Position numbers and translations under genes: made by a program | Shown here: piece after piece, positions 1 to 64,000 of the stretch | How positions within the stretch are numbered: the first letter of the stretch is position 1 | How the letters are laid out: every line of letters begins with the position of its first letter | Notes under the pieces: generated by a model | What the model saw: only the letters and a program-made list of their open reading frames with translations | Database searches by the model: none | Told to the model about the DNA's origin: nothing | Assembly: GCA_003133685.1 (NCBI GenBank) | Contig: PKYQ01000023.1 | Coordinates: 20,075 to 84,074, forward strand | Direction: 5' to 3' | Source: Acidimicrobiaceae bacterium | Lineage (GTDB): Bacteria > Actinomycetota > Acidimicrobiia > Acidimicrobiales > RAAP-2 | Length of the DNA stretch: 64,000 nt

Positions 1-400
1 CGATCACTCGGTGACACGGCACGATGATCGCGATGGGATTGCGCCCGTTGGCCAGGCCAACGGCTCGCGACGCGTTCGGGTTACCGACGCGTTGGGCCAA
101 TTCGCCGTATGAAATGGTCTCGCCGTAAGGAATCTCGCATAGCTGCGTCCACACGTTTCGCTGGAACGGCGTGCCGAGCAGATTCATTTCGAGGTCGAAC
201 GACGACAGCTCACCCGCGAAGTACGCGTCGAGTTGGGCGGCGACGTCTTTGAACCAGGCGTCGTCGGAAATCGCTTCATCGGGCGGCGGTGACGTGTGGC
301 GCTGCTCGTGCATCGACACGTTCGTCAGTACGCCGTCACGCGCGATCAGTGTGAGGGGACCAATCGGGCTCTCGATAGTGGAGGTGAGTATTTTATTCAT
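1..400 (-). CDS. ogt: Methylated-DNA--protein-cysteine methyltransferase, 3' end runs off the window
   Basis: Manual minus-strand translation gives ...IPYGETISYGELAQRVGNPNASRAVGLANGRNPIAIIVPCHRVI (PCHRV active site). ATG at 400 has an AAGGA RBS; an alternative in-frame ATG at 433 overlaps the alkA stop. Confidence 0.93.
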   Translation of the reverse strand, partial: MNKILTSTIESPIGPLTLIARDGVLTNVSMHEQRHTSPPPDEAISDDAWFKDVAAQLDAYFAGELSSFDLEMNLLGTPFQRNVWTQLCEIPYGETISYGELAQRVGNPNASRAVGLANGRNPIAIIVPCHRVI

Positions 401-429
401 CGGTTTCCTTTGTTTGATGGGGGTGGTCG

Positions 430-1899
430 TCATGAACGAGGTGGCCAATCGTTGATGCGGTGGTCGTCGACCGACCAGAGGTACTGCACCGCGTACGCGC
501 GCCACGGTCGCCAATTTTGTGAACGGTTGACGAGCGCCGCCGGCGATGTCGGGAGTCCCAGCAGTTCGGCCGCGTGACGAACGCCGAGGTCGGTTTCGAG
601 AAAGGCGTCGGCATCGCCGAGTGCGCGCATGGCGATGACCTGTCTCGTCCACGGTCCAATGCCGGGCATCGTGGACAGCGTGTTCATCGCTTGGTCGCGG
701 TCACCGCCCGGTCCGAGTTCGAGGTCGCCACTTCGCAACGCCTGCACGAGGGCCGCGAACGTGTCGCGTCGCCTCGTGGGCATCGCCAGGTCAACCTTGC
801 GCAACGCACTCGGCAACGGAAAGAGGTGCGTGAGTCCACCACCCGCATCGCTTACGGGATCGCCGTGACGCTCCACCAGGCGACCGGCGTGGGTCTGGGC
901 CGCGGACGTGGAGACCTGTTGGCCCAACACGGCTCGTAGCGCCATCTCCGCCCCGTCGACGCACCGAGGGACTCGCCGTCCCGGTGACTTGGCGATGAGC
1001 GGAGCGAGCGACTCGTCAATACTCAACTGACGGTCGATCGCCACCGGGTCGGCGTCGAGATCGAGCAGCCAGCGACTCCTCGCGATGGTCGCCGTCAGGT
1101 CTCGCATGTCGCTTAACACGGCGCGACAGCTGATGTAGTCGGGCGTCGGCGTGAGTTCGACAATGCCGGGACCGTGGGCCAACCGCAATGTCCGGCGATA
1201 GGTCTGTCCCCGAACCTCTTCGACGCCCGGAACAGCCGTGGCGGCGAGATGACCGAACAGGTTGTCGGGGCACAGGGGCTGGCGAAACGCGAGGCGTAGT
1301 TGAATTGCGGTCGACGCCTCAGCGACGCCGCGTGGTCCCTTCGCTCGGGATCGAAGCGTCGTGGGAGACGACGCGAACACTGCCTGCACGGTGTCATTGA
1401 ACTGTCGAACACTGGCGAACCCGGCGGCAAAGGCCACGTCGGTCATCGCCAGGCCGGTCGTCTCAATGAGGATTCGCGCCGTCTGTGCTCGTTGGGCTCG
1501 CGCGATCGCAATCGGACCGGCGCCGATCTCGTTTTGCAGGACACGTTCCAACTGTCGGACGCTGTAGCCGACGTGTTGGGCGAGGCCATTGACTCCCTCT
1601 CGATCGACGAGTCCGTCCGCGATGAGGCGCATGGCTCGAGCGGCCACGTCAGCGCGCGAGTTCCACTCGGGGGAGCCGGGAGACGCGTCGGGGCGACAAC
1701 GCTTGCAGGCGCGAAATCCCGCCAGCTGCGCGGCGGCGGCTGAAGGGTAGAAGCGAACGTTCTTGCGCATCGGCGTCTGAGCCGGACAACTTGGTCGACA
1801 GTAGATGTGCGTCGAGGTCACGGCGGTAAAAAACCATCCGTCGAATCGCGGATCGCGCGACTGAACCGCGAGATAACAGCGTTCAAAATCTTCGACCAT
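430..1899 (-). CDS. alkA: Ada-AlkA fusion: Ada Zn domain, AraC HTH, 3-methyladenine DNA glycosylase
   Basis: N-terminal YCRPSC...FRACKRCRP Ada metal-binding motif, FGFASVRQFN-like HTH, HhH-GPD motif PGIGPWT...D, and C-terminal WRPWRAYA. Confidence 0.95.
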   Translation of the reverse strand: MVEDFERCYLAVQSRDPRFDGWFFTAVTSTHIYCRPSCPAQTPMRKNVRFYPSAAAAQLAGFRACKRCRPDASPGSPEWNSRADVAARAMRLIADGLVDREGVNGLAQHVGYSVRQLERVLQNEIGAGPIAIARAQRAQTARILIETTGLAMTDVAFAAGFASVRQFNDTVQAVFASSPTTLRSRAKGPRGVAEASTAIQLRLAFRQPLCPDNLFGHLAATAVPGVEEVRGQTYRRTLRLAHGPGIVELTPTPDYISCRAVLSDMRDLTATIARSRWLLDLDADPVAIDRQLSIDESLAPLIAKSPGRRVPRCVDGAEMALRAVLGQQVSTSAAQTHAGRLVERHGDPVSDAGGGLTHLFPLPSALRKVDLAMPTRRRDTFAALVQALRSGDLELGPGGDRDQAMNTLSTMPGIGPWTRQVIAMRALGDADAFLETDLGVRHAAELLGLPTSPAALVNRSQNWRPWRAYAVQYLWSVDDHRINDWPPRS

Positions 1900-2102
1900 G
1901 CATCGAACTTACTGGGGCCAATCGATTCCCACTAGCGGAAAAACGACATCGCCGTTGGCCGCTCGACGCGCTCGATTGTGATGTCAGAATTCCGCTAGAA
2001 CGACTCCACGTCCGTTGGTGCGTCGAACAGTGATTGGAACGTAAAGGCGTACGCGGTGGCTGAACTGTGGGAACGACTTGTTACCTGGCAAATGTGAAAG
2101 GC

Positions 2103-4442
2103 CTACGCGGCCGCCGAGTAGGCATCCTTCTCGAGGCCGAGCGCGGGGATGAGAACGTCGGCAATCGTGCCGGCGAGGTGGAAGGTCATGACGTTACGAA
2201 CCTCTTCGGGTACGTCTTCGAGGTCTGGTCCGTTTCGTGCCGGCAAGATGATCTCGGTTAACCCGGCGCGGTGGGCAGCTAAGACCTTTTGCTTGACTCC
2301 ACCTATGGGGAGCACCCGGCCCTGCAAAGTGACCTCGCCGGTCATGGCGACGATCGAGCGGACCGGTTCGCCTCGCAGCAGACTGACGAGGGCCGTGGTC
2401 ATGGTGACGCCAGCCGACGGGCCATCCTTGGGAACGGCACCGGCCGGCACGTGGAAGTGGAATCGTTTTCCGGTGAAGGCTTTCGGGTCGATGTTCAACT
2501 CGGTGGTGTGACTGCGGACGTATGACATGGCGATCTCCGCCGACTCCTTCATGACGTCACCCAATTGTCCCGTGAGCGTCAAACCTTCCGGACCCTCGGA
2601 CACGCTGGCTTCGACGAAGAGGACGTCGCCCCCAGCGCCGGTCACGGCGAGTCCGGTCGCCACACCGGGCACGCTGGTGCGATCTGCTGATTCGAAGTAA
2701 AAGTGAGGACGTCCGAGCCAATCGCGCACGGCGGACGCGTTGACAGCGATCGGGGCTTCGCGCTCGCCGGCGGCGAGTTTCGTCGCCGCCTTACGAAGCA
2801 GTCGTCCGATTTCTCGCTCCAGGTTTCGCACGCCGGCTTCACGGGTGTAGTCGGCCACGATGACTCGCAACGCGTCGTCGTCGATCGTGACTTCATCGTC
2901 ACGCAACGCCGCGCGCGCGAGTTGGCGATCGAGAAGGTGGTGACGAGCGATCGAGATCTTCTCGGTCTCGGTGTAGCCGTCAAGCCGGATGACTTCCATC
3001 CGGTCGAGGAGTGGTCCGGGAATGGTGTCGATCACGTTGGCCGTCGCCACGAACATCACGCGCGAAAGATCGAGGTCGACCTCGAGGTAGTGGTCACGAA
3101 AGGTGTGGTTCTGCGCCGGGTCGAGGACCTCCAACAACGCGGACGAGGGGTCGCCGCGAAAGTCCGAACCCAATTTGTCGACCTCGTCGAGGACGATGAC
3201 GGGATTCATGGTGCCGGCTTCTCGCAAGGCACGAACAAGGCGTCCGGGTTGGGCACCGACGTAGGTGCGACGATGCCCTCGTATCTCCGCCTCGTCGCGA
3301 ACGCCACCGAGTGCGACCCGGACGTACTTGCGTTGCAGCGCGTTCGCAATTGACTCACCGAGGGATGTCTTGCCGACGCCCGGGGGGCCCACGAGGGCGA
3401 GAATCGCTCCCGATCCTCGGCCGTCGACGAGTGTTAAGCCACGCTCCGCTTGCAATTTCCTCACCGCGAGGTGCTCGAGGATTCGATCCTTCACGTCTTC
3501 GAGCCCGTCATGGTCGGCGTTCAAGATTCGTTGCGCCTCGGGCACGTCCAAGCGGTCCTCGGACTCGACGCCCCACGGGATCTCCAGGATCGTGTCGAGC
3601 CACGTGCGGATCCAACCGGTCTCGGGACTCTGGTCGCTGGTTCGTTCGAGTTTGTCAATCTCTCGAAGGATGGCGCTGCGCACATGCTCCGGTAGGTCGC
3701 GACCCTCGATCTTGGCGCGGTAGTCATCGGGGTCGACGTCGTCCTCGCCGAGTTGTCCCAGTTCTTTCTTGATGGCGTCGAGCTGTCGACGCAACAAGAA
3801 CTCTCGTTGCGTCTTTTCCATGCCCTCTTCCACGTCGCTCTTGATGCGGTCGCGCAGCGTCAAGTCGGCCAGCGTGTCGCGGGCCCAACCGATCACCAGG
3901 CGGAGTCGCGCTTCGACGTCGATCGTCTCGAGGACCTCCACTTTCTGCGCGAGCGTGAGGTCGGGTGAGTAGCCCGCGACGTCGGCGAGATGTCCGGGTT
4001 CGGTTATCTCGCGCAGCTGTGCGGCAATCTGACGCGCGCCGCGACTGAGCAGGATGTTCTCCAACACGGCGCGGTACTCACGGGCGAGTTCGACGACGTT
4101 TGGCGTGGCTTCGGCGTCACTGAGCGGTTCGGCTTCGACCCACAGCGCGTCGCCGGTTCCGGGAACTCCGGTGCCAATGGTGGCGCGTTGGTCGCCACGA
4201 ATGACGATGGCCTCGAGGCCACCGGGCAACGGACCTTCTTCCATCACTTCGGCGATGACCCCGACGTTCGCGTAGCGACCCTCGATGTGAGGGACCAAGA
4301 GAAGCCGGCCACCCGCAGAACGGGCGGCTTCGACTGCGACGCGCGCCTCGTTCGATTCGAGGGCCATCGTAAATACCATGCCCGGCAAAATGACGCCGGA
4401 CTTCAAGGGGAGAAGCGGCAGGGTGACGTTCTCGTTAGTCAT
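2103..4442 (-). CDS. lon: Lon ATP-dependent protease
   Basis: Walker A GPPGVGKT, Walker B IVLDEVDK, catalytic PKDGPSAG and GGVKQK. Start moved to ATG 4442, which has a GGAAAGG RBS. Confidence 0.97.
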   Translation of the reverse strand: MTNENVTLPLLPLKSGVILPGMVFTMALESNEARVAVEAARSAGGRLLLVPHIEGRYANVGVIAEVMEEGPLPGGLEAIVIRGDQRATIGTGVPGTGDALWVEAEPLSDAEATPNVVELAREYRAVLENILLSRGARQIAAQLREITEPGHLADVAGYSPDLTLAQKVEVLETIDVEARLRLVIGWARDTLADLTLRDRIKSDVEEGMEKTQREFLLRRQLDAIKKELGQLGEDDVDPDDYRAKIEGRDLPEHVRSAILREIDKLERTSDQSPETGWIRTWLDTILEIPWGVESEDRLDVPEAQRILNADHDGLEDVKDRILEHLAVRKLQAERGLTLVDGRGSGAILALVGPPGVGKTSLGESIANALQRKYVRVALGGVRDEAEIRGHRRTYVGAQPGRLVRALREAGTMNPVIVLDEVDKLGSDFRGDPSSALLEVLDPAQNHTFRDHYLEVDLDLSRVMFVATANVIDTIPGPLLDRMEVIRLDGYTETEKISIARHHLLDRQLARAALRDDEVTIDDDALRVIVADYTREAGVRNLEREIGRLLRKAATKLAAGEREAPIAVNASAVRDWLGRPHFYFESADRTSVPGVATGLAVTGAGGDVLFVEASVSEGPEGLTLTGQLGDVMKESAEIAMSYVRSHTTELNIDPKAFTGKRFHFHVPAGAVPKDGPSAGVTMTTALVSLLRGEPVRSIVAMTGEVTLQGRVLPIGGVKQKVLAAHRAGLTEIILPARNGPDLEDVPEEVRNVMTFHLAGTIADVLIPALGLEKDAYSAAA

Positions 4443-4588
4443 TGCAAAACCCTTTCCAGTGAGTGAATCCACCTGATCGACCGTGGTGAAACCAGGCAAA
4501 CTCCTTCCCACCCGGAGCGCTGGATGCTCCGAGACAAGAAGCCGAACCCGAGTTCGGGACGTTGAGCATAACGGTGATTTGCGACAAT

Positions 4589-4615
4589 CTGGCAGTCTCG
4601 GGTCGAGAGTGCTAA
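4589..4615. promoter_or_regulatory. CIRCE-like HrcA operator between lon and the redoxin gene
   Basis: CTGGCAGTC-N9-GAGTGCTAA versus consensus TTAGCACTC-N9-GAGTGCTAA. Right arm 9/9, left arm 6/9, exact 9-nt spacer. Confidence 0.65.
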
Positions 4616-4741
4616 TCGACCGAGCGGGATCGGAAATCGGTTCGGGTCACGTCAATCGTCCAGTACACGTCCTAGTGCGCCGTCCTAGACTCACCCTGAA
4701 AATACCGTGAGGCAGGAAAGAATGTCTGGCGAGAGGAGCAT

Positions 4742-5197
4742 ATGGCGTTGGCGGCGGGTGCGGTCGCACCAGATTTCGGGCTACTCGCGACCCCCGATCA
4801 GAAGGTCGCGCTCTCGGAGTTCAAGGGACCCGTGGTCCTGATCTTCTATCCGGCGGACTGGAGTCCGGTCTGCAGTGACGAACTCTCCGTCTTCAGTGCC
4901 GCGAGCCGGCTGTTCCACGCTCGCAATGCTCAGTTACTGGGAATATCAGTGGATGGTCCGTGGTGTCACGAGGCATTCAAGGAACAACGCCACGTCGCGT
5001 TCCCACTTCTCGCGGACCACAACCCCAAGGGTGCCGTCGCCAAGGCTTACGGCGTGTACCGCGACGACGACGACACGTCGGAGCGTGCGCTCTTCGTCAT
5101 TGACGGCGATGGCAAGGTGGTGTGGAGCGAAGTGTCGCCCGTCGGTGTCAATCCCGGTGCCGATGGCGCCCTTCGGGCAGTGGAGGCATTGTCATGA
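4742..5197 (+). CDS. Peroxiredoxin-like redoxin (AhpC/TSA family)
   Basis: FYPADWSPVCSDE peroxidatic Cys motif, FPLLAD, and ERALFVID with the conserved Arg. Confidence 0.88.
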   Translation: MALAAGAVAPDFGLLATPDQKVALSEFKGPVVLIFYPADWSPVCSDELSVFSAASRLFHARNAQLLGISVDGPWCHEAFKEQRHVAFPLLADHNPKGAVAKAYGVYRDDDDTSERALFVIDGDGKVVWSEVSPVGVNPGADGALRAVEALS

Positions 5198-5730
5198 GCG
5201 AGCACGTCCGTTTATCGATTCCCGTCGGACCCGACGACCACTCGCGCGGTCCACTCGACGCGAAACTCACCGTGGTCGAATATGGCGATTACCAGTGTCC
5301 CTACTGCGGCCAGGCGTATTCGATCGTCGAGCAGTTGCGCTCGGAATTCTCTGATTCCATGCGACTTATTTTTCGCAACCTTCCGCTCGTTGACGTGCAT
5401 CCGCACGCTGAGGCGGCGGCCGAGATGGCCGAAGCGATCGGACTGCAAGGAAAGTTCTGGGAGATCCATGACGCTCTGTACGAGAACCAGAAGGACCTCA
5501 GCGACGCGGCGATTTCGCGCTACGCCGAACAAGTCGGTGCTGACGTCACCACCGCGATGAACGCCATTGCTGACGGTGGACCCCGTCAACGAGTTGAGGC
5601 TGATTTCGAGGGCGCCATTCGTAGTGGCGCAAACGGCACGCCCACGTTCTTCGTGAACGGCGTGCGTTACGACGGCTCTTGGCAGTTTGAACCTTTTTCG
5701 CAGTATCTTTCAGAATTGCTCGAAGGCTGA
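5194..5730 (+). CDS. DsbA-family thioredoxin-fold protein
   Basis: EYGDYQCPYC and cis-Pro GTPTFFVNG. ATG 5194 overlaps the upstream stop (ATGA). Confidence 0.9.
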   Translation: MSEHVRLSIPVGPDDHSRGPLDAKLTVVEYGDYQCPYCGQAYSIVEQLRSEFSDSMRLIFRNLPLVDVHPHAEAAAEMAEAIGLQGKFWEIHDALYENQKDLSDAAISRYAEQVGADVTTAMNAIADGGPRQRVEADFEGAIRSGANGTPTFFVNGVRYDGSWQFEPFSQYLSELLEG

Positions 5731-5782
5731 TTTCGGCAGTGGAATGTGCAGCGACCGACTGAATGAGTCTCTACTGCGCCTC

Positions 5783-6277
5783 TCAGATGTCAACTGGCAC
5801 GAGTTTTCTGAGTTCAACTTCCGGAATCAGATATCTCTTTTGATGGATTCCCACTGGGACTTCGGCCAATTTCAAGGAAAGTTGCAACGCACTCACTTCT
5901 GGATGAAGTCCTCGCATTCTGTTCGCCATCGATGCGAATTCGTTTAGGACTCCTACGACTTGCCGACTATCGGTCTTGGACACGATGACATCGTCCATCT
6001 CGATGAGTTCATTGCGGATGAATGACTCGGGAACTCGATGAGCCTGCAGCGTCAATGCCAGATCATCGGGGAATCTCATCGCGAGATTGGATGCGGGCGA
6101 CAACGGTGAGAGAACAGGAAGAAAAATCGACTCGCTTACGAAGAGCGCATACTGGGGCCGCCAAAACAGTGGTTTGACGAACCAATTCCCCAACTTCGTC
6201 GTTGGTTCCACCACGGGTTCGCCAAGGGACTCGTGCATTCGGTCCAACAGTTTCTTGGTAGCAAGAATCGAATACAT
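5783..6277 (-). CDS. Hypothetical protein, DUF6933-like
   Basis: TKKLLDR, LGNWFV, LFVSE..FLPV and KTDSRQVVGVLNEF resemble DUF6933 as recalled. Start moved to ATG 6277. Confidence 0.6.
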   Translation of the reverse strand: MYSILATKKLLDRMHESLGEPVVEPTTKLGNWFVKPLFWRPQYALFVSESIFLPVLSPLSPASNLAMRFPDDLALTLQAHRVPESFIRNELIEMDDVIVSKTDSRQVVGVLNEFASMANRMRGLHPEVSALQLSLKLAEVPVGIHQKRYLIPEVELRKLVPVDI

Positions 6278-6353
6278 GAGCACTAATTTTGCTCGCCAAC
6301 CATCGCAACGGAAATTTTGAACAGAGTTGGATATCGGTATTGGCGTCGCGGCA

Positions 6354-6905
6354 TCAACGCGACAACCCAATGTCTCGATCTTGATCGTTCCCTGGCGGAA
6401 ACATCTCTTGCAATAAATATTGGACCCTCGGCAGAATCAGACGTTCCGGATAATAGGAGGTCAATAGATCAAGTCCCTGCTCAGCGGTCGTGAGACCACA
6501 AAGTTTGTACAACTCGCGAATGTCGTCCTGATCTCGTTCAATTCGCGACGCCATGAGTTTCATCGCCAGGAGGTATTGAGGCGACGCAGCCGCGACGCTG
6601 AGGTTTTGACCTTCGTAGACACCTATTTGATTTTCGTCGTCACCGGGCATGAACGCTTTCGCACCATCGTTCAGCCAGTCGGGTTCGAGACCCAATCGTT
6701 CGGCCACTCGAGATGCCGCGGTCCTCACCTCGTTTGACGGCACAAAGACGGCGTCAACATCCGCCGTCGCTCTTCGCGTGTCGTAGGCAATTGCCATTGC
6801 TGCGCCACCGACGATGAATACCTCGCCTCGTACGTTCAGGACCTTCAACTCCTCGTCGAGTTCCGCCAGGGCTTCAAGAAGTTCTCGACGACCGAGAAGC
6901 GCCAT
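6354..6905 (-). CDS. Predicted nucleotidyltransferase (DUF6036-like), putative toxin
   Basis: FIVGGAAMAIAYDTRRATADVDA Pol-beta-like NTase motif, DWLND, LLAMKL..SR..RD..D. Confidence 0.8.
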   Translation of the reverse strand: MALLGRRELLEALAELDEELKVLNVRGEVFIVGGAAMAIAYDTRRATADVDAVFVPSNEVRTAASRVAERLGLEPDWLNDGAKAFMPGDDENQIGVYEGQNLSVAAASPQYLLAMKLMASRIERDQDDIRELYKLCGLTTAEQGLDLLTSYYPERLILPRVQYLLQEMFPPGNDQDRDIGLSR

Positions 6906-7327
6906 TATGCGTACTCCAGCGCGCCCTGCGTTACGAAGACACCCCTGCGAGCGAGTGAAATCGGACTGTGCACCAGAGCGTTGGCATGCAACGATTTCAT
7001 GCCCGAAACAAACCAGAATTCGTTGAGAAAGTAGGGCTCATCGTTGACCCAAGATGGTGCAACTACGTCGTGCGAGGCGCACGCTAACTCCACGATTCCG
7101 GCGAGGAGTGCGTCATATCGGGCGCTGCCTGTGGCCACCGGCGGATCGGCCGTGATGCGCCGGCGAGTCTCCCAATCGGATTTGTCGTAGCGCTCTAAGA
7201 ATCGAAATGCCAGTCGAATGGCCGAGCTGGAATCTCCCTTGGCGAGACAGGCTGCGATTTCTTCGCCCACGTCGCCCACAGAGTTCTCTTTCCACGCCAC
7301 GGCCATATCGTACGACGCCCAACTCAC
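6905..7327 (-). CDS. Small partner of the NTase, putative antitoxin
   Basis: Stop overlaps the NTase start by 1 nt. TG..RYDALLAG.VE and P.W...FL..FWFVS...SP..LARRGVF are typical of genes upstream of this NTase family. Confidence 0.6.
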   Translation of the reverse strand: MSWASYDMAVAWKENSVGDVGEEIAACLAKGDSSSAIRLAFRFLERYDKSDWETRRRITADPPVATGSARYDALLAGIVELACASHDVVAPSWVNDEPYFLNEFWFVSGMKSLHANALVHSPISLARRGVFVTQGALEYA

Positions 7328-7475
7328 ACCAGGTGACGACCAAAAGATTCAAACGTACGATCCGAGTCATCTTGGACGCAAGGAACTCTTACTCAGTTGT
7401 GTCTTCTTACGATCTGGGCGTGGGACATTTTCGACTACGTCGGTATTCGCGCAAGCCGGTCTCGCCCGCTATTGA

Positions 7476-7913
7476 TTAGCTCGGCGTCGAGAGGCGCGCA
7501 AATAACACTTCAAGCGCTTCAAGGTCCGAGGGAGAAAGTGCAATCAGACTCTCTGGTGGTGCTCCGAGGATCTGTCTCGCGAGTTGAGCCGTGTCCTTGC
7601 CCTTCTTGGTGAGCGAGACGAGTTTGCGTCGATTGTCGTCAGGGTGCGGCGTGCGAATCACGAAGCCCTTTTCGACCAGCTTGTCGCAGATGACCGTCGC
7701 GTAGGGCGCGTCAAGACCATTGGCGTCGGCGATGTCGCGCAGCGTCATCGGACCCTGTTCGAGATGCAACAACACCTTGACCCGACCGAACCCGCCGCCC
7801 AGACCGAGCGCCGTTTGGAGGTCACGACGACGATCTTGGGCGTTGACGTAGTCGTACAACGCCGACCAGACGCGAGCCGCCTGCTCATCGTGGGGCCGCG
7901 TCACATCACTCAT
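7476..7913 (-). CDS. MarR family regulator
   Basis: wHTH ending D.LVEKGFVIRTPHPDDNRRKLVSLT. Overlaps the MFS stop. Confidence 0.9.
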   Translation of the reverse strand: MSDVTRPHDEQAARVWSALYDYVNAQDRRRDLQTALGLGGGFGRVKVLLHLEQGPMTLRDIADANGLDAPYATVICDKLVEKGFVIRTPHPDDNRRKLVSLTKKGKDTAQLARQILGAPPESLIALSPSDLEALEVLFARLSTPS

Positions 7914-9337
7914 CGTGCCATCTCCTTGGTCCGTAGCTCAAGACGTTCGCCATTGCGCGTCGCCGCCTCGCGGGCGCGCTGACCAGTCGAGACGAAGCCC
8001 AAGAGGCAAACGGTCGCTCCGCACCCGGCGACCACGAACCACGCGGCGTGACTGGCCCCCACAAAGGTCGCGCCGGTACCCAACGCCACGATCGATCCGG
8101 TCACCGCGACGCCGAGCGATGAGCCCACTTGACGACTGGTCGACGCGACGCCACCGGCGACGCCGGCCTGGTCGAGTGGCATGCCGGACATCGCCGTCGT
8201 GGCAATTGGCGCATTGACCAGACCACAGCCCACGCCGAAGATGACGTAGGCCCCGACGAGGTAGAGGATCGACGTATCGGTCGTCAGTCGAGCGAGGATG
8301 AGCGCGCCAATCGCCATCGGTGGTCCCGAGAGGACCAGGGGCAGTCGCGGCCCCTTCGTCGCGACCAGGTGACCCGAGACCCGAGCGAAAACGAAGAGTG
8401 TTGCGGCCATTGGAAGCAACAACAGTCCCGCCTCGAGCGCGCTGTAATGGCGCACGTCCTGGAGGTAGAGCGTGTTGAGAAAGAGGAACCCGCCCAGTGC
8501 TCCAAAGGCCGATAACGCGATGAGACTGGCGCCCGAGAAGGGGACGCTGCGAAAGAACCTGGGGTCGATCAAGGGCTCATCACGACGCAACTCGACGCGT
8601 GCGAGAACGAAAAAGGTCGCCACGCTGAGGACGAACAGCCCCAAGATCAAGGGCGAGTGCCACCCTCGTCGCGGACCCTCGATGATGCCGTAGGTGAGGG
8701 AGGCGAGTGCCACAATCACCAGGGATTGACCAAGGGGGTCGAGTCGGCGGGCTCGCTGCGCCTTCGATTCGGGGACGAAGAGTCCGGTTAAGACGATCGC
8801 GGCAATACCCACGGGCACGTTGATCCAGAAGATGGCGCGCCACCCGATGCCCGAGACGAGGACGCCGCCCAGCACGGGACCGAGGGCGAGGCTGAGCCCA
8901 AACACAGATGCCCACACTCCCATGGCTCGGGCTCGCGTCTTTGGGTCAGTGAAGATGTTGAAGATGATTGAGAGCGCCACCGGGTTCAGCATCGAACCAC
9001 CGACTGCCTGCATGGCCCGAAAGGCCACCAGCCAGCCGAGCCCGGGCGCGACGCTGCAGAGCAATGATCCGAGGGAGAAGATGGTCAGGCCGATCTGAAA
9101 GACCCTTCGTCGCCCGAAGCGATCAGCCAACGATCCCGAAAGCATCAAGAGACAGGCGATGACCAGTGAGTACGCGTCAATCGTCCACTGCAGATCGCTC
9201 ACCGTTGCATGAAAACTGTGTTGGATCGAGGGCAACGCCACGTTGACGATGGTCACGTCGACGCCCACGATGAAGAGGCTCATGCAACAAATAACGAGGA
9301 CGAGTCGCTTTCGCTTCTCGCTTAAATCGGTCATCAT
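7910..9337 (-). CDS. DHA2-type (14-TM) MFS efflux transporter
   Basis: DVTIVNVALPSI, GSLADRFGRRR (motif A), GPVLGG. Confidence 0.92.
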   Translation of the reverse strand: MMTDLSEKRKRLVLVICCMSLFIVGVDVTIVNVALPSIQHSFHATVSDLQWTIDAYSLVIACLLMLSGSLADRFGRRRVFQIGLTIFSLGSLLCSVAPGLGWLVAFRAMQAVGGSMLNPVALSIIFNIFTDPKTRARAMGVWASVFGLSLALGPVLGGVLVSGIGWRAIFWINVPVGIAAIVLTGLFVPESKAQRARRLDPLGQSLVIVALASLTYGIIEGPRRGWHSPLILGLFVLSVATFFVLARVELRRDEPLIDPRFFRSVPFSGASLIALSAFGALGGFLFLNTLYLQDVRHYSALEAGLLLLPMAATLFVFARVSGHLVATKGPRLPLVLSGPPMAIGALILARLTTDTSILYLVGAYVIFGVGCGLVNAPIATTAMSGMPLDQAGVAGGVASTSRQVGSSLGVAVTGSIVALGTGATFVGASHAAWFVVAGCGATVCLLGFVSTGQRAREAATRNGERLELRTKEMAR

Positions 9338-9350
9338 CGTGGTCTCCTGC

Positions 9351-9377
9351 ATAGTTATGTTGTGATAACACAACTAT
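9351..9377. promoter_or_regulatory. Inverted repeat, putative MarR operator upstream of the MFS-marR operon
   Basis: ATAGTTATGTT-N5-AACACAACTAT, 11-bp arms with one mismatch. Confidence 0.55.
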
Positions 9378-9476
9378 TGTATCGATGTCTTACCTTTCTC
9401 ATGCCTATTTAATCCATGTTCAATCACACGGGGGAGTTCGCAGCACCGGTCCGATACTGTCGGGTGACAAGGAGGC

Positions 9477-9974
9477 TTGATGCCCAACCCCATCACCACT
9501 CCACACATCCCCTCGTTGTGGCGCATGATCGCAGGCAGCGTCCTGGGTGTGGGCATAGTCACCTTCGGGGGGATCGTGGTATCCAGGGACTTTGACTGGG
9601 GAGCCTCAATGGTGGTGATGTGGGTCGTAATATTCAGCGTGGGGTTTCTGGTGCCCGCGTGGCGCCGTTACGCACGCCTGCACGCGGCACTGCGTCGTGG
9701 TGAGGACGTGACCGCCCTGCTGGCGCGACGCTGGTCGTCTCGCGCAGAGCTCACCGACCCCAGGACCCGCCGCCGGGCCCGGGCCGTCCTCGGGCTCATG
9801 GTGGTGTTCTTGGCCGCCACATTGGTTTGGTGGGCGACCCACTCCGTCGTTGCTGAAATGGCCGCCCTGGCGGCTATGGTGGTGTGGCTAGCGACCGGTA
9901 TCCCGCTCGCCTTGTACGAGCGACGCCATCCCTTCTCACTCTCTCCTAGCGAGTCCAACACCCCTAACGACTAG
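9477..9974 (+). CDS. Hypothetical membrane protein (about 4 TM)
   Basis: Four hydrophobic segments; no recognisable motif. Confidence 0.6.
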   Translation: MMPNPITTPHIPSLWRMIAGSVLGVGIVTFGGIVVSRDFDWGASMVVMWVVIFSVGFLVPAWRRYARLHAALRRGEDVTALLARRWSSRAELTDPRTRRRARAVLGLMVVFLAATLVWWATHSVVAEMAALAAMVVWLATGIPLALYERRHPFSLSPSESNTPND

Positions 9975-10032
9975 CAGCGTGTCCGAGATGAGACACACGT
10001 TGTAAGGTCAGCGCTTTTTTAGGGGTGAGTTA

Positions 10033-10929
10033 TCACAACGCCACGCGAAGGGGGGCGTAGCGATAGACAACAGAGAGATCAAGGTCTCCTGCTCCGTCAT
10101 CGATCGCGCGTCGCCACGTAGAAATCAGACTCGCCGTGAGCGACAGTTCCACGTTGGCGTCGTGCGCCGCGTCGAGCGCAAGTAACGCATCTTTGAACGC
10201 ATGCTTCAACGCGAAGTTCGAATCAAAATCGCCGTCGAGCATGCTGCGCGCTTTGGTGACTGCGTACGGTGAGCCCGTTGGCGCGTCCGAGAGAATCTCG
10301 ACGATGACGCGCGGGTCCAAGCCCACAGCCTGCGAAAACTTGAGCGTCTCGACGACCATTTGCACGAGGTCGACGAGCCAGTTGTTGAGGACCAGTTTGG
10401 CCCGACTGCCGGCGCCCGAAGGGCCCAACCAGAACGTGTGGTGACCCATCACCTCGAAGACGATGTCAGCGACGGGTCGAGCCCCGAGTGGTCCACTCGC
10501 CAGTATGAGCAACTGGCCAGTTGTCGCTGGCTGCACACTTCCCGATACGGGCGCGTCGACAAACAAGGCCCCCACCTCGGTGGCCGACTTTTCTAGACGC
10601 TCCGTCCATTCGATGCCAATCGTTCCCATCTGCAGCCAGACGGCGCCGTTCTTCATGGTCGCGAACGCGCCTTCCGCACCATTCATAACGTTTTCAACCG
10701 TCGCGCCGTCGGGCAACATCGTGATGACGACGTCGGCGCTTGCGGCCGCAATCGCCGGAGAAGAGGCTTCGAACCCGCCCAGTTCGACCAGTCCCTTCAG
10801 GCGTTCCTTTGATCGATTCCACACTCGCACGTTGAGCCCCGAGGAGATCAAACGCGATGCCATGGGGGTTCCCATTTGGCCAGTACCAAGAAACGCGATG
10901 GTGATGTCGTTGGCTTTCCTAGTGCTCAT
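10033..10929 (-). CDS. NAD(P)-dependent oxidoreductase, 3-hydroxyisobutyrate dehydrogenase family
   Basis: IAFLGTGQMG, VWNRS, FVDAPVSGS, KLVLN. ATG 10929 has a GGAGG RBS. Confidence 0.9.
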   Translation of the reverse strand: MSTRKANDITIAFLGTGQMGTPMASRLISSGLNVRVWNRSKERLKGLVELGGFEASSPAIAAASADVVITMLPDGATVENVMNGAEGAFATMKNGAVWLQMGTIGIEWTERLEKSATEVGALFVDAPVSGSVQPATTGQLLILASGPLGARPVADIVFEVMGHHTFWLGPSGAGSRAKLVLNNWLVDLVQMVVETLKFSQAVGLDPRVIVEILSDAPTGSPYAVTKARSMLDGDFDSNFALKHAFKDALLALDAAHDANVELSLTASLISTWRRAIDDGAGDLDLSVVYRYAPLRVAL

Positions 10930-12481
10930 TGCTGTCCTCCTTGACGCACTTGCCAATTTGGCTCGCTGGCGTGGCGCTCGCGAGCACCCGACGAGACGTG
11001 CGGTGCGCGCGTTGGCTCGCATGGACCGCCTCTATCGATTGCGTCTTCGCCATCGAATCACTGCCTTCCAGAACGTCTGCTCGTCGCGTGCTGCCATCAT
11101 TATTGCTGGCGGGGTTTAGGGAGTGGGTTGACAGATCAACTCTACGTACAGATTGCTTTTGATTGGACGCCGGGCCACTACTCCTTCGCACGACCGATCG
11201 TACTGACACCGTCGTCGCGAACGCGACAACGAGAACGAAGATGAGCATCAGGGTTCGGGCGGACGCGTGGCCCGAAGCAAAGCCGAGTGCGACCGCCGGA
11301 ACCGCCAGCCCGACGTAGACGCTCAAGAAGAATCCGGCGAGGACCTCGGCGCGCAACCCCTCGGGCGCGTCGTCGCTGACGATTGACAGGGCCCCACGGA
11401 AAATAAGACCCGTGCCGATTCCGGTCACCACCGTGCCGATCACGAAGACGACCAGATTGGCGGTCCACATTCCCGTGACGAGCAATGTCAGCCCGACGAG
11501 CAAGGTCGGCGATCCAGCCTTCAACAACGTGACTGGCTTCAGTGGACTCAGCGCCATCTGTGCGAGAGCGCCCGAACCAAAGACCGCGAAGGCGACGAAT
11601 CCGGCAACCGCGTGCGAGGTGATTCCCATCGTGTCGGCGAGGAATCGAGGAACGAGGGAGCTGAAGACTCCGTAGACGGCGAAGGCCGCGAGCCCTGCGC
11701 AACACGCCGCGATGAACTGGCGTCGGGCGTTGACCGGTACGACGACGCGCTGCGGGTGCCAGCGAGTTCGCTCGACGGTCCGGTCAACGGTCTCTGGTGT
11801 CGCGAGGACCAACGCCGCAAGTGCGGCGAGGACGAGACCGACAACGACGTACGGCAACACCAAGGGCGCCGGGGCGTACTGCGCGAGCACGCCCGCTATC
11901 AGAGGACCGAATCCGATGCCGCCGAGGTTGACGGCGATCGCCATGATTTGCGCTCGACGGCGATCGGCGTTCGGGTGGGCGCGAAGGTGCAGTTCGGCGA
12001 GGTACGCGGTGGCGGTCGCCGTGGTCAGACCGATCGAGAAGCCCGAGATCACGCGAGCGACCAGTAGTCCGGTGAGGCTCGGCGCGACCACGAAGAGGAG
12101 TGCGCTCGCGACGTTGATGAAGAGCCCCGTCGCCAGAATCCGACGACGCCCGAGCCAGTCCGAGACGTGGCCCACGAGAAACAGGCTCACGATGACGCCT
12201 CCGGCGTAGACCGCGAACACGATCGTAACCATGAGCGACGAAAAGTGGTCGCGCTGTTGGTACAAGGCGTAGAGGGGAGTGGGGATGGTCGATGTCGCCA
12301 TCGTCATGAACAGCGCCAGCGCCACGATCCAGTAGCCGGCCCGAGCTTCCAATCGCTCGCGCCAGGGAGTACGTCGTGCTCGGTGCTCCCGCCAGGGTGC
12401 GTCCGGCCAGTCACCGGTGATCGCACGCCAGGAGTCCGTATACGGCGGAATCCGGAAGATATTCTCGTATCCAATGCTCAT
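10919..12481 (-). CDS. MFS transporter
   Basis: IPTPLYALYQ, GHVSDWLGRRR, about 12 TM segments. ATG 12481 has a GGAGGTG RBS. Long hydrophilic C-tail. Confidence 0.85.
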   Translation of the reverse strand: MSIGYENIFRIPPYTDSWRAITGDWPDAPWREHRARRTPWRERLEARAGYWIVALALFMTMATSTIPTPLYALYQQRDHFSSLMVTIVFAVYAGGVIVSLFLVGHVSDWLGRRRILATGLFINVASALLFVVAPSLTGLLVARVISGFSIGLTTATATAYLAELHLRAHPNADRRRAQIMAIAVNLGGIGFGPLIAGVLAQYAPAPLVLPYVVVGLVLAALAALVLATPETVDRTVERTRWHPQRVVVPVNARRQFIAACCAGLAAFAVYGVFSSLVPRFLADTMGITSHAVAGFVAFAVFGSGALAQMALSPLKPVTLLKAGSPTLLVGLTLLVTGMWTANLVVFVIGTVVTGIGTGLIFRGALSIVSDDAPEGLRAEVLAGFFLSVYVGLAVPAVALGFASGHASARTLMLIFVLVVAFATTVSVRSVVRRSSGPASNQKQSVRRVDLSTHSLNPASNNDGSTRRADVLEGSDSMAKTQSIEAVHASQRAHRTSRRVLASATPASQIGKCVKEDSNEH

Positions 12482-12510
12482 GTTGACACCTCCACTCAGT
12501 TCAGGGAATA

Positions 12511-12534
12511 ACAATACGCTACGTCTCGTATTGT
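12511..12534. promoter_or_regulatory. Putative TetR operator between the divergent MFS and tetR genes
   Basis: ACAATACG-N8-CGTATTGT, perfect 8-bp arms. Confidence 0.65.
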
Positions 12535-12552
12535 ATATGGTACGGTGTGGGC

Positions 12553-13170
12553 ATGTCAAGTGAAGTTTCTTCAGCGGGGGCGACGCGAGGTCGTCCGCGA
12601 AGCGATCAGGTCGATCAGGCGATATTACGAGCGGCGTCGGCCCTGCTCTCGGAGCGGGGCCTTGACGCCATGACGATCGAAGACGTTGCCGCACGTGCGG
12701 GCGTTGGAAAATCCTCGATCTACCGGCGTTGGCCCACGAAGGGAACCCTCGCCCTCGACGCCTTCCTCGATGCCTTTCTTGCCCAACAACCACGGGTCGA
12801 CAACGGCGCCCTCGAAGATGATCTGCGCGAAGCGTTGACGCTGTGGTCGGCGGCCGTCGTGGGCACTGCGACGGGGCGCGCGCTCGTGGGGCTCATCGCA
12901 GAGTCCCAGCTCGACGAGGACTTGGCGCGAGGTTGGATCGCGCGCGTGATGACGCCGGTGCGCGCGCAACACCGCACGATGGTGGACCGGGCGATGCAAC
13001 GCGGCGAGATTCCCGCGGACTCGGACGTCGACGTGATTATGGATCTGCTGTACGGGGCGGTGTACCACCGACTATTGCAAGGACACTTGGCGATCACGTC
13101 AGAATTCATCGGACTCGTTGCGCGAATGGTTGCCGAGGGTGCTAAGTCGGGTGCCGCGGTGGTGCGCTAA
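12553..13170 (+). CDS. TetR/AcrR family regulator
   Basis: RGRPRS...TIEDVAARAGVGKSSIYRRWPTK. Confidence 0.93.
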   Translation: MSSEVSSAGATRGRPRSDQVDQAILRAASALLSERGLDAMTIEDVAARAGVGKSSIYRRWPTKGTLALDAFLDAFLAQQPRVDNGALEDDLREALTLWSAAVVGTATGRALVGLIAESQLDEDLARGWIARVMTPVRAQHRTMVDRAMQRGEIPADSDVDVIMDLLYGAVYHRLLQGHLAITSEFIGLVARMVAEGAKSGAAVVR

Positions 13171-13214
13171 TCAGCGAGCACCACGCTCCCCAATCCATCT
13201 GATTGGTCGCCGTG

Positions 13215-13246
13215 ACACTCCGTTCTGCACTTCGGAGTGTGGTTTT
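13215..13246 (+). terminator. Hairpin followed by a short T-run after tetR
   Basis: ACACTCCG-N10-CGGAGTGT then GGTTTT. Confidence 0.5.
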
Positions 13247-13482
13247 GTGGAGGATGGCTAGAAGTAGCCGGTGCGCTTCTCTGCGGATCTGACGGAATAA
13301 TCACACAACTTCGCCTGTCGAGATCTTCCCTGTCCTGTCGACACCGTCAGCGTCACAGCCCCACGATCGAAATCGGTCCTCGGTGACCTTCGAATTCAAT
13401 TGGGAGAAGCTGCCGAGTCAGCGGGGATGTCGCGGAGTGTGCTTTCGTCGCAGTATCGATGGATCGGATGCAGCCCCGAGCT

Positions 13483-13815
13483 CTATAAATCGAGCAAGGA
13501 CCTAAGTGTCCTGATTTCAGAAGCGAGAGCTTTCTCGCCCGCCCGTGTGATCTTCACCCATGTGCGTGCTCGTTGGCCTTCGTGACCCTTGCGAATTGTC
13601 ACGAGCCCATGATGTTTCAGAATCTCAATATGTTGGCCAAGGTTTCCGTCAGTTAGTTTGAGTCTCGCTTTCAAATATGAGAAATCTGCCTCTTGAGTTT
13701 CGCGTAAAATAACCAGCAGGCCGAGGCGCGTTCGCTGATGGACGACGTCGTTCAACTCCGTAATGTGGAAATCTGCATCGTCCTTAGGCTGACTTGTTTC
13801 TTCTCCCTTAAGCAT
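13483..13815 (-). CDS. Winged-helix DNA-binding protein (HTH_34/MarR-like)
   Basis: VVHQRTRLGLL...DFSYLKARLKLTDGNLGQHIEIL...RTWVKIT..G. Confidence 0.85.
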   Translation of the reverse strand: MLKGEETSQPKDDADFHITELNDVVHQRTRLGLLVILRETQEADFSYLKARLKLTDGNLGQHIEILKHHGLVTIRKGHEGQRARTWVKITRAGEKALASEIRTLRSLLDL

Positions 13816-14413
13816 CGACTACCCCGACTTCGCGCTTGTGAGCAATGAGACCTGCCGCCACCATGAGCAGTCCCCACATCACGTCGACAATTGCAGTTGC
13901 GCCGCTGAAGTACCCGCCGGCAGACTTGAAAAAGCCGAAGTAGTTGGCGAGACGATACAACTGATTGTCAAACGTGAAGATACTCACGAGAAAGCCGATT
14001 ACGCCGAAGAACGTCGCACATATCGCAAGATAGGTATTGCGTTGACGTACCGCGATGAGCAGTAGCGCGAAGCCAATCGTCGGCAGTGCGATGATCCATA
14101 GAGGAATCACAATCACGAACGAAATGAGGAGGACAACACCCGTCGTCATATAAGAACCGCGTCCAGCACCTACGCCGGTCCTTATTCGGTGATTTTTGTA
14201 CCATGCTGTACACAGAAGGAATCCCGCCGGGCCAGCGATTAACCAGTAGACGAGTCTCCACACCGAGAGGTCGCTCAGCTCAAAGGCGGCGCTCAAGATT
14301 GCTAGTGCGCCGAAGATGAAGAGCGGCACCGATGAAGGTCGGCGATCAGCCCAGGCCAATCTTCTCAATCGACCAACCTCATCCAACACTTCTCCCGAAT
14401 CAGAAATCCCCAT
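13808..14413 (-). CDS. Hypothetical multi-pass membrane protein coupled to the wHTH gene
   Basis: Five to six TM segments; overlaps the start of the downstream regulator. Confidence 0.75.
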   Translation of the reverse strand: MGISDSGEVLDEVGRLRRLAWADRRPSSVPLFIFGALAILSAAFELSDLSVWRLVYWLIAGPAGFLLCTAWYKNHRIRTGVGAGRGSYMTTGVVLLISFVIVIPLWIIALPTIGFALLLIAVRQRNTYLAICATFFGVIGFLVSIFTFDNQLYRLANYFGFFKSAGGYFSGATAIVDVMWGLLMVAAGLIAHKREVGVVDA

Positions 14414-14451
14414 GTCGTCCTCCGTGTCGGCAAGCCTCTACATCGCAGAGT

Positions 14452-14468
14452 ACTCTGTACTACAGAGT
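14452..14468. promoter_or_regulatory. Putative autoregulatory operator
   Basis: ACTCTGTA-C-TACAGAGT, perfect inverted repeat about 40 nt upstream of the 14413 start. Confidence 0.6.
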
Positions 14469-14646
14469 TAATCAATTTGTGGTCGATAATTGGTGTTTGA
14501 AAGTCATGCGACTTTGTGCAAACTCGATGGCGTCACTTTGGGAATGCGACTATTGAAGAGGGGTGCGAGTCGGAGTCCGACCCTGCAGGCATGCCACCTC
14601 GTATCGGAGACCAGTCTCTGTGAAGTGTGAGTCGATGAAGGGCACC

Positions 14647-15108
14647 TCAGTTGAGAGTTCGCGCAAAATTCAAACTCTCTTCGATGATCGACAGTACGAT
14701 TTCAAGTTCTTCTTCGTCTCTGGGACCGTAAACCATGATCTCAGTCCCGAAGTCGCCAAACGGATGGACTTCGCCCCAGCCCAACTCGCAAACCTCGTTC
14801 GCGCGTTCCACGGGCAAGCAGAGATGGCTGCTCGTGTCACTCACACCATGAATATGGACCGGCTCGAGTGGTTCCTTGGACGACAGCGAGGTCTCTGGCG
14901 CGCTCACTGACCTCCGACTCGTCAAGAGAAGAGCTCGAGAAGGTGCTGGCGAGACGGAGCTATGTCCTTCGGCAACTCCTTTGAGCTGCGTCGCCCTGGC
15001 AATCAACTCACCCCATAAGGCCGGTGAAGAGCACTGGCTCATTTGTCGGTGAGGGCCTTCGTTGGACGTTTCGGGTTTCTCTCCAGCACGAGGATGATGA
15101 AGCTTCAC
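14647..15108 (-). CDS. Luciferase-like/DUF5519-like protein
   Basis: RP.T...GPHRQ, EP.HIHG..D.S.HLCLP, GWGEVHP, VYGPRDEEELE.V. A close paralog lies at 41663-41980. Confidence 0.7.
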   Translation of the reverse strand: MKLHHPRAGEKPETSNEGPHRQMSQCSSPALWGELIARATQLKGVAEGHSSVSPAPSRALLLTSRRSVSAPETSLSSKEPLEPVHIHGVSDTSSHLCLPVERANEVCELGWGEVHPFGDFGTEIMVYGPRDEEELEIVLSIIEESLNFARTLN

Positions 15109-15149
15109 AGAAGCAAACTACTCAACGCCGCAGAATCAAATTTCACTGA

Positions 15150-15174
15150 TGTCGCGGGCCGACGTGCCCATTCT
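15150..15174 (+). repeat. Junction motif copy a (degenerate)
   Basis: TGTCGCGGGCCGACGTGCCCATTCT. The left flank is homologous to the flank of copy c. Confidence 0.6.
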
Positions 15175-15208
15175 CCGACTTACGATTCGCGCCGGTCTTG
15201 AGCTGAGG

Positions 15209-16180
15209 TCATCGACTCGCGCTCATGCCCCTATCATTCACGGCCACACAATTGCTCCCTGAGGAGCATGAAATTGCCACTCCCGCCACGTACCCTCCGG
15301 GGAACACCGTAAAAGGACTTGACCATCGTCCGGATATCCACGTTGTCACCGCACCGCTTAGTCCAATCACGGAACACTCTGCTGCGGTCGCGCAGGAGAC
15401 CGAGTACGCACCAGCACTCTTGAAAGCGGGGATGAGTTTGGGCAGTGACCAGCTCCCACTATGGAACGTCATTGAGTCTCCAGTGGTGGTCACGGCCATG
15501 CAAAATCGTGAAGCAGTGCACGAGACTGAGATCAGAAATTTCGGCGCAGAACCGTGGCTCGGCGTCCATCTCGTACCGTTGAACGACAGCATCTGACTAT
15601 CGAAGTTCGTGGCCATGCAGAATTGAGGCGTCGAACACGAAACGCTCAACAATCGATCATCGAAGGATCCCGTGGAGGTGGTTTTGTACTTCGTCCAGGA
15701 ATGACCGTTGAAAGTCATCAAGGCGCTTGGCTTTCCTGCAATACCATTGGCGCCGACCGCAGCACAGAAAGTTGGCCTCGGGCACGAAACCTCGTAAATA
15801 TCTCCCGCGGGGCCAATATGAGCGCCGGACGACCAGACGTGACCGTTGTACGTCGCTGCCTTGTCCGCGGCAACCGCAACGCAGAATGTCTTGCTCGAAC
15901 ATGACACGGAATCTATTGACCCTCCCAATGCAAGTGACTGGGGCGCCGTCCACACTCCGCTTCGGTAATACAACGCCTGTCCATCTCCATTCACCGATAC
16001 GCAGAATGTTGATGAAGGGCATGAGACCGAGTAATCCACCTGAGTCGCGGAAGAACCCTTCGAACCAATTAGAACCGGTGGAGACCACTTTTCCAATGAA
16101 GTTGAGGCTGACGCTCCGTTTGTGAACATCGACAGCATTGTCGAAATCATGATGACACTTGCGATTCCAAACCGAGCCAC
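15209..16180 (-). CDS. Secreted Cys-rich repeat protein, predicted 7-blade beta-propeller
   Basis: Signal peptide after GTG 16180 (GGAGA RBS); seven repeats of (S/E/A)(V/I)SC-x4-C. Confidence 0.8.
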   Translation of the reverse strand: MARFGIASVIMISTMLSMFTNGASASTSLEKWSPPVLIGSKGSSATQVDYSVSCPSSTFCVSVNGDGQALYYRSGVWTAPQSLALGGSIDSVSCSSKTFCVAVAADKAATYNGHVWSSGAHIGPAGDIYEVSCPRPTFCAAVGANGIAGKPSALMTFNGHSWTKYKTTSTGSFDDRLLSVSCSTPQFCMATNFDSQMLSFNGTRWTPSHGSAPKFLISVSCTASRFCMAVTTTGDSMTFHSGSWSLPKLIPAFKSAGAYSVSCATAAECSVIGLSGAVTTWISGRWSSPFTVFPGGYVAGVAISCSSGSNCVAVNDRGMSASR

Positions 16181-16262
16181 AGATTCTCCGCGTCGAATGG
16201 AGATCCACCTTCCGCGGAAATGCACCAAGACACTTCCGATCCGGTCCGCGTCGCCATTCACG

Positions 16263-17228
16263 TCAGGGACTCGCGATGTCAAAGTGACGCTTGAGCTCGT
16301 TAGCGTAGGTGCGCCCAAGAGCGGGTGCGTGATCGATCAGCCAGTCTGAGAGCGCCGTCGATCCCGTCGCCGGGCCCTCGGTGTCAGCAAGTCCATCGGC
16401 CATGGCCCGGTACTCGTCACGAGTCAAGAGCACGTCGCCGAGGGCGGCTCCGACGGCTCGAGAGAGGATGGGTAGGACCGCTCCGGGCACGTGGACCAAC
16501 AGCGAGCGGCTCTCGACGGCGTCCTTGATTGAGTTGACCAGCTCCACGAATGTCGGCCGTTCTGGTCCCACCGCGTCGCTTACGCTGTCGAAGCGCTGGG
16601 CCCCCTTTTCGAGGCAGAGTTGCGCGAGATCGTCGACGTGGATCCCTCGGATCCGGTAGTCGCCCCGTCCGCCGATGGCGAAGACGGGAAAATGGCGGAG
16701 CAGCCAGGCGATGTTGTTGAGCAGCACTCCGTCGCTGCCAAAGAGGATGGCGGGGCGCAACACCGCGTACGAGACACCGGTCTCGGCGAGGGCCCGCTCG
16801 ACGAGGGCCTTACCCCGAAAGTACGGCAGCGCGGAGTCCACACTCGGGTGCGTAATGCTGACGTGGACAATGCGCTCAACCCCGGCGCGCCGGGCCGCCT
16901 GGAAGAGCGCTCGAGAGTTCTCCACGGCCAGTTCGTGGTCGATCCGCTGGCGAGCGAAGCGCACCCAGTAGGTGTTGTAGAGCGTGGTGACGCCTTCGAG
17001 TGACGCGACCAAGCCAATCTGGTCATCGAAGTCGAGTGGACGAACTTCGATGCGAGACGCGCTCGTCGCCCGATTGGGGTGCCCGGTCAGCGTGCGGACG
17101 TGACGACCCGCGTCGGTGAGCGCCGTGGCGATGGCTCGACCCGAATAACTGAAGGCTCCGGTCACCGCATCCAGGCCGGTATCGGTCACGCGAGCTGATT
17201 GAAGTCCAGTTGCGGAATCTTTGGTCAT
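16263..17228 (-). CDS. NAD(P)-binding epimerase/dehydratase-like protein
   Basis: AVTGAFSYSG, VHVSIT, YFRGKA..E, LRPAILFG. Confidence 0.88.
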   Translation of the reverse strand: MTKDSATGLQSARVTDTGLDAVTGAFSYSGRAIATALTDAGRHVRTLTGHPNRATSASRIEVRPLDFDDQIGLVASLEGVTTLYNTYWVRFARQRIDHELAVENSRALFQAARRAGVERIVHVSITHPSVDSALPYFRGKALVERALAETGVSYAVLRPAILFGSDGVLLNNIAWLLRHFPVFAIGGRGDYRIRGIHVDDLAQLCLEKGAQRFDSVSDAVGPERPTFVELVNSIKDAVESRSLLVHVPGAVLPILSRAVGAALGDVLLTRDEYRAMADGLADTEGPATGSTALSDWLIDHAPALGRTYANELKRHFDIASP

Positions 17229-17878
17229 GACGTCTCCTTTGGTGGCGCGAATGCGTTGAAGGCTCCGAGCATTGTGACAAGTTGCTGGGCGCGACCGAAG
17301 ATGGTGAGCGCGCGCTCGCGATCGCCATCGAGGTGGGTGAGCATTTCGAGCCCGAGGAAGAGCGCCACGATGGTGTACGCAACGTCGCCTGCCGGTAGCA
17401 ACGAGGCGAATGGTGAGTCGCCGAAGGTCTTGTCAATCGCGTCCTGCGTGAAGGTGAACCACGGACCGATGCGCGTGGCGACTTCAGCACCGAGGCCCGG
17501 AGTAGAAGAAGCACCGGCAATCATTTCCACCAGGACCGTGACGTGCCCCGTGTCGAGGTCTTCTCGGAAAATCTGTGCAGCTACGTCCATGAGTTCATTG
17601 GGCGACGTCACGTTTTTCACGGCTGCGCTGAACCTGACCATCCGGTCATCACTGACCGCATCGAGGGCCGCCAAAAGGAGACTGGTCACCGATCCGAAAT
17701 GGTAGAAGACGAGTCCCTGGTTCAGCCCGGCTCGCTCGGCGATCGCGCGAGCGCTGGCGCCTGAGAAGCCGTTCTCTTTCAGTGTCTCGATGGCGGCCTC
17801 GATGAGGGCACGGCGGGTGTTCGCTGATCGCTCGGTGCTGCCCGATTGGACCTTGCTGGGGGAACCTGACTTGGCCAT
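17225..17878 (-). CDS. TetR family regulator
   Basis: GFSGASARAIAERAGLNQGLVFYHFGS. Confidence 0.92.
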   Translation of the reverse strand: MAKSGSPSKVQSGSTERSANTRRALIEAAIETLKENGFSGASARAIAERAGLNQGLVFYHFGSVTSLLLAALDAVSDDRMVRFSAAVKNVTSPNELMDVAAQIFREDLDTGHVTVLVEMIAGASSTPGLGAEVATRIGPWFTFTQDAIDKTFGDSPFASLLPAGDVAYTIVALFLGLEMLTHLDGDRERALTIFGRAQQLVTMLGAFNAFAPPKETS

Positions 17879-17896
17879 TTCGATCTTCCTTCTATA

Positions 17897-17912
17897 TTGA
17901 GCATTTGCTCAA
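17897..17912. promoter_or_regulatory. Putative TetR operator
   Basis: TTGAGCA-TT-TGCTCAA, perfect inverted repeat 19 nt upstream of the start. Confidence 0.65.
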
Positions 17913-18110
17913 AGCATACACTCAATTTAGTGAAAGTCAAGTGGGCGTGAGTGGACACTCGTCGAGAACCGGCAAACTCCGCCGCCGTTGCGGACATCGC
18001 TTGCGTTTCAACTCGGTCTGTTCGTGGACGCCAGTCGGTCCCGGTCGACTCTTAACCAATTTCGATGCGAGGGCCGCTAGGACGTCGGGGCCGTCGGCGC
18101 CCGCCCGTCT

Positions 18111-19631
18111 CTAAAGGTCGTTGCCCGCGTAGGAGAGATTGAAGCTCTTGTTCACCAGCGGAAAGTCAGGAACGATCGTGTCGGACAACGCGAGGGGCAA
18201 GGCGGGCCACGCGAAGAACGAGGGATCCACGATCTTGACCCGGCGCAGCGCCCCGTCGGGGCCGAAGTCGACACGGTGCACGATCGCCCCCCGCCATCCT
18301 TCGGCGATGCCCGTGCCGTGACCCTCTCGAAGCTCAACCGCATCCCCCTGGACGTCGAGCGGTCCCTCGCGCGCCACCAGGTCGGTGAGCAGGCGAAGCG
18401 ACGCGTCGACCTCGTCACAGCGAACCTCGAATCGGGCGAGTACGTCCCCGTCTTGGCGCGAAACGGAGCGAAAGCTGGCGGGCATCTCGATGAACGAGTG
18501 CGCGACACGGGCGTCATCGTCGAGACCGGAGGCGCGCGCGACGACTCCGAGCACGCCCAGGTCACGGGCCTGGTCGATCGACAGCACTCCCGTGCCGGTG
18601 AAGCGGTCCATCACGATGCTGTTGGAACGTGCCAAATCAATCAACTCGTGGAACTGTGCCCCGATGTCCTCGAGCTCCTCTTTGGTTGGCAGAGAACGCA
18701 GCGTGGCGCCGCCGTAGTGCACCCCACTTCGCAATAAGCGATGGCCCGTCACCGACTCGTTGAGCGTCAAGAGGCGTTCGCGCAGCGTGAGGGCGCGCGC
18801 GTTGGCGAAGCCGAAGCCGACGTCGTTGCACAACGCGCCGACGTCGGCGACGTGGTTGTACACGCGTTCGAGTTCGAGTAGCACCGCGCGTAGTTCGCGG
18901 GCGCGCTGGGCGACTTCGATGTCGAGGGCCTCTTCGACAGCCTGAGCGAAGGCAAGGCCGTGGCCGACGGCACTGTCGCCGGAGATCTTCTCGGCGAGAT
19001 TCAGGGCGAAGGTCAAATCCTGGCCCTCGAAGAGCCGCTCGATGCCCTTGTGAACGAACCAGAGACGGGCCTTCATGCGCACGATGGTCTCGCCCAATAC
19101 CCAGAAACGGAAGTGCCCGGGCTCGATGACGCCCGCGTGCACCGGGCCGACCGGTATTTCGTACAATCCTTCGCCCTCGACCTGGGCAAAGGGGAAGGAG
19201 TCGGCCTCGGGGTTCATCGGGGGTTGGGGTCCCGCGTCGTGGCGCATCGGGTGCCATCCGAGGGGCCAGTGCTGGTGCAGCACGAGGCGGCGAAGTTGGG
19301 GATGACCAATCGGTTCGACGCCAAAGAGGTCGTGCATCTCGCGCTCGAATCGACTGGCGGCGTAACTCAGGTGGGCAATCGAAGGAAGTCGGGGCTGGCG
19401 GGTATCGAGCAGCACCCGAAGTTCGATTCGTTGGTCGGGCGGACCGTCGACGAACAAGTAGACGACTTCGATGACCGCGCCGTCGTGGCGCGCACACACG
19501 AGCGCGAGCCGAAATCCGGCCTCGAGTAGCAGAGCGGCAACCTGTGTGAGTTCGTTGCCATCGCAGTCGAGCACCGCGCGAGGCGTCCGCTCGCTGAGGA
19601 GCCGTTGCACGTTGAACGCGTGCGCCGTCAT
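18111..19631 (-). CDS. hycE: Ehr complex large subunit (HycE/HyfG-like, NuoC+D) lacking Ni-binding cysteines
   Basis: ERE.HDLFG, GPVHAGVIEPGHFRF, HKGIERLFE, GWRGAIVH, VDPSF. EKISGDS and NKSFNLSY replace both CxxC motifs. Confidence 0.9.
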   Translation of the reverse strand: MTAHAFNVQRLLSERTPRAVLDCDGNELTQVAALLLEAGFRLALVCARHDGAVIEVVYLFVDGPPDQRIELRVLLDTRQPRLPSIAHLSYAASRFEREMHDLFGVEPIGHPQLRRLVLHQHWPLGWHPMRHDAGPQPPMNPEADSFPFAQVEGEGLYEIPVGPVHAGVIEPGHFRFWVLGETIVRMKARLWFVHKGIERLFEGQDLTFALNLAEKISGDSAVGHGLAFAQAVEEALDIEVAQRARELRAVLLELERVYNHVADVGALCNDVGFGFANARALTLRERLLTLNESVTGHRLLRSGVHYGGATLRSLPTKEELEDIGAQFHELIDLARSNSIVMDRFTGTGVLSIDQARDLGVLGVVARASGLDDDARVAHSFIEMPASFRSVSRQDGDVLARFEVRCDEVDASLRLLTDLVAREGPLDVQGDAVELREGHGTGIAEGWRGAIVHRVDFGPDGALRRVKIVDPSFFAWPALPLALSDTIVPDFPLVNKSFNLSYAGNDL

Positions 19632-21088
19632 TTCACGACCACCATCGCCGCCGCTCGCAGGAGGCTATCGAGCGGCCACGCGAGTACTCCGATCGCGCCG
19701 CATCCCACGAGCGCACCGATGAGGGGAACGGTGACGAGGGACGGACTCTTATGCACCGGCTCCCCGTCGGGCCGAGCGCCAAAGAGCATGTGGCGCCCGT
19801 GCGACATGACCGAACCGAAGATTACCGCCATCAGCACGAGCGAGACCGCGGCCACCCAGCCCAGACCGACGTGCACCTCAGCGCGCAGCATGTTGAGCTC
19901 ACTGATGAACAGGCTGAAGGGCGGCAGTCCGAGAAGGGCGACCAGCCCGAAGGCGAAGACGCCGCCCAAGGCCGGACGACGGGCCAGCAACGCCTTGACC
20001 TGATCGATCTCGGTCGTGCCCTCAACGAGCAGGATCTCACCGGCGGCAAGAAACAGCACCGCCTTCGCGAGTCCGTGGCCGAGCACGTGCAGCAGCACCG
20101 CGGCGATGGCGAGCGGTGTGCCGGCGGCGGCGCCTAAGGCGATAAGGCCCATGTGCTCAACACTGTGGTACGCGAGCATGCGCTTGTAGTCGCGTTGGCT
20201 CAGTAGTAGCGACGCGGCGACCGCCAGTGACAGCAGGCCGGCCGTGACGAACAACGTCCGGGAGAACCCCACCCCCAACGCACCGTCGGCGATGGCCTTG
20301 AAGCGCAACAGCACGTAGAACGCCACCGTCAAAAGCACCCCGGACATCAGGGCCGACACCGGTGCCGGCGCCTGGCTGTGCGCGTCGGGCAGCCAACTGT
20401 GCATGGGAGCGAGGCCGACCTTGGTGCCGTAGCCGAGCACCAGCAGCGCCAGGGCGAGACGCATGACCCCCGGGTCGAGGTGGTGCGCAACACTCATGAG
20501 CGACGTCCATTCGAGCGACGCGTGCGCCCCGTGACTAGCGTGCAACGCGGCGAGGTAGACGAGCACGGTGCCGAGGAACGCGAGCGCGATGCCGACCGAG
20601 CAGATGATGACGTACTTCCACGACGCCTCGAGGGCTCCGCGCGTACGCCGGTACCCGACGAGGAACGTGGTGATGATGGTGGTCGCCTCGACGGCCACCC
20701 ACATGACGCCCACGTTGCCGGCGACGACCGCCAGCAGCATGGTTGTGATGAAGCCCTGGACGAGTACCGCGTAGAGCGTCGCACGACGCGTGCTCGAGTG
20801 ACCCGAGGAGATCTCGTGCTCGAGGTAGCGCACGCTCTGGCATACGGCCAAGAGGCCGATCGCCCCGATGACGATCACCATGAAGGCGCTCAGGGCGTCC
20901 ACGCGCAAGGCTCCGGAAAACTCGGACAGCGCCGGGCGGTGTACGACACGTGTGGCGAGTACGACGCCGGTGACGAGCACGAATCCCAACGACGCCGTGC
21001 ACAACCACCCGACCCAGCGCCGCCACCCGACCGCCGCCGCCACGCAACCCGTCACGAGCGGAACGAGCAGGAGTATGAAGGCGAGCAT
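19628..21088 (-). CDS. hyfF: HyfF/HycQ-like proton-translocating membrane subunit
   Basis: WVAVEATT, EASWKY, GYGTKVGLAPMHSWLPDAHSQAPAPVSALMSG, KRMLAYHSVEHMG. Confidence 0.92.
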   Translation of the reverse strand: MLAFILLLVPLVTGCVAAAVGWRRWVGWLCTASLGFVLVTGVVLATRVVHRPALSEFSGALRVDALSAFMVIVIGAIGLLAVCQSVRYLEHEISSGHSSTRRATLYAVLVQGFITTMLLAVVAGNVGVMWVAVEATTIITTFLVGYRRTRGALEASWKYVIICSVGIALAFLGTVLVYLAALHASHGAHASLEWTSLMSVAHHLDPGVMRLALALLVLGYGTKVGLAPMHSWLPDAHSQAPAPVSALMSGVLLTVAFYVLLRFKAIADGALGVGFSRTLFVTAGLLSLAVAASLLLSQRDYKRMLAYHSVEHMGLIALGAAAGTPLAIAAVLLHVLGHGLAKAVLFLAAGEILLVEGTTEIDQVKALLARRPALGGVFAFGLVALLGLPPFSLFISELNMLRAEVHVGLGWVAAVSLVLMAVIFGSVMSHGRHMLFGARPDGEPVHKSPSLVTVPLIGALVGCGAIGVLAWPLDSLLRAAAMVVVK

Positions 21089-21747
21089 CAGTCGTGTAAT
21101 TCCTGGAGCTCGTCGAGGTCGAGTACCGCGAACTTGGACCACAGCTGGACCGCCAGCACGCGCAGGACCACGACCACCAAGAGGACGTCGAGGGACGCGC
21201 CCAACTCAACCAGCAATGGCACGCCGGCCGTGGCGAGAAAGGCGACGAGCGCAATCCCGTTATCGACGAGCAAGAGGCCCACGATCTGCGACGCGGCCTT
21301 GCGGCGAACGACCATCGAGAAGAAACCAATGAGCAACGTGGCGAAGCCGAGGGGAATAAGTCGTCCGGCACTCGTCGACACGAGCGCGACGACCGGGCGA
21401 GTGGCGCCGTAGGCGAGGAACGTGAGGGCCCCCGCGCCCACCAGTGACGCGGGGACATTCACGAGGGGTGACGTTTCGCGGCTCATCGGTTCGTTCGCCA
21501 GGACGCGCTTCACGAGCGTCGGAATGAAGAAGCCCTTGGCCCCGACGACCAGGCAACCCACGACAATGAGCACGTCGTCGTGGTGGTGAAGTCCCAGCAC
21601 GAGGGCGACGACGCCGAGGGCCATCCCCTGGACGGCGAGCGCGCGCACGATGGCCCGCAGCGAACGTCGCCACAGGGTCACGATGGCACAGAGGATCACC
21701 AGTCCGGCCGCGATCTCGAGAAAGCTCAAATACGTGGCGCTGTTCAT
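21088..21747 (-). CDS. hyfE: HyfE/HycP-like membrane subunit
   Basis: About 7 TM segments, K...IP..., QIVGLLLVDNGI; position in the operon. Confidence 0.85.
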   Translation of the reverse strand: MNSATYLSFLEIAAGLVILCAIVTLWRRSLRAIVRALAVQGMALGVVALVLGLHHHDDVLIVVGCLVVGAKGFFIPTLVKRVLANEPMSRETSPLVNVPASLVGAGALTFLAYGATRPVVALVSTSAGRLIPLGFATLLIGFFSMVVRRKAASQIVGLLLVDNGIALVAFLATAGVPLLVELGASLDVLLVVVVLRVLAVQLWSKFAVLDLDELQELHD

Positions 21748-22706
21748 CGCGCGACCACCGCGGTCACCGCGCCGAGCAGGGCGAGCACGAAGCCGCCCGC
21801 AAGTAGTTCGGGCAGCCGGAAGAGACGCATCTTGGCCGTGAATACTTCAAAGATTGCGATCATCACGCCGGCCACGGCGACCTTGGCCAAGAGCGCGAAC
21901 AGCCCCACGCAAAAGAACAACACTCCGGGCCGCTCCGCCACCCCCCACGGAACGAGCAGGTTCACGAGCAGCCCCAATAAGAACACGAGTCGCATCGACT
22001 CGCCCACGATGATCAGGCCCAAATCCGCGCCGGAGTACTCGAGGACCATGGCCTCGTGGATCATCGTGAGTTCGAGGTGGGTGCTGGGATTGTCGACCGG
22101 CAGCCGACCGCTCTCGGCGAGGATCACCACCAGGAACGACGACAGCGCAAGGATTCGCGCCGGACTTGCGATGACTGCCGGATGGGCCAGACCCACGCGC
22201 ACGAGCGCGGGCAGGTTGGACGTGCGAGCGGAAATCGCCATGGCGAGGATCGCCACCAGCAGCGCCGGTTCGCAGAGCGCCCCGATGGTCATGGACCGGC
22301 TCGATCCCATGCCGCCAAAGGCCGTGCCGGTATCAAGTGCGCCGAGCGCGAGCACGACTGAACCGAGCAGCAGCACGAAGACCACCGCGAAGAAATCCGA
22401 ACTCTGCCCGAGCGGCGGATGGGTCGTCGCCAGGGGCGACACCGCCGCGACGGCGACCACCGTCGCGACCAGAACAACCGGAGCGGCACCAAAGACCCAA
22501 CTCGATTCACGCGGTCGCATACGCTGCTTGGCGAAGAGTTTTCGCACGTCGAGCAGGGGCTGATGAATGGGTGCGCCGACGCGGCCTTCGAGTCGAGAAC
22601 GAACCTTGCGCATAAGTCCGAGCAGGAGCGGCCCGCCCACGGCCACGGCGAACACCTGGACGACCGCGACCAGTACCTGGGTCATGAAATGAGCGAACTG
22701 GTTCAC
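21744..22706 (-). CDS. hycD: HyfC/HycD (NuoH-like) membrane subunit
   Basis: GAPIHQPLLDVRKL, DTGTAFGGMGSSR, AESGRLPVDNP...EL.MIHEAMVLEYSG. GTG 22706 overlaps the upstream stop. Confidence 0.92.
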   Translation of the reverse strand: MNQFAHFMTQVLVAVVQVFAVAVGGPLLLGLMRKVRSRLEGRVGAPIHQPLLDVRKLFAKQRMRPRESSWVFGAAPVVLVATVVAVAAVSPLATTHPPLGQSSDFFAVVFVLLLGSVVLALGALDTGTAFGGMGSSRSMTIGALCEPALLVAILAMAISARTSNLPALVRVGLAHPAVIASPARILALSSFLVVILAESGRLPVDNPSTHLELTMIHEAMVLEYSGADLGLIIVGESMRLVFLLGLLVNLLVPWGVAERPGVLFFCVGLFALLAKVAVAGVMIAIFEVFTAKMRLFRLPELLAGGFVLALLGAVTAVVAR

Positions 22707-24724
22707 GTCACCGCCACCAAGACGATCACGAGCGCCACGAAACCGTAGGCGAGGTAACGGCGCACGCTGCCGTTCTGCAACGAGCGCGCACGTTGGCCCC
22801 ACCATCGCACGCCGGCAATGAAGGGGCGATAGAAGTGGCGTTCGATTACGTCGTCATTCGACGTGCGATAAGCGATGCGCTCTATGTAGTAACGCGACTC
22901 GACGAGGTGGCTGACGTCGAGGTCGCGCGAGGGACGGATCACGTCGTCGAACACTCGCAGCAGCGGTTCGCCGAAAGAGGTCGCGGTGTACTGCATACGC
23001 GCGGTCTGCAGCTTGCGACCTGATCCCCACGGTTCGACGGGATTGACTGCGGGCCACGCGTTCCTTCGACGATGCGCGATCCGTCGGATTACGATCACCA
23101 CCAGGGCCGCACTCGCCAATCCTGCGGCGAGTAACGATGGTGCCAGGACGCCGCGAAGTCCCAGCAGGTGCAGCGACACCCATCCGCTCGTCACCGACGA
23201 GGCGTTGACTTGCCGCGCGCTCGCCGCCGCGCGCTCGATCGCCGGCAGCACGAGCATCGGCACCAGACCGAGCACGAGACAGAGTGCGGCCAGAGCCCCG
23301 GCGCCCACGCGCATCGTGATCGCGACCTCGTGAGCCGCCGTCGCCTCGTCCGAGCGCGGTCGTCCGAGAAACCCGATCCCCGTCGCCTTGACGAACGCCG
23401 CGACTGTCAGTCCTCCAGTTAACGCCAGGGTGGCGACCGCCGCCGAGATGCTGATCACGACCCAGGTATTGGACGTGGGCAGGCCGTGCAGCAGACCCTG
23501 GAGGAGCAGCCATTCACCGATGAATCCGTTGAAGGGAGGAAGGACCGCCACCGAGAGCGCTCCGACGAGGAAGACGATGCCCGTCACCGGCATCCGTCGC
23601 ATCAGCCCGCCGAGCCGATCCAGGTCCCTCGTTCCCGTGGCGACCTGCACGGCGCCCGCCGCGAGGAAGAGGGCTCCCTTGAACACGGAGTGATTTACCA
23701 TCAGCAAAAGTGCGGCCACCATCGCTATCGCGGCGGTCGTCGGGTGGCCCGACGCGCCAAACAGTCCCGACGCGCCGAGCGCGATCAGTATCAGACCCAT
23801 GTTGTCGGACGTCGAATACGCGAGCAGTCTCTTCAAGTCCGAACTCGTCGCCGCATAGAGGGCGCCGTAGAGGGCCGACATTACGCCGAGGACGCTGACG
23901 AGTAACCACCACCAGACGGGCCCGCCCCCCAGGAGTCGATTGCCCACGAGGACAATCCCGTAGATACCGAGGTTGACCATGGCCCCGGACATCAGCGCCG
24001 ACGCCGGTCCCGGCGCTTCGGCGTGAGCCTTGGGCAGCCAGACGTGCAGGGGCACGGCCCCGGCCTTCGATCCAAAGCCGAGCAGGGCGAGCACGAAGAC
24101 CGTGCCGCGAACCGCGCTCGACAGGTGCCGGGCGTGAGCCTCGATGTCGCTGAATGTCTGACCGCCGGCGTGGGCCGAGAGCAGCACGAGCGCCAGGAGA
24201 ATGGCTGCCGCGCCGGCGTGCGTCATGACCGCGTACCACTGGGCGGCGCTTCGCGCGGCCTCGCGTCTCGACTGGTCGGTCAGAACTAGCACCAGCGAGG
24301 TGAGGGCCATCATTTCCCACAGCACGAGGAACGTCGCCACGCTGGCGGCGAAGGGCACGAGAAGCATGCTGGTGACGAACAACGGCATCGCACTCGAAGC
24401 GCTTCGCGAAGATAAGCCGTGACCGGCATAGCCCAGCCAATAGAACGTCGACGCCATCGCCACGATCGATATCGGGATGACGAATATGGCGCCCAACGGA
24501 TCAAGCGTTATCGTCACGCCGGTGAGAGGCAGAATCGCACTGGTTGAGAGCGTGATGACGTGGTCGCTAGAGAGGACCGTCACCGCCGCCCCCAGCGCCG
24601 CCGCGCACGAAACCCACGTCAACGCGACCGCCGCGCCCACCCGGCTCGACACCGGTAATGCGCCACCGAGGATGGCCCCCATCACTCCAGCGAGTCCAAC
24701 CGCAACAACGTAGACGTCGTTCAT
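22703..24724 (-). CDS. hyfB: HyfB/HycC (NuoL/M-like) membrane subunit
   Basis: FLVLWEMM, GFGSKAGAVPLHVWLPKAHAEAP, KRLLAYS, LPPFNGFIGEW. ATG 24724. Confidence 0.92.
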   Translation of the reverse strand: MNDVYVVAVGLAGVMGAILGGALPVSSRVGAAVALTWVSCAAALGAAVTVLSSDHVITLSTSAILPLTGVTITLDPLGAIFVIPISIVAMASTFYWLGYAGHGLSSRSASSAMPLFVTSMLLVPFAASVATFLVLWEMMALTSLVLVLTDQSRREAARSAAQWYAVMTHAGAAAILLALVLLSAHAGGQTFSDIEAHARHLSSAVRGTVFVLALLGFGSKAGAVPLHVWLPKAHAEAPGPASALMSGAMVNLGIYGIVLVGNRLLGGGPVWWWLLVSVLGVMSALYGALYAATSSDLKRLLAYSTSDNMGLILIALGASGLFGASGHPTTAAIAMVAALLLMVNHSVFKGALFLAAGAVQVATGTRDLDRLGGLMRRMPVTGIVFLVGALSVAVLPPFNGFIGEWLLLQGLLHGLPTSNTWVVISISAAVATLALTGGLTVAAFVKATGIGFLGRPRSDEATAAHEVAITMRVGAGALAALCLVLGLVPMLVLPAIERAAASARQVNASSVTSGWVSLHLLGLRGVLAPSLLAAGLASAALVVIVIRRIAHRRRNAWPAVNPVEPWGSGRKLQTARMQYTATSFGEPLLRVFDDVIRPSRDLDVSHLVESRYYIERIAYRTSNDDVIERHFYRPFIAGVRWWGQRARSLQNGSVRRYLAYGFVALVIVLVAVT

Positions 24725-25206
24725 CGTCCGGTCAGATTGCGCAACGCTTCGACGATCGCCTCGGGATGAGGCGGACAGCCCGCGATATGAACGTCGACCT
24801 TCACGACGTCGCTGACCGACCCTTCGACGCCGTAGGCGCCTTTGAAGACTCCACAATCGTGCGCGCAATCGCCAAGGGAGATAACGAGTCGCGGTTCGGG
24901 CATCGCTTGCATCGTCTTACGTAGCGGATCAACCATGTTCTTGGTGACCGGTCCGGTCACCAAGAGGGCGTCGGCGTGACGAGGCGAGGCGACAAGTCGC
25001 ACGCCAAATCTCTCGACGTCATAGACCGGTGCGAAGGCGGAGGTGACTTCAAGTTCGCAGCCGTTGCACGAGCCGGCGTCGACGTGACGTACTTGCAGCG
25101 ATCCGTGAAGACTCACTGGGGGGTGTTGCGAAGTCGGCGCCTCGCCTAAGTCCTTCACGACGCTCGTGGGATGAAGCACGGTCTGCAAGAGGAGGCGAAA
25201 CGTCAT
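24721..25206 (-). CDS. hycG: HycG/NuoB-like Fe-S small subunit
   Basis: GSCNGCELE, SPRHADALLVTGP, GDC, GCPP. Confidence 0.92.
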   Translation of the reverse strand: MTFRLLLQTVLHPTSVVKDLGEAPTSQHPPVSLHGSLQVRHVDAGSCNGCELEVTSAFAPVYDVERFGVRLVASPRHADALLVTGPVTKNMVDPLRKTMQAMPEPRLVISLGDCAHDCGVFKGAYGVEGSVSDVVKVDVHIAGCPPHPEAIVEALRNLTGR

Positions 25207-25404
25207 AACTCCGGTTTCCCTCTTCGCGGACTGAAGCGAACTATCAACAGTACCATCGAAAAATCAACTCACTTTCGGCGAGGGTCTCTCATTGGCAGTC
25301 GCCTCGTTCAGTGGGATTCGCGTACGCGGACGTCAGGCTGGCGAACGTCCGTCATGGTCGAAATGAATTCCTAGATATAAGACTGGCGCGACGACAATAC
25401 GGAT

Positions 25405-26682
25405 TCAATTCAGTCGCTCCTTCGCTCGTGCGAAGAGCGTGCGCCAACTCGCCATGGCGAGCACGATCAACGCGACCCCGGACACTGCGAATCCTTCGCG
25501 AGCGCCCACCGTCTCGCCCACGAATCCGACAAAAGGACTTGTGATTGGCTCGCACCCGGGCAGCGCCATCGTCCACGCGCCCATCACGCGCCCACGCATG
25601 GAGGCGTCAGCCTCGAAGAGCACGAGGGCATTCGCTCGAGCGATGAACCAGATCGACAGGCAACCCGTGACGAGCAGTCCGCCGTATTCGAGGGCGAGGT
25701 TGGGAGCGAGCGCCGTGGCGAGCACCGCCGCCCCGGTGAACGCCGCGAGGGCACCCACAGATCGCCTCGTTGGTTGCGAGCGACCGGTCGCGGCGAACAC
25801 ACCACCGGCGATGCCGCCGACTCCAAACACGGACATCATCAGCCCGAAACCTCCGGGGCCGAGATGAAACACCCTGGTCGCCAGCAGCGGCAGTGGTACG
25901 TTCAAGTTAAAGAGCATGCCCGACGCCGCAGCGAAGAAGAGACTCGTGCGAATGGTGGGATTCCGCAACGCGTAGCGAAGGCCGGCGAGTAAGTGGTCCG
26001 TACGCGGCTCGCGATCGAGGGGGAGCGGTGTCTCGCCCTTACGCAGCATGAGCAGAACGATGAGGGCGGGCACGAACGATGCCGCGTTGACGAAACAGCA
26101 GGCCGAGGCGCCCTCTATGGCTAAGAGAGCTCCACCGAGAGCCGGTCCGACCACGCGCGACACATTCAATACGACCTCGTTCAAACTGATCGCGCTCGTG
26201 AGGCGGTCGGTTCCTACGAGGTCTATGGCATAGACCTGACGCGCGGCGGCGTCGGGGGTACCGACGACGCCCGATGCGAACGCGAAGAGAAACAACATCC
26301 ACACCCGCACGGCGCCGAGCGCGATCACGGCCGCCAAGAGTGTCGACAACGTGATGAACAAGCTCTGGGTCACGATTAGGAGTCGTCGTCGATTCGACCG
26401 GTCGATCAGGTTGCCGGACCAGGGTCCGGCAACCAACATCGGTAGGAACGAGCACGTAGTCAACAGACCGAGATCAACCCCACTGCCGGTGAGACGCAGC
26501 ATCAACCACGCCAGTGCCACCCCTTGGGTCATGGTGCCTGATGCCGAGAGCACTTGGCTGAAGAACCACAATCGGAATGGTCGGACCGAGAGCGCACTGA
26601 AGGATTGACGAAAGTTTGGTGGCCGTAGAGGAAGGCGAGCGAGGGTTTGGTGACGGTTTGCCCGCGCGCGACGCATCCTCAT
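25405..26682 (-). CDS. MFS transporter (MFS_3/DHA3-like)
   Basis: FSALSVRPFRLWFFSQ, GNLIDRSNRRR, MRGRVMG. Exact start uncertain. Confidence 0.87.
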   Translation of the reverse strand: MRMRRARANRHQTLARLPLRPPNFRQSFSALSVRPFRLWFFSQVLSASGTMTQGVALAWLMLRLTGSGVDLGLLTTCSFLPMLVAGPWSGNLIDRSNRRRLLIVTQSLFITLSTLLAAVIALGAVRVWMLFLFAFASGVVGTPDAAARQVYAIDLVGTDRLTSAISLNEVVLNVSRVVGPALGGALLAIEGASACCFVNAASFVPALIVLLMLRKGETPLPLDREPRTDHLLAGLRYALRNPTIRTSLFFAAASGMLFNLNVPLPLLATRVFHLGPGGFGLMMSVFGVGGIAGGVFAATGRSQPTRRSVGALAAFTGAAVLATALAPNLALEYGGLLVTGCLSIWFIARANALVLFEADASMRGRVMGAWTMALPGCEPITSPFVGFVGETVGAREGFAVSGVALIVLAMASWRTLFARAKERLN

Positions 26683-27036
26683 CCCCGTTGCCAGCGACGG
26701 CGCGAACTATTCATCCGATGTCCTCTCGAGCAGATACGGCCGGGGCGCGAAAACTTGGCACCCCAAACCCTCAGAAGTTCGAAACACCGAAGTGGCATGG
26801 CTTCTTGCCGTCGACGAACTCGCTCAAACGCTTGAATTCGAAGTTAGTGCCTTGTTCTTGATGAGTCAATTGGTTCGGCGAGGGACGCGGGCCTTGACCG
26901 TCGGGGGTTTGGTGACTTGAGCCGTTAGGAAAAGCAAGGTTCGTTCGTCTCACGATTCAATCAGCATGGTCACGTCATTCCCAAAATAATGGGAATGAGG
27001 GGAGGTGCAGGTGTCCGGCTCGATGAACTCGTGGAG

Positions 27037-28596
27037 TTAGGCGCCGAGTCCCTTTGAGAACATTGCTTCAATGAACATGGGTCCCGGCGTGGCGTATGAA
27101 CGCTCCAGAGCCGACGTAAGTTCCTCAGAGGTCGTCACTCGCAGGCTGGGCACACCTTGAGCGCTGGCGATCGCCGCGAGGTCGAGCTCGGGGTCATCGA
27201 TCTCAAGCATGCGCTGACTGGTGGCGCCCTCCATGGTCGCGCCAACTCGCTGGAGCTCGTAGTTCAGGATCGCGTAGCTGCGATTCGACAAGCCCACCAC
27301 TGTTACATCCAGTCCCTCTCTCGCCATTGTCCAGAGAGCCTGCGGGGTATACATCATGGAACCATCGGACTGCAACGCGAGCACTCGGCCCGCGCTCGCG
27401 ACTGCTGATCCCACTGCGACCGGAAGTCCGAAGCCAATCGATCCACCGGTCAGAGTCATCCACCGATGGGGCGGGGCAAACCTGGTCGCGTTGAATAGGT
27501 CGGTGCCGGTGGTATTTGATTCGTCGGCGACGATTACGCCTTCTGGCAACGTCGCCGCGACTGCGGCGGCGAAGCTTTGCCGGTTCAAGGCACCGGACGG
27601 GGCTCGTGGGACTTCGCCCGACTCGGGCGGAACGGCAGGAGCGTCGAGGCCTTCGGCGAGTTCGCGCAGGGTAAATAGGGTGTCAGTGCCTGGGGGAGCT
27701 AGAGCCACGACTTCGCAACTTCGCGCGACTACGGTGCTTGGAATATCCGGATAGGCGAAGAATCCAACGGGCTCGTTGGTGCCGATGAGGATCAGGGCTT
27801 CGAGTTCTGCGAGCTGCGCGGAGGCGAATTCGCTGAGGTAGATAAGTCGTTCCGGACTGGCGATTCCTGCTCCCCGCTCGATGATCGCGGGGAATGTCTC
27901 GATCATGAAGCGTGCCGAGCAGGCGCTAGCAATTCTCTTTGTGAGTCCCAGGTGTTCCTTAGAAGTGGCGGTGCCACCGACGAAGATTGCAGCTTTCTTC
28001 GTGCGCAGAAGTTCGAGAGCTCGTTCGAGCATGTGGTCGTCCGGGAGACTCTCCGGACGGCGAACCGCAACGGGCCACGCGGCGGGATCTTCACTAAGTG
28101 CACCCCAAGACGAGTCGGCCGGCAGGATCAAAGTGGCAATCTGCCCCGGAGGGCCGTACGCGGCGGAAATCGCTTCGGCAGCGTCGCGCGCGACGTCGTC
28201 CGGACTCATCGTACGCTTCTGCCATCCGTTCAGAGCTCTCGCCAATGAGTCCATGTCGCTCTGCAGCGGCGCGTCGTACTGCGCGTGATAGGTGGCGTGG
28301 TCGCCCACGATATTCACTAACGGCACTCGAGCGCGTCGCGCATTGTGCAGGTTGGCCCAACCATTCGCGAGGCCCGGACCCAGGTGCAAGAGAGTGGCTG
28401 CCGGTTTACCGGTGACGCGCGCGTAACCATCAGCCGCACCCGTAGCAACACCTTCGAAGAGGCAGAGGATCGCTCGCATCTCTGGTGCGTCGTCGAGGCT
28501 CGCGACGAAGTGCATCTCAGAGGTGCCAGGGTTGGCGAAGCACACTGAGACGCCATTGGCGCACAGAGTGCCGAGCAGGGCGTGGGCGCCGTTCAT
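27037..28596 (-). CDS. ThDP-dependent acetolactate-synthase-like enzyme (IlvX-like)
   Basis: CFANPGTSEMHFV, LHLGPG.AN, SDGSMMY...N ThDP motif variant. Confidence 0.88.
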   Translation of the reverse strand: MNGAHALLGTLCANGVSVCFANPGTSEMHFVASLDDAPEMRAILCLFEGVATGAADGYARVTGKPAATLLHLGPGLANGWANLHNARRARVPLVNIVGDHATYHAQYDAPLQSDMDSLARALNGWQKRTMSPDDVARDAAEAISAAYGPPGQIATLILPADSSWGALSEDPAAWPVAVRRPESLPDDHMLERALELLRTKKAAIFVGGTATSKEHLGLTKRIASACSARFMIETFPAIIERGAGIASPERLIYLSEFASAQLAELEALILIGTNEPVGFFAYPDIPSTVVARSCEVVALAPPGTDTLFTLRELAEGLDAPAVPPESGEVPRAPSGALNRQSFAAAVAATLPEGVIVADESNTTGTDLFNATRFAPPHRWMTLTGGSIGFGLPVAVGSAVASAGRVLALQSDGSMMYTPQALWTMAREGLDVTVVGLSNRSYAILNYELQRVGATMEGATSQRMLEIDDPELDLAAIASAQGVPSLRVTTSEELTSALERSYATPGPMFIEAMFSKGLGA

Positions 28597-29987
28597 GGTA
28601 GGGGCCTTTCGTCGAGTAATCGGTAGGGGTTGAGCAGCCGGTGCGGATCGAAGGCGTGCTTGATGCGTCGTTGTAGGTCGAGAAGCGTCGGATCTGTCAG
28701 GGCCAGGTAGGGACCTTGCTTGTCGCGTCCGATGCCGTGCTCGCCGGAGATCTGGCCGCCAAGGCCGAGTCCGAAGGTGAAGAGTTCGAAGAGCATGGCA
28801 GTCCTCTTCTCGTTGTCGGGTTGGAAGATCGAGAGGTGGACGTTGCCGTCACCGACGTGACCGCACATGGAGATGAACGATTCGTGGCGCTCGGCGATCA
28901 AGCTCGCTTCTTCGAGGAACTCGGGCACACTCGATCGTGGCACGACGATGTCCACTATCTCGTGAGCGCCCGCCGCCTTGGCGACCCAGAAAGCGCGCTC
29001 ACGAGCTTCGATGAGGCGCGCGGCGGCACCGGAACCGAGAACGTAGACGTCCAACGCGCCAGCTTGTTCAACGAGTCCAGCGAGATCGGCGATGTCGGTT
29101 TCGAGTTGATTGGCGGTGCGGGTTTCGAGCAAGATGATCAAATACGCGGCAGTTCGCAAGGCGACAGATGGTTCGACCCCGAGTTCGAGTGACGCGGCAT
29201 TGGTGATCGCACCCATCGTGATCACGTCCAGGTACTCGAGAATCGCGGGCTCGAGTCCGGACGCCACGATTGACGGCACGACCCTGGTCACCTCGCGTAG
29301 TGAACTGAAAGGGACGAGGACCGTAGCGGCGTGTGCCAAGGCGGGAGAGAGCTTGAGCGTCACCTCGGTGACCATCGCGAGCGTTCCTTCGCTGCCAACG
29401 ACGAGTTGGGTAATGTCGTAGCCCGACGAGGACTTGACGACTGGACCTCCGCTACGCAGTACCGTTCCGTCGATCAGGACCATCTCGAGTCCGAGCACGT
29501 GCTGACGGGTGACGCCGTGACGAACTGCGCGCATTCCGCCGGCGTTGGTGTTGACGTTGCCTCCGAGGGAGCCGGAAAGTTCGCCAGGGTAGACGGGGTA
29601 GCGCAACCCGCTCGAGGCCAAAGCATCGCCGAGTTCTCGAAGCGTTATTCCTGGCTGGACCACGGCGACGTGATCGTTCACGTCGAGACGCAGAACCTTG
29701 TTCATCCGCGAGAAACTGACGACGATTCCCCCGGGCACTGGAGTCACGGCTCCGGAGAGCCCGGTGCCCGAACCTCTTGGCGTCACGGGAATCGAATGTT
29801 TAGACGCGACGCGGGCGATCTCGCTCACCTCATGCGTACACGATGGTCGCAGGACAGCGAACGGCTCAGTGTGCTGGTCGTGGAGCGTCTCGTCGTGCAG
29901 GTCGTCGGGGTGATGATCGGGCGCAAAGGTGACCGCGTTCGAGCCGACGATCGCCTTCAATTGTTCACCAATTGTCACGTTCTCCAT
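28593..29987 (-). CDS. FAD-linked 2-hydroxyacid oxidase (GlcD-like)
   Basis: RGSGTGLSG, NAGGMRAVRHG, GHVGDGNVH, SGEHGIG, DP..LLNP. Confidence 0.9.
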   Translation of the reverse strand: MENVTIGEQLKAIVGSNAVTFAPDHHPDDLHDETLHDQHTEPFAVLRPSCTHEVSEIARVASKHSIPVTPRGSGTGLSGAVTPVPGGIVVSFSRMNKVLRLDVNDHVAVVQPGITLRELGDALASSGLRYPVYPGELSGSLGGNVNTNAGGMRAVRHGVTRQHVLGLEMVLIDGTVLRSGGPVVKSSSGYDITQLVVGSEGTLAMVTEVTLKLSPALAHAATVLVPFSSLREVTRVVPSIVASGLEPAILEYLDVITMGAITNAASLELGVEPSVALRTAAYLIILLETRTANQLETDIADLAGLVEQAGALDVYVLGSGAAARLIEARERAFWVAKAAGAHEIVDIVVPRSSVPEFLEEASLIAERHESFISMCGHVGDGNVHLSIFQPDNEKRTAMLFELFTFGLGLGGQISGEHGIGRDKQGPYLALTDPTLLDLQRRIKHAFDPHRLLNPYRLLDERPLP

Positions 29988-30171
29988 TGTCAGGCAACAT
30001 TACCGTCGCCCGTATTTCCTCCGATTCGCGACGGAGGGCCGCGTGGCGCGCACTTCTGGCTCCGTCGGTGAAGGACGCGTTTCGTAGACCGACTTCATCG
30101 AAACTGCGTTTCTTAAATGCCGCGGACCCTTGGTCAAAAGAGAGTGAACCAGAACGTGACATGATTTGCGA

Positions 30172-31248
30172 GTGAAAACAGACCTTAGAGAACTTCTGGA
30201 TGAATTGGTTGTGAATGCATTGGATTGTAAGTCGCCGACGAGAGAACAGGCATTGGAAGTGTTGGCGTCGAGTGATGAAGATCTACTTGATGTTGTTGCC
30301 GCGGGTGGTCGGGTTCGGCGACACTTTTTCGGAAACCGTATCAAGCTGAATGTCATTGTGAATATGAAGAGCGGCTTGTGCCCAGAAGACTGTGCCTACT
30401 GTTCGCAGCGCAGCGGGTCAAAGGCAGACGTTCTCAAGTACAACTGGATTGAACCTTTGACGGCCGCCGAGACAGCCGACCGAGCGGTGGCCAGAGGGGC
30501 GAAGCGAGTCTGTCTAGTGGCCAGTGGTCGTGGTCCGACCGATCGCGACATCGGGCGCATCGCAGAAACGGTCTTGGCCATTAAGGAACGGCATCCGCAA
30601 ATCGAGGTGTGCACGAGCCTCGGTCTATTGACTGTCGAACGAGCCAAACGTCTCTTGGAAATCGGCGTGTTTGCGTACAATCACAATCTGAATACGAATG
30701 AGTCGAATTACGCTGAGATCTGCTCTACTCACACTTTCGCCGACCGCGTCGACACCGTAGGGATTGCACGCGATGTCGGCCTCTCGCCGTGTTCAGGTGC
30801 AATCTTCGGCATGAACGAAAGCGATGAAGACATAGCCGACCTCGCTTTCGAACTTCGCAAACTCAATCCAGATTCAGTGCCCATAAATTTTCTCATCCCT
30901 TTCGAAGGTACTCCGATGGGTGGCCAATGGCAGTTAACCCCCCAACGCTGCCTTCGAATTTTGGCCCTCTATCGATTCTTCTTTCCCGACGTTGAGCTTC
31001 GGATCGCCGGCGGGCGCGAGATTCACTTGCGAAGCCTTCAAACACTTGGACTTCACCTCGCTAATTCGCTTTTCGTCGGCGACTACTTGACGAGTGAGGG
31101 ACAGGCCGCATCGATTGACCTTGAATTGATTTCTGACGCAGGATTCGTCGTGGAGGGCCTTGAAGATATCACTTTGCCCTCTGCCCGTCACGAGTTGGTA
31201 ACGCTGCGACGCAGGGGACCGGGAACTGTGGTGGCCGCCAACGTCTAA
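30172..31248 (+). CDS. bioB: Biotin synthase
   Basis: CPEDCAYC radical-SAM motif, [24 protein letters not shown]. Confidence 0.96.
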
Positions 31249-31347
31249 TCCAAAAAGGGCGATGTATTAATTTCAACAACACTCCCAATCTTCGAATCGT
31301 GGTACGTACGTAATCTTCAGATTCGAGGCCTGCCCTTGAACGGACGC

Positions 31348-31833
31348 CTATGACGCGGCAGTTGTGGCCCGGCCCTCGCTCGATTCGATTGCTCCGGTTT
31401 GCACAACACGTTGCAGTGCTCGGGTTAACGCGACTGACTCCGCCGCGGAGAGGGGGGCTAGTGCCTCCTGCTCTGCTAGCTCTACCGCCTTGCGAGCGTC
31501 GCGGAGTCTCTTGCGGCCAGCCGCCGTTACTTCGAGGAGGTAGGCGCGCCGATTGCTCGGATCCCTGCGGCGGTTGACCAGTCGCTTCTCTTCGAGAGCG
31601 TCGATGAGCGCGACCATCGTCGTGCGGTCCACGCCAATGCGGCTCGCGAGATGTTGTTGGGATGCTGGCCCCTCAGCCTCGAGGAGCGTCAGGACGCCGA
31701 ACTCCCGGCCGCTGACGCCGAGTCGGGCAAGTCCCGGCTCGATTGTGGCCTCAAGTAGGGCAGACGTGCGCTTGAGAAGGTACGACAGCCGTTCCATCAG
31801 CGCAGGCGGGGGCCCAGAGATGTTTTCGCTCAT
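31348..31833 (-). CDS. MarR family regulator
   Basis: LASRIGVDRTTMVALIDALEEKRLVNRRRDPSNRR. Confidence 0.93.
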   Translation of the reverse strand: MSENISGPPPALMERLSYLLKRTSALLEATIEPGLARLGVSGREFGVLTLLEAEGPASQQHLASRIGVDRTTMVALIDALEEKRLVNRRRDPSNRRAYLLEVTAAGRKRLRDARKAVELAEQEALAPLSAAESVALTRALQRVVQTGAIESSEGRATTAAS

Positions 31834-31854
31834 GATCTCAATTGTAGCGGAGTC

Positions 31855-31883
31855 ACTGATAATCAGTTATACTGATCATCAGT
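31855..31883. promoter_or_regulatory. Tandem MarR-type operators between the divergent genes
   Basis: ACTGAT-A-ATCAGT (31855-31867) and ACTGAT-C-ATCAGT (31871-31883), both perfect inverted repeats. Confidence 0.75.
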
Positions 31884-31922
31884 AAACCTGAGCATCATCC
31901 AAGACAACAGAGAGAAGCCATC

Positions 31923-32912
31923 ATGACCACAATCACCGCCGCAAATCCGCAAGCGTCGAAAGCTGACGGTGCAAATATTCCAGTGAAAGCGCCCGGCGCA
32001 ATCGTCACCTACTGTCCGGTGGTCTTTGAAGTTCCAGGTCGTCCCGTGCCGCTTGAGATCAAGGTCTCGATGCCCGAGTCGGGGAGTGATCTGCCGATCA
32101 TCTTGCTGTCCCACGGCCACGGCATGGCGAACTTCCTATCGTCCTTCAACGGATACGGCCCGCTCGTCAACTTCTGGGCCGCGCACGGATTTGTCGTGAT
32201 CCAGCCCACGCACCTTGACTCGACTGCCTTGGGACTGCGGGATATGGACCTGCCCGACGCGCCCCTCTTCTGGCGCGACCGGGCGACGGACATGCACTAC
32301 ATCCTCGATCACCTCGACGAACTCGAAGCGGTCGTTCCTGGCCTCCACGGTCGCATGGATCGCGATCGCATCGTCGCGGTTGGACACTCGCTCGGCGCCG
32401 CGACTGTCACCCTCCTGCTAGGAATGCAGGTTCTTGACCCCGACGACCCGCGTGAGAAGGACTTGTCCGACCCCCGAATCAAGGCTGGGGTGGTGATCGC
32501 TGCACCCGGAATCGGAGACGAGCACTTGTCTTCGGGGGCGGCTGACAACTATCCGATGTTGAAATTTGTCGACTTCTCTAAAATGACGGGTGAGGCGCTC
32601 GTCATTGCTGGAGACAAGGACCTCAACGTCAGATTCTCTGACCGGCTCAGTTACCGCTGGGATGCTTTCACGTTCGCCCCTGCTCCTAAGACTTTGTTGA
32701 CGTTCTTCGGCGCCGAGCACATGTTCGGAGGCATCTCCGGATACGACGCCGCCGAGACGTCAGATGAGAACCCCGAACGCGTCGCCACTCTGCGCGCCCT
32801 CGTATGGGCGTACCTTCGATCGCAGCTTTACCCCGGCGACGATAGTTGGGCCAACGCCGTCACCTCCCTCGAGAGCGGCAAAAACCCTATCGCGAAGGTC
32901 GAGTCGAAGTAA
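31923..32912 (+). CDS. Alpha/beta hydrolase (chlorophyllase/PAF-acetylhydrolase-like)
   Basis: LLSHG, GHSLG nucleophile elbow, GDKD, EHMFGG. Confidence 0.87.
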   Translation: MTTITAANPQASKADGANIPVKAPGAIVTYCPVVFEVPGRPVPLEIKVSMPESGSDLPIILLSHGHGMANFLSSFNGYGPLVNFWAAHGFVVIQPTHLDSTALGLRDMDLPDAPLFWRDRATDMHYILDHLDELEAVVPGLHGRMDRDRIVAVGHSLGAATVTLLLGMQVLDPDDPREKDLSDPRIKAGVVIAAPGIGDEHLSSGAADNYPMLKFVDFSKMTGEALVIAGDKDLNVRFSDRLSYRWDAFTFAPAPKTLLTFFGAEHMFGGISGYDAAETSDENPERVATLRALVWAYLRSQLYPGDDSWANAVTSLESGKNPIAKVESK

Positions 32913-32916
32913 GGGT

Positions 32917-32944
32917 TCACCTCGGCGCTCGCGCGTCGAGGTGA
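32917..32944 (+). terminator. Hairpin after the hydrolase
   Basis: TCACCTCG...CGAGGTGA directly after the stop. Confidence 0.45.
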
Positions 32945-33058
32945 TTGCTCGCCGTGGTGCAGCGGTGCTGATTTGTCAGTCGGCACCGCTCCGCTTCTTC
33001 TGCCGATAAACAACACGGCGCAGTTCGACGGAGTCATCCACAGGGATCTTTCCGAGAA

Positions 33059-33220
33059 GGACTCACCAACCGGGAGATCGGTGAACTACTGGTGTTCAGC
33101 CAAGCGATGATCAAGACTCACGTGAATCGGATCTTCGCAAAGACCGGCGTGGCCGACCGGGCTAACGCCGTTCGCTACGCCTTTCGGGCCGGTCTATCGC
33201 GACCACCTCGCGAGGTCTAA
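33059..33220 (+). pseudogene. LuxR-type HTH remnant
   Basis: Manual translation GLTNREIGELLVFSQAMIKTHVNRIFAKTGVADRANAVRYAFRAGL... with no receiver domain or obvious start. Confidence 0.75.
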
Positions 33221-33457
33221 TGAGAGGTACGACGACGTTGGAGTTCGAGGTCCAACGATTGAATCGGATCAGAACAAGATTGCCGACTCGAACTTTATTG
33301 GTACGTATTGGCCCTCGGCACTGCGGCACGTAACTCATGTTGTCTACGAACAACAGGTGTCGAGATCCGCAAGCGTGGTGGAGAATCGGCACGACCATAC
33401 TGCGTCGATCCACATCGGCGAGCACGAGACTGCAGGGTCCGAATCTTGCACACCTTG

Positions 33458-34273
33458 TTAGAGTTTGCCTTCACGGATTGCCTGGTAGACGGTTCGCACC
33501 TTTGGCTGGAAGCCGAGGCTGCGTGCAAGCGCCACGTCCATGTGGCCTTTCCATGGATTAGTTAGTGGTTCCGACGAAGACTCGTAAGTGGAGCCAACGA
33601 TCTGTGCGATTTCGTAGATGGTGAGTGGTGACTCGTCGGCGATATTTACAATGCGACCATCCATGACTCCAGTCAGCGCAAGTTCGAAGGCCGTTGCGAT
33701 GTCTGTATGGTGAATCACGCTCAGCTTCTGTGCAGGGTGCCACTTCATGTCGGCGAGAAGTTCTGGAATTGATTCGAGGTGCCCGTCTTTGTCGCCATAG
33801 ACAAACGGAAGCCTCAGGATGCTGCAATTCAGCCCACTGTTGAGAAGTATGTTCTCTGCTTCCACTTTGCTGGCGGGGTAGGCAAGCGTTGGGGCGACTT
33901 GGTCGTCCTCACGACCAGGATGTGAGTTATCCGAATCGTAAACATTGGAGGTACTGGCCATCAAAAAGCGAGCATCGGGAGCGTGTTCCTTCACGGCTGC
34001 GATGAGGTTGCGAGTGCCTTCGAGATTGACTTTCCATATTTGGTCTTCGTCACTTGTACGAAACGTCGCGGCGAGGTGAATGACTGCTGACACACCCTCA
34101 ACTGCTGGCGCTAGTGATTCGGTATTAAGGATGTCTCCTTCGATTGGCGTGACTCCTTTCGGAAGTTCTTTGCCGGGTCGCACCAGTGCACGGCAATCAA
34201 TACCTGCTCCTACGAGTCGCTTCAAGAGCCGCGGTCCAACGAGACCCGTACCGCCAGTTACCAAAATTGTCAC
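33458..34273 (-). CDS. NAD-dependent epimerase/dehydratase
   Basis: ILVTGGTGLVG, VIHLAA, YPASK (YxxxK). Confidence 0.9.
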   Translation of the reverse strand: MTILVTGGTGLVGPRLLKRLVGAGIDCRALVRPGKELPKGVTPIEGDILNTESLAPAVEGVSAVIHLAATFRTSDEDQIWKVNLEGTRNLIAAVKEHAPDARFLMASTSNVYDSDNSHPGREDDQVAPTLAYPASKVEAENILLNSGLNCSILRLPFVYGDKDGHLESIPELLADMKWHPAQKLSVIHHTDIATAFELALTGVMDGRIVNIADESPLTIYEIAQIVGSTYESSSEPLTNPWKGHMDVALARSLGFQPKVRTVYQAIREGKL

Positions 34274-34716
34274 GATTTACTTGCTTTCTTTTTATAGTCA
34301 ATGAGTCGCTGAGTAGCTTCGCGAAGGATCCGATTGGTTGTCGCAATGTCGTTGTCGTCGACTCCATCGAACGCCACTGTGGCGATGAGTTCAATTGGAT
34401 CGGGAAGCGTCGACCACAGGTTCGTTCCGGTGGTCGTGATCTTCAGCACCTTCTGACGTTGATCATCAGCGTCTGGCACTTGGTCGATGAGCCCTTTGCG
34501 CACGAGCGCACTGATGACGGCGCTGAGTGTCGCTCGCTCAATCTCGAGCATGCTTGTCAGATCTCTCTGATTCATTGGCCCGTCGTTGGCGAGCAGATAA
34601 AGGACGTACCACTGAGTGGTTCCTAGATTGTACGGACGCAGGACGGAATCCATCAAAGCTCGGCTCGCAAGAAAATACTTCTTAGCCCAGGAACCGGCCG
34701 CTTCCAGATTTGACAT
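34270..34716 (-). CDS. MarR family regulator
   Basis: LEIERATLSAVISALVRKGLIDQVPDADDQRQK. Start moved to ATG 34716. Confidence 0.9.
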   Translation of the reverse strand: MSNLEAAGSWAKKYFLASRALMDSVLRPYNLGTTQWYVLYLLANDGPMNQRDLTSMLEIERATLSAVISALVRKGLIDQVPDADDQRQKVLKITTTGTNLWSTLPDPIELIATVAFDGVDDNDIATTNRILREATQRLIDYKKKASKS

Positions 34717-34724
34717 TTCAGTTT

Positions 34725-34770
34725 TGTTAGGCACCTTACTAGTCTGTCAGGTACCTAACAGTATGTCAAG
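34725..34770 (-). promoter_or_regulatory. Tandem operators overlapping a TTGACA-N17-CAGACT promoter
   Basis: TGTTAGGCACCTTACT (34725-34740) and near-palindromic TGTCAGGTACCTAACA (34745-34760); minus-strand TTGACA at 34770-34765. Confidence 0.65.
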
Positions 34771-35028
34771 CTTCAGGCCTCTTTGTTCAACACTTTGAGC
34801 TCGGCATGCCCGTCGAGACCGTCCCCGCAGAGAACTTCGGATTCCTCAGTCAAGTCTTCGCTATCGACCAGTCATCGTCGAGTGCACTGACGCGAGAGAG
34901 GTTCGATTGGGAACCCACACATCCGAGCCTGCTGCAAGACCTCGAAGCTGGGAGCTATCCGTTTTGAGCGCCGACATCAACGAAGGTCTGTTCGAGAGCG
35001 GTCGACATGGGGATGCTCGCACCGTTGG

Positions 35029-35610
35029 TCACACTATTGGCCGTAAACCATCCACCAGCAAACTCAGCATGCGAGCAGTCTGGTCACGTTGCTCGGTTTC
35101 TCCCGCGACCGTCAAGATGCCAGCGAGAGTTGCAGCAATCGTCTCCGCGTCTGCGTCCGGCCGGATCTCTCCTTCAGTTATCCCGGCGTCGAGGAACATA
35201 CGTACCACCGCGACCAACTCTGCTCGCATCTGAGCGAACTCGAGCCGTCCGGAAGAAATGATGACACGAAGCGTGTCGATCATGCCGTGCTTGGTGACTG
35301 CCCAATCGACGAATAGGTCCATCCATAAGCGCAGCGCTTCTGTCGGAGGGTGCGTGGCCAGAAGCTCGAGAGCGCCAGTCCGCAGGCGGTCCTCCTGATC
35401 GTGATAGACAGCCTCCACCAGCGATTCCCGCGTTGGGAAATGGCGATAGAGCGTGCCAATTCCCACCCCTGCCTGCTTGGCAATCTCCTCTAACGAGACT
35501 CGTTCCGAACTTAAACTGAAGGCTTTCGTGGCGACCGCAATCAGGTTTTGGCGGTTTCGTCGAGCTTCGGCAACTCGGGCGCGTGGTGGCTCTGAATCAG
35601 TGGGTGACAT
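35029..35610 (-). CDS. TetR family regulator
   Basis: ARRNRQNLI...SLEEIAKQAGVGIGTLYRHFPTRE. Confidence 0.93.
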   Translation of the reverse strand: MSPTDSEPPRARVAEARRNRQNLIAVATKAFSLSSERVSLEEIAKQAGVGIGTLYRHFPTRESLVEAVYHDQEDRLRTGALELLATHPPTEALRLWMDLFVDWAVTKHGMIDTLRVIISSGRLEFAQMRAELVAVVRMFLDAGITEGEIRPDADAETIAATLAGILTVAGETEQRDQTARMLSLLVDGLRPIV

Positions 35611-35646
35611 CGTCGCGGGTCCTGCCTCCTAAGATAGATCGTAGTC

Positions 35647-35666
35647 AATCGGAGGAGCCTCCGATT
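35647..35666. promoter_or_regulatory. TetR operator between tetR and the SDR gene
   Basis: AATCGGAGG-AG-CCTCCGATT, perfect 9-bp arms. Confidence 0.75.
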
Positions 35667-35760
35667 AACTTGGTCCGTCGAGTTCGTGGTCACAACACGG
35701 TGCTGAAAAACCGAGGCTCGCCGTCTGTCTATTTAGTGCAAGTTGGAGGTATGAACGATT

Positions 35761-36462
35761 ATGGGTGTACTGATTGTTTTTGGTTACGGTCCTGGTATAT
35801 CGCAGGCAACCGCAGAGCGATTTGGGAGCGAGGGCTACTCCTTGGCCCTGGTCGGACGAAGCGCTGATCGGCTCGCCGAGGGAGTCGCCCACTTGAAGGC
35901 CCGTGGCATCGAGGCGTCCGCGTATGTGTCTGATGCCAGCGAACCTTCGAAGGTTCGATCGACCATCGAGGCAATTCGAAACGACCTCGGGAGCGTTTCC
36001 GCTGTTGTCTGGACCGCCTTTCGAAGCGGAAGCGTCACGAATGTGCTGTTGACAACGCCCGAAGATATCGAGCGAGCGTTCGACATCGGGATTAGGGGTT
36101 TGCTCACCTGCGTGCAGGAAGTACTTGAGGATCTGAAATCCAACCCGTGTGCGGCGATCCTGGTCGCCAACGGAGCGTTCGGTGAGCACAATTCTCAAGC
36201 AGATAAGTTTTCGACGCTTCTTGAAGCTGACGGGGTTGCGCTTGAGAACGCCGCGAAGTCAAAACTCGTGGGCATCCTCGCCGAGCGTCTGCGCGAATTC
36301 GACATCTACGTTGGCGAGGTCATGATCGCCGGATCCGTAAAGGGAACGGCGACATCGACCCAAACAGCGATTGAGCCGACTGCGATTGCCGAGACCTTCT
36401 GGTCTCTTGCGCAGGCCCGTGACACAACCAGGGCTCGCATCGTTGAGTCGGGCTTTGCGTGA
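35761..36462 (+). CDS. SDR family oxidoreductase
   Basis: VFGYGPGIS Rossmann start, LVGRS; atypical active site. Confidence 0.85.
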   Translation: MGVLIVFGYGPGISQATAERFGSEGYSLALVGRSADRLAEGVAHLKARGIEASAYVSDASEPSKVRSTIEAIRNDLGSVSAVVWTAFRSGSVTNVLLTTPEDIERAFDIGIRGLLTCVQEVLEDLKSNPCAAILVANGAFGEHNSQADKFSTLLEADGVALENAAKSKLVGILAERLREFDIYVGEVMIAGSVKGTATSTQTAIEPTAIAETFWSLAQARDTTRARIVESGFA

Positions 36463-36483
36463 CCGAAGACTGTTGAGAGTTCC

Positions 36484-36607
36484 ACGGGCACTGGCGAGCA
36501 CCAATTGGGCACCAAATGGCGGACACTCACGAACGCTCACGGTCAATAGCGGACACTCCACAACCCTTGCGATTGTTGGCTTATGGGCGAATTTCCGTCG
36601 CACCCCA
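36484..36607. repeat. Degenerate attL-side arm of an older element, ending in an 8-nt tRNA 3' remnant
   Basis: GCGGACACTCCACAACCCTTGC...GAATTTCCGTCGCACCCCA aligns with 48523-48574 and 59273-59334. Confidence 0.75.
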
Positions 36608-36939
36608 CCGATGTTGTAGTTCAAACTCCGGTTCTGGTATGGCTGCAGTGGATTGAGCGTCTCGCCAAGTACGTCACAAGGTCATGCCGACGTGTGGCTT
36701 TGGGTCGATTGAACTTCAGTCAAGCAACGCACCCAGGTTTGGGGGCAGTGCGGTGCTGGCGATTACTCGTAGTCGTCGTCATTTCCGGTGAAGTCTCGAG
36801 ACGCTCCGGGCCAGGTCAGGTAGAAAAAGTTATGCGGGTCACGGTCGCATGTTCGTCAAGAACCCATCTACGGAAGGATTGCTTAGTAGGTTGCTCCTAA
36901 AGCCGAGAAGTGAGGTGGGAAGTGGTGTCAACGTCATCA

Positions 36940-37569
36940 ATGGGAGCGATTGTGGGCACCTACGTCTCAGTGCTCGTGCTGTTGAGCGTGCTGGCCAGTG
37001 TTGGCAGCATCGTCACTTACATCATCATCGTGGTGGCAAATCGGGCCGAGCCCGATCCGTCGGGTAATCGCACCAGCACGATCTACCACGTGGGAACCGC
37101 ATTCATTGCTCTGTGGCTGGAGATCGCCGGGGTCATCACGATCCTCGTCACGCTATTCGACCTCATCGGAGCAGGTAGCAAAACCTACTTTTCGTCCGAG
37201 GTTCACCCGCTCGGGGATTCGACCATCAGGGGAATCACCATCGGACTTCTCCTATCGATTGTGGGTGGCTACACGGCGCTCACACACCGTTCGAAGGCGA
37301 TCGAGTTGGCAAGTAGCGATGAAGTAGAGGCGAGTCCATCGAAGCGCGTTGTTCGCAGCTACGCAGCGGTCGTCAGTTTCATCAGCGTGATCATCATCGT
37401 CATAAGTTTGCTCGCCTTCGTGTGGGCCGTGTTGGGTCTCATCGCTCCAGGCGTCTATCAGACCGGAGATCGCACCGGAGATATCCGTGTGCTGTTGGAC
37501 GAGGCAACAGTGTTGGCAGTCTTCGCATGGGTCTTCTCGACTCACCGGCGCCTGGTGGGAGTCCGCTAG
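36940..37569 (+). CDS. Multi-pass membrane protein (DUF5671-like)
   Basis: Five TM segments with two related Y-containing helices. Family assignment tentative. Confidence 0.65.
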   Translation: MGAIVGTYVSVLVLLSVLASVGSIVTYIIIVVANRAEPDPSGNRTSTIYHVGTAFIALWLEIAGVITILVTLFDLIGAGSKTYFSSEVHPLGDSTIRGITIGLLLSIVGGYTALTHRSKAIELASSDEVEASPSKRVVRSYAAVVSFISVIIIVISLLAFVWAVLGLIAPGVYQTGDRTGDIRVLLDEATVLAVFAWVFSTHRRLVGVR

Positions 37570-37614
37570 GCCCAGACAGAAGTCGGCGTATGCGCACTTG
37601 CCAGGAATAAAATT

Positions 37615-37661
37615 GCACCCCCAACGGGATTCGAACCCGTGCCGCCACCTTGAAAGGGTGG
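37615..37661 (-). repeat. att core: 47-bp copy of the tRNA-Glu 3' half
   Basis: Identical to 48566-48612 and 59326-59372. Confidence 0.96.
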
Positions 37662-37943
37662 GTGAATTCAAATCTGCACGACGGTGAAACCACTGATCAA
37701 CAGCAATATCCAATGACGTTTATTTCTGCTTAGGGGGCCTTCGGGCATACTTCGGGCATAAGCCAAGACTGCCTCCTTCAACAGGTGCGTGCGATTCAAT
37801 GCTGACGAGGTCTTAGTTCTACGAACATCGGATCGGAGTCGTGTCAATTCGTACGCCCAACGAGGGCGCCAGCCACTTCCAGAATTGCTATCGACAGTTT
37901 CCGATAGTCGTTGTACCGTTGAGCACAAAGCGGGAGATTGGTG

Positions 37944-39014
37944 ATGCGCGCTCGCCGAATCACTTGTAGGGTCGCCGTCCTGACGGTCGCCGCGATATCG
38001 GCCCTCAACCTCTTCGCGGTTGCTTCGACCGATGCGGGCACCGCTACGACACCCCCGAATTCGACAGCACTCTTTTCCGTGAGTCGCAGTCTCACCTTGG
38101 CCACAGATGGCGCCGGCCCCTTCATCGTGGGAGCGGGGAACGACTCTATATTCGTGGACGGCACGTTTGACCAATTCCACCACCAAACCGATACCGATGA
38201 CCTCATCCGAATCAATCTGAGTACCTGGCGCATCAGCGCCGCAGCAAGATACCCCAACGAAACCAGCGTCGCATTTGGTGACGGCGCGCTCTGGTGGGCA
38301 ACAGGCCAAGACGCGTTCGATATACCTGCACCGGATAGCGGGCGAGTTCTGTTCAAGATTGATCCGACGAACTTGAGTAAACAAACGGCATTCGTCCTGC
38401 CAGATCGAACGCTCCTCGTGACCGTTGCCAGAACGTCTTTATGGGTCGCGACACCATCCATGCTCATCAGACTCGACCCCGTATCCGGGCAGATTCTGGT
38501 CAAGGTTCCGTCGAGTTTCTCGCCAATCGCCATGTCATCTTCCGAACAAGGTAAGTACCTTGACGTTCTCGGGTCGAGGGATTCGAAGGAGTACTTGACC
38601 ACCTACGATGCAGTATCGGGACGAAGGATGATGCGACGCTTAATCCCGGGCGCCAGCGGCGGGCCACTCGCTACGACCACGCGGGGAGTTTGGATCAATA
38701 CCGCGAACGTCAAAGGTCAGTCCACCACTGCTCGCTACTACGAAGGTGATCGACTTCTTCCCTCTACGACGCGAGGTGGTTACCCGCCCGACATTTCGCT
38801 GTTCTCCGGGGTCGGCGTGATCTGGTTGGTCGATTCCTGGGGTCTGAAGTCGACCGAGTGTCTTGCCCCGTCAACTGGACACGTCCAGTCTCGGGGTGGT
38901 CCACTTGGGGTCTACGGCTCTTTCGTGGCGTACGCGGGTCGCACGTTCGTACTGTTCGATCGTGGTCTCACGGACTACTTTGCTCGCGTCATACCTACGA
39001 AGAGTTGTAGCTGA
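37944..39014 (+). CDS. Secreted beta-propeller-like protein
   Basis: Signal peptide; repeated LIR.D/N...G...W blades. Confidence 0.75.
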   Translation: MRARRITCRVAVLTVAAISALNLFAVASTDAGTATTPPNSTALFSVSRSLTLATDGAGPFIVGAGNDSIFVDGTFDQFHHQTDTDDLIRINLSTWRISAAARYPNETSVAFGDGALWWATGQDAFDIPAPDSGRVLFKIDPTNLSKQTAFVLPDRTLLVTVARTSLWVATPSMLIRLDPVSGQILVKVPSSFSPIAMSSSEQGKYLDVLGSRDSKEYLTTYDAVSGRRMMRRLIPGASGGPLATTTRGVWINTANVKGQSTTARYYEGDRLLPSTTRGGYPPDISLFSGVGVIWLVDSWGLKSTECLAPSTGHVQSRGGPLGVYGSFVAYAGRTFVLFDRGLTDYFARVIPTKSCS

Positions 39015-39089
39015 ATTCCGACGTTCCTCGTATAGACGTCGCGACGCGACAAGACGACGCGATATCTGAAATCATCGCAGTGATTGTGG

Positions 39090-39115
39090 TGTCGGAGGCC
39101 CGACGTAACAGTTCT
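39090..39115 (+). repeat. Junction motif copy b
   Basis: TGTCGGAGGCCCGACGTAACAGTTCT(GCAG). Confidence 0.9.
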
Positions 39116-39472
39116 GCAGTCTTTCACTGGCGTATAGGTTCGTGCACACCTGATCATTGAAATCGGCCACAACGTAGTGCGGAAAGGTCATCTTGGCGCG
39201 AGACCACTGGTCCAAGAACGTCAACTAGGTTCAGAAACGTGAATCGCGGCTCGCGAACTTATTCAGGTCCGCTCTCTCGTAAAGAGCGAATCTTGGATCG
39301 ACTTCGATACCGATTCTTTCCGCCCAAACACCCGTTCCTGAATCCATTTCAACAGATCATCTGGCGCGGGCAACGTCTCGTAAGTGGCGACAACCGACAT
39401 CGGAGAGCCAAGGTTCGCTAGGACGGGCGAGGGTCATATAACTTTTGACCATCACACACGGAGAATCGACGT

Positions 39473-40615
39473 ATGAACTTCACTCGTAAGTTCGTGACCG
39501 CCAGTGCACTGTTTGCGCTCGTCACGGGTCTGTCATTCGCTCCCTTGCTGACCGCGTCATCCGCCACGGCACCGTTCAAACACCCAACCGCTATCGCACT
39601 TGACCACGATGGTCACCTGTGGGTCTCCAATCAGGACTACTTCGGTGTTACCGAGATCGAGGCCAGTACTGGGCAAGTGATTCGCGTCATTAACGCCAAG
39701 GCCGATGGCTTCATCGATCCGTACGGTATTTCCGTGTCGGGCCAGCACGTATGGGTCGTGAGCGGCGGTGTCGAATACGGCAATGGCACCAGCCATGTCG
39801 GCACGGTGACGGAACTCGACGCGACAACCGGCGCCCTGATACGAACCGTCAATCTCAAGAAGAACGGCGTGACGGGTCTCTCCGCTGTCAGCGCCGACAA
39901 CCAGCACGTGTGGGTCACCGCAGACGGCGGGGGAAGAGTCGTTGAACTGTCGAATGCGACCGGTCGCGTCGTGCACGTCTATCGAGGTCGCCTTAATCAT
40001 GTCGAGCCCGATGGCGTTGCCTCGAACGGCAGCGATGTCTGGGTTGTAGGCCCAGAAGTTGGAAATGGCGTGGTGGAACGCAGCGCCGTCACCGGACGGA
40101 AGTTGCGGACCTTGACGCCGACCCATCCCGAAGCGTCGCCAGGTGAGAAATACAAGTTTCCGGTGTACCTCTCGCCCAATTGTGTGACGGTCGATGCGCG
40201 CTATGTATGGACGGGTAACGGAGGGTCCTTGAGCTACAAGCTCCTAGGTGGTTCAGTCACGCAAATTGACGCCGCCACAGACAAAATCGTTCGCACCGTG
40301 GGCAGTAGCGCCGATGGCTTCTCGGGCACGATCCAGAGTGTTGATTCGGACGGCACGCACGTGTGGGTTGTCAACGGCTCCGTCTCATACCGAGGGCACC
40401 GTCGTGGTGACTCGGTCACTGAGTTGAATGCAACGAATGGTTCGCTGGTGCGAGTCATTCAGTTGCACGATGGCACCTACGCCGACCCCGTGGGCGTGGT
40501 CTCGAACGGCGTCGACGTGTGGGTCACCGACACCGGTGGTGGAACAGACGGCATTGGCAGCGTCATAGAACTCAATGCCGATAACGGCGCCGTGGTGCGA
40601 ACGATTGCCGGATAA
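39473..40615 (+). CDS. Secreted YncE/Vgb-like repeat beta-propeller
   Basis: Signal peptide; about 7 repeats of HVWV...VTELDATTG..IR. Confidence 0.85.
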   Translation: MNFTRKFVTASALFALVTGLSFAPLLTASSATAPFKHPTAIALDHDGHLWVSNQDYFGVTEIEASTGQVIRVINAKADGFIDPYGISVSGQHVWVVSGGVEYGNGTSHVGTVTELDATTGALIRTVNLKKNGVTGLSAVSADNQHVWVTADGGGRVVELSNATGRVVHVYRGRLNHVEPDGVASNGSDVWVVGPEVGNGVVERSAVTGRKLRTLTPTHPEASPGEKYKFPVYLSPNCVTVDARYVWTGNGGSLSYKLLGGSVTQIDAATDKIVRTVGSSADGFSGTIQSVDSDGTHVWVVNGSVSYRGHRRGDSVTELNATNGSLVRVIQLHDGTYADPVGVVSNGVDVWVTDTGGGTDGIGSVIELNADNGAVVRTIAG

Positions 40616-40627
40616 GTCAGGACAACT

Positions 40628-40833
40628 TTGGTCGGCCATGATTTAAGGCTCCATGACATGCGCCATACAGGTCTGACGCTGGCTGCAGCAACAGGAGCGA
40701 CGACAGCTGAATTGATGCACCGGGCGGGCCACGCTTCTGCCCCGCTTCCCTGCGGTATCAGCGTGCATCGAGAAATCGTGACCGGCGTCTTTCAGACGCC
40801 TTGGAGGACATGATCATCTTGCCTGAGGTTTAG
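40628..40833 (+). pseudogene. Tyrosine integrase 3' remnant, frameshifted
   Basis: DLRLHDMRHTGLTLAAATGATTAELMHRAGHAS, then in the shifted frame LRYQRASRNRDRRLSDALE. Paralog of 55536-56624. Confidence 0.9.
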
Positions 40834-40985
40834 AAAGTCTCAATCAGTAGAAATCGACCTTCAGGAGTGATCCGTTGGTCGTTGTGGTGCGCGTTTCGTG
40901 AACAATATTGACGTTCTTGTGTCCGCGCGGCTTATCTCGTCACTTTGAAGGAGGATGGAGAGCACGACGCACTGAGGAGAACACA

Positions 40986-41660
40986 ATGATGCCCATGCAA
41001 AGACGGCACTCATGGCCACGTCTCTCTCGCACTCTTCTTCCGGCTGTGACAATGGCGGTGCTCCTCGGCCTAGGTAGTCCCGTCGGCGCTTCCTCCGCCT
41101 CTTCTTCCTCGGTGGCCCTTCGCATCGCGGACTATGCGGTGGCAACTGCGACACACGACAACCCCGCCCACGTTGTCACGGCGGCCGATCTCAGCAATGC
41201 CGCCGGCATCACCGCTGTGAATAACACCAACCTTTTCCTCCTGATCAACGTGGGTGACGTGTTCGGGTTTTCGCGACTCGTTCTGTTCTTTCAAGAGAAA
41301 CCATTCGTCGACATCTGTCTCAACCTCCCTGACACTGTCGGCGGCACACCAAAGATCATTCCGTGCCCGCGCCAGGCTCGGGGGCTTTGGGATACTCACG
41401 GCGGCGCTCTTGCTGTCAGCAATCGGGCCATCGCTGCAGCCGCGGCGACCGGACACGCCGTGTCAGGTGCCGACGTTGTTGCAGCTGCGAAGGTTTATCA
41501 CTTGACACTTCGCCGCAAGCCAATTTTCCTCGCGGGACAAGGTGGCAAGGTGGAGTTCACGACGCCGGTTGAAATGGGACTAAACACGAAGTTCACGGTG
41601 GACACCTGCGTCCAACTGCCAAAGACCGCCTACGGCATACCCATCTGGGTGCCTTGCTGA
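40986..41660 (+). CDS. Secreted protein with two internal repeats, each ending in a Cys pair
   Basis: Signal peptide; VDICLNLP...PKIIPC and VDTCVQLP...PIWVPC. Confidence 0.75.
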   Translation: MMPMQRRHSWPRLSRTLLPAVTMAVLLGLGSPVGASSASSSSVALRIADYAVATATHDNPAHVVTAADLSNAAGITAVNNTNLFLLINVGDVFGFSRLVLFFQEKPFVDICLNLPDTVGGTPKIIPCPRQARGLWDTHGGALAVSNRAIAAAAATGHAVSGADVVAAAKVYHLTLRRKPIFLAGQGGKVEFTTPVEMGLNTKFTVDTCVQLPKTAYGIPIWVPC

Positions 41661-41662
41661 GA

Positions 41663-41980
41663 TCAGGAGCCTGAAACCTTCACAGACAAGCAGAGGTGGG
41701 TGCTCGTGTCGGTCACACCATGAATATGTACCGGCTCGAGTGGCTGTCTTGGCGACAGCGAGGTCTCTGGAGCGCTGATCTCGCTGTGACTGGTCAATAA
41801 AAGGGCTCGCGAAGGTGCTGGTGAAACGGAACTGTGTCCTTCAATAACTCCATCGAACTGCACCGCCCTTGCAATCAACGCACCCCAAAGTGCGGGCGAA
41901 GAGTTTTGACTTAGCTGTCGGTGAGGTCCTTCGTCGGAAGTCTCGGGTCTCTTTCCTGCACGAGGTTGAAGAAGTGTCAC
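41663..41980 (-). pseudogene. 3'-truncated DUF5519-like paralog
   Basis: Aligns with the first ~100 aa of 14647-15108, then stops after HLCLSVK at the stop of the convergent gene. Confidence 0.8.
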
Positions 41981-42020
41981 GAACGCAAACTACTTAACGC
42001 CGCAGTATCAAACTTCAAGG

Positions 42021-42046
42021 TGTCGGTGGCCCGACGTAAAAGATCG
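42021..42046 (+). repeat. Junction motif copy c
   Basis: TGTCGGTGGCCCGACGTAAAAGATCG. Confidence 0.85.
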
Positions 42047-42109
42047 ATGTAGAGATCGACAACGGACGCATCGTTGATTTCGGCGTGAATTGCCCGCGAC
42101 ATGCAGGCG

Positions 42110-43330
42110 TCAAACTGAGACGACTTGCCAGTGACCCCCAGCGTCGCTCGTATGAAACAGTGCAGAGTGAGTCCGATTTGACTCACTCTGCACGATTGCG
42201 AAGCCGGTTGAACGACTTGCAAACACAACCTGGGAGACAGAGCGGTTGAGGACGACTTTCCAATTTTTCCCCCAATTCGTGCTGCGAATTAGCTGAAGGC
42301 GCGAATTCGTTGCCCGTTGGAGGAGAATTGTCCCAGGTACGGGCGCGGCCGGTAGTCCAGGCACGGCGTAGTAACCCCTTTGATAGGAACTTGACAGTTC
42401 TCGAAGTGGTTTGAACGTCGCCCCAGCGTCATAGGAAATGAAGAGCCACGAAGCGCTGTTGTTCCAATCGGGCGGCACGGTAGAAGCCGGCGGGATTACA
42501 AAGCCAGCGCTTTGGCCCACAGCGAGTAGAACCTTGCTTGTCACCGCCGTTATCGGACTAAAGCTCGCACCGAAATCCTCGAAAGAGGGACCGCTCCACG
42601 CTCTCCATGAGCCGTCATTCGACAGTCGTAAACTCGCGGTGAATCCGCGATCGTTCCCAGCAACAAGCCACCCACTGGAACCGATGAAACTGAATTGACC
42701 TTCCAATTCGCTACCTCCCGCGGGCACCAACATTGGTGCATTCGAATCCTTTGTCCATTGGTCCGCGTTTGAATGAGTAGCAAGAACGTAGGCATGACCG
42801 TTTTCATAAGATCCACCGAAGAGGTACGTCCATGCCCCATGCGTCGCCATCTGGATCACCCCGGAAGTGATTGAGAGCGGGCCAAGCCGAATTTGACGCC
42901 ACGTCTTGCCACCGTCATGGGTTGACCACAGACGACTGACCCAGTTTGGATTGGTCGTGTTCGGTGTAACAGGCGCGGGGACCGTTCCATAGATCCAGCC
43001 GTTTTGCGCGTTGGCGAAGTGGACGTTGATCGTCGAATACGAACTGCTGAAAGTACCCCACGAAACGAGGTGGAAGTCTTTGTTCATCTGGCCCGGCGTA
43101 TGAACAACATTCCACGACGAAGCCGCGTCAATGGTGCTTCGCAGGGCAGCGCACGTTCTCCCGCCGCAGTCATAGAGCGAGAGCACGTAGCCAAGGTGGG
43201 AAGACGGGAACGATAAGGACATGGGGTCCAGTTGAAGTGAAGTCGCCTCCGCCAACCCTGGAGTGAAACTCAACGAAAACATGACGACAATGCCGACTAA
43301 TAGTCGCCACATTCTCAATCCCAGAATCAT
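42110..43330 (-). CDS. Secreted BNR/Asp-box beta-propeller (406 aa)
   Basis: STHDGGKTW, SYDAGATF, HTSDAGGHW. Close paralog of 53897-55117. Confidence 0.87.
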   Translation of the reverse strand: MILGLRMWRLLVGIVVMFSLSFTPGLAEATSLQLDPMSLSFPSSHLGYVLSLYDCGGRTCAALRSTIDAASSWNVVHTPGQMNKDFHLVSWGTFSSSYSTINVHFANAQNGWIYGTVPAPVTPNTTNPNWVSRLWSTHDGGKTWRQIRLGPLSITSGVIQMATHGAWTYLFGGSYENGHAYVLATHSNADQWTKDSNAPMLVPAGGSELEGQFSFIGSSGWLVAGNDRGFTASLRLSNDGSWRAWSGPSFEDFGASFSPITAVTSKVLLAVGQSAGFVIPPASTVPPDWNNSASWLFISYDAGATFKPLRELSSSYQRGYYAVPGLPAAPVPGTILLQRATNSRLQLIRSTNWGKNWKVVLNRSVSQVVFASRSTGFAIVQSESNRTHSALFHTSDAGGHWQVVSV

Positions 43331-43441
43331 TCAAACTCCCTCGACGTGCTTGGTTTACCACGAAGCGGAATCGAACGACCGTCGCGCCCGATGGTTGAGG
43401 TCTCTTACTTGTCGGATTGAATCAAGGTTGCGAATCTGCGA

Positions 43442-43467
43442 TGTCGGGGGCCCGACGTAACAGTTCT
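43442..43467 (+). repeat. Junction motif copy d
   Basis: TGTCGGGGGCCCGACGTAACAGTTCT. Confidence 0.9.
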
Positions 43468-43732
43468 AATGGGTCTGGACGGCGCCACTTTTTTGAGTGA
43501 TGCTGTCTCCGAGCCACTGGCCGGGAGCATTGTCTGCAACCCGAGCGTTCAGCTCTAGTGCAAGAGCGTGCCCCAGTCGGTCGGTGAGGTTGACGGGTAT
43601 GGCTGAAGGGGTGTCGCGCCATGAGCACTGATCCATTAGGTCGCCACCGTCTCCTCGGGGCTAGTCCGCTTAGGACTTCAGGCTGGCGGCTGCAACTGTG
43701 CTTGCTGCACGCTGAATGATACGTTCAGTCCC

Positions 43733-44791
43733 ATGCAGAGATTCCTGGTCAAAACTTGGTTGGTGGCAGGGATGCTAGTGGCCAGCAGCACTCTCTTACC
43801 TGGCGTGTCATCGGCGTCTAAATCTACTTCTCGGGGTGCGACAGTTGCGCTCAAGACGCCCGCGGCCTTGGCCGTGTCATCCAAAGGCGTGCTCTACGTG
43901 GTTGACGCGAGCCGAGACCAGATCGTGCGGCGATTGTCAAGCGGTCGGTTCCAGGTGGTAGCGGGAGATGGACGTCGCGGTTTCTCCGGTGATGGCCACT
44001 TGGCGATTGACGCCGAAATCTCGATCAACCAACGGAGCGGTCTGGCGGTAGCGGTAAACGGAACTGTCTACTTCGCTGACGAGGGAAACGGTCGTGTTCG
44101 CGAGATACTGCCCAATGGCGACATTGAAACGGTCGCAGGTGGCGGAAGCGAGACTCCTGGCACGATATCCATTCCTGCGTTGCGCGCCAGGTTCGGAGCC
44201 CTTGATCAGTTGAACGGCTTGGCCATGAGTCCAGGAGGTGAGTTGTACATCGGTGCTAACGGCGTGTACCGATTGGTGAGCGGGGTGCTCCACTGGGTTG
44301 TCGGCACTGATGCAACTGGTCTCAACAAGGGATTCAAGGGTTATGGATCAAGTCCCGTCTTCCAGAAGGACTTCGACCCGGCGTACACCTTGGTCTTCGA
44401 CGGCAAAGGGGACTTGCTCGTTGGAGGTGGAAATACGTGGAGCCTCTACGAAAGGACCGTCGGAGGAGCATTTCGCTTCATCCAGGAAGACCGTGCTCAG
44501 GGCGGGTACTACGCAGCGATGGCCGCAGCGCCTGATGGCAACGTGGTATTGGCCGGAGGAGCGCTCGGCCTGGCATGGTTCCATCCTTCGGGAGTGATCA
44601 CGGCGATTCCTGCTTCTGAACTGTCAACGTTGCTCCCGCCACCGAGTCACTTCACCGTCGGTGAGAGTGTCGCCGTGGCCCCTAATGGTGCGGTTTATCT
44701 AGATGCTGACGCCAACAACGGCTTCACCAACGTGAGTGCGATTGTTCAAGTCACCTCTGCGGGACACGCAGTGCTGGTTTGGAAGTCCTGA
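43733..44791 (+). CDS. Secreted NHL-repeat protein
   Basis: Signal peptide; P.ALAV...LYVVD, VAGDG..GFSGDG, GTVYFADEGNGRVR. Confidence 0.85.
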   Translation: MQRFLVKTWLVAGMLVASSTLLPGVSSASKSTSRGATVALKTPAALAVSSKGVLYVVDASRDQIVRRLSSGRFQVVAGDGRRGFSGDGHLAIDAEISINQRSGLAVAVNGTVYFADEGNGRVREILPNGDIETVAGGGSETPGTISIPALRARFGALDQLNGLAMSPGGELYIGANGVYRLVSGVLHWVVGTDATGLNKGFKGYGSSPVFQKDFDPAYTLVFDGKGDLLVGGGNTWSLYERTVGGAFRFIQEDRAQGGYYAAMAAAPDGNVVLAGGALGLAWFHPSGVITAIPASELSTLLPPPSHFTVGESVAVAPNGAVYLDADANNGFTNVSAIVQVTSAGHAVLVWKS

Positions 44792-44874
44792 TGCAGTTCA
44801 GAGTTCGCCGGGACTCGCAAACTTGTCAGAGAATATCGTGCGACTGAAAGACGAGTCGATCGAGTCTCAATGGG

Positions 44875-44900
44875 TGTCGGTGGCCCGACGACCCAGTTCT
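44875..44900 (+). repeat. Junction motif copy e
   Basis: TGTCGGTGGCCCGACGACCCAGTTCT(GCAG). Confidence 0.88.
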
Positions 44901-45048
44901 GCAGCCCCGCATTGGCGACTCACGCACACGAAATAGTCACCGAATATGACGCCAGCGATTCATCTTCCAATTACTCACCTTCAAGGCGGAGGTCATCTAC
45001 GTGACCATGATCTCCGACGATAACTCGACGGTCAAGGTTCGAATGATG

Positions 45049-45067
45049 ATACTATTCAAATTAGTTC
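45049..45067. promoter_or_regulatory. Putative YtrA-type operator directly before gntR
   Basis: ATACTA-TTCAAAT-TAGTTC; near-identical to 52553-52571. Confidence 0.6.
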
Positions 45068-45068
45068 T

Positions 45069-45416
45069 ATGAATTTCTCTGAAGTTGACCGAAGCGAGCC
45101 AATCGCACTCCACCATCAGGTTGCCGCCGATATTCGTCGCGCGATTGCTGACGGTGAAGCGGCCCAAGGCGAGCGTCTACCGCCGGCGATCGACCTTGCC
45201 GCTGTCCTTGGGGTGAACAAGAACACGGTCATCCGAGCGCTGCACATCCTGCGTGAGGAGGGAGTCCTTGACTTCACGAGGGGGCGAGGCATTCGAGTGG
45301 TTGGCACCCCTGCGCGAAGTGCTCTTCTCACGAAGATGAACGAGCTCGTCTCTTTGGCGCGCGAGCAGGGATATCGCAAAGACGAGTTGGCTTCAATGAT
45401 TCTTTCGGTCCAGTAG
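45069..45416 (+). CDS. GntR family regulator, short YtrA-like type
   Basis: GERLPP..DLA..LGVNKNTVIRAL..LR.EG...TRGRG; 115 aa. Confidence 0.92.
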   Translation: MNFSEVDRSEPIALHHQVAADIRRAIADGEAAQGERLPPAIDLAAVLGVNKNTVIRALHILREEGVLDFTRGRGIRVVGTPARSALLTKMNELVSLAREQGYRKDELASMILSVQ

Positions 45417-45428
45417 CGAGGTTTCGAC

Positions 45429-46712
45429 ATGTCTCTCTTGACCGAAAAGAAAGATCAACTCTTGGTCGAGGAGATCGTGGTCCTCATTCCCGAAGCGCGC
45501 ATGCGCCAGCGGCGTCGGTGGTTACGTACGGGCTTGATCGTCCTCTTGGTGAGCGCCGTGGTACTTCTTGTTTCCCTCTACGTCGGTGGCTTAGGTAATC
45601 GGTCCACCACACCACCTGGGCCGAGTTCCGCGTTGACTCAAAGCTCAGTCACCCCTTTGCCGGTGGGAACCGTGATTAACGCGTCATCGGTCGTCGCCAT
45701 TCAGATGTTTACCGCAACGCAGGGAGTCGCAATCGCGACCTTCTGGAACAAGAGCTTCACGACGATTGGGAACTCGTATTTGACGACGACCGTCAACGGC
45801 GGAACGTCGTGGCGGATCACGGGCGTGTTGCCAACTGGCTCGTGGGCCGCCCTCGGTCAGGACACAGGACTAATCGCATTCGTCTCGCCCCGAGAGGGTT
45901 ACATCGCACAGCCAGCGCCTCATGGCCCCCTATTCACTTCCAACGGGGGTCGCACGTGGAGGAGCGTCGCATTCGCGGGTGAGACCACCTCACTGTCGTT
46001 GTCTAAGGGTGACGTCGTCGTGAGCGCCGAACGTTGCCCCACCGGGTCGGTGGGTACCAATCCGTGCGTGACTCGTCTAGGCACTTTCCCACTGGGGTCA
46101 CTGACGCCGACGAGTGCCACCGTCATTCCATCCTTGTTGGCTGGATCTACGAAGGTTGCGCCGCAGGTACTCGCGTTGTCGGGCTCCATTGGAATGGCGG
46201 TGGAGGGTTCGACCCTCATCGCGACGTCGGACTCGGGAACTTCGTGGCGTCGAGTCACCAATCCCTGTCCTGGGGAGGGACCGGGCAAAGCGCAACTGGC
46301 AAGCGATTCTCGCTGGTACATGCTGTGCGGACGCGGTGTGGGAATGATGAAGGCGTATAACTGGCTCTACAAGACCGCCGACGGTGGTCGAACGTGGACA
46401 CTGGTTGCGAAAGGTTCACCACTGCGCGATGTCGGAACTGGCAACATCGGACCTTACGCCGTCAATGCCTTCGGCGTGAGCAATGATGGCCGCGAAATGT
46501 GGATCGATGGCGGCCCTGGATTCCTCGAAGTCAGTTCAGACGGAGGACGTCAATGGCGATTCGCCGGCACAATCGGTGCGAAGACGAATATCAACGGTCC
46601 CTATTTCGTGAGTGTCGGTCACGAAGTGTGGATGCCAATCGAATTCGGCGGGCTCGTTCGAGCGACTCGGGCATCCTCTTGGAAGATTGTGGCCGAGTCT
46701 TCGTTCTCGTGA
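45429..46712 (+). CDS. Membrane-anchored BNR/Asp-box beta-propeller
   Basis: N-terminal LIPEARMRQRRRWLR plus TM; five S/T-x-D/N-x-G-x-x-W boxes. Confidence 0.85.
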   Translation: MSLLTEKKDQLLVEEIVVLIPEARMRQRRRWLRTGLIVLLVSAVVLLVSLYVGGLGNRSTTPPGPSSALTQSSVTPLPVGTVINASSVVAIQMFTATQGVAIATFWNKSFTTIGNSYLTTTVNGGTSWRITGVLPTGSWAALGQDTGLIAFVSPREGYIAQPAPHGPLFTSNGGRTWRSVAFAGETTSLSLSKGDVVVSAERCPTGSVGTNPCVTRLGTFPLGSLTPTSATVIPSLLAGSTKVAPQVLALSGSIGMAVEGSTLIATSDSGTSWRRVTNPCPGEGPGKAQLASDSRWYMLCGRGVGMMKAYNWLYKTADGGRTWTLVAKGSPLRDVGTGNIGPYAVNAFGVSNDGREMWIDGGPGFLEVSSDGGRQWRFAGTIGAKTNINGPYFVSVGHEVWMPIEFGGLVRATRASSWKIVAESSFS

Positions 46713-46739
46713 TGTCTGAATGTCGCTACGGTACGACCC

Positions 46740-47081
46740 GTGATGAAGTCGCTCATCCAACATCTAGAGAAATTCACTTCGCCCGATTCAGAAGCCCGTG
46801 TTGTCATCGGCAGGGAAAGTTCAACCCTAACCAGGGACGCACTTCAAGGTTCGTGGGAGAGAGCGCGTTTGGCCATTGGGCGACCGGACCTAAGGCTCCA
46901 CGACATGCGTCACACCGGGTTGACTTTGGCGGCAGCGACGGGAGCTACGACGTCAGAACTGATGCACCGCGCCGGACACGCCTCCGCACCCGCTGCACTT
47001 CGGTATCAGCATGCAACTAGAGATCGTGACCGGCGACTATCAGAAGCGCTGGAGGCCACGATTCCCGACCCGGAGATTTAG
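46740..47081 (+). pseudogene. Tyrosine integrase 3' remnant (about 113 codons)
   Basis: RDALQGSWERARLAIG.PDLRLHDMRH...GH...RYQHA, near-identical to the C-terminus of the intact integrase. Lacks the N-terminal domains and catalytic R/K. Confidence 0.92.
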
Positions 47082-47097
47082 GGCGGTACCACAATGT

Positions 47098-48348
47098 TCA
47101 AATTCCGCAATGCAAGTTTGAGAGCGGAAAGCTGAGAGCGGATGTCTCCGTTCCACGGTCCGTTCGTATGGGCGCAAGGAAAGTCACCACCAACCTCGAG
47201 TCACTGGACTGCATGGCGACAACAGGGTTTTGCTTGGTTGCTGTCGGCAACGGCGCACTCGCAGCGCACCACGCATTCGAGTCCGGCTTCAGGATTTCAA
47301 GGTGCTCGGCGGCCTCAAGTGGAGAGCCAGAGACCGCAATGAGAACTCCGTTGGCCGTAATCGTCATTACCTGTCCGAACGGAGCGAACGTTCCTCCGAC
47401 GGGCGCTCCGTCGATTTTCGGCAGTGAAACTGTGGTCCAGTTGATTCCATTGCGGGTGTAGAGGAGAGCGTCCGGTCGGCTGCGGTCGATGAGGAATTCG
47501 TCTCCTGATGTCGTGGCTACGAGCTGCTGGCTGCCGCATTGGCTCACGCTCGAGACGGCTCCGGCCGAGCGCCATCGAGTTGTGGTCGTGCCCTGTCCCG
47601 AGGCAACGACGAGAACCGACTGCTGCCACTCGGACATCCCACAAGCCCCCTGAGGCGACTCCGGGCCGAAGATCACACAAGTCTTACTCGCTGTGCAACC
47701 CAAGCGCAGGTCCGTCCACGAATGCCCGCCAGTTGACGACGACGCTGCAACGAATGAGGCTGTTTGTCCCGTCTTAAGTGGAAAGAAGTAGTTGCGCGAG
47801 TAGAGCAACGCGACGCCGCCGAGTCGCTCGTCGAATCCTGCAAAGTCGGTCAACGAGTAGCCACGAGGAGGCGGTACGAACCGCCAACTCTTACCCAAGT
47901 TTGAGGTTACGAGCGCGACATCGTAAGCCGGCGGAATCGATTCACCGTGACTCGCTTGGAAGCCGGCATAGACGGTCTTCGGATGGCTGGGATCGAGTGC
48001 GATGTTTTCGCACGTAACGACCACCTTCGAGCCCCCAGACAAACTAGGCAGTCCCAGATGGGAACGGCTCAGCATCGGCTCCACAGAACTATCCGGGACA
48101 AGAATTGTCTTGTCACTGCCTGCAGCAATCTCCACTCCTTTTTTGGAGCACCACGCATAGGTCGCACTCCCGGGTTGGGCGGCAATGGGGCTGCCCCACC
48201 CAGCAGGCTGGATGAGTAGGGGCCGGACAACTCCCAGGGACGCCCACGGTATCGAAGGGCCATCAGTCGTGGCCATCGAAGGCGTCGCGGTAACGGCGCT
48301 AATCGCAATCGTGGCGACAGTGAGAAATACTCGGCGAAAGATGACCAC
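47098..48348 (-). CDS. Secreted beta-propeller-like protein with Asp-box-like repeats
   Basis: Signal peptide; TSNLGKSW, SSTGGHSW, TRNGINW; several Cys pairs. Confidence 0.78.
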   Translation of the reverse strand: MVIFRRVFLTVATIAISAVTATPSMATTDGPSIPWASLGVVRPLLIQPAGWGSPIAAQPGSATYAWCSKKGVEIAAGSDKTILVPDSSVEPMLSRSHLGLPSLSGGSKVVVTCENIALDPSHPKTVYAGFQASHGESIPPAYDVALVTSNLGKSWRFVPPPRGYSLTDFAGFDERLGGVALLYSRNYFFPLKTGQTASFVAASSSTGGHSWTDLRLGCTASKTCVIFGPESPQGACGMSEWQQSVLVVASGQGTTTTRWRSAGAVSSVSQCGSQQLVATTSGDEFLIDRSRPDALLYTRNGINWTTVSLPKIDGAPVGGTFAPFGQVMTITANGVLIAVSGSPLEAAEHLEILKPDSNAWCAASAPLPTATKQNPVVAMQSSDSRLVVTFLAPIRTDRGTETSALSFPLSNLHCGI

Positions 48349-48565
48349 GCTTCACTATCGCATTCCATTGTCGACAGCGTGGCTCGGGGGATAGAGCCCC
48401 TTCAGCCTCAGAGCAGTCAAGGTCGAATCACTTGCTTGGTGCGCCATTTCGGGCATATAACGGGCATGTAGCAGGGGTAAATGGTGGTTATTCGCGGTCA
48501 CCATTGGTCACTCGCGGACACTCCAAAACCCTTGCAAATAAAGGGCTTTAGGCCGAATTTCCAGA

Positions 48566-48612
48566 GCACCCCCAACGGGATTCGAACCCGTGCCGCCACC
48601 TTGAAAGGGTGG
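48566..48612 (-). repeat. att core, junction of elements B and A
   Basis: Exact 47-bp tRNA-Glu 3' half. Confidence 0.96.
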
Positions 48613-48784
48613 GTGAAATCTGATTGAGCCAGTGGTGAAACCACTGATCAACAGCAATATTCATAGACGATGCCTTCCGACTAGAAAGGCTCTGGGCATA
48701 CTACGGGCATAAACGGAGATTGTCTCGTGCAACAAGGGGAGGGCGATTCAGACTGACCAGTTCGTTCGTGTAACGCTGACTCCG

Positions 48785-49399
48785 ATGCGGACATTTCCTG
48801 TAGTGGGATCACCAAAAGAAGAGTCCGCAGCTTGGGCTGCATCACTAGAGAACGACGGGAACGCCTTCGCCGAGGTCTTCGATCTGCACCGCGACCGTGT
48901 TTATCACCACGCCCTACGAATGACCGCCAACGTCCACGATGCGGAAGACGTCGTTGCAGCCGCATTCTTCGAACTATGGCGCCTGCGGAAGTCTGTTCGA
49001 GTGGTCGATGGTTCCGTGTTGCCCTGGCTTCTGGTCACCACTACAAATCTCTCGCGAAATCTGACTCGTGGAATCCGTCGTTATCGAGCACTGATCGCGT
49101 CATTGCCACGCGCCATAGAAGTGCGAAGTTCGGAGGATGCTGCGTTGGAAAAGATTGAAGAGCTGCGACTCGCCGCAAACCTGCGCGAAGCGATGAGCAC
49201 TCTCGCGCCTGCGGATGCTGCCCTCATCATTCTCACTACCTTCGAGCATTACTCGCTCGCAGAAGTTGGCGCTGCCCTTGGCATCTCTGACGGCGCTTCA
49301 CGAACACGCCTTCACCGCGCTCGGACGCGCCTAGGGGTTGCGCTCGAATCGTTGGAACAAGTTGATGGCGACTTCATGACGAAGGGGAGGAATCGATGA
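48785..49399 (+). CDS. ECF sigma-70 factor
   Basis: DAEDVVAAAFFELW...PWLL (region 2); SLAEVGAALGISDGASRTRLHRAR (region 4). Confidence 0.93.
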   Translation: MRTFPVVGSPKEESAAWAASLENDGNAFAEVFDLHRDRVYHHALRMTANVHDAEDVVAAAFFELWRLRKSVRVVDGSVLPWLLVTTTNLSRNLTRGIRRYRALIASLPRAIEVRSSEDAALEKIEELRLAANLREAMSTLAPADAALIILTTFEHYSLAEVGAALGISDGASRTRLHRARTRLGVALESLEQVDGDFMTKGRNR

Positions 49400-50211
49400 G
49401 CACCTTAGAGATGGATCCGGTATTCACCGCAGCACTTCGCGAAGCACTGATTAGCAACGCAATATCGATTCCCCAAGCGAAGCGCCGATGGCGTTGGCGC
49501 TTCGGTGCCGGCATGTTCGTGACCTTGTCGATTGCGGCTGGAGGTGTGGCACTGGCTACGGGTCTGTTTTCACAACCCGGTGCCCCTATTGACACCCAAC
49601 TCGGCAGCATCGTTGTTGCTACACGAACGGGTACAGCGACGATCGAAGTCGGCACACCGCCCGCAGGAGCAACCGATATTTCACTCACGCTGACCTGCCT
49701 CACGGCGGGCTTGTTCGATTTTCCCAACGGTTCGAGCATGACGTGCAACGCGGCCGATCTAAGCCGACCATCAGCTCAACGCTCGGGGAGCGAAGTCGTG
49801 CCAATTAGTCCCGGCTCTGACATGGTGACGATCGAGACGAGTTCGAACGCAACGTGGACGTTGCAAGCCGTCTTCGTGAATCGGGTCCCGACCACTTGGG
49901 GCGTCAACGCGAACGGTCAAACTTACGGTGTATCGAACCAGCAAGGCACCCCTGATCTCATATCCGTCGTGATCGACGACGGCGCGAAATATGGCTATGT
50001 TACGAAGAGCGAATTGAACTGCGCAGCAGGTGGTGACGTCACATCGTCGGCGGAGGCTCAAGCTTGGGACAAAGTGAGCCAGAACCTGAATGTTTCCATT
50101 CCCGCTTACGAGAGCGATGGCGTGACGGTCGTCGGTACCTTCACTGTTGGTAGTGCCACTGGACCGAATGCAAAGACGGTCCCGCTCTCGTCTCTCTCGT
50201 TGGGCTGCTAG
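49396..50211 (+). CDS. Putative anti-sigma factor, single TM with extracytoplasmic domain
   Basis: ATGA overlap with the ECF gene; basic patch plus TM; C-terminal NANGQTYG...PDLISV domain. Confidence 0.75.
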   Translation: MSTLEMDPVFTAALREALISNAISIPQAKRRWRWRFGAGMFVTLSIAAGGVALATGLFSQPGAPIDTQLGSIVVATRTGTATIEVGTPPAGATDISLTLTCLTAGLFDFPNGSSMTCNAADLSRPSAQRSGSEVVPISPGSDMVTIETSSNATWTLQAVFVNRVPTTWGVNANGQTYGVSNQQGTPDLISVVIDDGAKYGYVTKSELNCAAGGDVTSSAEAQAWDKVSQNLNVSIPAYESDGVTVVGTFTVGSATGPNAKTVPLSSLSLGC

Positions 50212-50264
50212 ACAAATCCAGAACCGCATCCCTCCTCTAAATCAAGAGACTGAGTGAGGGTACT

Positions 50265-50290
50265 GGTCGTGGGCCCGACATAACGGGTCT
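50265..50290 (+). repeat. Junction motif copy f, between convergent stops
   Basis: GGTCGTGGGCCCGACATAACGGGTCT(GCTA). Confidence 0.8.
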
Positions 50291-50328
50291 GCTACTAGCC
50301 ACTGGAGACTTCGGAGTTCGGCACCGGT

Positions 50329-51021
50329 TCATGCGGGTGCGCTTTGAATGAGTGCCTTGACTACTGCCTCGGCCTGGTTTACAAAGGAAACGGCGTTGTC
50401 TTGGGAAAGAAAGAACTTCGGAGAGCTGGCCACCGCATTTCTCAACCGAAGAAGCCGAAAAGAGGCGTCTGCGAGTTCAGACGTAACTACTCCTTGGTCG
50501 GCCAGGTACCTTGGCCGGACAAGACTTGGGAGAGTCGGCGCGTTACTGCCGAGCAGATCCGAAATCGCCCCTTCAACTTTTTGGCCCGCCAGATGCACCG
50601 CGTAGTGAGGGCTGATACTCAAATAACCGCGAACCTCTGCCCACTGTTCATCGCTGTACCTTTCAGCCCAGGACACGGTTCTCTTAGCCCGCTTTGACGG
50701 AATCGGTTGAGGCGAACGCAACTTGACGGTGGACTCTTCGATTGCGATCTCTTCCTCTGGCGTGCTGGGCGCAGCCGGCACCCGGTGTGTCAGAGTCGAA
50801 CCAATCATCACGTCTGCCGCCACGAGATCAAGCTCAGCCTTTGTGTTCTTACGCGGAGAGAACCCAAAACTGAAGTGTGAACCACCTACAGAAAAGTCGG
50901 CGGAAGACAGTTCGGCAAGCTTCTTTGTGAGCTCTCTACGGAAAGCAATCAGCGCAACCAGAACGACTATTGGCCAAGCAATGTGGCCAATCAGGTCATC
51001 GACAAACTGCAGGGTAGTCAC
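50329..51021 (-). CDS. N-terminal TM plus HEPN-like helical domain
   Basis: IAWPIVVLVALIAFRREL TM; C-terminal SP..A....VE...LLRLRNAVAS (Rx4H with His replaced by Ser). Confidence 0.6.
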   Translation of the reverse strand: MTTLQFVDDLIGHIAWPIVVLVALIAFRRELTKKLAELSSADFSVGGSHFSFGFSPRKNTKAELDLVAADVMIGSTLTHRVPAAPSTPEEEIAIEESTVKLRSPQPIPSKRAKRTVSWAERYSDEQWAEVRGYLSISPHYAVHLAGQKVEGAISDLLGSNAPTLPSLVRPRYLADQGVVTSELADASFRLLRLRNAVASSPKFFLSQDNAVSFVNQAEAVVKALIQSAPA

Positions 51022-51250
51022 GATTCAATCCTCGATGAACGGCGCCAAGGCAAACTGAGGCTCGTTTCTGCTGAGCGTAGTGCAATGTGGGCCTCTGTGC
51101 TTCTCCTGCTGCGCGGAAAGAGTCACCGGCAGTCAGCCGGGTTACTGATCAGAAAAGTCACCACCCCATCGCATCGCCAGTCTCTCCGGGACGAGACAAC
51201 GGTTCTGTTGCCGGACAATGGCGGTTCGCCATGTAGTCGACCCTCACCGG

Positions 51251-51276
51251 TGTCGGGGGCCCGACACAATAGTTCA
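51251..51276 (+). repeat. Junction motif copy g
   Basis: TGTCGGGGGCCCGACACAATAGTTCA(GCAA). Confidence 0.88.
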
Positions 51277-51325
51277 GCAATCCTTGACGGGCGGCTCTCC
51301 CCCGCGCGTTGGACTGGCGAAGCGA

Positions 51326-51679
51326 TTAGGGACCGTCGATACCGAACACGTTGCCGAAGGGATCCACGAACTGGGCGATAATCCTTTCGGGCGACAGAGT
51401 CAATGGTCCGCGATGTTTGGTTGCTCCGAGAACTATCGCCTCATTCATCGAAGACTGGAAATCCGATGACGCAAAATACACAACCGGAGTTCCTCCCTGC
51501 GGGTTGCGCCCGTCGTCAGAGGGATGGAATCCATACTCCGTCTTGCTGGCGACGAACCAACAGAACCCGTTCTCTTCGTTGACTAACTGGGCTGGTACAT
51601 TAAGCAACTCCGACCACCAGTGAGCCACTTCGCTGGGTTTCTTGCAAAAGAGCATCACAGTTTTGATTTCGCCATTCAT
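51326..51679 (-). CDS. VOC/glyoxalase family protein
   Basis: WWSELL, PVVYF, LGAT...GP, FVDPFGNVFGI. ATG 51679. Confidence 0.85.
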   Translation of the reverse strand: MNGEIKTVMLFCKKPSEVAHWWSELLNVPAQLVNEENGFCWFVASKTEYGFHPSDDGRNPQGGTPVVYFASSDFQSSMNEAIVLGATKHRGPLTLSPERIIAQFVDPFGNVFGIDGP

Positions 51680-51747
51680 GCTTCCGACACTACGGTTCAA
51701 TTGGTCAGGCCGACGTCGCAGAAGTTCCACCCTCGAAGAGTGCGGCG

Positions 51748-52524
51748 TCAGCGGACCGACTGTCCTGTACGAACCCACTCATGACGAGTGTCATTCAAGA
51801 CGTAGGTGGCGTAACTTGCCTTTGGCAGGTCTCCGTCAGGGAACGGACGTATCCGAATTCCAATGCTGACGCTGACAGTCTCGTTACTGATTATCCAGTC
51901 ACTAGCGGGGTTCAAGTACTGGTACCAATGGCGTCCTCTGTCGGTCGAGACGTCGATAACGGCATTGCTGACCATCACTATGGCTGATGGTCCATCTGGA
52001 ATTACTTTGTTCACGAAGTAGATACCTCCGCCAACCCAGTCAGTCGCGAGCATCGGGCCGGCCGCCCTCCAGTGGGCTCCGCCGTCGATGCTGCGAACGG
52101 GAAACAGTCCTCCGTCGCCGTTCACTCGCCACACGCCCCACTCGACGCTCGCAATCGGCGACTTGATTTCGATCCACCGCAATTGCGTAGCGGGAAGAAT
52201 CGTCCCCCAAGGTAGAGCACGAACTTGAACGTCAATCCCACCCTCGTACATTCCACGTCGCATCTTGAGCGTCGCAGGGTAGGGCGATGTCTTAGCGGCT
52301 GCACCAGTCTTCGGTTCGGTGTTGACCGGTGTGTTCACGTGCTTTGGCGGACCATTGTTGCCGGCTGCGAGGAAACCCGTCACCGTTGCCACCATTGCAG
52401 CGATTACCACAGCGAGGTCGCGTTGCCGGCGACGGCGAGAAGCCGCTCGAGCTTCTCTAATGAGGAGTTCCGCGGGCTCCGTCGTCTCACCGATTTCGTG
52501 TTGACGGGTCGGAGTGATGATCAT
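51748..52524 (-). CDS. Membrane-anchored exported protein with Asp-boxes
   Basis: ATG 52524 with GAGAAAGG RBS; ELLIREARAASRRRRQR plus TM; RSIDGGAHW, VSTDRGRHW. Confidence 0.8.
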   Translation of the reverse strand: MIITPTRQHEIGETTEPAELLIREARAASRRRRQRDLAVVIAAMVATVTGFLAAGNNGPPKHVNTPVNTEPKTGAAAKTSPYPATLKMRRGMYEGGIDVQVRALPWGTILPATQLRWIEIKSPIASVEWGVWRVNGDGGLFPVRSIDGGAHWRAAGPMLATDWVGGGIYFVNKVIPDGPSAIVMVSNAVIDVSTDRGRHWYQYLNPASDWIISNETVSVSIGIRIRPFPDGDLPKASYATYVLNDTRHEWVRTGQSVR

Positions 52525-52552
52525 GGGCCTGCCTTTCTCAGCACGTCTTATG

Positions 52553-52571
52553 GTACTATTCATACTAGTTC
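52553..52571. promoter_or_regulatory. Putative YtrA-type operator in the 48-nt divergent gap
   Basis: GTACTA-TTCATAC-TAGTTC (6-7-6 inverted repeat, one mismatch). Confidence 0.65.
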
Positions 52572-52572
52572 T

Positions 52573-52920
52573 ATGCAAACACTCAAAGTCAACAAAGATG
52601 AACCGGTCGCATTGCACGATCAAGTGGCCGCCGAGATTCGTCGAGCCATCGCTGACGGCGAGGCTGCTCAAGGCGAACGTCTTCCCCCGGCAGTAGACCT
52701 GGCGACGGTACTCGGCGTGAACAAGAACACGGTGATTCGTGCTTTGCATATTCTGCGCGACGAGGGACTGCTCGACTTCACGAGAGGGCGTGGCATTCGA
52801 GTAGTTGGATCTCCCCAACGCGGAGCGGTGATGACCCGCATCGATGAACTGCTCGTCTTTGCCCGGACACAAGGGTATCGCCACGATGAAGTTGTTGCCC
52901 TGATCCAAGCTCGGAGTTGA
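52573..52920 (+). CDS. GntR family regulator (YtrA-like), paralog of 45069
   Basis: True start ATG 52573, 115 aa; the HTH is nearly identical to 45069-45416. Confidence 0.92.
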   Translation: MQTLKVNKDEPVALHDQVAAEIRRAIADGEAAQGERLPPAVDLATVLGVNKNTVIRALHILRDEGLLDFTRGRGIRVVGSPQRGAVMTRIDELLVFARTQGYRHDEVVALIQARS

Positions 52921-52984
52921 AGATGCCTGTGCATGTACAGTCAGGTTTGCGCTGGGACAAGAAGATTCGAGAGTTAGGGGATCC

Positions 52985-53827
52985 ATGACCCTTTCGCCAA
53001 CTCGTAGCAATCCCACCGGAGAGACCCCCGACTCTGCAGAGCTGCTCATCAAAGAGGCTCGGCGTGCCAAGCGTCTGCGTCGATTGCGAAATATTGCAAT
53101 TGTGTTTGTCGCATTGGTGGTTGTCACTGTGATCTCCGTCATTCAGACACTGAACAAAACTCCTTCAAAGCCGAAGCCCGAGACGGCGGTTGTGAAGTTC
53201 GTCGATTCGATGAAGCACGCCAACGGCACTCGATTCGTTGCGACCTATCGCGTTCATCATTACGACTGGATGGACAATGGCGTCATCACGATGGCCCAAA
53301 TTCCGAGCCCACCTGGCACCAAAGCCACAACCAACAGCGACGGCTATTCGGGTAGTGGCAAATACGCCTACATCTATCGAAACGCAGACGGTCGTATCTC
53401 GCAGTGGATCAAAATCGGAACCAACGTGAGCGGGTGTGCGATGCCGGCCAAGGGCCCAAGCCGTCAGATGCAGTGTTCGAGACTCAGTCCGTATCTCCCT
53501 TCAAATGGCTTTGCCTATGCAGATGTTGGGTTCGTGCCGACGTACGTGATGCAATCAATTCTCACGTCGAACGGGATCGGCAAATCCCTGAAATTGACGA
53601 CGAGGGTCTCCACTCAATTCGGTCGCCTGACGTGTCTGACGCAAACCTTCCCTTCGACGATCCAAACCACATGCATAGACCGATCGGGCTACGTCGTACT
53701 TTGGAGGTACCACAACTTCCACTATTCGAGTTCGGCGACCCTTACCGCTTTCAATCGTCATCCGACTGCCAGCGATTTCAGAACATTAATTAAGCCGACG
53801 AAACCACTGGTCTTGCCAGGATTGTAA
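52985..53827 (+). CDS. Membrane-anchored exported protein
   Basis: ELLIKEARRAKRLRRLR plus TM, then a beta-rich Cys-containing domain. Confidence 0.8.
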   Translation: MTLSPTRSNPTGETPDSAELLIKEARRAKRLRRLRNIAIVFVALVVVTVISVIQTLNKTPSKPKPETAVVKFVDSMKHANGTRFVATYRVHHYDWMDNGVITMAQIPSPPGTKATTNSDGYSGSGKYAYIYRNADGRISQWIKIGTNVSGCAMPAKGPSRQMQCSRLSPYLPSNGFAYADVGFVPTYVMQSILTSNGIGKSLKLTTRVSTQFGRLTCLTQTFPSTIQTTCIDRSGYVVLWRYHNFHYSSSATLTAFNRHPTASDFRTLIKPTKPLVLPGL

Positions 53828-53842
53828 ATCTGATCGCGCGGA

Positions 53843-53868
53843 AGTCAGGGACCCGAAGCCACAGAACG
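53843..53868 (+). repeat. Junction motif copy i (degenerate, 17/26)
   Basis: AGTCAGGGACCCGAAGCCACAGAACG, in a 69-nt intergenic gap. Confidence 0.5.
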
Positions 53869-53896
53869 CATACTGGAGACAGTTAAAGGAGATTCA

Positions 53897-55117
53897 GTGA
53901 GAAAGGATTTGAGAACAACTCAACTGATCGTCAGTTTGTTCCTCGTACTTTCGCTGATTCCAATATCAAGCGTGGCGGGTGCGTCCTCCGCTCAACTGGA
54001 CCCGATTTCCCTGTCATTTCCGAACCCCCAAAAGGGCTACGTCCTGTCGCTCTATGACTGCGCCGCCAAAACTTGCGCCACCCTGCGCGGTACCGTCGAC
54101 GGAGGCTCCTCGTGGAAGGCTGTGCCAATTCCGAGTGAGCTGGGTCGAAGACTCCAGTTGGAATCGTGGGGCACGTACGGCACCACGTACGCGACGCTCA
54201 CCGTTCACTTCGCTGACGCGAAGAACGGTTGGATTTACGGCACCGTTCCCGCCCCCGTAACGCCGACTACGGCCAGTCCGAATTCGGTGAATCGTGTTTG
54301 GTCAACCCATGACGGTGGCAAAAAGTGGCGACAAGTTCGCCTTGATCCACTCGCGCTCACGGCTGGCGTCGTCCAGATGGCCACGCACGAAGCGTGGACG
54401 TACCTTTTCGGAGGATCCAATACTGGTGGCGCCTACCTGCTCGGCACACGTTCGAACGTGGACCAGTGGTCGAGGAAATCGAGCGCGGAAATGAGCATGC
54501 CCGCAGGAGGCACGCAATTGGTAGGTTCCTTCACGTTTGCGGGCGACAACGGTTGGTTTGTGGCCGGGAACGATCGTAGTTTCACCGCCAGCGCGCGGCT
54601 CTTGACTAACGGCACTTGGGGCGCGTGGAACGGACCCTCGTTTGAAGATTTCGGAGCGAGCTATACCCCGATTTGCGCCGTGACCGACAACGTCCTGCTC
54701 GCCGAGGGCGAGAGCGCCGAGATCGTGTACCCACCGGCCTCTTCGGTGCCTTCGGGATGGAATGACGGAGCGTCATGGCTCTTCATTTCCTACGACGCCG
54801 GATCGACATTCAAGCCCTTTCGCAAACTATCGAGTTCCTATCAAGGGAGTTATTACTCCACCGTGCCGGGTCTACCAGCGGTGCCGGGACCGGGGACGAT
54901 TCTCCTTCAGCAGGCGTCAAATTCGAGTTACCACCTGGTGCGCAGTACGAACTGGGGACGGACCTGGAACGTCGTTTTCGACGGCCCTATCTCTCAAGTT
55001 CTTTTCACCAGTCGTACAACCGGCTTTGCGATCGCAAAGGAAAGGTCGAGTCATACGACTTACTCGGTCTATCGAACGATCGATGCTGGAAGCCACTGGA
55101 ACAGAGTCAGTCAGTAG
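53897..55117 (+). CDS. Secreted BNR/Asp-box beta-propeller (406 aa)
   Basis: Signal peptide; STHDGGKKW, RSTNWGRTW, RTIDAGSHW. Paralog of 42110-43330. Confidence 0.87.
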   Translation: MRKDLRTTQLIVSLFLVLSLIPISSVAGASSAQLDPISLSFPNPQKGYVLSLYDCAAKTCATLRGTVDGGSSWKAVPIPSELGRRLQLESWGTYGTTYATLTVHFADAKNGWIYGTVPAPVTPTTASPNSVNRVWSTHDGGKKWRQVRLDPLALTAGVVQMATHEAWTYLFGGSNTGGAYLLGTRSNVDQWSRKSSAEMSMPAGGTQLVGSFTFAGDNGWFVAGNDRSFTASARLLTNGTWGAWNGPSFEDFGASYTPICAVTDNVLLAEGESAEIVYPPASSVPSGWNDGASWLFISYDAGSTFKPFRKLSSSYQGSYYSTVPGLPAVPGPGTILLQQASNSSYHLVRSTNWGRTWNVVFDGPISQVLFTSRTTGFAIAKERSSHTTYSVYRTIDAGSHWNRVSQ

Positions 55118-55535
55118 ATCGCATCACCGACGCAGTCCCCTTGTTTGACGTATATGTGAGTTCATCACGCTCATCTTCTTGAGCCATAGGTCCTCTTAAT
55201 TCCTACTGCCCGAGGACGGCGTGCGCGAAGCGCCAAGCCGTCCGTTCGGGCTACCTGGGTGATCATCAAAATCAATTAATACTTCGCAAATTCTGAAGAT
55301 ATTTGCATGCGCTCTTAAAGTTTCTGTTCGAAAACGCGGAAATGGGTGTGGCTGTCTTATAGAGGGCGAAAATCTCGTTCCTCTGTAAGGAGCACTATGA
55401 GACTGCCCATTTGCATCGGAGACCAGTTTCGATGATCGGTGACGACCCTCGGACTTATCAATTCAAGATCTCTGGACGACTACGTGATGATAGCGACCGT
55501 TGTCACTGGCTAATTGGAAGAGGAACGAGAAATTG

Positions 55536-56624
55536 ATGACTCGACGTCACTTTGGATCTGTCAGAAAGAGACCTTCGGGTCGCTGGCAGACCCTTTTCTG
55601 GCAAGACGAACGCGTTCAGTCGGCGGGCACGTTCGCGACAAAAGCTGACGCGCAGGCATTTCTATCCGCACTGGAAACGGATCTTCGAAGAGGTAAATGG
55701 ATTGATCCTCGAGGAGGTGAAGTAACGCTATGCGACTACGCCAATGCTTGGTTGATACAGAGAACTGAATTGGCGGAACGAACTGTGGAGTTGTACCGCC
55801 ACGTCCTTAGCAATCACATACTTATTGCGCTGGGCACTTCAACCGTGACCGGTCTCAGTCCAACCAAAATTCGCTCTTGGCACGCAAACATCGCGAAAGA
55901 TCATCCCGCGACTGCGTCGAAGGCATACCGTCTGTTGTCGTCAATTATGCGAACCGCTATCATCGACGGAATTATTCTGAGTTCGCCTTGCAAGGTTGAG
56001 GGCGCCGGCACAGAACACGCCGCCGAAAGGCCGATCGCTTCCGCCGAGGAAGTTGAACTTCTGTCACGGGCGATGCCAGATCATCTCCGAATCGTTGTAC
56101 CACTTGCCACATGGTGCCAGTTGCGCCGAGGTGAGATTCTCGGACTGCGAAGAATGGATGTTGACCTGAAGCAACACGTGATTCACATTCTTCAAAGCCG
56201 CACGTTTGGAATGGATGGCAAGCAGATAATGAAACTGCCAAAAACGGATGCAGGTCGGCGAACAATCTTCGTCCCCCGACCAGTGATGAAGTCCCTCGTT
56301 CGACATGTTGAGATATTCGCTGGGCCAGAACCAGAAGCCCTGGTAGTCGTTGGAAGGGGAGGTGCAAATCTCTCAAGGGATGCACTCCAAGGGTCGTGGG
56401 AAAGGGCGAGGCTGGCAATCGGTGGACCTGACTTACGACTTCACGACATGCGTCACACGGGTTTGACGTTGGCGGCGGCAACGGGAGCAACTACGGCGGA
56501 ATTGATGCATCGAGCGGGTCACGCCTCTGCGCCCGCGGCCCTCCGGTATCAGCACGCGACCAGAGATCGTGACCAGCGCCTATCAGACGCCCTTGAGGGC
56601 ATGATCCACGTCCCAGAGGATTAG
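55536..56624 (+). CDS. int: Tyrosine integrase with N-terminal arm-binding domain
   Basis: RRHFGSVRKRPSGRWQ N-terminus; catalytic set intact: LRRGE (R), PKT (K), HDMR, GH, YQH. Confidence 0.96.
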   Translation: MTRRHFGSVRKRPSGRWQTLFWQDERVQSAGTFATKADAQAFLSALETDLRRGKWIDPRGGEVTLCDYANAWLIQRTELAERTVELYRHVLSNHILIALGTSTVTGLSPTKIRSWHANIAKDHPATASKAYRLLSSIMRTAIIDGIILSSPCKVEGAGTEHAAERPIASAEEVELLSRAMPDHLRIVVPLATWCQLRRGEILGLRRMDVDLKQHVIHILQSRTFGMDGKQIMKLPKTDAGRRTIFVPRPVMKSLVRHVEIFAGPEPEALVVVGRGGANLSRDALQGSWERARLAIGGPDLRLHDMRHTGLTLAAATGATTAELMHRAGHASAPAALRYQHATRDRDQRLSDALEGMIHVPED

Positions 56625-56691
56625 AACTCGAACCAGGCTTCTCCTTAATGGCCCTCTCAGGCGTCGAGACTGCTCGCGTCTCTTGATTGGA

Positions 56692-57768
56692 TCAAGGTGC
56701 TTCGGTTCCGAACCTTGCCATTCGCCGCGCCGCCTCAATCTCTTGAATGCGCGCGTGCGCTGCGACACAAGCAGGGCATGCATCTCTGCCGTCGGGGTCC
56801 CTCACGGGATGGAACGTTCGCCCACAAAGCGCGCGGACGGTGCAGCCAACAACTACCGCTTCGGTGAGCCCTTCCTTCATAACGATGTGACACCACACAC
56901 CAGATCCATCTGTCAAGTCGGGTGGATCAACGGCCATTGCGGGTGCGCCACGAATGACATAGTCGGCGCAAACAGCCTCAATCCATCTCTCCGGCACCAC
57001 CACCCACCAACTTGGCACCTGCGACGAATTCATATCGGGAACGACGTCCCAATCGGAGCGCGATATGCCGGGCATAGCGTCCTGAACTTCGAGGAGAACA
57101 TCTTCAAACTTTGGCCCCGTGTAATTGATTATCTCGATCGAAATCGTTAAGTCGTTTGGATAATCAGGGCCGTTATCGGAGATGTCAACCTGCAACATTG
57201 CGGTGGAACGGAACTCCTGTCTCGATTCGTCGAGGTCAGTTGGCAGTTCCACAGCGACGGTGCGTCGGTCACGAAAGGCGGTGACCACGGCTTCGATGAC
57301 CCGTTCCCGAAGGCTCGCCAGGCGACGTTGCTCAAACTCGAGCAGTAACTCGAGTCGCAGACGCTTCTGGTCTGATTCGGTCGGCAAAAATATTTCTGAG
57401 CCGTTCACGCACAGTCGTTCAAATGACTTATAGAAGTCATCGCGATCTCCATCTCTTCGGAATCCTGCAGCACACAGCCAAAGCACGCCATTGGCATCGA
57501 TGTGAGCGGCCCCTCGAAACTGTTCTATCTTGACCCGATACCACAAGCGATCCCGAACGGCCGAGATTTTCAGCGCCATGAGTTCGTCGGCGGACATCGA
57601 AAGTAGTCGGTTCGCTTTTGCGATCAGTGGGTGTTCAATCTGGCTTAAGGGAATCGAACCAAGATCGGCTAAGTTCCCAGAACTCAAAGCGGACCTCTGA
57701 TTCGCATCTTTGAGGTCCGCTTTGAGTTCGTCAAGTAGACACCTAATAGTGGGACGCGCCGGATTCAA
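56692..57768 (-). CDS. Putative toxin: RelE-like N-terminal region fused to C-terminal DUF3039-like Zn-binding domain
   Basis: WYRVKIEQFRGAAHI...WLCAAG resembles RelE/ParE strands (tentative). C-terminal HIV.KE.LTEAVV.G..VRALCG...P.RDP....CPAC resembles DUF3039. Confidence 0.6.
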   Translation of the reverse strand: MNPARPTIRCLLDELKADLKDANQRSALSSGNLADLGSIPLSQIEHPLIAKANRLLSMSADELMALKISAVRDRLWYRVKIEQFRGAAHIDANGVLWLCAAGFRRDGDRDDFYKSFERLCVNGSEIFLPTESDQKRLRLELLLEFEQRRLASLRERVIEAVVTAFRDRRTVAVELPTDLDESRQEFRSTAMLQVDISDNGPDYPNDLTISIEIINYTGPKFEDVLLEVQDAMPGISRSDWDVVPDMNSSQVPSWWVVVPERWIEAVCADYVIRGAPAMAVDPPDLTDGSGVWCHIVMKEGLTEAVVVGCTVRALCGRTFHPVRDPDGRDACPACVAAHARIQEIEAARRMARFGTEAP

Positions 57769-57816
57769 AAATCAACCACATTTCAGTTTCTGATGGTTGT
57801 GAACCCCACGCATCAT

Positions 57817-58266
57817 TCAGCCGAATCCAAGCTCGGCAGCCTCCTCAGAGGAGATTCCGGAGAGTGAAGCGAGTTTCTCATTGCGCCTGTTTTCGTAAGT
57901 AGCAGCTGCCTCGACACGCTTCACTTTCAAATCCTCACGCAACCTGATATAAGCGACCACGTCGCTAGCGGCTATTCTCCTATCCCTTCCGGTGAAGTGA
58001 AATGGAATTCGACCTTCGTCAAGAAGCTTGTTCAAAAACGGACGCGATACGCCCACGAGTTCCGCGGCTTGAGTGCTGGTCAAATCCTTGGTTGTGTCCA
58101 GAATCGCTGCGCTTCCTCCCCGCGCAATAACTCTGAGCATGTAAATCATTGGTTCTTTTACAGCCTGTGGCAATGATCCTTCGTTCTCGAGACGCTTAAG
58201 AGTCTCTTCAACTTTTTCTCGGTCTTCCTTGCTCAATAGATTTGAGTCAACTGTCGAGATTGTCAC
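57817..58266 (-). CDS. Excisionase-family HTH (HTH_17) protein, putative antitoxin or directionality factor
   Basis: LTSTQAAELVGVSRPFLNKLLDEGRIPF..TGRDRRI. GTG 58266 with AAGGAGAAGG RBS. Confidence 0.85.
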   Translation of the reverse strand: MTISTVDSNLLSKEDREKVEETLKRLENEGSLPQAVKEPMIYMLRVIARGGSAAILDTTKDLTSTQAAELVGVSRPFLNKLLDEGRIPFHFTGRDRRIAASDVVAYIRLREDLKVKRVEAAATYENRRNEKLASLSGISSEEAAELGFG

Positions 58267-58459
58267 ACCTTCTCCTTTTCTGACGAGCAACTCCATTCAA
58301 ACTGCATACTCGAACAGATGAAACAAGTAAAGCACATGAAATAGATGAAAGCCAATCGCAGAAGCTTCGAATATTCGTAGAATTTTTAGGGCTCTTAAAT
58401 ACCTGGTCAGAGGCAACACGCAGTACCTCAAATGGGTATCTCGGCGAACTTGCCTCGTG

Positions 58460-58828
58460 TTAGTCGAGGAGCTGTGCTGCCAAGCAGAATGGGTGACCCG
58501 CCGGGTCCAAAAGGATTCGCCAATGCTCCGGATTAGTTTGCTCTGTCGCGACCCGAGCACCCAAACGCACCGCGTCAGTTTGCGCTGCGTCAAGGTCGTC
58601 GACTTTCAAGTGCAGATGCATCTGTTTCGGCACGGTCGGGTCCGGCCAAGTGGGCGGCTTATAGTCCTGCACCTTGACGGCGACCACCCAGTCTCCGTCC
58701 ACCTTGACAGCGTGGAACTCGTCGTTGCGATGTGCGACTACGCCACCGAGGAGCGCCGCCCAGAAGTCAGCGAGGACGGAAGGGTCAGAGCAGTCCAGCG
58801 CCGTTAAACCCAGTCGCGCCGTCGCCAT
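58460..58828 (-). CDS. VOC/glyoxalase family protein
   Basis: ALDCSDP..LADFW...LG, P.WP....QMHL.L.VDDL, DPAGHPFCL. Confidence 0.9.
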   Translation of the reverse strand: MATARLGLTALDCSDPSVLADFWAALLGGVVAHRNDEFHAVKVDGDWVVAVKVQDYKPPTWPDPTVPKQMHLHLKVDDLDAAQTDAVRLGARVATEQTNPEHWRILLDPAGHPFCLAAQLLD

Positions 58829-58838
58829 TCCTCAGAGC

Positions 58839-59048
58839 CTATGCGACACCCACGAGACGGGCGTTGGCCCCCACGGTCTGACGCTCATTCAGATGGCGAC
58901 CGCCTTCGTCGATGCCCCCGGCGCGGTCGATTACAGCGGCTCGATGTCCGCTTGAACTCAGACGGCTGACTATCGCGCCACCAATACCTCCACTTCCACC
59001 GGTCACGACTGCCACGCGGGTACCCGGGTCTAGGCGATTGGAACTCAT
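58839..59048 (-). pseudogene. SDR oxidoreductase N-terminal fragment
   Basis: VAVVTGGSGGIG Rossmann start, then loses similarity and stops at 69 aa. Confidence 0.6.
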
Positions 59049-59198
59049 GAGCTCGGCGCGAGACCGTGAATATTTGATCGCACTTCATCTCCTATCTTCA
59101 TATCCGCGTCGAGGATCCCGCACTCGCACAGCTCGCAGAGAATCGTGCCAGGGCACTGGACACCTCACTTTTAATTGCTCAGAGTCGGCGCACCATTT

Positions 59199-59228
59199 CG
59201 GGCATACTGCGGGCATATAACGGGCATG
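59199..59228 (+). repeat. Three arm-type direct repeats CGGGCAT(A/G), 11-bp period
   Basis: Copies at 59199, 59210 and 59221; same motif and spacing at all four element ends. Confidence 0.85.
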
Positions 59229-59326
59229 TAGCAGTGGTAAATGGTGGTTATTGGTGGTCACTGCTGGTCACTCGCGGTCACTCCCAAACCCTTGCAAATA
59301 AAGGGCTTTCGGTCGATTTTCCAGAG

Positions 59327-59399
59327 CACCCCCAACGGGATTCGAACCCGTGCCGCCACCTTGAAAGGGTGGTGTCCTAGGCCGCTAGACGATGGGGGC
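59327..59399 (-). tRNA. tRNA-Glu(TTC)
   Basis: GCCCCCA/TGGGGGT acceptor stem, CCACC-CTTTCAA-GGTGG anticodon arm, GGTTCGAATCC T-loop; 73 nt, no encoded CCA. Confidence 0.97.
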
Positions 59400-59430
59400 C
59401 TGCACTGCATGTCACCTGATACTTCATTGG

Positions 59431-59507
59431 TGGTCGGGCTGCCGGGATTTGAACCCGGGACCTCTGCGTCCCGAACGCAGCGCGCTACCAAGCTGCGCTA
59501 CAGCCCG
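59431..59507 (-). tRNA. tRNA-Pro(CGG)
   Basis: CGGGCTG/CAGCCCG acceptor stem, CTGCG-TTCGGGA-CGCAG anticodon arm, GGTTCAAATCC, encoded CCA; 77 nt. Confidence 0.97.
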
Positions 59508-59565
59508 CAGCGAGTTGCCTCGCAGCCTGATAATCCTAGTCGGTGGCCGGTGATTCAAACAATGC

Positions 59566-60399
59566 TCAGATGTCTGACGACACTTCTGGCGCAGGGGGTT
59601 TGTGGTACTCCACCACGATCTCGCTGATTCGTCGACGTTCAACCGACTGCACACGGAACGTCCAGTCTTCATACGTGTAGGTCGTTCCAGCCTGAGGAAT
59701 CTCTCCCGCCAAATCGAGGATGAATCCGGCGATCGTGACGTACTCGCCTTCGGGTATCGAGATACCGAGAGCCTCTTCCACCTCGTCGACATGGGTCTGT
59801 CCGTCAACGAGCCAGCGGTCTTGACGAATGCGCACGATGGTCGGCTCTTCGTCCTCGTCGAACTCGTCGTTCAAGTCGCCCACGAGTTGTTCGAGGATGT
59901 CGCGAATCGACACGACGCCGGCGACACCGCCGTGTTCGTCGAGCACGAGTGCGAACGTCCGCCTTTTTTCACGCATCTCGCTGAGGCTCTCCAGCAGGTC
60001 CATCGTCTCGGGCAACATGAACGGTCGTCGGATCTTGCGCGCGATCTCGGTTGCCGAAGGCAGGGAGACGCCGATGGCGCGTTTGGCCGTGGTGCTGCGA
60101 AACAGGTCATTGACGAAGAGGACACCCTCGACCTCGTCGAGGTCGCCATTGACGACGGGGAAACACGAGTGTCCGGTATCGCGAATCGCTTCGGCGATCA
60201 ACTCCGGCGTCACTGGCGTCGTGAGGAAATCGACGCCGGTGCGTGGCGTCATCACGTCGCGAAGTTCGAGCTCGCTGAGTTGGTCGATGCGTTCGTGGAT
60301 GGCGATGGCTTCGGGCGATTTCGGCCGAGACTCTTCACGCCCGACGATGCGTTTTCGAAGCCGAGACAGTCCCGACGACGGGGGCTGTTGGGCGCTCAT
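59566..60399 (-). CDS. CBS-pair plus CorC/HlyC domain protein
   Basis: DVMTPR, HSCFPV, LVLDEHGGVAGVVSIRDILEQLVG, TIAGFI...G.IP..G. Confidence 0.9.
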   Translation of the reverse strand: MSAQQPPSSGLSRLRKRIVGREESRPKSPEAIAIHERIDQLSELELRDVMTPRTGVDFLTTPVTPELIAEAIRDTGHSCFPVVNGDLDEVEGVLFVNDLFRSTTAKRAIGVSLPSATEIARKIRRPFMLPETMDLLESLSEMREKRRTFALVLDEHGGVAGVVSIRDILEQLVGDLNDEFDEDEEPTIVRIRQDRWLVDGQTHVDEVEEALGISIPEGEYVTIAGFILDLAGEIPQAGTTYTYEDWTFRVQSVERRRISEIVVEYHKPPAPEVSSDI

Positions 60400-60827
60400 T
60401 GAATGTCGGTGCTCCCGACGCGAACCGTCGCGGGGCGCAGTGATTCATCCTCGTACTCTTCGCCACCCAACAGCGCTCGCACCGCGCTGCGCAGCCGCTG
60501 GGGGTCGAGTGGCTTCACGAGGAAACCCTCGGCGCCGCTGCGACGAGCGAGGAACACATCCGGGCGACGATCGAGCAACATCAGTACGGCGACCGGTTCG
60601 GCCGCGCCGTAGGACTCCTCGTGTCGGAGTTCCATGCAGATGGCCATGCCGCCCATGGTGCCGATTTGCAGGTCGAGCACCACGAGGTCGACGCCGCCTC
60701 GTTCGACCCGGGCAATGACTTCGGGCCCACTGGCGACCTCTTCGATGAAGAGCTCGGGCCCCTCGAGTGTGGCGCGAAGTTCTTTGCGCAGGGAGGCGAG
60801 GTCGCTCGCCAGAAGAACAATGGCCAT
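60396..60827 (-). CDS. Stand-alone response regulator receiver
   Basis: DLVVLDLQIG (phospho-Asp), GAEGFLVKP; no output domain. Confidence 0.85.
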   Translation of the reverse strand: MAIVLLASDLASLRKELRATLEGPELFIEEVASGPEVIARVERGGVDLVVLDLQIGTMGGMAICMELRHEESYGAAEPVAVLMLLDRRPDVFLARRSGAEGFLVKPLDPQRLRSAVRALLGGEEYEDESLRPATVRVGSTDIQ

Positions 60828-60954
60828 TGGTTCAGCGTAGCGGAGCGTGAAATTGCCTCGTTGTTGGCGCGAAGCGACGAGCGTAAATCACTCTTGCCCG
60901 TTCGTCGGTGAGTGGTTAACCTGCGGTTCTGGGTCAAACCGGGGGGAGTGACAT

Positions 60955-61203
60955 ATGGCGATTACGCCTTTGGATTGGACTGACGCCGCCGCATGTCGTA
61001 ATAGTGAGGGCGCGCTCTTTTATCCGGCCGATAGCGCAGAGCGCAAAGAGGATCGGCTGGAACGCGAGTTGGTGGCCAAGCGCATCTGCGCGAGTTGCGG
61101 CGTTCGTGAAGAGTGCTTGGATGCGGCGTTGGCGCGACACGAGTCCTACGGGATCTGGGGCGGTCTCAACGAATTCGAACGGCGCGGTTTACTTCGTACG
61201 TGA
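60955..61203 (+). CDS. whiB: WhiB family regulator
   Basis: W...AAC...AKRICASC.VREECL...YGIWGGLNE.ER (four Cys). Confidence 0.95.
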   Translation: MAITPLDWTDAAACRNSEGALFYPADSAERKEDRLERELVAKRICASCGVREECLDAALARHESYGIWGGLNEFERRGLLRT

Positions 61204-61659
61204 CTTGACCCACCCCAGTTGAGCCGGACTCACTCGGGTGAGGACGATGAGTAACGCGAACGTCACGATGTGAACCCCGGTGCAATACAAGCAAATGTGA
61301 TCGATGATGATCAGTTCGGCGTAGACCAGCCACAGAACGAAGCACATCGAGATAATGGCGATGACGAGGCGCGCCACGTGAATCCAGTAGTTCTTCGCGC
61401 GCCATCCCCACGGAGAGTTCAGTGCCGTCATCACGACGTACGTGCCGAGTCCCAGGAACGCCACCGGAATACCAAGCAATCGACTCTGCGCTGACGTCGT
61501 GACGGTCGCGCAATTGATGACTCCGTTGCCAGTGCAGAAAAGGTCCTGTGGTTCGAAGTGCGTGATCGTGAGGTACGTCGAGAGCGCGAGACCGATCAGA
61601 CTCAAGACGAACGTCGTGACGACGGCCCAGGTGGGAACGCGCTGTAGCGTTCGATTCAC
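61189..61659 (-). CDS. VKOR family disulfide-bond protein
   Basis: C-x7-C..V..S loop and C-terminal CLYC in a TM segment. Confidence 0.92.
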   Translation of the reverse strand: MNRTLQRVPTWAVVTTFVLSLIGLALSTYLTITHFEPQDLFCTGNGVINCATVTTSAQSRLLGIPVAFLGLGTYVVMTALNSPWGWRAKNYWIHVARLVIAIISMCFVLWLVYAELIIIDHICLYCTGVHIVTFALLIVLTRVSPAQLGWVKSRTK

Positions 61660-62636
61660 TTAATCTTCATGGCCGTCTTTGCGGCCATCACCCCAGCACT
61701 CCTGCACACGTTGGACGGTTCGTTGTGGGTCAACGAGCAGATCGCCGCGGTCTGATAGTTCGCCGATGCAATGATCGCGTCGGTGACCGCACTCGACGGA
61801 TCGCTCAAGCCCGTGGCGATGGCCGAACGCGAAAGATTCGTCAGGGCGTCGGGAGCGTAGCTCGCACCGGAGACGAGGAACTTGTTGTCCATGGTGATGA
61901 AGGGAATCGGATTGCCGTCAGACTTCTTGAGACCCGGGACGTACTTCGGCGTGTCGTACTTCGTCACCAGCGCCACTTCAGCCTTGGTCGGCGTTTGCAG
62001 GAGTTGGTAGTTCGTGCCGGCGGCGTTCAAATAGTTGGTGTACTCCTCAACACTCTTGAAGACGATGTACGGGGACTTGTAGGTCGACCTCGAGAACGTG
62101 AACGTCGGAGTGTTCGGATAGATGTCCTTGCCGTAACTCGACATGTTGCCCAGTCCCGTCCAGGTGCCGAAACGACTGAGGGCGATGATCAACGGCCAAC
62201 GTTGCGCGGCGCAGTACGGACAGTAATCGGCGCCGATGTACAAGATCTCGGGCACCGTCTTCCCGGAGCTGTTCTGCGCCGTCAAGGGTGGCTGGCCCTT
62301 CATCGTGAGGGGCGGCGTCACCTGCACGACCAGGGAAGTGGCGCCGACGGCATTGAAGGCCGACATCGGCACCTTTGTGATTTGGGCGAGTGTTGTGGCG
62401 TCGACGGGGGTGAACGCTCCGTTGCCCCCAGTAGAACTAGGACCGCCGCTCGCGACTTTGATGATGACGAGGGTGGCCACAATGACGACGACGAGCCCAA
62501 TGGCGAGCCACGTGAAGAGTCCGGCCGGGCGACCGCTCGCAGATTTCGCGGGAGGTCGCGCGGGCGTACGCTTCGCGGCCTGGGTCGCGGGGCGGCTCGA
62601 CGCGATGTTCTTCTTTGATGCCGGGGACTTGGCCAC
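61656..62636 (-). CDS. DUF929-like membrane-anchored thioredoxin-fold protein
   Basis: TM anchor; YIGADYCPYCAAQRWPLIIALSRFGT, PTFTF, IPF. Confidence 0.85.
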   Translation of the reverse strand: MAKSPASKKNIASSRPATQAAKRTPARPPAKSASGRPAGLFTWLAIGLVVVIVATLVIIKVASGGPSSTGGNGAFTPVDATTLAQITKVPMSAFNAVGATSLVVQVTPPLTMKGQPPLTAQNSSGKTVPEILYIGADYCPYCAAQRWPLIIALSRFGTWTGLGNMSSYGKDIYPNTPTFTFSRSTYKSPYIVFKSVEEYTNYLNAAGTNYQLLQTPTKAEVALVTKYDTPKYVPGLKKSDGNPIPFITMDNKFLVSGASYAPDALTNLSRSAIATGLSDPSSAVTDAIIASANYQTAAICSLTHNEPSNVCRSAGVMAAKTAMKIK

Positions 62637-62722
62637 AATGCTCCTTGGTGCGCTTAGGACAACAAACTTAGTGGACGGGACAACGACGTCGACTGCAGGG
62701 TCGGCACTGAGTAGTTTTCACT

Positions 62723-63517
62723 ATGGCCGAAATTTTGAGTCCCCGTCCGGCCGCGACCGTGATCACGGTGCGTGACGCTGCCAATGGTTATGAGATTCTT
62801 ATGCTCCGTCGAAATCTCAACAGCGATTTCGTTGGCGGCGCGTACGTCTTTCCGGGTGGCGGCGTCGACGAATCGGACGCGGGCCCGCCAGCGCAACGAC
62901 TCGCGTTCGGACTCAGCGACGCCGAGGCTTCGCGCCGTCTCGCACTCGAAAGCGGGGGACTCGCCTACTACGTCGCGTGCTTGCGTGAACTCTTCGAAGA
63001 GGCCGGCCTCCTCATCGCGTGTGACGCTGATGGTGAACCCGTTCGGCTGAGCGACCCGGAATCAATTCGGCGCCTGGCCGCCAGTCGTCGCGAGGTGAAC
63101 GCCGGCAGCTTGAAGTTCATCGAGATGATGGAACGAGAGGGATTGCTTCTCGATCTACGAGGACTCGAGTACGTCGCGCACTGGGTCACACCCGTTGGGC
63201 CGCCGCGTCGATTCGACACTCGTTTCTTCGTGGCACTCACTCCGTCGGACCAGGTCGCCACGCACGACGCCGGCGAAACCGTCGCCGACCAGTGGATACG
63301 GCCCACCGACGCGCTCGACGCGCACGCTCGAGGTGAACTCGAGATGATCTTCCCGACGATTAGCAACCTGAAGGCGATCGCTCACCTTGGGACCTCTCAA
63401 GAAGTCCTCGAGTACGCGCGGTCACTTGAGAACATCGTGCCCGTCGAGCCGCGGATCGTGACGAGAGACGGTGAAGTACAGATTCTCCTTGCGGGAGACG
63501 ACGGTTACGACGTCTGA
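62723..63517 (+). CDS. NUDIX hydrolase (Nudt19-like)
   Basis: PRPAATV, VFPGG.VD, RELFEEAG, HWVTP...RRFDTRFF. Confidence 0.9.
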   Translation: MAEILSPRPAATVITVRDAANGYEILMLRRNLNSDFVGGAYVFPGGGVDESDAGPPAQRLAFGLSDAEASRRLALESGGLAYYVACLRELFEEAGLLIACDADGEPVRLSDPESIRRLAASRREVNAGSLKFIEMMEREGLLLDLRGLEYVAHWVTPVGPPRRFDTRFFVALTPSDQVATHDAGETVADQWIRPTDALDAHARGELEMIFPTISNLKAIAHLGTSQEVLEYARSLENIVPVEPRIVTRDGEVQILLAGDDGYDV

Positions 63518-64000
63518 GCAGAACTCGCGACGGCTTTCGCAATCGAGTCGAGCATTCGAGCTGAACATCCGACGGCACCGAAGGGCGGGGCGACGTCATC
63601 GACTATCCGTTGCGCGAGTTGATGAAAGACGCCATCGTCGGACTCGGCCAAGACCACTGGTTCACCGTGATCGCCGCCTTCGCCAATGGCTGCGTTGAGT
63701 TCGATCTCGGCCAGAAGCGGCACGTGAAGTTCTTCACTGAGTGAGCGCCCGCCGCCTTCGCCAAAGACGTTGTGTCGCTCGCCACACGTGCACGTGAAGC
63801 CACTCATGTTCTCGATGACGCCCAGCACTCGGATGTTGGACTTGCGCGCGAAGTCCGCGGCGCGCGCGGCGACGCGTTGCGCGGCGACCGTCGGCGTCGT
63901 CACCACCAATTGTCCCATCTGGGGCAAGAGTCGCGCGAGGGTCATCGCGATGTCGCCGGTTCCGGGCGGTGTGTCGATCAACAAATAGTCGATACCCGAC
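63505..64000 (-). CDS. Mrp/NBP35 Fe-S carrier ATPase, 5' part outside the window
   Basis: DYLLIDTPPGTGD, VVTTP, GVIENMS..C..C...FG.GGG. Confidence 0.93.
   Translation of the reverse strand, partial: SGIDYLLIDTPPGTGDIAMTLARLLPQMGQLVVTTPTVAAQRVAARAADFARKSNIRVLGVIENMSGFTCTCGERHNVFGEGGGRSLSEELHVPLLAEIELNAAIGEGGDHGEPVVLAESDDGVFHQLAQRIVDDVAPPFGAVGCSARMLDSIAKAVASSAQTS

Follow-up and report, generated by a model that had tools for sequence, protein, structure and literature searches.

The window analysed here is a stretch of 64,000 nucleotides of an Acidimicrobiaceae genome (contig PKYQ01000023.1), and it carries two copies of a small gene of the DUF5519 family, one intact (copy A) and one 3'-truncated (copy B), about 27 kb apart. 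Both lie beside a short motif, CGACGT, whose T at the right-hand end is taken as position 0 throughout. Locus A lies outside the tRNA-Glu island of the window and is made up as follows.

14569 to 14610, + strand: decayed site GTCGGAGTCCGACCCTGCAGGCATGCCACCTCGTATCGGAGA, downstream of gene A (weak nhmmer match at 14577-14610)
14647 to 15108, - strand: DUF5519/Luciferase-domain gene, copy A, intact, 153 aa, with a GTG start at 15108, a PF17648 domain and dN/dS of 0.12-0.24
15114 to 15122, - strand: conserved block AGTAGTTTG, which stops 5 nt short of the GTG start and is nearly invariant in all close homologs
15145 to 15196, + strand: site A, somewhat degenerate and class-2-like, with core TGTCGCGGGCCGACGT at 15150-15165 (nhmmer E = 0.002 genome-wide)
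15197 to 16266, - strand: neighbouring cassette with a gene of 369 aa, truncated at 16266, where it abuts the stop codon of a core NmrA-like gene

The product of copy A matches the Pfam 'Luciferase domain' (PF17648) over residues 82-145, with 65.7 bits (E = 4.4e-18) against a curated gathering threshold of 23.7 bits. Its GTG start (15108 in A, 41980 in B) and its reading frame are conserved in 12 metagenome homologs. Since the ATG of copy A at 15043 is ATA in nearly all homologs and the upstream GTG is conserved, the GTG is the true start and the protein has 153 aa. The non-coding leader between this start and the T of the motif is consequently 57 nt long, and corrects the figure of about 40 nt given in an earlier sequence-only reading of the same DNA. 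Within the leader, the AGTAGTTTG block recurs as the same 9-mer in copy B (41986-41994); its TAGTTT may be the -10 element of a cassette-borne promoter that would produce a leaderless mRNA, and a sigma-70 consensus scan of 14400-15400 gave no promoter match.

In the protein alignment, residues E82, H85, H87, D91, S93 and H95 (EPVHIHG.xDTSxHLxLP) are invariant in homologs down to 40% identity, which suggests a candidate metal site in a protein of YjbR-like fold. The 153-aa protein models as such a fold in AlphaFold (pLDDT 80, pTM 0.77): its best fold match in the PDB is a modest one to E. coli YjbR (2fki; E = 1.5e-3, TM 0.50/0.62), followed by a weaker one to the C-terminal domain of T4 MotA. 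The N-terminal 22 residues, which are present in close alleles only, are modelled as disordered. NCBIfam, a sequence search of the PDB and a literature search on DUF5519 gave no match.

The second copy lies within the island, among further sites of the same kind.

39084 to 39143, 43437 to 43489, 44871 to 44920, 50267 to 50311 and 51248 to 51297, + strand: further island sites (nhmmer)
41661 to 41680, no strand: junction at which copy B is truncated, immediately past the stop of a + strand gene (40908-41660)
41663 to 41980, - strand: DUF5519 copy B, a 3'-truncated remnant of about 100 codons with no internal stop and with most of the Pfam domain gone
42016 to 42047, + strand: site B, with core TGTCGGTGGCCCGACGT at 42021-42037 (nhmmer E = 5e-6)

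The sequence-only reading had set the limits of homology at 14647-15165 and 41663-42037 and had proposed a pairwise alignment as the check. When the two loci were aligned (MAFFT and blastn), copy A at 14809-15165 matched copy B at 41681-42037 over 359 columns with 79.4% identity (E ~1e-82). The right-hand limits therefore stand, at the T of CGACGT on the + strand (15165 in A, 42037 in B) with nothing matching beyond it, whereas the left-hand limits move in to 14809 and 41681. Past the motif the two loci do continue into different genes, as had been noticed: the proteins of 369 aa (15209-16318) and 406 aa (42110-43330) are unrelated (BLASTP E = 9.8). Homology between these neighbouring 'propeller' genes, which would speak against a breakpoint, was considered and rejected on the same value. 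With unrelated genes beyond it, the stretch of roughly 60 nt around the motif contains a genuine rearrangement breakpoint, and the end of the A-B match is more than the decay of unconstrained DNA. As A and B are the sole pair in their own genome with long flank homology, the genus and metagenomes were brought into the comparison.

The motif turned out to be the core of a family of sites of about 55 nt, of which an HMM built from the clear copies finds about 50 in this genome, in same-orientation arrays on contigs C16, C19, C27 and C11 and in the window. The site core GTCGGNGGSCCGAC is present in 27 of the 41 genomes of the genus, where a reversed control pattern gives 0-1 match per genome. An iterated search over 93 fetched regions raised the collection to 210 sites, with the consensus GGTGTCGGAGGCCCGACGYRACAGGTCTGCAACCTTGCACTGGCGGCT; the pair and position statistics below are based on 209 of them. 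Right halves are of class 1 (…GACAGGTCTGCAACC…CACTGGCG), of the shorter class 2 (…CAACAATC(TCC)GACTGGCG) or of class 3 (…GTGAACCCGCACGC). When the tRNA-Leu(GAG) of this genome is reverse-complemented and compared with class-3 sites between its T-stem and its CCA end, 24-25 of 30 positions agree; for the class-1 consensus the agreement is only 12 of 13 nt, which is barely above other tRNAs. With the class-3 sites, the likeness makes a convincing case that the common core TGGTGTCGGAGGCCCGACGTGA would descend from the 3' half of tRNA-Leu(GAG). Within the window, Rfam reports tRNAs only. The functional tRNA-Leu(GAG) gene of this genome lies on contig C14 (complement 4061-4147), and no cassette site was detected on C14; the arrays of this assembly are therefore not anchored at the source tRNA. 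About 1.8 kb downstream of that tRNA gene there is a weak tyrosine-recombinase match (C14:1817-2266, 24.5 bits).

At many loci, and for a large share of the sites, the nearest contig end is only 1-3 kb away. Short-read assembly seems to break at the arrays, and array sizes and recombinase counts in these MAGs are probably underestimated.

The core forms a small hairpin, and the motif could in principle be a regulatory or terminator hairpin of unrelated operons, the two DUF5519 genes being ordinary paralogs whose flanks have decayed. Neutral flanks would be unalignable anyway at the synonymous divergence of the two copies (dS 0.65), and the homology of copy A to other alleles also stops at its stop codon. 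However, there is no T-run, no terminator was called in 14400-15400, and the orientation of the sites is independent of that of the neighbouring genes. Moreover, the flanking proteins are unrelated, the neighbours of the gene vary greatly between contigs, and in other cassettes homologies at 82-95% identity break at the site on one side. These one-sided pairs largely refute the hairpin reading, which we consider very improbable.

At locus A, two such units can be recognised next to each other. The decayed site at 14569-14610, which resembles the GTCGGAGGCCCGGCTTGACAGAAATACCACCTCGCACTGGCG type of site on C19, closes the copy A unit at about 580 bp. On the other side of site A, the cassette of the 369-aa gene has homologs of 82-89% identity in two genomes of the genus (G019 and G028), which start at window positions 15151, 15195 and 15205; the full-length ones (G019:C10 and G028) end at 16266, and core NmrA-like and TetR genes, common with G011 and G023, resume from 16269. 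Since the DUF5519 unit is closed by a decayed site and the 369-aa cassette stands beside it, locus A is a small decayed array. The listed TTG start of the 369-aa gene, at 16318, falls inside the core NmrA-like gene (16263-17228), which may mean that the cassette gene is left without a start and promoter of its own.

The DUF5519 gene is patchily distributed. Of 37 genomes of the genus, only 4 have a homolog, and among metagenome contigs a scan gave 37 loci that encode homologs, 13 of them at 76-87% amino-acid identity; to judge from the sample names, the majority are from peat or bog. At least seven of these contigs (L008, L009, L014/15, L017, L018 and L020) have the gene flanked by two sites, both oriented as in the window: the first stands shortly before the promoter region, the second about 50 nt past the stop. 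The neighbours of the gene differ widely from contig to contig. The homologs in G028 and G009 were considered for mapping the breakpoint and set aside as too diverged and not beside a site.

The two copies of the window are not each other's closest relatives. They share 78.7% identity over the common 300 nt, whereas copy B is 90.3% identical to the alleles of L014 and L015 and groups with them at 100/99 support, and the synonymous divergence between A and B is high (dS = 0.65). An intragenomic duplicate would be expected to show mutual closest relatives and low synonymous divergence, and the pair shows neither; A and B thus go back to two separate acquisitions, and the term 'duplicated', which the sequence-only reading had used for the unit, does not apply. 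They appear to be diverged alleles that came independently out of a large pool in the environment. Values of dN/dS are 0.12-0.32 in all allele pairs (0.27 for B against L014), and the gene family is under purifying selection.

That the island copy is 3'-truncated is borne out: its 3' third is gone, and a Pfam search of copy B finds no match, the domain having been deleted. The homology of B to every other allele stops at 41678-41687, and the adjoining block contains a 3' remnant of a tyrosine integrase (40639-40835); the truncation is therefore secondary and unrelated to the site. Copy B was cut by an unrelated deletion or insertion after its acquisition. Its nearest relatives, L014 and L015, are intact, and the cut is recent relative to the divergence of B.

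Where DNA is exchanged within the site is a question that the A-B pair by itself cannot answer, because 26% of random pairs among the 209 sites are identical over CCGACGT; the GGCC(C)GACGT common to A and B is merely the core of all sites. We therefore collected pairs of sites with a long homologous flank on one side only, comprising 12 left-only pairs (A-B included) and 13 right-only pairs, which are few and partly non-independent. At the polymorphic positions from -19 to -11, left-only pairs match in 62/84 comparisons and right-only pairs in 38/91 (background 0.59; Fisher p < 1e-4), and at -10 they match in 8/12 and 3/13, respectively (background 0.52; Fisher p = 0.047). The relation is reversed at -7, -1 and 0, where left-only pairs match in 20/36 comparisons and right-only pairs in 32/39 (background 0.65; Fisher p = 0.023). 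Single pairs illustrate this: G0C16_138511 and L049_11468 are identical over 35 nt up to -11 and then differ at -10, -7 and -1, and L108 and L109, 98% identical on the right side, differ at -10. One left-only pair seems to extend to about +23. A G at -7 accompanies a class-2 right half in 9 of 10 sites against 7 of 199 others (p = 6e-11), a linkage that could alternatively mean that the two classes do not recombine together. Since positions -19 to -10 go with the left flank and -7, -1 and 0 with the right, the switch lies between -10 and -7, that is, in the spacer AGGC of the dyad GTCGG/CCGAC.

A likelihood scan bounds a single exchange point to -10 to -1. Placing the exchange after -11 costs 4.6-14 log units and placing it after 0 costs 9, and the profile is flat from -10 to -2 because the core from -9 to -2 is almost invariant. 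The model is crude and behaves badly on right-only pairs alone, in which the conserved core exceeds the flank identity; we therefore rely on the polymorphic positions. The central GG (-9/-8) is kept in 98% and 87% of the sites, respectively, and forms the centre of the dyad GTCGG-AGGC-CCGAC. Most probably, the exchange takes place at this GG, at 15156-57 in A and 42028-29 in B. An exchange at a central dinucleotide would fit the serine recombinase class.

These results bear on both parts of what the sequence-only reading had concluded about the motif. That it is a recombination site is supported by the DUF5519 gene lying between same-orientation sites on the peat contigs and by all 25 one-sided pairs, which break inside the site. 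The strand exchange had been placed at or near CGACG|T, with the expectation that breakpoints of further homologs would cluster at the same base; they do fall inside the site, but the switch is at -10 to -7, some 8-9 bp to the left, and G|T is disfavoured. The corresponding explanation is a duplication within the genome to a locus 27 kb away with exchange at CGACG|T, possibly by a tRNA-targeting tyrosine integrase with a T-loop crossover. It is attractive in that the homology ends exactly at the T, that G|T lies in the former T-loop of the tRNA-derived core, reportedly a classic crossover spot of such integrases (Williams 2002, as cited in 10.1101/2020.12.28.424599), and that the island holds a tyrosine integrase together with two of its 3' remnants. 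In the likelihood scan, G|T costs only 3.4 log units over all pairs or 6.2 with one pair per cassette family. However, A and B are not sisters and differ by a dS of 0.65, a quarter of random site pairs (26%) share CCGACGT, positions -7, -1 and 0 go with the right flank rather than the left, and arrays on other contigs end in the tails of large serine recombinases (LSRs), not of tyrosine integrases. We therefore regard this explanation as unlikely.

Several features point to an LSR as the enzyme working the sites. In four cases (G013:C75, G013:C61, G012:C38 and the frameshifted G028:C13), genes of about 490 aa with Resolvase, Recombinase and Zn_ribbon_recom domains end inside the core, which, read as GGT GTC GGA GG[C/G] CCG ACG TGA, encodes …GVGGPT followed by the stop; the TGA at 0 to +2 is kept in 43 of 209 sites. 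The physical association of an LSR with the site is thus seen in the genus through these four genes, and in this genome through a remnant only. On the strength of this sequence association, an LSR would be the recombinase that acts on the family. This genome has six matches to the tyrosine-recombinase domain PF00589. Against an LSR, the genome, which is 95% complete, has no Resolvase-domain gene, and the other site-richest genomes (G007, G036 and G023) contain no clear LSR. Either the enzyme is supplied in trans by unassembled or visiting elements, or these genomes have arrays that are frozen.

The remnant in this genome is a C-terminal LSR fragment of 44 aa that adjoins a site (C19:4034-3906), and LSR tail remnants of about the same length stand directly left of sites in L073, L080 and L099 too.

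Ordinary homologous recombination between repeats of about 55 nt would produce breakpoints anywhere, and their clustering would then reflect the best-conserved part of the site. This would account for many sites in a genome that has no LSR, for the breakpoints outside the core (about +45 at the 369-aa cassette and about +23 in one pair) and for an inferred exchange that falls in the best-conserved 22 nt. Against it, the linkage switches sharply between -10 and -7, all sites of an array have one orientation, the LSR genes end precisely in the core in four cases, and 22 identical nucleotides are very few for an exchange that depends on RecA. We consider homologous recombination improbable, somewhat more so than the in-genome duplication.

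We therefore favour, as the probable explanation, that the DUF5519 gene is the sole cargo of a mobile cassette, which this genome took up on two occasions and which was joined by site-specific exchange, most probably at GG. In the orientation of the gene, the cassette of about 580 bp would begin with a short left arm (…CCGACACC) and the conserved promoter-like block; the 153-aa gene would be followed by a brief 3' UTR and the greater part of another site. Cassettes of this kind would be stacked in arrays of one orientation with a site of about 55 nt between them. The site core would descend from the 3' half of tRNA-Leu(GAG) and, in relatives, would provide the last codons of the LSR gene (…GVGGPT*), with the serine recombinase cutting at the central dinucleotide GG of the dyad. 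A and B would have been drawn separately from the environmental pool, B being truncated afterwards, and their similarity would stop inside the site because cassettes join there by site-specific recombination. More broadly, it is conceivable, although we put this forward only tentatively, that peat Acidimicrobiaceae possess an integron-like system of gene capture driven by an LSR, in which the core, derived from the 3' half of tRNA-Leu, forms the last codons of the enzyme, cassettes of about 0.5-1.5 kb bear their own promoters, each insertion or excision at GG also swaps the C-terminal tail of the recombinase, and the cassette pool is common to the genus and the habitat.

A few observations at the edges of the cassettes fit this proposal less simply. 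(i) The right half of site A (15166-15200; GTGCCCATTCTCCGACTTACG) is class-2-like, and the same 369-aa cassette in G019 and G028 has class-1 right halves, its strong homology to them beginning only at about +45 (~15200). (ii) The homology of copy A to other alleles ends at the stop codon, with no detectable common 3' UTR or site half, whereas L008, L009, L017 and L018 do have the 3' UTR and site half in common. Either neutral decay (dS about 0.6) or a breakpoint of another kind could account for the missing likeness of the copy A 3' UTR. (iii) In L008 (contig Ga0224548_1007481, L008:85-125), the left arm upstream of the DUF5519 gene is doubled in tandem (GGTGTCGGAGGC GGTGTCGGAGGC); the doubled arm ends at -7 and is followed by non-site DNA, which looks like the scar of an aberrant exchange. 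The class mismatch, the copy A 3' end and the L008 doubling may be secondary events, or may indicate that not all exchanges occur at one point.

To our knowledge, cassette capture is well described for integrons only, where it works via a tyrosine recombinase. The DUF5519 cassette would be a trackable unit of a different capture system, as it measures about 580 bp, holds one gene and occurs with many alleles and many neighbours. Taken alone, the finding of two copies corroborates a cassette system to a modest degree. What the wider comparison adds is that a single pairwise observation becomes a testable statement, namely that exchange takes place at the central GG of a tRNA-derived dyad and not at G|T, and that the comparisons point to an enzyme, an LSR whose gene ends inside the site.

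The arrays resemble integrons in several respects. They consist of small, mostly single-gene modules in same-orientation arrays, most of the site lies at one cassette end and a few bases at the other, a given cassette recurs beside many different neighbours, and most of the cargo has no assigned function. However, integron attC sites are defined by R''(RYYYAAC)-L''…L'-R'(GTTRRRY) boxes with exchange at G|TT, and such boxes are absent from the consensus of the 210 sites. The site here is about 55 nt long, derived from tRNA-Leu, and has a 5-bp dyad rather than a long imperfect attC hairpin; the recombinase abutting the arrays is an LSR, whereas that of integrons is the tyrosine recombinase IntI. 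Furthermore, the cassettes here appear to carry their own promoters, their cargo occurs in both orientations, and there is no attI/Pc platform.

The formally closest known arrangement is tandem accretion at tRNA-derived att sites. In one form of it, integrative elements accrete in tandem at tRNA genes together with CIMEs, which have no recombinase (Guedon et al. 2017, PMC5704250); another comprises the tycheposon islands, whose recombinases are mostly of the tyrosine type (10.1101/2020.12.28.424599). As in tandem accretion, modules without a recombinase are here bounded by direct repeats of the same orientation; with CIMEs and tycheposons the arrays have in common att repeats from a tRNA 3' end, head-to-tail modules with partial tRNA copies between them, many modules without a recombinase, and recombinase remnants scattered in the arrays. 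They differ in that the modules here are 0.5-1.5 kb long, usually hold one gene and number dozens per genome, in that the arrays of this genome are not anchored to its functional tRNA-Leu gene, and in that the LSR gene spans the site.

A serine enzyme is found in the SCC/SCCmec elements, whose stacked cargo modules, some of them without a recombinase, are bounded by short direct repeats on which the large serine recombinases CcrAB act. These elements measure tens of kb, have the ccr genes in their interior and target rlmH at its 3' end. In contrast, the site described here is tRNA-like and overlaps the stop codon of the recombinase's own gene.

Within the island of the window, the 3' end of the tyrosine integrase is itself present in three copies, at 40639-40835, 46891-47062 and 56429-56626 (78-79% identity).

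Follow-up and report, generated by a model that had tools for sequence, protein, structure and literature searches.

The segment at positions 37615-59399 of the window (the whole 64,000-nt stretch analysed, Acidimicrobiaceae bacterium GCA_003133685.1 PKYQ01000023.1:20075-84074, to which all coordinates refer) very probably consists of two related integrative islands that inserted site-specifically, head-to-tail, into the 3' half of a single tRNA-Glu(TTC) gene, forming a tandem array. The distal element X (37662-48565) corresponds to element B of the first-pass annotation, and element Y (48613-59325), which adjoins the tRNA, to its element A. Both elements are bounded as core plus right (R) arm at one end and left (L) arm plus core at the other, in agreement with the tandem integration at tRNA-Glu(TTC) proposed in that annotation.

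Cores, tRNA genes and attachment arms

The array lies in the 2.5-Mb genome of an uncultured Acidimicrobiaceae bacterium from peat. The tRNA genes, cores and arms of the array were located as follows.

37615-37661, minus strand: core copy 1, where the intact part of the array ends distally (sequence identity)
37662-37800, plus strand: R arm of X, with the 27-bp block at 37683-37709 and GGGCATA at 37743 and 37754
48438-48565, plus strand: L arm of X, with two copies of CGGGCATA, GGTCAC-type repeats and an inverted repeat
48566-48612, minus strand: core copy 2, X/Y junction (sequence identity; tRNA-like score 24.9 bits)
48613-48760, plus strand: R arm of Y, with TGAAACCACTGATCAAC inside the 27-bp block (48634-48660), and two copies of GGGCATA
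59187-59325, plus strand: L arm of Y, conserved in 14 elements from other MAGs
59326-59372, minus strand: core copy 3, tRNA-proximal junction of Y, the 3' 47 bp of the genuine tRNA-Glu
59326-59399, minus strand: genuine tRNA-Glu(TTC) (ARAGORN; Rfam 61.9 bits)
59431-59507, minus strand: tRNA-Pro(CGG), chromosomal neighbour of tRNA-Glu (ARAGORN; Rfam 68.1 bits)

The three 47-bp cores described previously were 100% identical at all three positions. They represent the 3' part of tRNA-Glu(TTC), reaching from its 3' end as far as the anticodon stem, whose 5' strand is included, and terminate in CCACC-TTGAAAG-GGTGG. A genome-wide search found no fourth core elsewhere in the 2.5 Mb, and the sole near match (41 bp at 92.7%) was in tRNA-Glu(CTC) on contig C1. 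Only copy 3 sits in a real tRNA, which adjoins tRNA-Pro, and the tRNA-Glu/tRNA-Pro(CGG) pair was kept in all genus relatives examined. As expected of an island, the direct repeats are the 3' part of a tRNA that is intact at one end only (59326-59399). ARAGORN called two tRNA-Glu genes, but the call at 37615-37688 was rejected as a pseudo-tRNA, as the stretch at 37616-37685 scored 30.3 bits (Rfam gathering score, 29 bits) compared with 61.9 bits for the real gene. This stretch and the one at 48567-48636 (24.9 bits) each combine a core with degenerate, tRNA-like sequence from the right arm of the element, and tRNA-Glu(TTC) is a single gene in this genome.

The 27-bp block reported to the right of two cores was exact at both positions, with 0 matches expected by chance. 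The homologous left arm of approximately 125 bp, also reported at two cores, was recovered at 48450-48565 and 59210-59325 (90.5% identity over 116 bp). With the core included, X and Y were 93% identical over 163 bp in the left arm and 80% identical over 186 bp in the right arm. In the L arm of Y, three copies of CGGGCATA at 11-bp spacing (59200, 59211 and 59222) are followed by four GGTCAC or close-variant copies, also at 11-bp spacing, and on the tRNA side by an inverted repeat (AAACCCTTGCAAATAAAGGGCTTT) and then TTTTCCAGA, which adjoins the core. The L arm of X has CGGGCATA at 48450 and 48461, GGTCAC or close variants at 11-bp spacing, and the inverted repeat. GGGCATA is found in the R arm of Y at 48694 and 48705, 82 bp past the core. 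The GGGCAT repeats are phased at 11 bp on both arms, and five of the six genome-wide occurrences of GGGCAT-N5-GGGCAT lie inside the four arms of X and Y, at a set distance from the core. The R-arm columns CTGATCA and GGGCAT-N5-GGGCAT were invariant in 10 elements, and the arm motifs and their spacing recur in over 15 elements from other MAGs, though the surrounding sequence diverges. GGGCAT arm motifs also adjoin related tRNA-Gly integrases.

The attP of each element would consist of the L arm, the 47-bp core and the R arm. The likely binding site of the integrase is the inverted repeat of the anticodon stem (CCACC/GGTGG), with the N-terminal domain of the enzyme probably contacting the 11-bp-phased GGGCAT repeats on both arms, and strand exchange would take place in the 7-nt anticodon loop, the putative crossover position at the right end of the core. 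Integration would regenerate the tRNA, and the far end would keep a 47-bp partial copy.

Gene content of X and Y

The following genes were annotated in Y.

48785-49399: ECF sigma factor (Pfam)
49396-50211: membrane anti-sigma-like protein, 271 aa
51326-51778, minus strand: glyoxalase-like protein
52225-52920: GntR regulator
52985-53827: membrane protein
53897-55117: BNR/sortilin-like propeller
55500-56624, plus strand: intact tyrosine integrase (Pfam Phage_integrase 1.1e-11, central and SAM-like domains; phrog_1 7e-56)
56692-57768, minus strand: 358-aa protein with a C-terminal DUF3039-type zinc-ribbon module (Pfam DUF3039 4.3e-11)
57817-58296, minus strand: excisionase-family HTH protein, 159 aa (Pfam HTH_17 1.7e-10; phrog_66 excisionase)
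58460-58828, minus strand: second glyoxalase gene

The integrase of Y, for which ATG at 55536 is the probable start, is transcribed toward the tRNA. It has the catalytic R...HxxR...H...Y residues of tyrosine recombinases, and its motifs RRGE, HDMRH, GHAS and LRYQH were invariant in a 20-sequence family alignment. The excisionase-family protein matched NCBIfam TIGR01764 'excise' (52.3 bits, cutoff 28.8), and the 358-aa DUF3039-type protein had no NCBIfam match. The sigma factor and its 271-aa partner were 78% and 67% identical, respectively, to their counterparts in the L035 element, which lie at the corresponding end. Since its integrase is intact, its arms are complete and an excisionase-family protein is encoded, Y appears to carry all the parts expected for autonomous integration and excision.

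The cargo span of X was taken as 37938-46712, and the genes of this element are listed below.

37938-39014: unknown protein, 358 aa
39473-40615: propeller-like protein, 380 aa
40639-40835, plus strand: integrase 3' remnant 1, ~65 codons, with a 1-nt deletion; homology stops at the stop codon
40908-41660: 250-aa protein
41663-41980, minus strand: 105-aa protein
42110-43330, minus strand: BNR propeller
43733-44791: NHL repeat protein
45069-45416: GntR regulator
45429-46712: BNR-like protein, 427 aa
46734-47081, plus strand: integrase 3' remnant 2, 113 aa, in frame, equivalent to residues 262-373 of the Y integrase
47098-48348, minus strand: exported all-beta protein, 416 aa, with a signal peptide and Asp-box-like motifs

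As only the two integrase 3' remnants remain, X is defective and non-autonomous. Remnant 2 was 77% (nucleotide) and 78.6% (amino acid) identical to the Y integrase and matched Pfam Phage_integrase on its C-terminal part only. X probably arose when two older elements fused. The gene for the 416-aa exported protein comes after the integrase in most elements of the integrase clade of Y; the protein was 71% and 68% identical to the product of the gene in the same position in L041 and L036, respectively, and L037 has an ORF of equal length there. At least 85 homologue clusters of this protein were found, all unnamed and nearly all without a Pfam domain.

The earlier statement that the two elements have almost no cargo order in common was supported, as little cargo is shared by X and Y: only a BNR propeller (59.6% amino acid identity, inverted), a GntR regulator (72%) and the integrase 3' end (78.6%). 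Overall, the cargo of the array comprises exported beta-propellers, an ECF sigma/anti-sigma pair and regulators.

Related elements, history of the array and alternative readings

The integrase phylogeny, which had been suggested as a check, placed the tRNA-Glu integrases, including the Y integrase and the larger X remnant, in one clade with 100/100 support. All 16 integrase homologues in genome contigs had tRNA-Glu(TTC), the 47-bp core or an L arm downstream, so that the association of the clade with this target extends to other genomes, as for an island family. This, and the arm motifs common to both elements, bears out the assignment of X and Y to one family. The Y integrase was sister to that of L035 (85% identity); the X remnant was not sister to Y, and X and Y were therefore acquired separately. 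The clade hosts are peat and soil Acidimicrobiaceae MAGs, among which tandem arrays are common; arrays with perfect distal cores were also found in G020, G006, palsa_509 (L036 and L039), L045 and L049. When the tRNA-Glu locus was compared among the relatives examined, none was found in which the site was clearly empty or the distal flank conserved, so that the island has no defined outer boundary.

Left of 37615, the array extends as decayed layers.

31273-36599: older integrase-less layer Z (MarR, alpha/beta hydrolase, epimerase, MarR, TetR and SDR; Pfam)
36484-36646, plus strand: decayed L arm and decayed core, with GGGCAC three times, decayed GGTCAC-type repeats and the core GCACCCCACCGATG...

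In natural populations, layer Z behaves as a single unit of 5,327 bp that is either carried or missing as a whole: the joint 31272->36600 (Z absent) was observed in five peat runs at ~7-40% of local depth, so that a minority of genomes lack it. The TetR gene of Z adjoins a perfect 47-bp core in the relative G012. In eight peat runs (~3 to 180x), the contig depths of X and Y were equal, at 0.8-0.9 of flank depth; the two elements are single-copy and co-abundant.

Most likely, X arrived before Y, although array position is no proof of arrival order because all three cores are identical and any of them could have been the target. X would have arrived and decayed, Y would then have integrated into the regenerated tRNA, and the more decayed layers further left would be older. 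A newest Y is consistent with X having only two decayed integrase remnants and with the accretion model (PMC5704250). Present-day mobility and cargo-shuttling of X and Y are predicted from their sequences; any movement of X, alone or with Y, would require an integrase in trans, for example that of Y. No excised or circular form and no restored empty site was seen in the peat runs, whose k=31 contigs stop within the 47-bp core.

It is also possible, though on balance unlikely, that the array is a fixed and immobile island remnant, in which both elements are dead, the Y integrase survives fortuitously or serves some other role, and the cores and arms are perfect just because the elements arrived recently. 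The depth of X equalled that of Y in all runs and no population carried just one of them, which fits this reading, as do the integrase pseudogenes of the family of Y, which are widespread in the genus, and the closest complete relative G020, in which an 8.4-kb unit lies between two perfect cores without any integrase. On the other hand, the Y integrase is full length with all catalytic motifs, the excisionase-family gene is intact and the arm motifs are conserved across species. Furthermore, distal cores were perfect in all of at least eight arrays and the sole older remnant here is heavily decayed, an either/or pattern that suggests turnover. A more speculative proposal, to which little weight is given, is that the tRNA-Glu locus of these streamlined peat Acidimicrobiaceae is a cassette platform, where integrase-less units with perfect cores and complete arms would be kept as trans-mobilisable modules, served by any clade integrase present and moving between cells without phage or conjugation genes (e.g. 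by vesicles or transformation). X and the integrase-free unit of G020 are the examples cited.

Targeting of a tRNA 3' half, an integrase with an excisionase-type HTH protein and an actinobacterial host are traits of AICEs and prophages, yet derivation of the array from a prophage, phage satellite or AICE stripped of its structural or transfer genes is very doubtful. The absence of phage and conjugation genes noted in the first annotation extended to four related elements: no Pfam match to capsid, terminase, portal, primase, Rep, FtsK/TraB or relaxase was found in X, Y, L035, L036, L041 or the G020 unit, and complete-looking family members are just 5.8-10.7 kb. PHROGs and NCBIfam scans were run on selected X and Y proteins, with PHROGs matches limited to the integrase and the excisionase-type HTH. 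No primase, helicase or polymerase domain for replication was detected in X or Y (Pfam; NCBIfam on selected proteins). Classification as a prophage or phage satellite was rejected on the lack of capsid, terminase, portal and primase, and as an ICE or AICE on the lack of T4SS, relaxase, TraB or Rep matches (Pfam on all tested ORFs; PHROGs/NCBIfam on selected proteins). An integron was also rejected, as the integron-integrase model scored 20.9 bits (cutoff 265) and it is tRNA cores with arms, not attC sites, that delimit the units.

Finally, an in silico join at the 47-bp core of X and Y from different co-occurring strains or elements is highly improbable: many related same-core elements with several different R-arm and L-arm continuations at the core edges occur in the same peat samples, and the X-Y link across core 2 comes solely from the MAG assembly, and the peat runs were analysed as k=31 Logan contigs, which break inside the core and cannot span it, but X, Y and flanks co-varied in depth over a ~60-fold range in the eight runs, X and Y at 0.8-0.9 of flank depth are not alternatives at half depth, the 47-bp repeat is shorter than an ordinary short read, and same-family tandem arrays are present in the single-contig genomes G020 and G006.

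Comparison with known systems

A literature search found no match for this integrase clade, arm motif (GGGCAT in 11-bp phase plus GGTCAC-type) or host lineage. The preferred reading, a tandem array of two integrative islands, has a close counterpart in the classical tRNA islands, for which a sublocation scheme, including tRNA-associated islands with anticodon-loop crossover, was reportedly set out by Williams in 2002. As in these, the identity block runs from the anticodon-stem 5' strand to the tRNA 3' end, the tRNA is regenerated, and the integrase is of lambda/P4 style with arm-type repeats. No fundamental difference was apparent beyond the specific integrase clade, arm motif and host lineage. 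AICEs such as pSAM2 and SLP1 have actinobacterial hosts, target the 3' part of tRNAs and encode Int and Xis with Rep and an FtsK-like TraB in ~10 kb. Host phylum, tRNA 3' target, Int plus Xis and a size of ~10 kb are common to both systems, but no Rep or FtsK-like TraB was detected here.

In Streptococcus thermophilus (ICESt1/ICESt3) and among streptococcal IMEs, an integrative element and a CIME (cis-mobilizable element) have been described in tandem accretion (PMC5704250). Here too, a decayed element without integrase but with attL and attR is found beside a partner of the same site specificity. X appears CIME-like, as it keeps both complete arms and functional-looking attL and attR (perfect cores, all family-conserved arm motifs), and has lost its integrase (two remnants, one frameshifted) and lacks transfer genes. 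A CIME in the strict, ICE/IME-derived sense was rejected because neither X and Y nor their relatives contained a conjugative or mobilisation module; X may act like a CIME, but its derivation from an ICE would be hypothetical. In contrast to the streptococcal cases, neither partner has conjugation or mobilisation genes, so Y does not qualify strictly as an ICE or an IME, and the host is an uncultured Acidimicrobiaceae.

Tycheposons of Prochlorococcus are defined by their own integrase lineage and replication hallmark genes (primase/helicase), and their transfer between cells without phage or conjugation genes, e.g. by vesicles or transformation, has been proposed (bioRxiv 10.1101/2020.12.28.424599). 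In the gene content and layout compared, the two systems are alike as small cargo elements with a tyrosine recombinase and tRNA targets, which leave partial tRNAs, form variable islands and mostly lack phage and conjugation genes. They differ in that no replication module was found in X or Y, and in that the integrase here faces outward to the tRNA, 1.5-2.7 kb from the arm.

The array documents a well-defined family of small islands in an abundant uncultured peat actinobacterial lineage, with a clear attP layout (47-bp tRNA-Glu core, GGGCAT arm repeats and GGTCAC-type repeats), and the tRNA-Glu/tRNA-Pro locus stands out as the main variable-gene hot spot of this lineage. This is of use for MAG annotation, for understanding why contigs break at the locus, and for following, at strain level, how cargo genes for exported proteins, sigma factors and defence flow in peat. 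General understanding of how such islands work is unchanged: the array is an ordinary though clear case of island stacking at a tRNA hot spot, a known mechanism with a new family member.

Three cores and four arms around two elements

The 47-bp 3' part of tRNA-Glu(TTC), here called the core, was present in three copies of 100% identity (37615-37661, 48566-48612 and 59326-59372), as shown both by a repeat search and by BLAST of the complete 2.5-Mb assembly. No further match was found by BLAST in this assembly, except for 41 bp at 92.7% identity in tRNA-Glu(CTC) on contig C1. As the first-pass annotation had described, the core reaches from the 3' end of the tRNA to the anticodon stem's 5' strand, and the sequence at its right end (CCACC-TTGAAAG-GGTGG) is the anticodon stem-loop. 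The order on the plus strand was left flank, core 1, right (R) arm, the distal element X, left (L) arm, core 2, R arm, the tRNA-proximal element Y, L arm and core 3, the last of which is joined to the 5' half of the tRNA. The tRNA calls made by ARAGORN were:

37615-37688, minus strand: tRNA-Glu(TTC) call
59326-59399, minus strand: tRNA-Glu(TTC) call
59431-59507, minus strand: tRNA-Pro(CGG)

The copy beside tRNA-Pro scored 61.9 bits with Rfam, compared with 30.3 bits for 37616-37685 and 24.9 bits for 48567-48636. Neither distal 'tRNA' is a real tRNA-Glu gene: each consists of the core and an R-arm stretch that resembles a tRNA in degenerate form. The R arms abutting the core (37615-37688 and 48566-48639) retain a degenerate tRNA 5' half, sufficient to produce the false ARAGORN call at 37615-37688; a spurious second tRNA-Glu(TTC) is probably present in annotation-pipeline output. 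The tRNA-Glu/tRNA-Pro pair was a conserved chromosomal arrangement in every relative examined. The tandem integrative elements proposed at this tRNA are therefore real and were correctly read, with only the tRNA beside tRNA-Pro being genuine.

The flanking repeats were also as first reported. The 27-bp block to the right of two cores was exact at 37683-37709 and 48634-48660 (chance expectation, none), and the homologous arms to the left of two cores (48450-48565 and 59210-59325) were 90.5% identical. The right arms of X and Y were approximately 80% identical. Six GGGCAT-N5-GGGCAT doublets were found in the whole genome, five of them within the four arms of X and Y and in a single orientation. 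Their spacing was fixed, at 82 bp past the core in the R arms and, counted from the doublet start, 115 bp ahead of it in the L arms (126 bp for an extra third repeat of Y). The lone doublet outside the locus (C12:119-140, at a contig start) is part of a 22-bp exact match to the Y L arm, and possibly marks the border of a further family member that was split in the assembly.

Alignment of the L arms from 16 junctions of different MAGs revealed two to five conserved copies of CGGGCATAnnn in 11-bp phase, four copies of GGTCAC or close variants with 11-bp spacing, a conserved inverted repeat (AAACCCTTGnAAATAAAGGGTTT), and TTTCCAGA adjoining the core. Ten aligned R arms diverged everywhere except in two GGGCAT repeats and in CTGATCA, a part of the 27-bp block, all of which were invariant. 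GGGCAT is predicted to be the arm-type site of this integrase group, because such doublets also occur where related integrases adjoin tRNA-Gly(TCC), in the stretch separating the two. An accessory protein, for example the excisionase, is a candidate to bind the GGTCAC-type repeats. Judged from sequence conservation, the att arms look functional across the family.

Gene content of the elements

Island genes scored weakly in codon-usage gene calling, and the choice of ORFs was therefore based on homology. The following features were assigned:

Within 48613-59325 (Y): ECF sigma factor and 271-aa membrane partner
Within 48613-59325 (Y): two glyoxalase-like proteins
Within 48613-59325 (Y): GntR regulator, membrane protein and BNR/sortilin-like propeller
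55500/55536-56624 (Y): full-length tyrosine integrase
Within 48613-59325 (Y): DUF3039-type protein, 358 aa
Within 48613-59325 (Y): excisionase-family HTH protein (TIGR01764, 52 bits; cutoff, 28.8)
Within 37662-48565 (X): several exported propeller-like proteins (BNR, NHL)
Within 37662-48565 (X): GntR regulator
Within 37662-48565 (X): several proteins without a family match
Within 37662-48565 (X): exported all-beta protein, 416 aa
46734-47081 (X): integrase 3' remnant, in frame, 113 aa, 78.6% identical to the Y integrase
40639-40835 (X): integrase 3' remnant, approximately 65 codons, 1-nt deletion
39085-39115, 42016-42046, 43437-43467, 44870-44900 and 51246-51276, plus strand: hairpin motif between island genes, with a weak copy at 50264

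X carries no integrase beyond the two 3' remnants, and homology to the Y integrase ends at the stop codon in both. The presence of two remnants within one element suggests that X arose when two older elements fused and the att site between them was lost. Preferential retention of integrase 3' ends was rejected, as N-terminal and middle fragments are also present in the genus. The first reading, that the elements have almost no cargo order in common, was borne out: apart from the arms and the integrase 3' end, what X has in common with Y is confined to one BNR gene (59.6% aa identity, inverted) and the GntR gene (72%). A 105-aa ORF of X (41663-41980) has a paralogue (75% aa) at approximately 14806-15108, within another stretch of the window with low G+C (13000-16000, approximately 0.54), which suggests either another island or cargo exchanged between islands.

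The most common order in the family was integrase, 416-aa gene and L arm, which was verified in X, L036 and L041; locus L037 has an ORF of equal length in this position. The 416-aa protein had no PDB match by sequence and no Pfam, NCBIfam or PHROG match, and its AlphaFold2 model (mean pLDDT 46) was too poor for a fold search. The gene is not strictly element-borne, as distant homologues (57-62% identity) were found near tRNA-Lys, in non-element contexts and with no integrase.

The hairpin motif (GGTGTCGGnGGCCCGACGTrACAGtTCTGCA; GTCGGnGGCCCGAC...) spans 26-31 nt and includes a 5-bp hairpin. Approximately 13 further copies were clustered on contigs C16, C27, C19, C21 and C11, including C16:133303-136380, where the motif flanks a BNR paralogue, and C27:51034-58143. 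These copies on other contigs led to the rejection of an island-specific recombination site, and the motif looks more like a regulatory, transcript or 5'-UTR element.

Integrase family and tRNA targets

All 16 integrase relatives found (43-83% identity) had tRNA-Glu(TTC)/tRNA-Pro, a 47-bp core or an L arm downstream, in the same convergent orientation. Bog, palsa and Danish soil were the sources of the Acidimicrobiaceae MAGs with the related loci. The tRNA-Glu integrases formed a 100/100 clade in a maximum-likelihood tree, apart from the tRNA-Gly-linked clades. This phylogeny, which had been proposed as a check, placed the Y integrase and the X remnant within that clade; together with the common arm motifs, it bears out the assignment of both elements to one family. 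The Y integrase was sister to that of locus L035 (85%) and the X remnant was not sister to Y, indicating that X and Y were acquired separately and not by duplication.

Y and L035 have the sigma/anti-sigma end and the integrase in common, and differ in the module after the integrase. At L035:4978-7317, a DprA/SLOG-like gene, then genes for a PRTase-like and an unknown protein, lie between integrase and L arm, possibly a defence or conflict module carried as cargo. Cargo in related elements included AbiEi/AbiEii, PadR with HAAS, an esterase, DprA/SLOG with PRTase, and MFS and ABC transporters. The six elements examined yielded no genes for phage functions, conjugation or replication, in line with the original description of a family without phage or conjugation genes.

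Tandem arrays with perfect distal cores were also present in G020, G006, palsa_509, L045 and L049. The palsa_509 array has two full integrases 28 kb apart, and G020 has, flanked by two perfect cores, an 8.4-kb unit lacking any integrase. Integrase pseudogenes were frequent in the genus. On contig C1 (116622-116942), approximately 35 bp beyond tRNA-Glu(CTC), lies what is left of an integrase of this family, a C-terminal fragment of 70 aa (approximately 71% identity) with Cys at the catalytic Tyr position (ALRCQH); this locus is a second decayed integration site.

At loci L023-L029 and L034 (relatives G004, G005, G006, G010, G013, G020 and G048), integrases of sister clades (56-65% identity) adjoin tRNA-Gly(TCC) or tRNA-Gly(CCC), and the same GGGCAT arm repeats occur at two of the tRNA-Gly(TCC) loci. 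Within this integrase group the target tRNA has changed and the arm-site motif has been retained.

Older layers, population data and probable accretion

To the left of core 1, a decayed L arm and decayed core were found at 36484-36646, separated from core 1 by a segment of approximately 1 kb with a DUF5671 gene. Five runs contain a contig joint (31272->36600), its depth roughly 7-40% of the local value, that removes exactly 5,327 bp ending at the arm/core boundary. This unit, Z, encodes MarR, hydrolase, epimerase, MarR, TetR and SDR proteins and no integrase; in relative G012, the TetR gene adjoins a perfect core, and the SDR gene is on the tRNA-Glu contig. Within Z, a 1,460-bp MarR and NAD-epimerase module (33338-34797) is missing from a variant contig of run X7 (joint 33337->34798) and has an 84% nt paralogue at C13:75079-76405 and copies of 84-85% in G011 and G007; it is a small mobile or recombining module without its own recombinase. 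The low G+C from approximately 30000 to 59400, together with these older layers, suggests an island of approximately 29 kb whose layers are more decayed away from the tRNA. No synteny left of 37615 and no conserved distal flank were found in at least 30 genus genomes. G024, which has no L arm beside its tRNA-Glu, was rejected as an empty site since its flanking sequence matches unrelated contigs of the genome studied.

Twenty public peat metagenome runs contained at least 72% of the words sampled from the stretch around the X/Y junction (47000-50000). The public data searched for attP circles and an empty attB comprised 22 runs, all of them Logan k=31 contigs that terminate in the 47-bp core and so do not reveal junction order, circles or empty sites. 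In eight runs (approximately 3x to 180x), the depths of X and Y were equal within a few percent and were 0.8-0.9 of flank depth, showing that both are single-copy in the same population and are not alternatives. A diverged co-occurring strain, with contigs 95-99% identical to the left flank and many differences, covers this flank without most of X and Y. Short 'joints' at the core edges (21-30 nt sides) were rejected as excision products, as they derive from other family members.

The locus most probably represents tandem accretion at a tRNA hot spot, with an apparently autonomous proximal Y beside a defective, att-retaining distal X. The decay gradient, from intact Y through X with its remnants to 36484-36646 with a ruined att, fits the proposal that the proximal element is the newest, without proving it. 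The locus resembles tycheposons (bioRxiv 10.1101/2020.12.28.424599) in having no transfer genes and in its tRNA-anchored cargo islands in a small-genome environmental lineage, and the replication hallmark genes of tycheposons are absent here. The arrangement of Y and X agrees with a published model in three steps: an element integrates, it decays to a cis-mobilizable element (CIME; integrase lost, attL and attR kept), and a newcomer then integrates at the att site containing the gene end (PMC5704250).

Follow-up and report, generated by a model that had tools for sequence, protein, structure and literature searches.

The window analysed here, a stretch of 64,000 nucleotides from the 2.5-Mb genome of an Acidimicrobiaceae bacterium (G000), carries a short motif, the S site, that recurs on one strand between the genes of an island, raising the question of what the motif is and which enzyme acts on it. 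An earlier sequence-only reading took it for a recombination site, always in the same orientation, that bounds mobile gene cassettes. Comparison with related genomes upholds this proposal: judged from the sequences, the S site is a recombination site bounding hundreds of small swappable cassettes in one genus of peat Acidimicrobiaceae.

Copies of the S site in the window and their anatomy

Six same-strand copies lie at window positions 39090-51251, where none is expected by chance. Specifically, the pattern TGTCGGNGGCCCGACRTAACAGTTCTG with at most three mismatches has four matches on the + strand versus 0.00 expected, and exact matches to the hairpin TGTCGGNNNNCCGAC are found at 39090, 42021, 43442, 44875, and 51251, again on the + strand; the sixth copy, at 50265, is degenerate. 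Scored by nhmmer with the family profile, the six copies reach E = 3e-12 to 1e-5. The repeated motif first described is thus confirmed, and the ORF maps bear out that all six copies are intergenic. A degenerate copy noted at 15150, outside the island, is recovered as a weak match, while the one claimed at 53843 is unsupported because nhmmer with the family profile fails to recover it even at E <= 10. The positions are as follows.

39076..39144, + strand: S site copy a, with the core TGTCGGAGGCCCGACG (39090-39105), a right arm of type A, and an AYTGGCG box (E = 3e-12)
42007..42075, + strand: S site copy b, core intact, right arm degenerate past about +24 (E = 1e-5)
43428..43496, + strand: S site copy c, type A right arm, TCTAATGGG variant
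44861..44929, + strand: S site copy d, type A right arm (E = 2.5e-9)
50251..50319, + strand: S site copy e, core degenerate (GGTCGTGGGCCCGAC), B-type left arm, type A right arm (E = 2e-6)
51237..51305, + strand: S site copy f, type A-like right arm (E = 1.3e-7)
15136..15204, + strand: weak, decayed S site outside the island (E = 0.0046)

The left flank of copy b is homologous (paralogous, repeat D1) to window positions 14809-15150, with the homology stopping inside the core; the site at C16:139878 shares homology with copy c over the right arm and some 200 nt downstream of it, and the B-type left arm of copy e resembles a tRNA T-arm.

The conserved unit is not the 26-31 nt first proposed, but about 55-68 nt, and consists of a left arm, a core of 16-19 nt, a right arm, and the AYTGGCG box. 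With the T of TGTCGG numbered as position 1, the core reads GTCGG-AGRC-CCGAC, with 5-bp inverted repeats 4 nt apart, and the site as a whole forms an imperfect inverted repeat (about 2x27 nt) around the non-palindromic central dinucleotide G8-R9. Two inverted half-sites, each of about 20-27 bp, on either side of a non-palindromic dinucleotide are the arrangement of the att sites of large serine recombinases (LSRs). About 80% of the sites, however, comprise the right arm and the core only, next to an unrelated left flank. The hairpin described before does have a stem, but it is merely 5 bp long: folding with RNAalifold yields a 3-5-bp stem alone without covariation, and the site has no U-tract and matches no Rfam family. 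LSR action on the site would not account for its AYTGGCG box or for the 66-70-nt site doublets.

Arrays, cassettes, and exchange between genomes

The first description needs correction here too, in that the motif extends beyond the island: G000 carries about 38-45 copies in at least nine arrays on at least nine contigs, each array in a single orientation. It is present in 17 of the 25 genomes of the genus and in none of 16 other families of the order, and no copy was found in IMG/VR viral contigs. Altogether, 411 distinct copies were collected over 155 sequences, clustered in arrays rather than dispersed, without inverted pairs, with a median spacing of 800 bp, and with mixed orientation in 0 of 93 multi-copy loci. 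In G015 and bog_806 the arrays begin 20-400 nt 3' of tRNA-Leu and are co-oriented with it; in other genomes, and in the window, arrays lie inside other islands. The site spacings reported for the window hold (1421, 1433, and 986 bp), although the letters given to the sites were off by one, and the intervals hold the following genes.

42110..43330, - strand: cargo of cassette b-c, a BNR/sortilin-like beta-propeller gene
43733..44791, + strand: cargo of cassette c-d, an NHL-repeat gene
50329..51021, - strand: cargo of cassette e-f, an ORF of 230 aa without a Pfam match

At LLR of at least 10, 96 cassette genes lie opposite to the site strand versus 77 on the same strand (9 versus 6 in G000 alone), and because their orientation is unbiased the cassettes have no shared promoter. 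Cassettes of peat and permafrost Acidimicrobiaceae encode acetyltransferases, phosphotransferases, mycothiol/DinB-type transferases, and beta-lactamase-fold enzymes; the GNAT, CPT, APH, and DinB-type enzymes among them resemble the cargo of integron cassettes.

These figures bear on whether the S site could be a regulatory element of island genes, namely a PafBC/RecA-NDp-type promoter, a bidirectional terminator, or an insulator. TGTCGG-N10-TA does occur in some window copies and stop codons often lie 30-120 nt from the site, but over the 411 copies position 22, where the last T of the -10 element would fall, is T in 1%, the TA at positions 17-18 is present in under half (T at 17 in 50%, A at 18 in 43%), flanking genes face either way (55:45), and there is neither a U-tract, nor a covarying stem, nor an Rfam match. 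Moreover, regulation leaves unexplained the core breakpoints and the overlap with LSR genes and tRNA-Leu described below, making this explanation very improbable. The PafBC promoter (TGTCGGTG-N8-TANNNT, co-oriented upstream of a gene), put forward before as an alternative, is rejected on the 411-copy base frequencies, above all the 1% of T at position 22, and on the directions of the downstream genes. Slightly less probable still is that an HUH enzyme of RAYT/IS200 type, working on single-stranded hairpins, has spread the S site as a REP/BIME-like or MITE-like repeat: its shortness, intergenic position, small hairpin, and uniform orientation per locus would suit this, but the hairpin has only 5 bp and no covariation, copies form arrays without inverted pairs instead of being dispersed, and a Y1 transposase is absent from the genome. 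Specifically, PF01797 is unmatched in G000 and matched in 6 of 14 control genomes, and the absence of HUH/Y1 from the genome also leaves unsupported the suggestion that an HUH enzyme works the sites in trans.

The evidence for mobility comes from cassettes that recur in separate genomes beside different neighbours, with homology that stops within the 16-19-nt core. Shared cassettes link G015 with G011 (81.5%), contigs C11 and C21 of G000 with G007 (90% and 89%, respectively, the homology of the latter ending at +7/+19), and C16 of G000 with G023 (91%); by comparison, G000 and G007 share only 80% identity over the single core flank that was compared. The sigma/anti-sigma segment left of copy e is homologous to G018 up to +30 of the site. 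Furthermore, contigs about 90% identical to the window, from three peat metagenome runs, show a 5.8-kb deletion variant with the joint 39118->44919, whose left breakpoint is in copy a and whose right breakpoint is in copy d; therefore, exactly the three window cassettes from a to d are absent in this relative. Circular cassettes or excision junctions were not found in assembled Logan contigs. The patterns that had been named as contrary to a cassette site are not seen: all sites of an array point the same way, they lie between genes, and the motif is where the breakpoints are.

The tRNA-Leu(GAG) end and the candidate enzymes

Reverse-complemented, the core is identical to the 3' end of tRNA-Leu(GAG), ...CCTCCGACACCA, and the left core half TGGTGTCGGAG is the reverse complement of the ...CTCCGACACCA end of the tRNA. 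Identity with the 3' end in the same orientation as the tRNA, the marks of a tRNA remnant, are both found, the latter in arrays 3' of tRNA-Leu, and sequence identity indicates that the site is derived from the tRNA-Leu(GAG) 3' end, an origin that the earlier reading did not notice. 'Type C' sites match the last 32 nt of the tRNA, whereas type A and B sites diverge from it past position 9, the S consensus differing at positions 10-13; true 60-nt partial tRNA-Leu copies are also present in the genus. Position 9 is G or A, uniformly within each genome (positions 8-9 being GG or GA), and equals position 65 of tRNA-Leu in all genomes compared, first 8 of 8 and afterwards 18 of 18, or 26 of 26 comparisons overall. 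A central dinucleotide shared between partner sites is a further trait of LSR att sites, although the G/A covariation with tRNA-Leu may in part reflect two clades of the genus.

Genes for LSRs (Resolvase, Recombinase, and Zn-ribbon domains) lie beside the site in G003, G006 (two genes), G010, G012, G013, G020, and others, and all those found in relatives end across the S core or across tRNA-Leu. The left arms next to them mirror the right arms of the sites, agreeing at up to 14 of 17 outer positions: the left arm of LSR clade 1, CAAGGTTGCAAACCTGT, is the counterpart of the right arm of type A, and that of clade 2, CGGAGATTGTTG, is the counterpart of type B. Within the genus, whole or fragmentary LSRs are present in 9 of the 17 genomes with the motif and in none of the 8 without it (hypergeometric p ~0.012, computed by hand). 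From this anatomy and gene placement, the S site is probably the attachment and recombination site of LSRs that naturally target the 3' end of tRNA-Leu(GAG), while LSR catalysis of the S x S exchange, a crossover at G8-R9, and cassette circularisation are what we infer for the reaction.

Another enzyme, either a tyrosine recombinase of Xer or integrase type or an unrecognised protein, might work a true cassette site, with LSR elements merely exploiting its tRNA-Leu-like sequence as att. No serine recombinase is found in G000, at 95% completeness and despite at least 38 sites, nor is an LSR found in seven further motif-bearing, array-rich genomes; G000 encodes four tyrosine recombinases; most sites are asymmetric, with the core and one arm; and canonical phage LSRs exchange attP with attB only, never like with like, a reaction typical of tyrosine enzymes and resolvases. 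Conversely, no tyrosine recombinase gene adjoins an array or overlaps a site, IntI is absent, and the 5-bp repeats 4 nt apart, the mirrored 27-nt arms, and the two arm types matching two LSR clades fit serine integrase sites, which leaves a different enzyme rather unlikely. The candidates named before are unsupported. Nothing ties host XerC/D to the S site, and the island integrase targets tRNA-Glu repeats instead, as the following context features indicate.

55500..56624, + strand: island tyrosine integrase, unlinked to S sites
37615..37688, - strand: degenerate tRNA-Glu(TTC) copy, att repeat of tandem islands that carry S arrays

The partners of this att repeat are 48566-48620 and the true tRNA at 59326-59399, a strain without island 1 has the joint 37666->48693, and C-terminal integrase remnants lie at 40634-40833 and 46740-47081, neither adjacent to an S site. 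As to integrons, the best TIGR02249 score in G000 is 68.5 bits versus a cut-off of 265, the matches being Xer- or phage-type integrases, and on reading the S consensus there is no RYYYAAC/GTTRRRY pair, the boxes that attC sites carry within an imperfect palindrome (R''-L''...L'-R') conserved in its folding; IntI and an attC-type structure are both absent, as first suggested.

Alternatively, the arrays may be passive scars, that is, decayed att remnants of serial LSR integration, whose content differs through homologous or short-homology recombination between repeats. Prochlorococcus islands carry scattered partial-tRNA repeats from successive integrations (10.1101/2020.12.28.424599), the genus has the 60-nt partial tRNA-Leu copies, G000 lacks the enzyme, and a RecA-type exchange would likewise concentrate in the core, because the core is the longest identical stretch. 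Nonetheless, the S site has a consensus of its own, held over 411 copies and dozens of genomes, position 9 does not vary within a genome and follows the tRNA, 27-nt P arms persist where no LSR coding remnant does, between-genome similarity is higher for cassettes than for the one flank compared, and the single-gene spacing and detox-type cargo are unlike decayed prophages or elements. We regard such an origin as unlikely, with a modest probability of its own.

If LSRs do work the S sites, each cassette would consist of one site and a median of about 0.8 kb, usually a single gene with its own promoter, and would be gained or lost through conservative exchange within the 16-19-nt core; the arrays would therefore grow head to tail, with all sites co-oriented whatever the gene direction. 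The left core half being the reverse complement of the tRNA end, integration would therefore rebuild the tRNA. The LSR would be supplied by rare autonomous elements in which its last codons span the site, and most cassettes, devoid of the enzyme, would be mobilised in trans. Taken as a whole, it is a tentative possibility, a little short of an even chance, that the genus runs an independently evolved integron analogue, in which LSRs capture, stack, and exchange promoter-bearing single-gene cassettes, mostly in trans, via a site that mimics tRNA-Leu and whose 2-bp crossover is matched to the tRNA of the host.

Relation to known systems and significance

The S system would work like the composite SCC/SCCmec islands of staphylococci, moved by the CcrAB LSRs at the 3' end of rlmH (orfX), and resembles integrons in its logic, with the enzymology being inferred. 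As in SCC, LSRs would insert elements into the 3' end of a conserved gene and stack them head to tail; the units are bounded by direct repeats of a short integration-site sequence, and many of these units lack a recombinase and are moved in trans, as is proposed for the S units. Unlike SCC, the target is the tRNA-Leu(GAG) 3' end, the units measure about 0.8 kb and are mostly single genes, versus 3-60 kb, the site has a long conserved arm, tens of sites per genome form many arrays, some far from the primary target, and the system is known here from sequence. Integrons rely on the IntI tyrosine recombinase, attI/attC sites, and the Pc promoter. Like them, S arrays are made of mostly single-gene cassettes, each ending in a co-oriented site, with a content hypervariable between relatives and a cargo rich in GNAT, DinB, phosphotransferase, and glyoxalase-type enzymes; in contrast to them, S arrays lack IntI, the site is conserved in sequence and not as a folded single-strand structure, it is tRNA-derived, cassette genes are unbiased in orientation, and the likely enzyme is a serine recombinase.

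In Prochlorococcus tycheposons, each new integration at a tRNA gene displaces the earlier elements outward, so that partial-tRNA repeats are scattered through the island, and a minority of tycheposons or tRNA-flanked elements use LSRs (10.1101/2020.12.28.424599). S arrays are similarly tied to tRNA-site integration and tRNA-derived repeats. However, tycheposons number one or two elements per genome, with their own integrase and replication genes, and their repeats are true tRNA fragments, whereas the S site is a diverged family with its own consensus, single-gene density, and many loci. Lastly, the LSR of phiRv1 of Mycobacterium tuberculosis integrates into the multi-copy REP13E12 repeat; it is likewise actinobacterial and targets a repeated chromosomal sequence at several loci, but REP13E12 is about 1.4 kb long, contains genes, and shows neither cassette arrays nor tRNA mimicry.

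The standard gene-cassette platform is the integron, which, to our knowledge, has been reported as absent from Actinomycetota. LSRs are most likely the enzymes that work the S sites, which would make this an integron-like system of different parts in an integron-free phylum. If so, a second platform, in which a serine recombinase acts on a site derived from a tRNA, would mark cassette arrays as convergent rather than as an oddity of IntI and attC. The covariation of the central dinucleotide offers a directly testable prediction, and the system may provide new LSR/att-site pairs for genome engineering, perhaps with like-with-like specificity. For the organisms themselves, Actinomycetota would gain an adaptive gene store comparable to integrons, and the platform would also account for part of the flexible genome of the abundant peat and permafrost Acidimicrobiaceae.

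The repeated site and its distribution

The motif described by the sequence-only reading is present in the window as six plus-strand copies, at 39090, 42021, 43442, 44875, 50265 (degenerate) and 51251, which a family profile recovers with E = 3e-12 to 1e-5; of its two outlying copies, 15150 is recovered weakly by the same profile (E = 0.0046) and 53843 is not. The long pattern with <=3 mismatches finds 4 copies in the window against 0.00 expected, and the exact TGTCGGNNNNCCGAC hairpin occurs 5 times, on the plus strand. The conserved unit, here called the S site, is longer than the ~26-31 bp first claimed and measures about 55-68 nt: a variable left arm, the core (TGG)TGTCGGAGRCCCGACG, a right arm and an AYTGGCG box, with positions counted from the first T of TGTCGG. 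The stem of the proposed hairpin exists but is merely 5 bp long and lacks covariation; RNAalifold on 21 copies finds nothing structured past a 3-5-bp stem, and a possible second hairpin in the right arm, picked out by eye, is missing from the type B and type C sites. Moreover, Rfam at E <= 1 returns tRNAs alone between 37 and 60 kb of the window, with no family at the S sites.

The S arrays of the window are carried within two tandem islands integrated at tRNA-Glu, and a strain free of the first island is present in peat metagenomes, as a 37666->48693 joint in Logan contigs. Further Logan joints run 50215->37886 and 53837->39212, and in relatives the anti-sigma gene (end 50211) directly adjoins the gene at 37938, with the island modules in a different order. 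The window also contains paralogous GntR genes (45069-45416 and 52600-52808) together with a tyrosine-integrase C-terminus that occurs three times (46734-47081, 56277-56624 and 40634-40833; one intact, two remnants), a pattern consistent with successive insertions into tRNA-Glu that do not involve the S sites. The motif itself is not an island feature, as it had been taken to be, since same-orientation arrays lie on many other contigs of the genome (G000; 2.5 Mb, 33 contigs, 61.5% G+C), of which the window is C10:20075-84074; genome-wide, 38 copies pass E <= 1e-3 and about 45 appear when the threshold is relaxed, and several arrays reach contig ends.

S arrays on other contigs of G000 (one orientation per array)
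C16: 8-10 copies
C19: 6-10 copies
C27: 10-11 copies
C11, C9, C5, C21, C15 and C13: arrays present

By a covariance model, 17 of 25 genomes in the genus contain the motif, counts ranging from 0 to 30 or more per genome, and 16 further families of the order have none. When 185,579 species genomes were scanned for the exact pattern, 91 stretches came back, nearly all in Acidimicrobiaceae/Acidimicrobiales MAGs from peat or permafrost, and a scan of IMG/VR for the core gives zero matches. Across all fetched DNA (411 distinct S copies), no multi-copy locus is mixed in orientation, with the sole exception of a contig of the relative G011 that bears two divergent arrays. The divergent arrays, seen in G011 (L027, contig C49, 1-10767) and in G007 (L025, contig C34), surround a tRNA-Lys(TTT) and a conserved 4-kb module that is 92% identical between the two genomes; its four genes (MFS, PEBP, isochorismatase and MarR) were considered as machinery and rejected as cargo. 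Neighbouring sites are a median of 800 bp apart (IQR 544-1386), and of the 296 intervals 42 measure 66-70 nt; these "empty" doublets could represent either attL-like hybrids or cassettes that are empty. In many doublets, the left arm of the second site (CGTGTGGGTTCGAG) is similar to the T-arm of tRNA-Leu read forwards.

S-site doublets
G000 C16: 136356/136423
G000 C19: 1297/1230 and 1826/1759
G000 C27: 59735/59802
Relatives: loci L023, L024, L025, L026, L027 and L028

Signs of cassette exchange within the core

The core of the earlier proposal, that the motif is a recombination site for cassettes (the DNA between adjacent sites), stands, in that cassettes are common to several genomes and have their breakpoints in the core, while the likely enzyme is a different one and the tRNA origin had been missed. 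Specifically, all-against-all BLAST of the arrays places the same cassette beside different neighbours in different genomes, with homology stopping in the core. The right arm moves together with the downstream DNA, and the left flank with the upstream DNA. Homology likewise halts within the core between the paralogous window segments 14809-15150 and 41681-42021.

Cassettes shared between genomes
G000 C21 4788-5365 and G007: 89% identity, ends at +7/+19
G015 and G011: 81.5% identity, ends at -26/-1 in both
G000 C11 and G007: 90% identity
G000 C16 and G023: 91% identity

Three peat metagenomes contain contigs of ~90% identity to the window with a 39118->44919 joint at which exactly the three cassettes between the sites at 39090 and 44875 are missing; the shorter flank of this joint is 255 nt in X19 and 30 nt in X17 and X18. 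For the window's own strain, taken at 95% likeness, the Logan contigs show no variant, and these are assembled contigs, beyond whose reach rare excision products lie. The many Logan joints at S sites of the C16 array were discounted: with flanks of only 20-46 nt, these joints mostly reflect other S copies. The same arrays could be passive scars rearranged by homologous recombination, which we regard as unlikely; the single core flank that can be compared between G000 and G007 has only 80% identity.

tRNA-Leu origin and candidate recombinases

The reverse complement of the core, ...CGTCGGGCCTCCGACACCA, is the acceptor 3' strand of tRNA-Leu(GAG) followed by the discriminator base and CCA; the G000 gene lies at C14 c[4061-4147], and its site is unoccupied. 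The minority type C sites match the last 32 nt of this tRNA and usually stand last in their array, and in G015 and the MAG bog_806 the array starts 20-400 nt 3' of tRNA-Leu, co-oriented with it. Position 9 of the site is G or A depending on the genome and nearly uniform within each (A in 0 of 38 sites in G000, 8 of 8 in palsa_458 and 12 of 14 in G015), and its state equals that of position 65 (C or T) of the resident tRNA-Leu in every genome of two sets (8 of 8 and 18 of 18), which may overlap. Serine recombinases require matching 2-bp overhangs, and this match is therefore what a G8-R9 crossover between S and tRNA-Leu predicts, although two vertically inherited clades could be behind part of it. 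Partial tRNA-Leu(GAG) copies (last 58-68 nt, 88-96% identity) occur at G007:C44:5513-5572, G012:C28, G015:C61 and C91, fen_670 (L185) and palsa_657 (L186); they have the look of classical att remnants, left by elements whose identity block was longer, and are separate from the S family.

Large serine recombinases (LSRs) with Resolvase, Recombinase and Zn-ribbon domains are encoded in relatives, the nearest solved catalytic domains being those of the TP901-1 integrase and resolvases. LSRs or their fragments occur in 9 of 17 motif-bearing and 0 of 8 motif-free genomes of the genus (hypergeometric p ~0.012, computed by hand), and all LSR genes found terminate across an S core or the true tRNA-Leu: the C-terminus of clade 1 (...CKPVVSE) is read through the core, and that of clade 2 (...PEIVGVGGPT*) in another frame. 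In clade 1, the sequence that directly precedes the core, CAAGGTTGCAAACCTGT, mirrors the common type A right arm, and CGGAGATTGTTG, the arm of clade 2, does the same for the type B right arm; hence the full site forms an inverted repeat (2x27 nt) whose centre falls between positions 8 and 9, and it is laid out like the attP of a serine integrase. About 10% of array sites retain the mirrored left arm, and in the others the left flank is unrelated. Another arm type, marked by TTGTACAA palindromes (AGTTGTACAAGAT...), adjoins tRNA-Leu in RAAP-2, MFD06092.1.32 and palsa_511 (L170, L172, L184) and an S core at G000 C27:53574, where it is the left arm; it hints at a third element family on the same core.

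One LSR element at tRNA-Leu of G006 is only about 3.9 kb long, and beside its LSR lies a 257-aa gene (L021:3954-4727, minus strand) that scores 25.8 bits for REP_ORF2-G2P, below the 27.8 cut-off; this LSR and Rep-like gene may form a tiny integrative replicon. G020 is one closed-looking 2.59-Mb contig, yet scored 65% complete, and its LSR homologues contain in-frame TGA or TAG stops, perhaps because of pseudogenes or a peculiarity of the assembly or the genetic code.

Searches of the Resolvase families found no serine recombinase in G000 (95% completeness), the single weak match being spurious and falling in the ruvA/ruvB region. Seven further array-bearing genomes also lack an LSR, and these eight genomes count against LSRs as the enzymes of the arrays; either the enzyme is supplied in trans by unbinned elements or the arrays are inactive. 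The doublets and the AYTGGCG box likewise find no account in an LSR mechanism. Phage LSRs are not known to perform like-with-like exchange, for which CcrAB and TnpX-type LSRs are better precedents. That a recombinase of another kind works the S sites appears quite unlikely. The HUH enzyme proposed earlier is not encoded in G000, where a family search found no Y1/HUH protein, and a REP/RAYT element was ruled out by the absence of the Y1 enzyme. We consider it rather probable that the S arrays are an LSR cassette system.

Comparison with integrons and cassette cargo

The description of the motif as integron-like without attC structure or IntI is supported: the IntI families are absent from G000, and attC boxes sought by eye, as well as any attC-type structure, were not found. 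The other reading offered for the motif, a PafBC promoter, fails, as 1% of the 411 copies have the T that would end the -10 element. Genes lie opposite to the site in 96 cases and along it in 77, so the cassettes have no shared promoter; an early impression that 75-85% of cassette genes oppose the site gave way to 55:45 in a larger sample. The S arrays are not integrons, and neither arrays of this kind nor an equivalent turned up in searches of the literature.

GNAT acetyltransferases (9) and chloramphenicol-phosphotransferase-like proteins (4) are the most frequent Pfam families in a set of 113 cassette ORFs; next come methyltransferases, mycothiol-S-transferase/DinB, APH, alpha/beta hydrolases, NUDIX and beta-lactamase-fold proteins. 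In the window, the cassettes encode BNR and NHL beta-propellers and a glyoxalase-like protein. In its profile, the cargo of the S cassettes strongly resembles the cassettes of chromosomal integrons.

Follow-up and report, generated by a model that had tools for sequence, protein, structure and literature searches.

YtrA-type regulators of the GntR family are widespread and lack an effector-binding domain; to our knowledge, no ligand has been described for YtrA of Bacillus subtilis or for YtrA of Sulfolobus, and the only effector we know of is the peptide recognised by PmtR. Transcription factors co-encoded with an inhibiting membrane protein are represented by the LytTR systems HdrRM and BrsRM of Streptococcus mutans; these differ from the system described below in the family of the regulator, which is an activator, and in their inhibitors, which carry no exchangeable ectodomains.

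Among the described YtrA-type proteins, that of Sulfolobus acidocaldarius (6SBS) is a mini-GntR composed of a wHTH and two C-terminal helices, with a palindromic operator over the transcription start and autorepression; no ligand has been found for it, and the genes that it represses encode putative membrane proteins of unknown function (PMC6746942). The link to ABC transporters is typical of the YtrA subfamily and not obligatory (PMC6746942); Tsypik et al. (2016; cited in PMC6746942) noted a group of such regulators in actinobacteria whose genes lie next to membrane-protein genes. For PmtR of Staphylococcus aureus, likewise a mini-GntR repressor of YtrA type, the effectors are short helical peptides, the phenol-soluble modulins (PSM), whose binding frees the protein from its operator (PMC5080381), which shows that a regulator of this type can respond to a helix; these peptides are free in the cytosol, and the operon is one for an ABC exporter. 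In Bacillus subtilis, the autorepressor SdpR, of the ArsR family, is encoded together with the polytopic membrane protein SdpI, which captures it in response to an outside ligand, leading to derepression of the operon; sequestration of the same kind has been tentatively proposed for GntR-linked SdpI homologues (PMC2910880). In the ECF sigma/anti-sigma pairs, finally, a small regulator gene is tightly linked, and often translationally coupled, to the gene of an N-in single-pass protein with a conserved cytoplasmic N-terminus and a hypervariable extracytoplasmic domain. No description of the motif or of the modularity presented here, and no GntR membrane anti-repressor, was found in the literature.

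The locus under study belongs to an Acidimicrobiaceae bacterium (GCA_003133685.1, contig PKYQ01000023.1, positions 20,075-84,074 of the forward strand); this whole stretch of 64,000 nt is referred to as the window. The data basis consists of metagenome-assembled genomes throughout, and start codons are predictions. The features considered, namely the regulators (G), their membrane-anchored neighbours (M) and the associated sequence elements, are the following:

45046-45070, no strand: putative operator 1, a 25-bp imperfect palindrome, ATGATACTATTCAAATTAGTTCTAT, upstream of G1
45069-45416, forward strand: G1, YtrA-type mini-GntR of 115 aa (PF00392)
45429-46712, forward strand: M1, membrane-anchored partner of 427 aa, 12 nt downstream of G1
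45483-45521, forward strand: cytoplasmic motif of M1, LIPEARMRQRRRW, residues 19-31, with the TM helix next (about 34-56)
51748-52524, reverse strand: M2, membrane-anchored partner of 258 aa, divergent from G2, start codons 48 nt apart
52420-52470, reverse strand: cytoplasmic motif of M2, ELLIREARAASRRRRQR, residues 19-35
52550-52574, no strand: putative operator 2, ATGGTACTATTCATACTAGTTCTAT, within the 48-nt divergent M2/G2 control region
52573-52920, forward strand: G2, YtrA-type mini-GntR of 115 aa (PF00392)
52985-53827, forward strand: M3, membrane-anchored partner of 280 aa, 64 nt downstream of G2
53039-53089, forward strand: cytoplasmic motif of M3, ELLIKEARRAKRLRRLR, residues 19-35

A previous sequence-only reading had drawn attention to this arrangement, and the coordinates, gene lengths, motifs and repeats were all recovered where it had placed them. 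The 2.5-Mb genome contains three genes for 115-aa YtrA-type GntR proteins, G1 and G2 in the window and G3 on a different contig (C31); a six-frame regular-expression scan of the same genome returned exactly four ORFs in which the motif precedes a TM segment, namely M1, M2, M3 and M4, the last lying on C31 and divergent from G3. A GntR gene adjoins all four of these ORFs, which are served by the three G paralogs. No ABC transporter gene lies beside G1, G2 or G3, in keeping with the earlier observation on the window, and none is conserved in 80 related loci; a classical YtrA-ABC operon is present separately, on contig C12. A simple scan for promoters and terminators gave no signal over background.

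As to the regulator, PF00392 matches G1 with 49.9 bits and G2 with 51.9 bits (cutoff 27), so that both proteins, 72% identical to each other, are GntR paralogs, as had been supposed. Sulfolobus YtrA (6SBS) is a full-length match of the G profile (positions 2-107, E 5e-14); in the AF2 model of G1 a wHTH is followed by two helices (81-99 and 104 onwards), and the best Foldseek matches of this model are all of YtrA type (6SBS, 4HAM, 4R1H, 2EK5, 3BY6 and 3NEU). By length, by profile and by the two C-terminal helices of the model, G belongs to the YtrA subfamily, and it is predicted to be a dimer. The scores against two NCBIfam equivalogs fall far below the respective cutoffs (46.5 bits against 170 for the Rv1152 family and 27.3 bits against 200 for PmtR), the resemblance to the PmtR model being weak. 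The remark of the sequence-only reading that control of ABC transporters is the usual role of YtrA regulators needs qualification, given the actinobacterial group located beside membrane-protein genes already noted by Tsypik et al. (2016, cited in PMC6746942). G is classed as a variant within this pairing, recognised but as yet unexplained, of YtrA regulators and genes for membrane proteins, and it shares with Sulfolobus YtrA both the neighbourhood of membrane-protein genes, in place of an ABC transporter, and the lack of a known ligand; unlike the partners of the Sulfolobus protein, those of G are single-pass, carry a defined common cytoplasmic motif and freely swap their ectodomains.

The three M proteins of the window carry the motif at residues 19/20-35 (LIPEARMRQRRRW in M1, LIREARAASRRRRQR in M2 and LIKEARRAKRLRRLR in M3), and in each of them the sole hydrophobic segment, a strong one (Kyte-Doolittle 2.2-2.7 over 19 aa), follows directly; the claim that all three neighbouring genes place one cytoplasmic motif before a TM helix is thus borne out. 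What the M proteins have in common is confined to about 35 cytoplasmic residues. M2 and M3 are similar in residues 1-62 alone (47% identity, E 4e-12), M1 and M2 are weakly similar over the N-terminal module and part of the ectodomain (E about 1e-3 to 1e-2), and M3 matches neither M1 nor M2 past the N-terminal module, which agrees with the earlier view that the ectodomains are largely unrelated. That of M1 has weak, sub-threshold matches to BNR/Ycf48-type propeller families (PSII_BNR at 24 bits, below the cutoff), a score that rises to as much as 46 bits in loci whose ectodomains are homologous to that of M1 (same BLAST cluster); that of M2, of about 200 aa, has a single weak sub-threshold Asp-box match, and that of M3, of about 225 aa, matches no known family. 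The start of M2 at 52524 is backed by its N-terminus (MIITPTR...), which aligns with orthologous modules. All 31 orthologs of M3 are named 'hypothetical', and on two independent contigs the gene order is the same, with a DUF4232 protein on the reverse strand followed by a 115-aa GntR and an M3-like protein on the forward strand. In 30 aligned M3 orthologs, L21, I22, E24 and A25 are invariant and R26 is conserved in at least 90%; the AF2 model of M3 based on 30 orthologs shows one continuous helix, residues 17-57, running through motif and TM segment, at a mean pLDDT of 40, too low to define the ectodomain fold.

Over a wider set of proteins, the exchange of the outer domains is extensive: 112 ectodomains, many of them without a family match, fall into 39 BLAST clusters and include at least eight unrelated Pfam families (DUF4232, BNR/Sortilin/Ycf48, PD40, NHL, WD40, SGL, SecDF_P1_head and pentapeptide repeats), as expected from the interchangeable sensor domains that had been imagined for this locus. 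Ectodomains of these types are encoded in the same genomes next to ECF sigma genes as well (SecDF_P1_head, for instance, in locus L123), and an ECF pair of similar architecture is found in the window itself (48785-50211). That the M proteins are ECF anti-sigma factors was considered and rejected, since every family test failed: no anti-sigma domain was matched in M1 or M2, the match of M3 to Sigma_reg_N (18.3 bits, cutoff 26.3) spans chiefly the Arg run and the TM helix, and the gene next to M1-M4 and about 100 homologues is a GntR gene and not a sigma gene. The M proteins likewise have no match to SdpI or DUF1648 domains.

The cytoplasmic module has a well-defined consensus. In the four ORFs of the genome it reads E-L-L-I-x-E-A-R-x-R-x-R-R-R-R, followed by one TM helix; more widely, the roughly 35 shared residues end in the helix E-[LAV]-L-[IF]-x-E-A-R-x-R-x-R-R-R-[RW], which runs straight into the TM helix. 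Among 102 unique modules, L is conserved in 100, E and A in 101 each and R in 97; for every conserved residue 4-6 synonymous codons are in use, which indicates selection at the protein level; a DNA- or RNA-level cause of the conservation is ruled out by this high codon diversity. E24 is invariant among 104 representatives of 50%-identity clusters. A word-indexed search with residues 1-60 of M3 returned almost only M3 orthologs, and the census was taken from an exhaustive profile search, by which carriers of the module in public data amount to about 2,513 50%-identity clusters; in nearly all of the best-scoring 150 matches the module stands at or near the N-terminus. A topogenic signal of general use, which the sequence-only reading had allowed for, is unlikely on two counts: the rest of the genome is free of the motif, and its conservation is one of the protein sequence.

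The pairing of G and M holds well beyond this genome. In 24 congeneric genomes G adjoins 25 of the 27 strong matches to the N-module, and 300 sampled genomes of the class yielded just one further strong match (G182), which also adjoins G; conversely, an adjacent N-module ORF was present in 74 of 80 loci drawn from the genomes of other species. The co-occurrence check proposed at the outset thus gave 4/4 here, 25/27 among the congeneric genomes and 74/80 in reverse, and a motif common in genes with no GntR neighbour, which had been named as the outcome that would speak against a link, was not what was observed; the result favours a functional one. The exceptions are six G loci without M and two M genes without G, one of the latter (G007:C13) having a decayed motif, KDARPKARHRR. 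G and M are always immediate neighbours although their arrangement varies: 65 pairs are divergent, with start-to-start gaps mostly of about 38-55 nt, and 25 are co-directional and mostly spaced by -4 to +31 nt. No further gene, be it for a protease, an ABC transporter or a kinase, is conserved in the 80 loci, in which apparent extra gene 'clusters' proved to be shadow ORFs of G, and the flanking genes vary from contig to contig. The variable positions of the cytoplasmic segment follow the divergence of G even between proteins with unrelated ectodomains, their identity dropping from about 0.3 to 0.16; adjacency and co-divergence are equally expected under linkage and co-duplication alone.

G1 and M1 share one reading frame, interrupted by a single TAG, a situation present in 5 loci of the G1 subfamily. 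A read-through fusion of G and M was rejected, since the 7 in-frame cases among about 25 co-directional pairs correspond to the chance rate. In an AF2 model of a G1-TAG-M1 N-terminus fusion, obtained with a small paired alignment (pTM 0.50), the G part folds as a YtrA type and alpha5, linker, motif and TM segment form one long helix.

Both GntR genes of the window are preceded by the same inverted repeat, as had been reported, namely ACTA-N7-TAGT ending 4 nt before the ATG (...GATACTATTCAAATTAGTTCTATG for G1 and ...GGTACTATTCATACTAGTTCTATG for G2). Operator 1 overlaps a -10-like box, TAcTAT, and the first two bases of the start codon of G1. The upstream regions, 84 unique ones, share the consensus AT[G/A]G[T/A][A/G]CTA-N7-TAG[T/C]AC[C/T]AT, centred at -11; the arm pair -18/-4 covaries (A-T 25, G-C 21), to a degree reached by none of 2000 shuffles, and in all of these loci the 25-bp palindrome is kept over the -10-like box and the start codon. 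This overlap is indicative of autorepression and points to G as a putative autorepressor acting at its conserved palindrome, which would liken it to Sulfolobus YtrA also in its predicted operator.

The pairing, together with the shared helix, suggests, short of proof, a new route by which a repressor could receive transmembrane signals. From these data we infer repression by G, a direct contact between G and M and the direction of signalling. G, a wHTH with two short C-terminal helices and no ligand pocket, would most likely bind as a dimer to the 25-bp palindrome over the -10-like box and its own near-leaderless start codon; where the M gene is divergent, the same palindrome falls inside the shared control region of 40-55 nt, and G would thus repress itself and its M neighbours. 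The M proteins are N-in and single-pass, with outside domains swapped among many unrelated folds, and G would dock on their cytoplasmic helix; whether it is retained at the membrane may be set by the state of the ectodomain, perhaps through interference with the alpha4/alpha5 dimer interface of G, and capture of G would derepress the module, much as in SdpI/SdpR and in anti-sigma/sigma pairs. We give even chances to the docking of G by the helix of M, on the pattern of these systems. The best functional analogy is SdpR/SdpI, from which the proposed pair differs in that G is a GntR and not an ArsR protein and in that M has one TM helix and an exchangeable ectodomain; with respect to the ECF pairs, the regulator is a repressor in place of a sigma factor, and the cytoplasmic part of M, of about 35 aa, has no anti-sigma domain; with respect to PmtR, the helix would be tethered to the membrane. 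A more specific form of the proposal, put forward tentatively, sees in the ELLIxEAR-polyArg helix a portable 'anti-GntR' adaptor, which would tether a pocket-free YtrA repressor to the membrane, possibly by imitating its alpha4 dimerisation helix, and would turn any fused ectodomain into a transmembrane sensor. A weak hint of homology between the module and G comes from the alpha4 heptad: MAFFT placed the ELLIKEAR of the module onto helix alpha4 of G, and the heptad L-x-x-E-A-R-R of the module equals the alpha4 consensus of a sister GntR clade; by hhalign, the comparison of the module was marginal with the sister clade (P 0.018) and not significant with the ingroup G (P 0.17).

The strongest competitor, which we regard as rather unlikely, is that G is only a dedicated autorepressor of lineage-specific surface-anchored binding proteins, the helix serving M itself (in signal-anchor insertion, orientation, oligomerisation or the binding of an unlinked cytoplasmic factor) and the signal reaching G by some other way. 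An operator over the promoter fits simple autorepression, Sulfolobus YtrA represses membrane-protein genes with no partner interaction known (PMC6746942), linkage alone gives adjacency and co-divergence, and the continuous helix of the M3 model, from motif through TM segment, is compatible with such a role. Furthermore, mini-GntRs of the sister clade, with the same operator type, are paired with polytopic DUF1648 or other membrane proteins devoid of the motif, a situation which parallels the GntR-linked SdpI homologues; any docking determinant would therefore need to have arisen anew, or else the theme common to the sister clade and G may simply be that of a repressor of membrane-protein genes. 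Yet a topogenic or oligomerisation element does not require L, E, A and R to be conserved across some 2,500 clusters, and it would be expected on other exported proteins, where it is absent; indeed, the secreted BNR-propeller-like proteins of the window (47098-48348 and 53897-55117), weakly similar to M1, lack the motif. Moreover, G is the module's only conserved genomic partner, and, as YtrA-type proteins have no ligand pocket, G would still need another input.

The modular, sensor-like architecture of M would also suit a cytoplasmic helix that binds another, unlinked partner (a protease, a kinase or RNA polymerase), M signalling through it and G setting only the level of expression; this is improbable, given that the 80 loci show no other conserved neighbour and that presence or absence of the module tracks G across genomes. 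Least probable of all is an export or sorting signal (a Tat-like twin-arginine anchor or a lineage-specific insertion pathway) with G merely regulating the cargo class, since, although the Arg run immediately precedes the hydrophobic segment and several beta-propeller ectodomains could in principle fold before export, the S/T-R-R-x-F-L-K (Tat) consensus is absent from the 102 modules, the hydrophobic segment combines length with strong hydrophobicity, no conserved AxA site was noticed by eye in the aligned modules, conservation is highest before the Arg run (at L, I/F, E and A), GntR neighbours alone carry the motif, which other exported proteins lack, and no dedicated sorting enzyme is conserved nearby.

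The module, a self-contained unit of two or three genes, occurs mainly in Acidimicrobiia of soil and peat, which are abundant but uncultured. It offers a concrete candidate answer to the question of how YtrA-type regulators sense a signal, namely a 17-residue cytoplasmic helix nearly always encoded beside the regulator, and it comes with more than 2,000 natural variants in which the sensor domain has been exchanged, with a putative operator defined to 25 bp and with three invariant residues. Should the helix not dock, what is left is still a well-defined, previously undescribed family of membrane-anchored proteins with a dedicated repressor; should it dock, the module would represent a new transmembrane signalling architecture and a compact, portable part for synthetic biology. 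If, in addition, the adaptor reading is true, G and M would form a new two-protein class of transmembrane signalling, the repressor counterpart of the ECF sigma/anti-sigma pairs, and would explain in general terms how control is exerted on YtrA-type regulators that have no effector domain.

The window, and other genomes besides, are confirmed to carry a modular system of tightly linked GntR and membrane-protein genes, for which both the operator and the cytoplasmic motif can be specified. It pairs YtrA-type mini-GntR regulators (G) with single-pass membrane proteins (M), whose cytoplasmic N-terminal segment (N-module) precedes a TM helix and an extracytoplasmic domain (ectodomain). Every sequence used derives from a metagenome-assembled genome, with gene starts as predicted; the genome that contains the window comprises 2.5 Mb in 33 contigs.

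Genes of the system in the window (from the ORF listing and a direct reading of the sequence)
45069-45416, + strand: G1, regulator of 115 aa
45429-46712, + strand: M1, membrane protein of 427 aa, beginning 12 nt past the G1 stop
51748-52524, - strand: M2, membrane protein of 258 aa
52573-52920, + strand: G2, regulator of 115 aa, 48 nt separating its start from that of M2
52985-53827, + strand: M3, membrane protein of 280 aa, beginning 64 nt past the G2 stop

G1 and G2 (72% identical) both score above threshold with the Pfam GntR model (49.9 and 51.9 bits, respectively), and M1, M2, and M3 each contain one hydrophobic segment (about residues 34-57), preceded by LIPEARMRQRRRW, LIREARAASRRRRQR or LIKEARRAKRLRRLR. 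The sequence-only reading had noticed GntR genes beside such proteins, an observation which these five genes confirm and which can now be generalised. M2 and M3 are alike in residues 1-62 only (47% identity), and the similarity between M1 and M2 is weak (E ~1e-3 to 1e-2) and confined to the N-terminal module and some of the ectodomain. A family-model search matched no family to the M3 ectodomain, the fold of which is not resolved in an AF2 model of M3 (pLDDT 40). A 150-aa ORF (51326-51778, -), on the same strand as M2, overlaps its 3' end by ~30 nt.

Elsewhere in this genome, tblastn identified a third 115-aa paralog, G3 (contig C31; 63-65% identity), with a divergently oriented motif protein, M4, carrying AEQLLIEEARRRQRRRQR followed by a TM helix; a six-frame regular-expression search requiring the motif and, with it, a hydrophobic stretch returned exactly four ORFs genome-wide, M1 to M4. 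Among 24 genomes of the same genus, 15 contain the G family, in one to three copies each, and the co-occurrence of motif and GntR that the sequence-only reading had proposed to check with an N-terminal profile was borne out: 25 of 27 strong matches to a 60-column N-module profile (alignment A1) directly adjoin a G gene, so that the motif is not common away from a GntR neighbour (2/27). One of these two orphans (L026; G007:C13:914-1564, -) has a DUF4232-type ectodomain, no GntR neighbour and a decayed motif, KDARPKARHRR, deviating where the consensus is otherwise nearly invariant (VELLIKDARPKARHRRL); the second, an M3 ortholog, lies on a short contig that contains runs of N. The G alignment (A2), run against other species genomes, retrieved at least 533 related loci; in the best 80, at least one immediately adjacent N-module ORF is present in 74, one more has a shortened, degenerate N-module, and no further gene besides G and M is conserved. 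The order DUF4232 protein (-), 115-aa GntR (+), M3-like protein (+) recurs on two independent metagenome contigs with M3 orthologs, in otherwise unrelated surroundings. Across 300 genomes sampled evenly from the class (135 genera), only this genome and one other, again with G alongside, contain a strong N-module, and close relatives of the GntR occur nearly all in metagenome-assembled Acidimicrobiaceae or Acidimicrobiales genomes from palsa, bog, and other soils.

The inverted repeat which the earlier reading had seen ahead of the GntR genes proves to be a 25-bp palindrome, AT[G/A]G[T/A][A/G]CTA-N7-TAG[T/C]AC[C/T]AT, upstream of 84 unique G genes and centred at -11; complementarity of the core arm pairs holds in 70-75 of the 84 sequences, and the pair -18/-4 covaries (A-T 25, G-C 21), a level reached by none of 2000 shuffles. 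Since it takes in a TAcTAT -10-like box and the first two bases of the start codon, it implies, by analogy with the Sulfolobus YtrA site that covers the transcription start (PMC6746942), a putatively leaderless or near-leaderless G mRNA, with the repressor probably seated on the promoter. With start-to-start gaps clustered at 38-55 nt, the 65 divergent M genes share this operator region with G; the 25 co-directional M genes lie mostly at -4 to +31 nt, a spacing suggestive of co-transcription and, in some pairs, of translational coupling. In the G1 subfamily (window 45414-45431; L020, L046, L047, L048) the G stop (TAG or TAA) is in frame with the M start, with exactly four codons between, in 5/5 cases; co-directional pairs as a whole are in frame as often as expected by chance.

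In 102 unique N-modules the consensus is [E/Q]-[L/A/V]-L-[I/F]-x-E-A-R-x-R-x-R-R-R-[R/W], then the TM helix, with motif onset ~18-20 residues past the start codon and occupancies of 100 (L), 101 (E), 101 (A), and 97 (R). Each conserved residue is encoded by four to six different codons; what is conserved is therefore the protein sequence, and the pattern is no side effect of a DNA or RNA signal nearby. Searched exhaustively with the profile, 1.84 billion representative proteins yielded 2,513 clusters (50% identity) at E 0.001 or better, and nearly all of the 150 top-scoring matches have the module at the N-terminus or close to it; over 104 cluster representatives, E24 never varies, and conservation reaches at least 90% at L21, I22, A25, R26, and R30-32. 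Behind this one module, 112 ectodomains from the loci studied fall into 39 BLAST clusters and into diverse Pfam families (DUF4232; BNR/Sortilin/Ycf48 and PD40 propellers; NHL repeats; WD40; SGL; PQQ-like; SecDF_P1_head; pentapeptide repeats), about half falling in no family; the N-module is thus a portable N-terminal cassette ahead of many unrelated extracytoplasmic domains. Like domains in these genomes also occur with ordinary signal peptides or beside ECF sigma genes. The cassette travels with G and not with the ectodomain, since M-M identity at variable cytoplasmic positions falls from ~0.3 (G identity at least 80%, or same locus) to 0.16 (G below 60%), and the similarity of the cytoplasmic segments declines with G divergence even where ectodomains are unrelated.

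Both G/M modules appear to sit in integrated, flexible DNA, given a full tyrosine-integrase-like gene (55500-56624), a 3' fragment 77% identical to its end (46740-47081; repeat D1), and a GC content of 0.55-0.58 across 42-60 kb of the window vs ~0.61 for the genome. Six 28-nt direct repeats (43439-43466, 44872-44899, 50262-50289, 51248-51275, 53840-53867, 57498-57525), most with a GC-rich hairpin core of GTCGGGGGCCCGAC type, are intergenic, just after genes of the low-GC stretch, one of them 13 nt past the M3 stop; possible roles are those of terminators or cassette junctions. An ECF sigma factor gene (48785-49399, +) overlaps by 4 nt a gene (49396-50211, +) for a 271-aa protein with the architecture of M proteins, that is, a short cytoplasmic N-terminus (AALREAL...KRRWRWRF) and one TM helix; it gave no ectodomain Pfam match and no N-module profile match. 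On contig C12, a truncated copy of the M2 ectodomain (16652-17014, -; 57% identity over 118 aa), devoid of the N-module, is divergent from a classical YtrA-type GntR (136 aa; region 17045-19370, +), followed by ABC ATPase and permease genes.

YtrA-type proteins are, to our knowledge, without an effector pocket. The alignment of G with Sulfolobus acidocaldarius YtrA (6SBS, E 5e-14) spans the whole of G; the AF2 model of G, a wHTH plus two C-terminal helices, has only YtrA-type mini-GntRs as best structural matches. For the Sulfolobus protein no ligand was found (PMC6746942), and the single effector known for any YtrA-type regulator is a short helical peptide, that of the PmtR/PSM pair (PMC5080381). 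The most economical reading, which we hold to be evenly poised, is that the cytoplasmic helix docks G and that the state of the ectodomain would set the amount of G free to repress, the same logic as in SdpI/SdpR or anti-sigma systems; it draws on G being the sole conserved genomic partner of the N-module, on protein-level conservation, on the absence of the module from other exported proteins, and on the interchangeable, sensor-like domains. The main rival, in which the role of G is solely that of a dedicated repressor and the helix is there for the M proteins' own needs, is favoured by the motif-less partners of a sister clade of more distant mini-GntRs; we consider it possible, with a clearly lower probability. 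That the helix binds an unlinked partner is unlikely, G being the only partner conserved beside it, and a Tat-like or other export signal, in a module that other exported proteins lack, is unlikely too. AF2 modelling of G with M did not resolve their relation. The N-module heptad L-x-x-E-A-R-R, whose expected frequency in this genome is ~0.001 per 115-aa protein, coincides, as seen post hoc, with the alpha4 (dimerisation helix) consensus of the sister clade (L-x-A-E-A-R-R-x-G); hhalign places its best local match to that clade exactly there, weakly (P 0.018), and gives no signal against ingroup G, so that a decoy helix is conceivable and statistically unsupported.

The sister clade (E 1e-17 to 1e-36; L113-L120, L126, and L127, from other Acidimicrobiia or Actinomycetota genomes) extends to other families of the class and phylum. 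Its partners are polytopic DUF1648 membrane proteins (6/8 class-level loci examined) or other small membrane proteins, and in the two loci whose upstream region was read (L126, L127) the palindrome sits right against the start codon, just as it does in the main clade. Because these regulators pair with motif-less membrane proteins, the theme of a YtrA-type repressor with a membrane protein is older than the N-module. This association was noted, unexplained, by Tsypik 2016, as cited in PMC6746942; where SdpI homologues are linked to GntR, PadR or ArsR regulators, it has been suggested tentatively that the regulator is sequestered at the membrane (PMC2910880). The G/M system is a new variant of this known but unexplained association.
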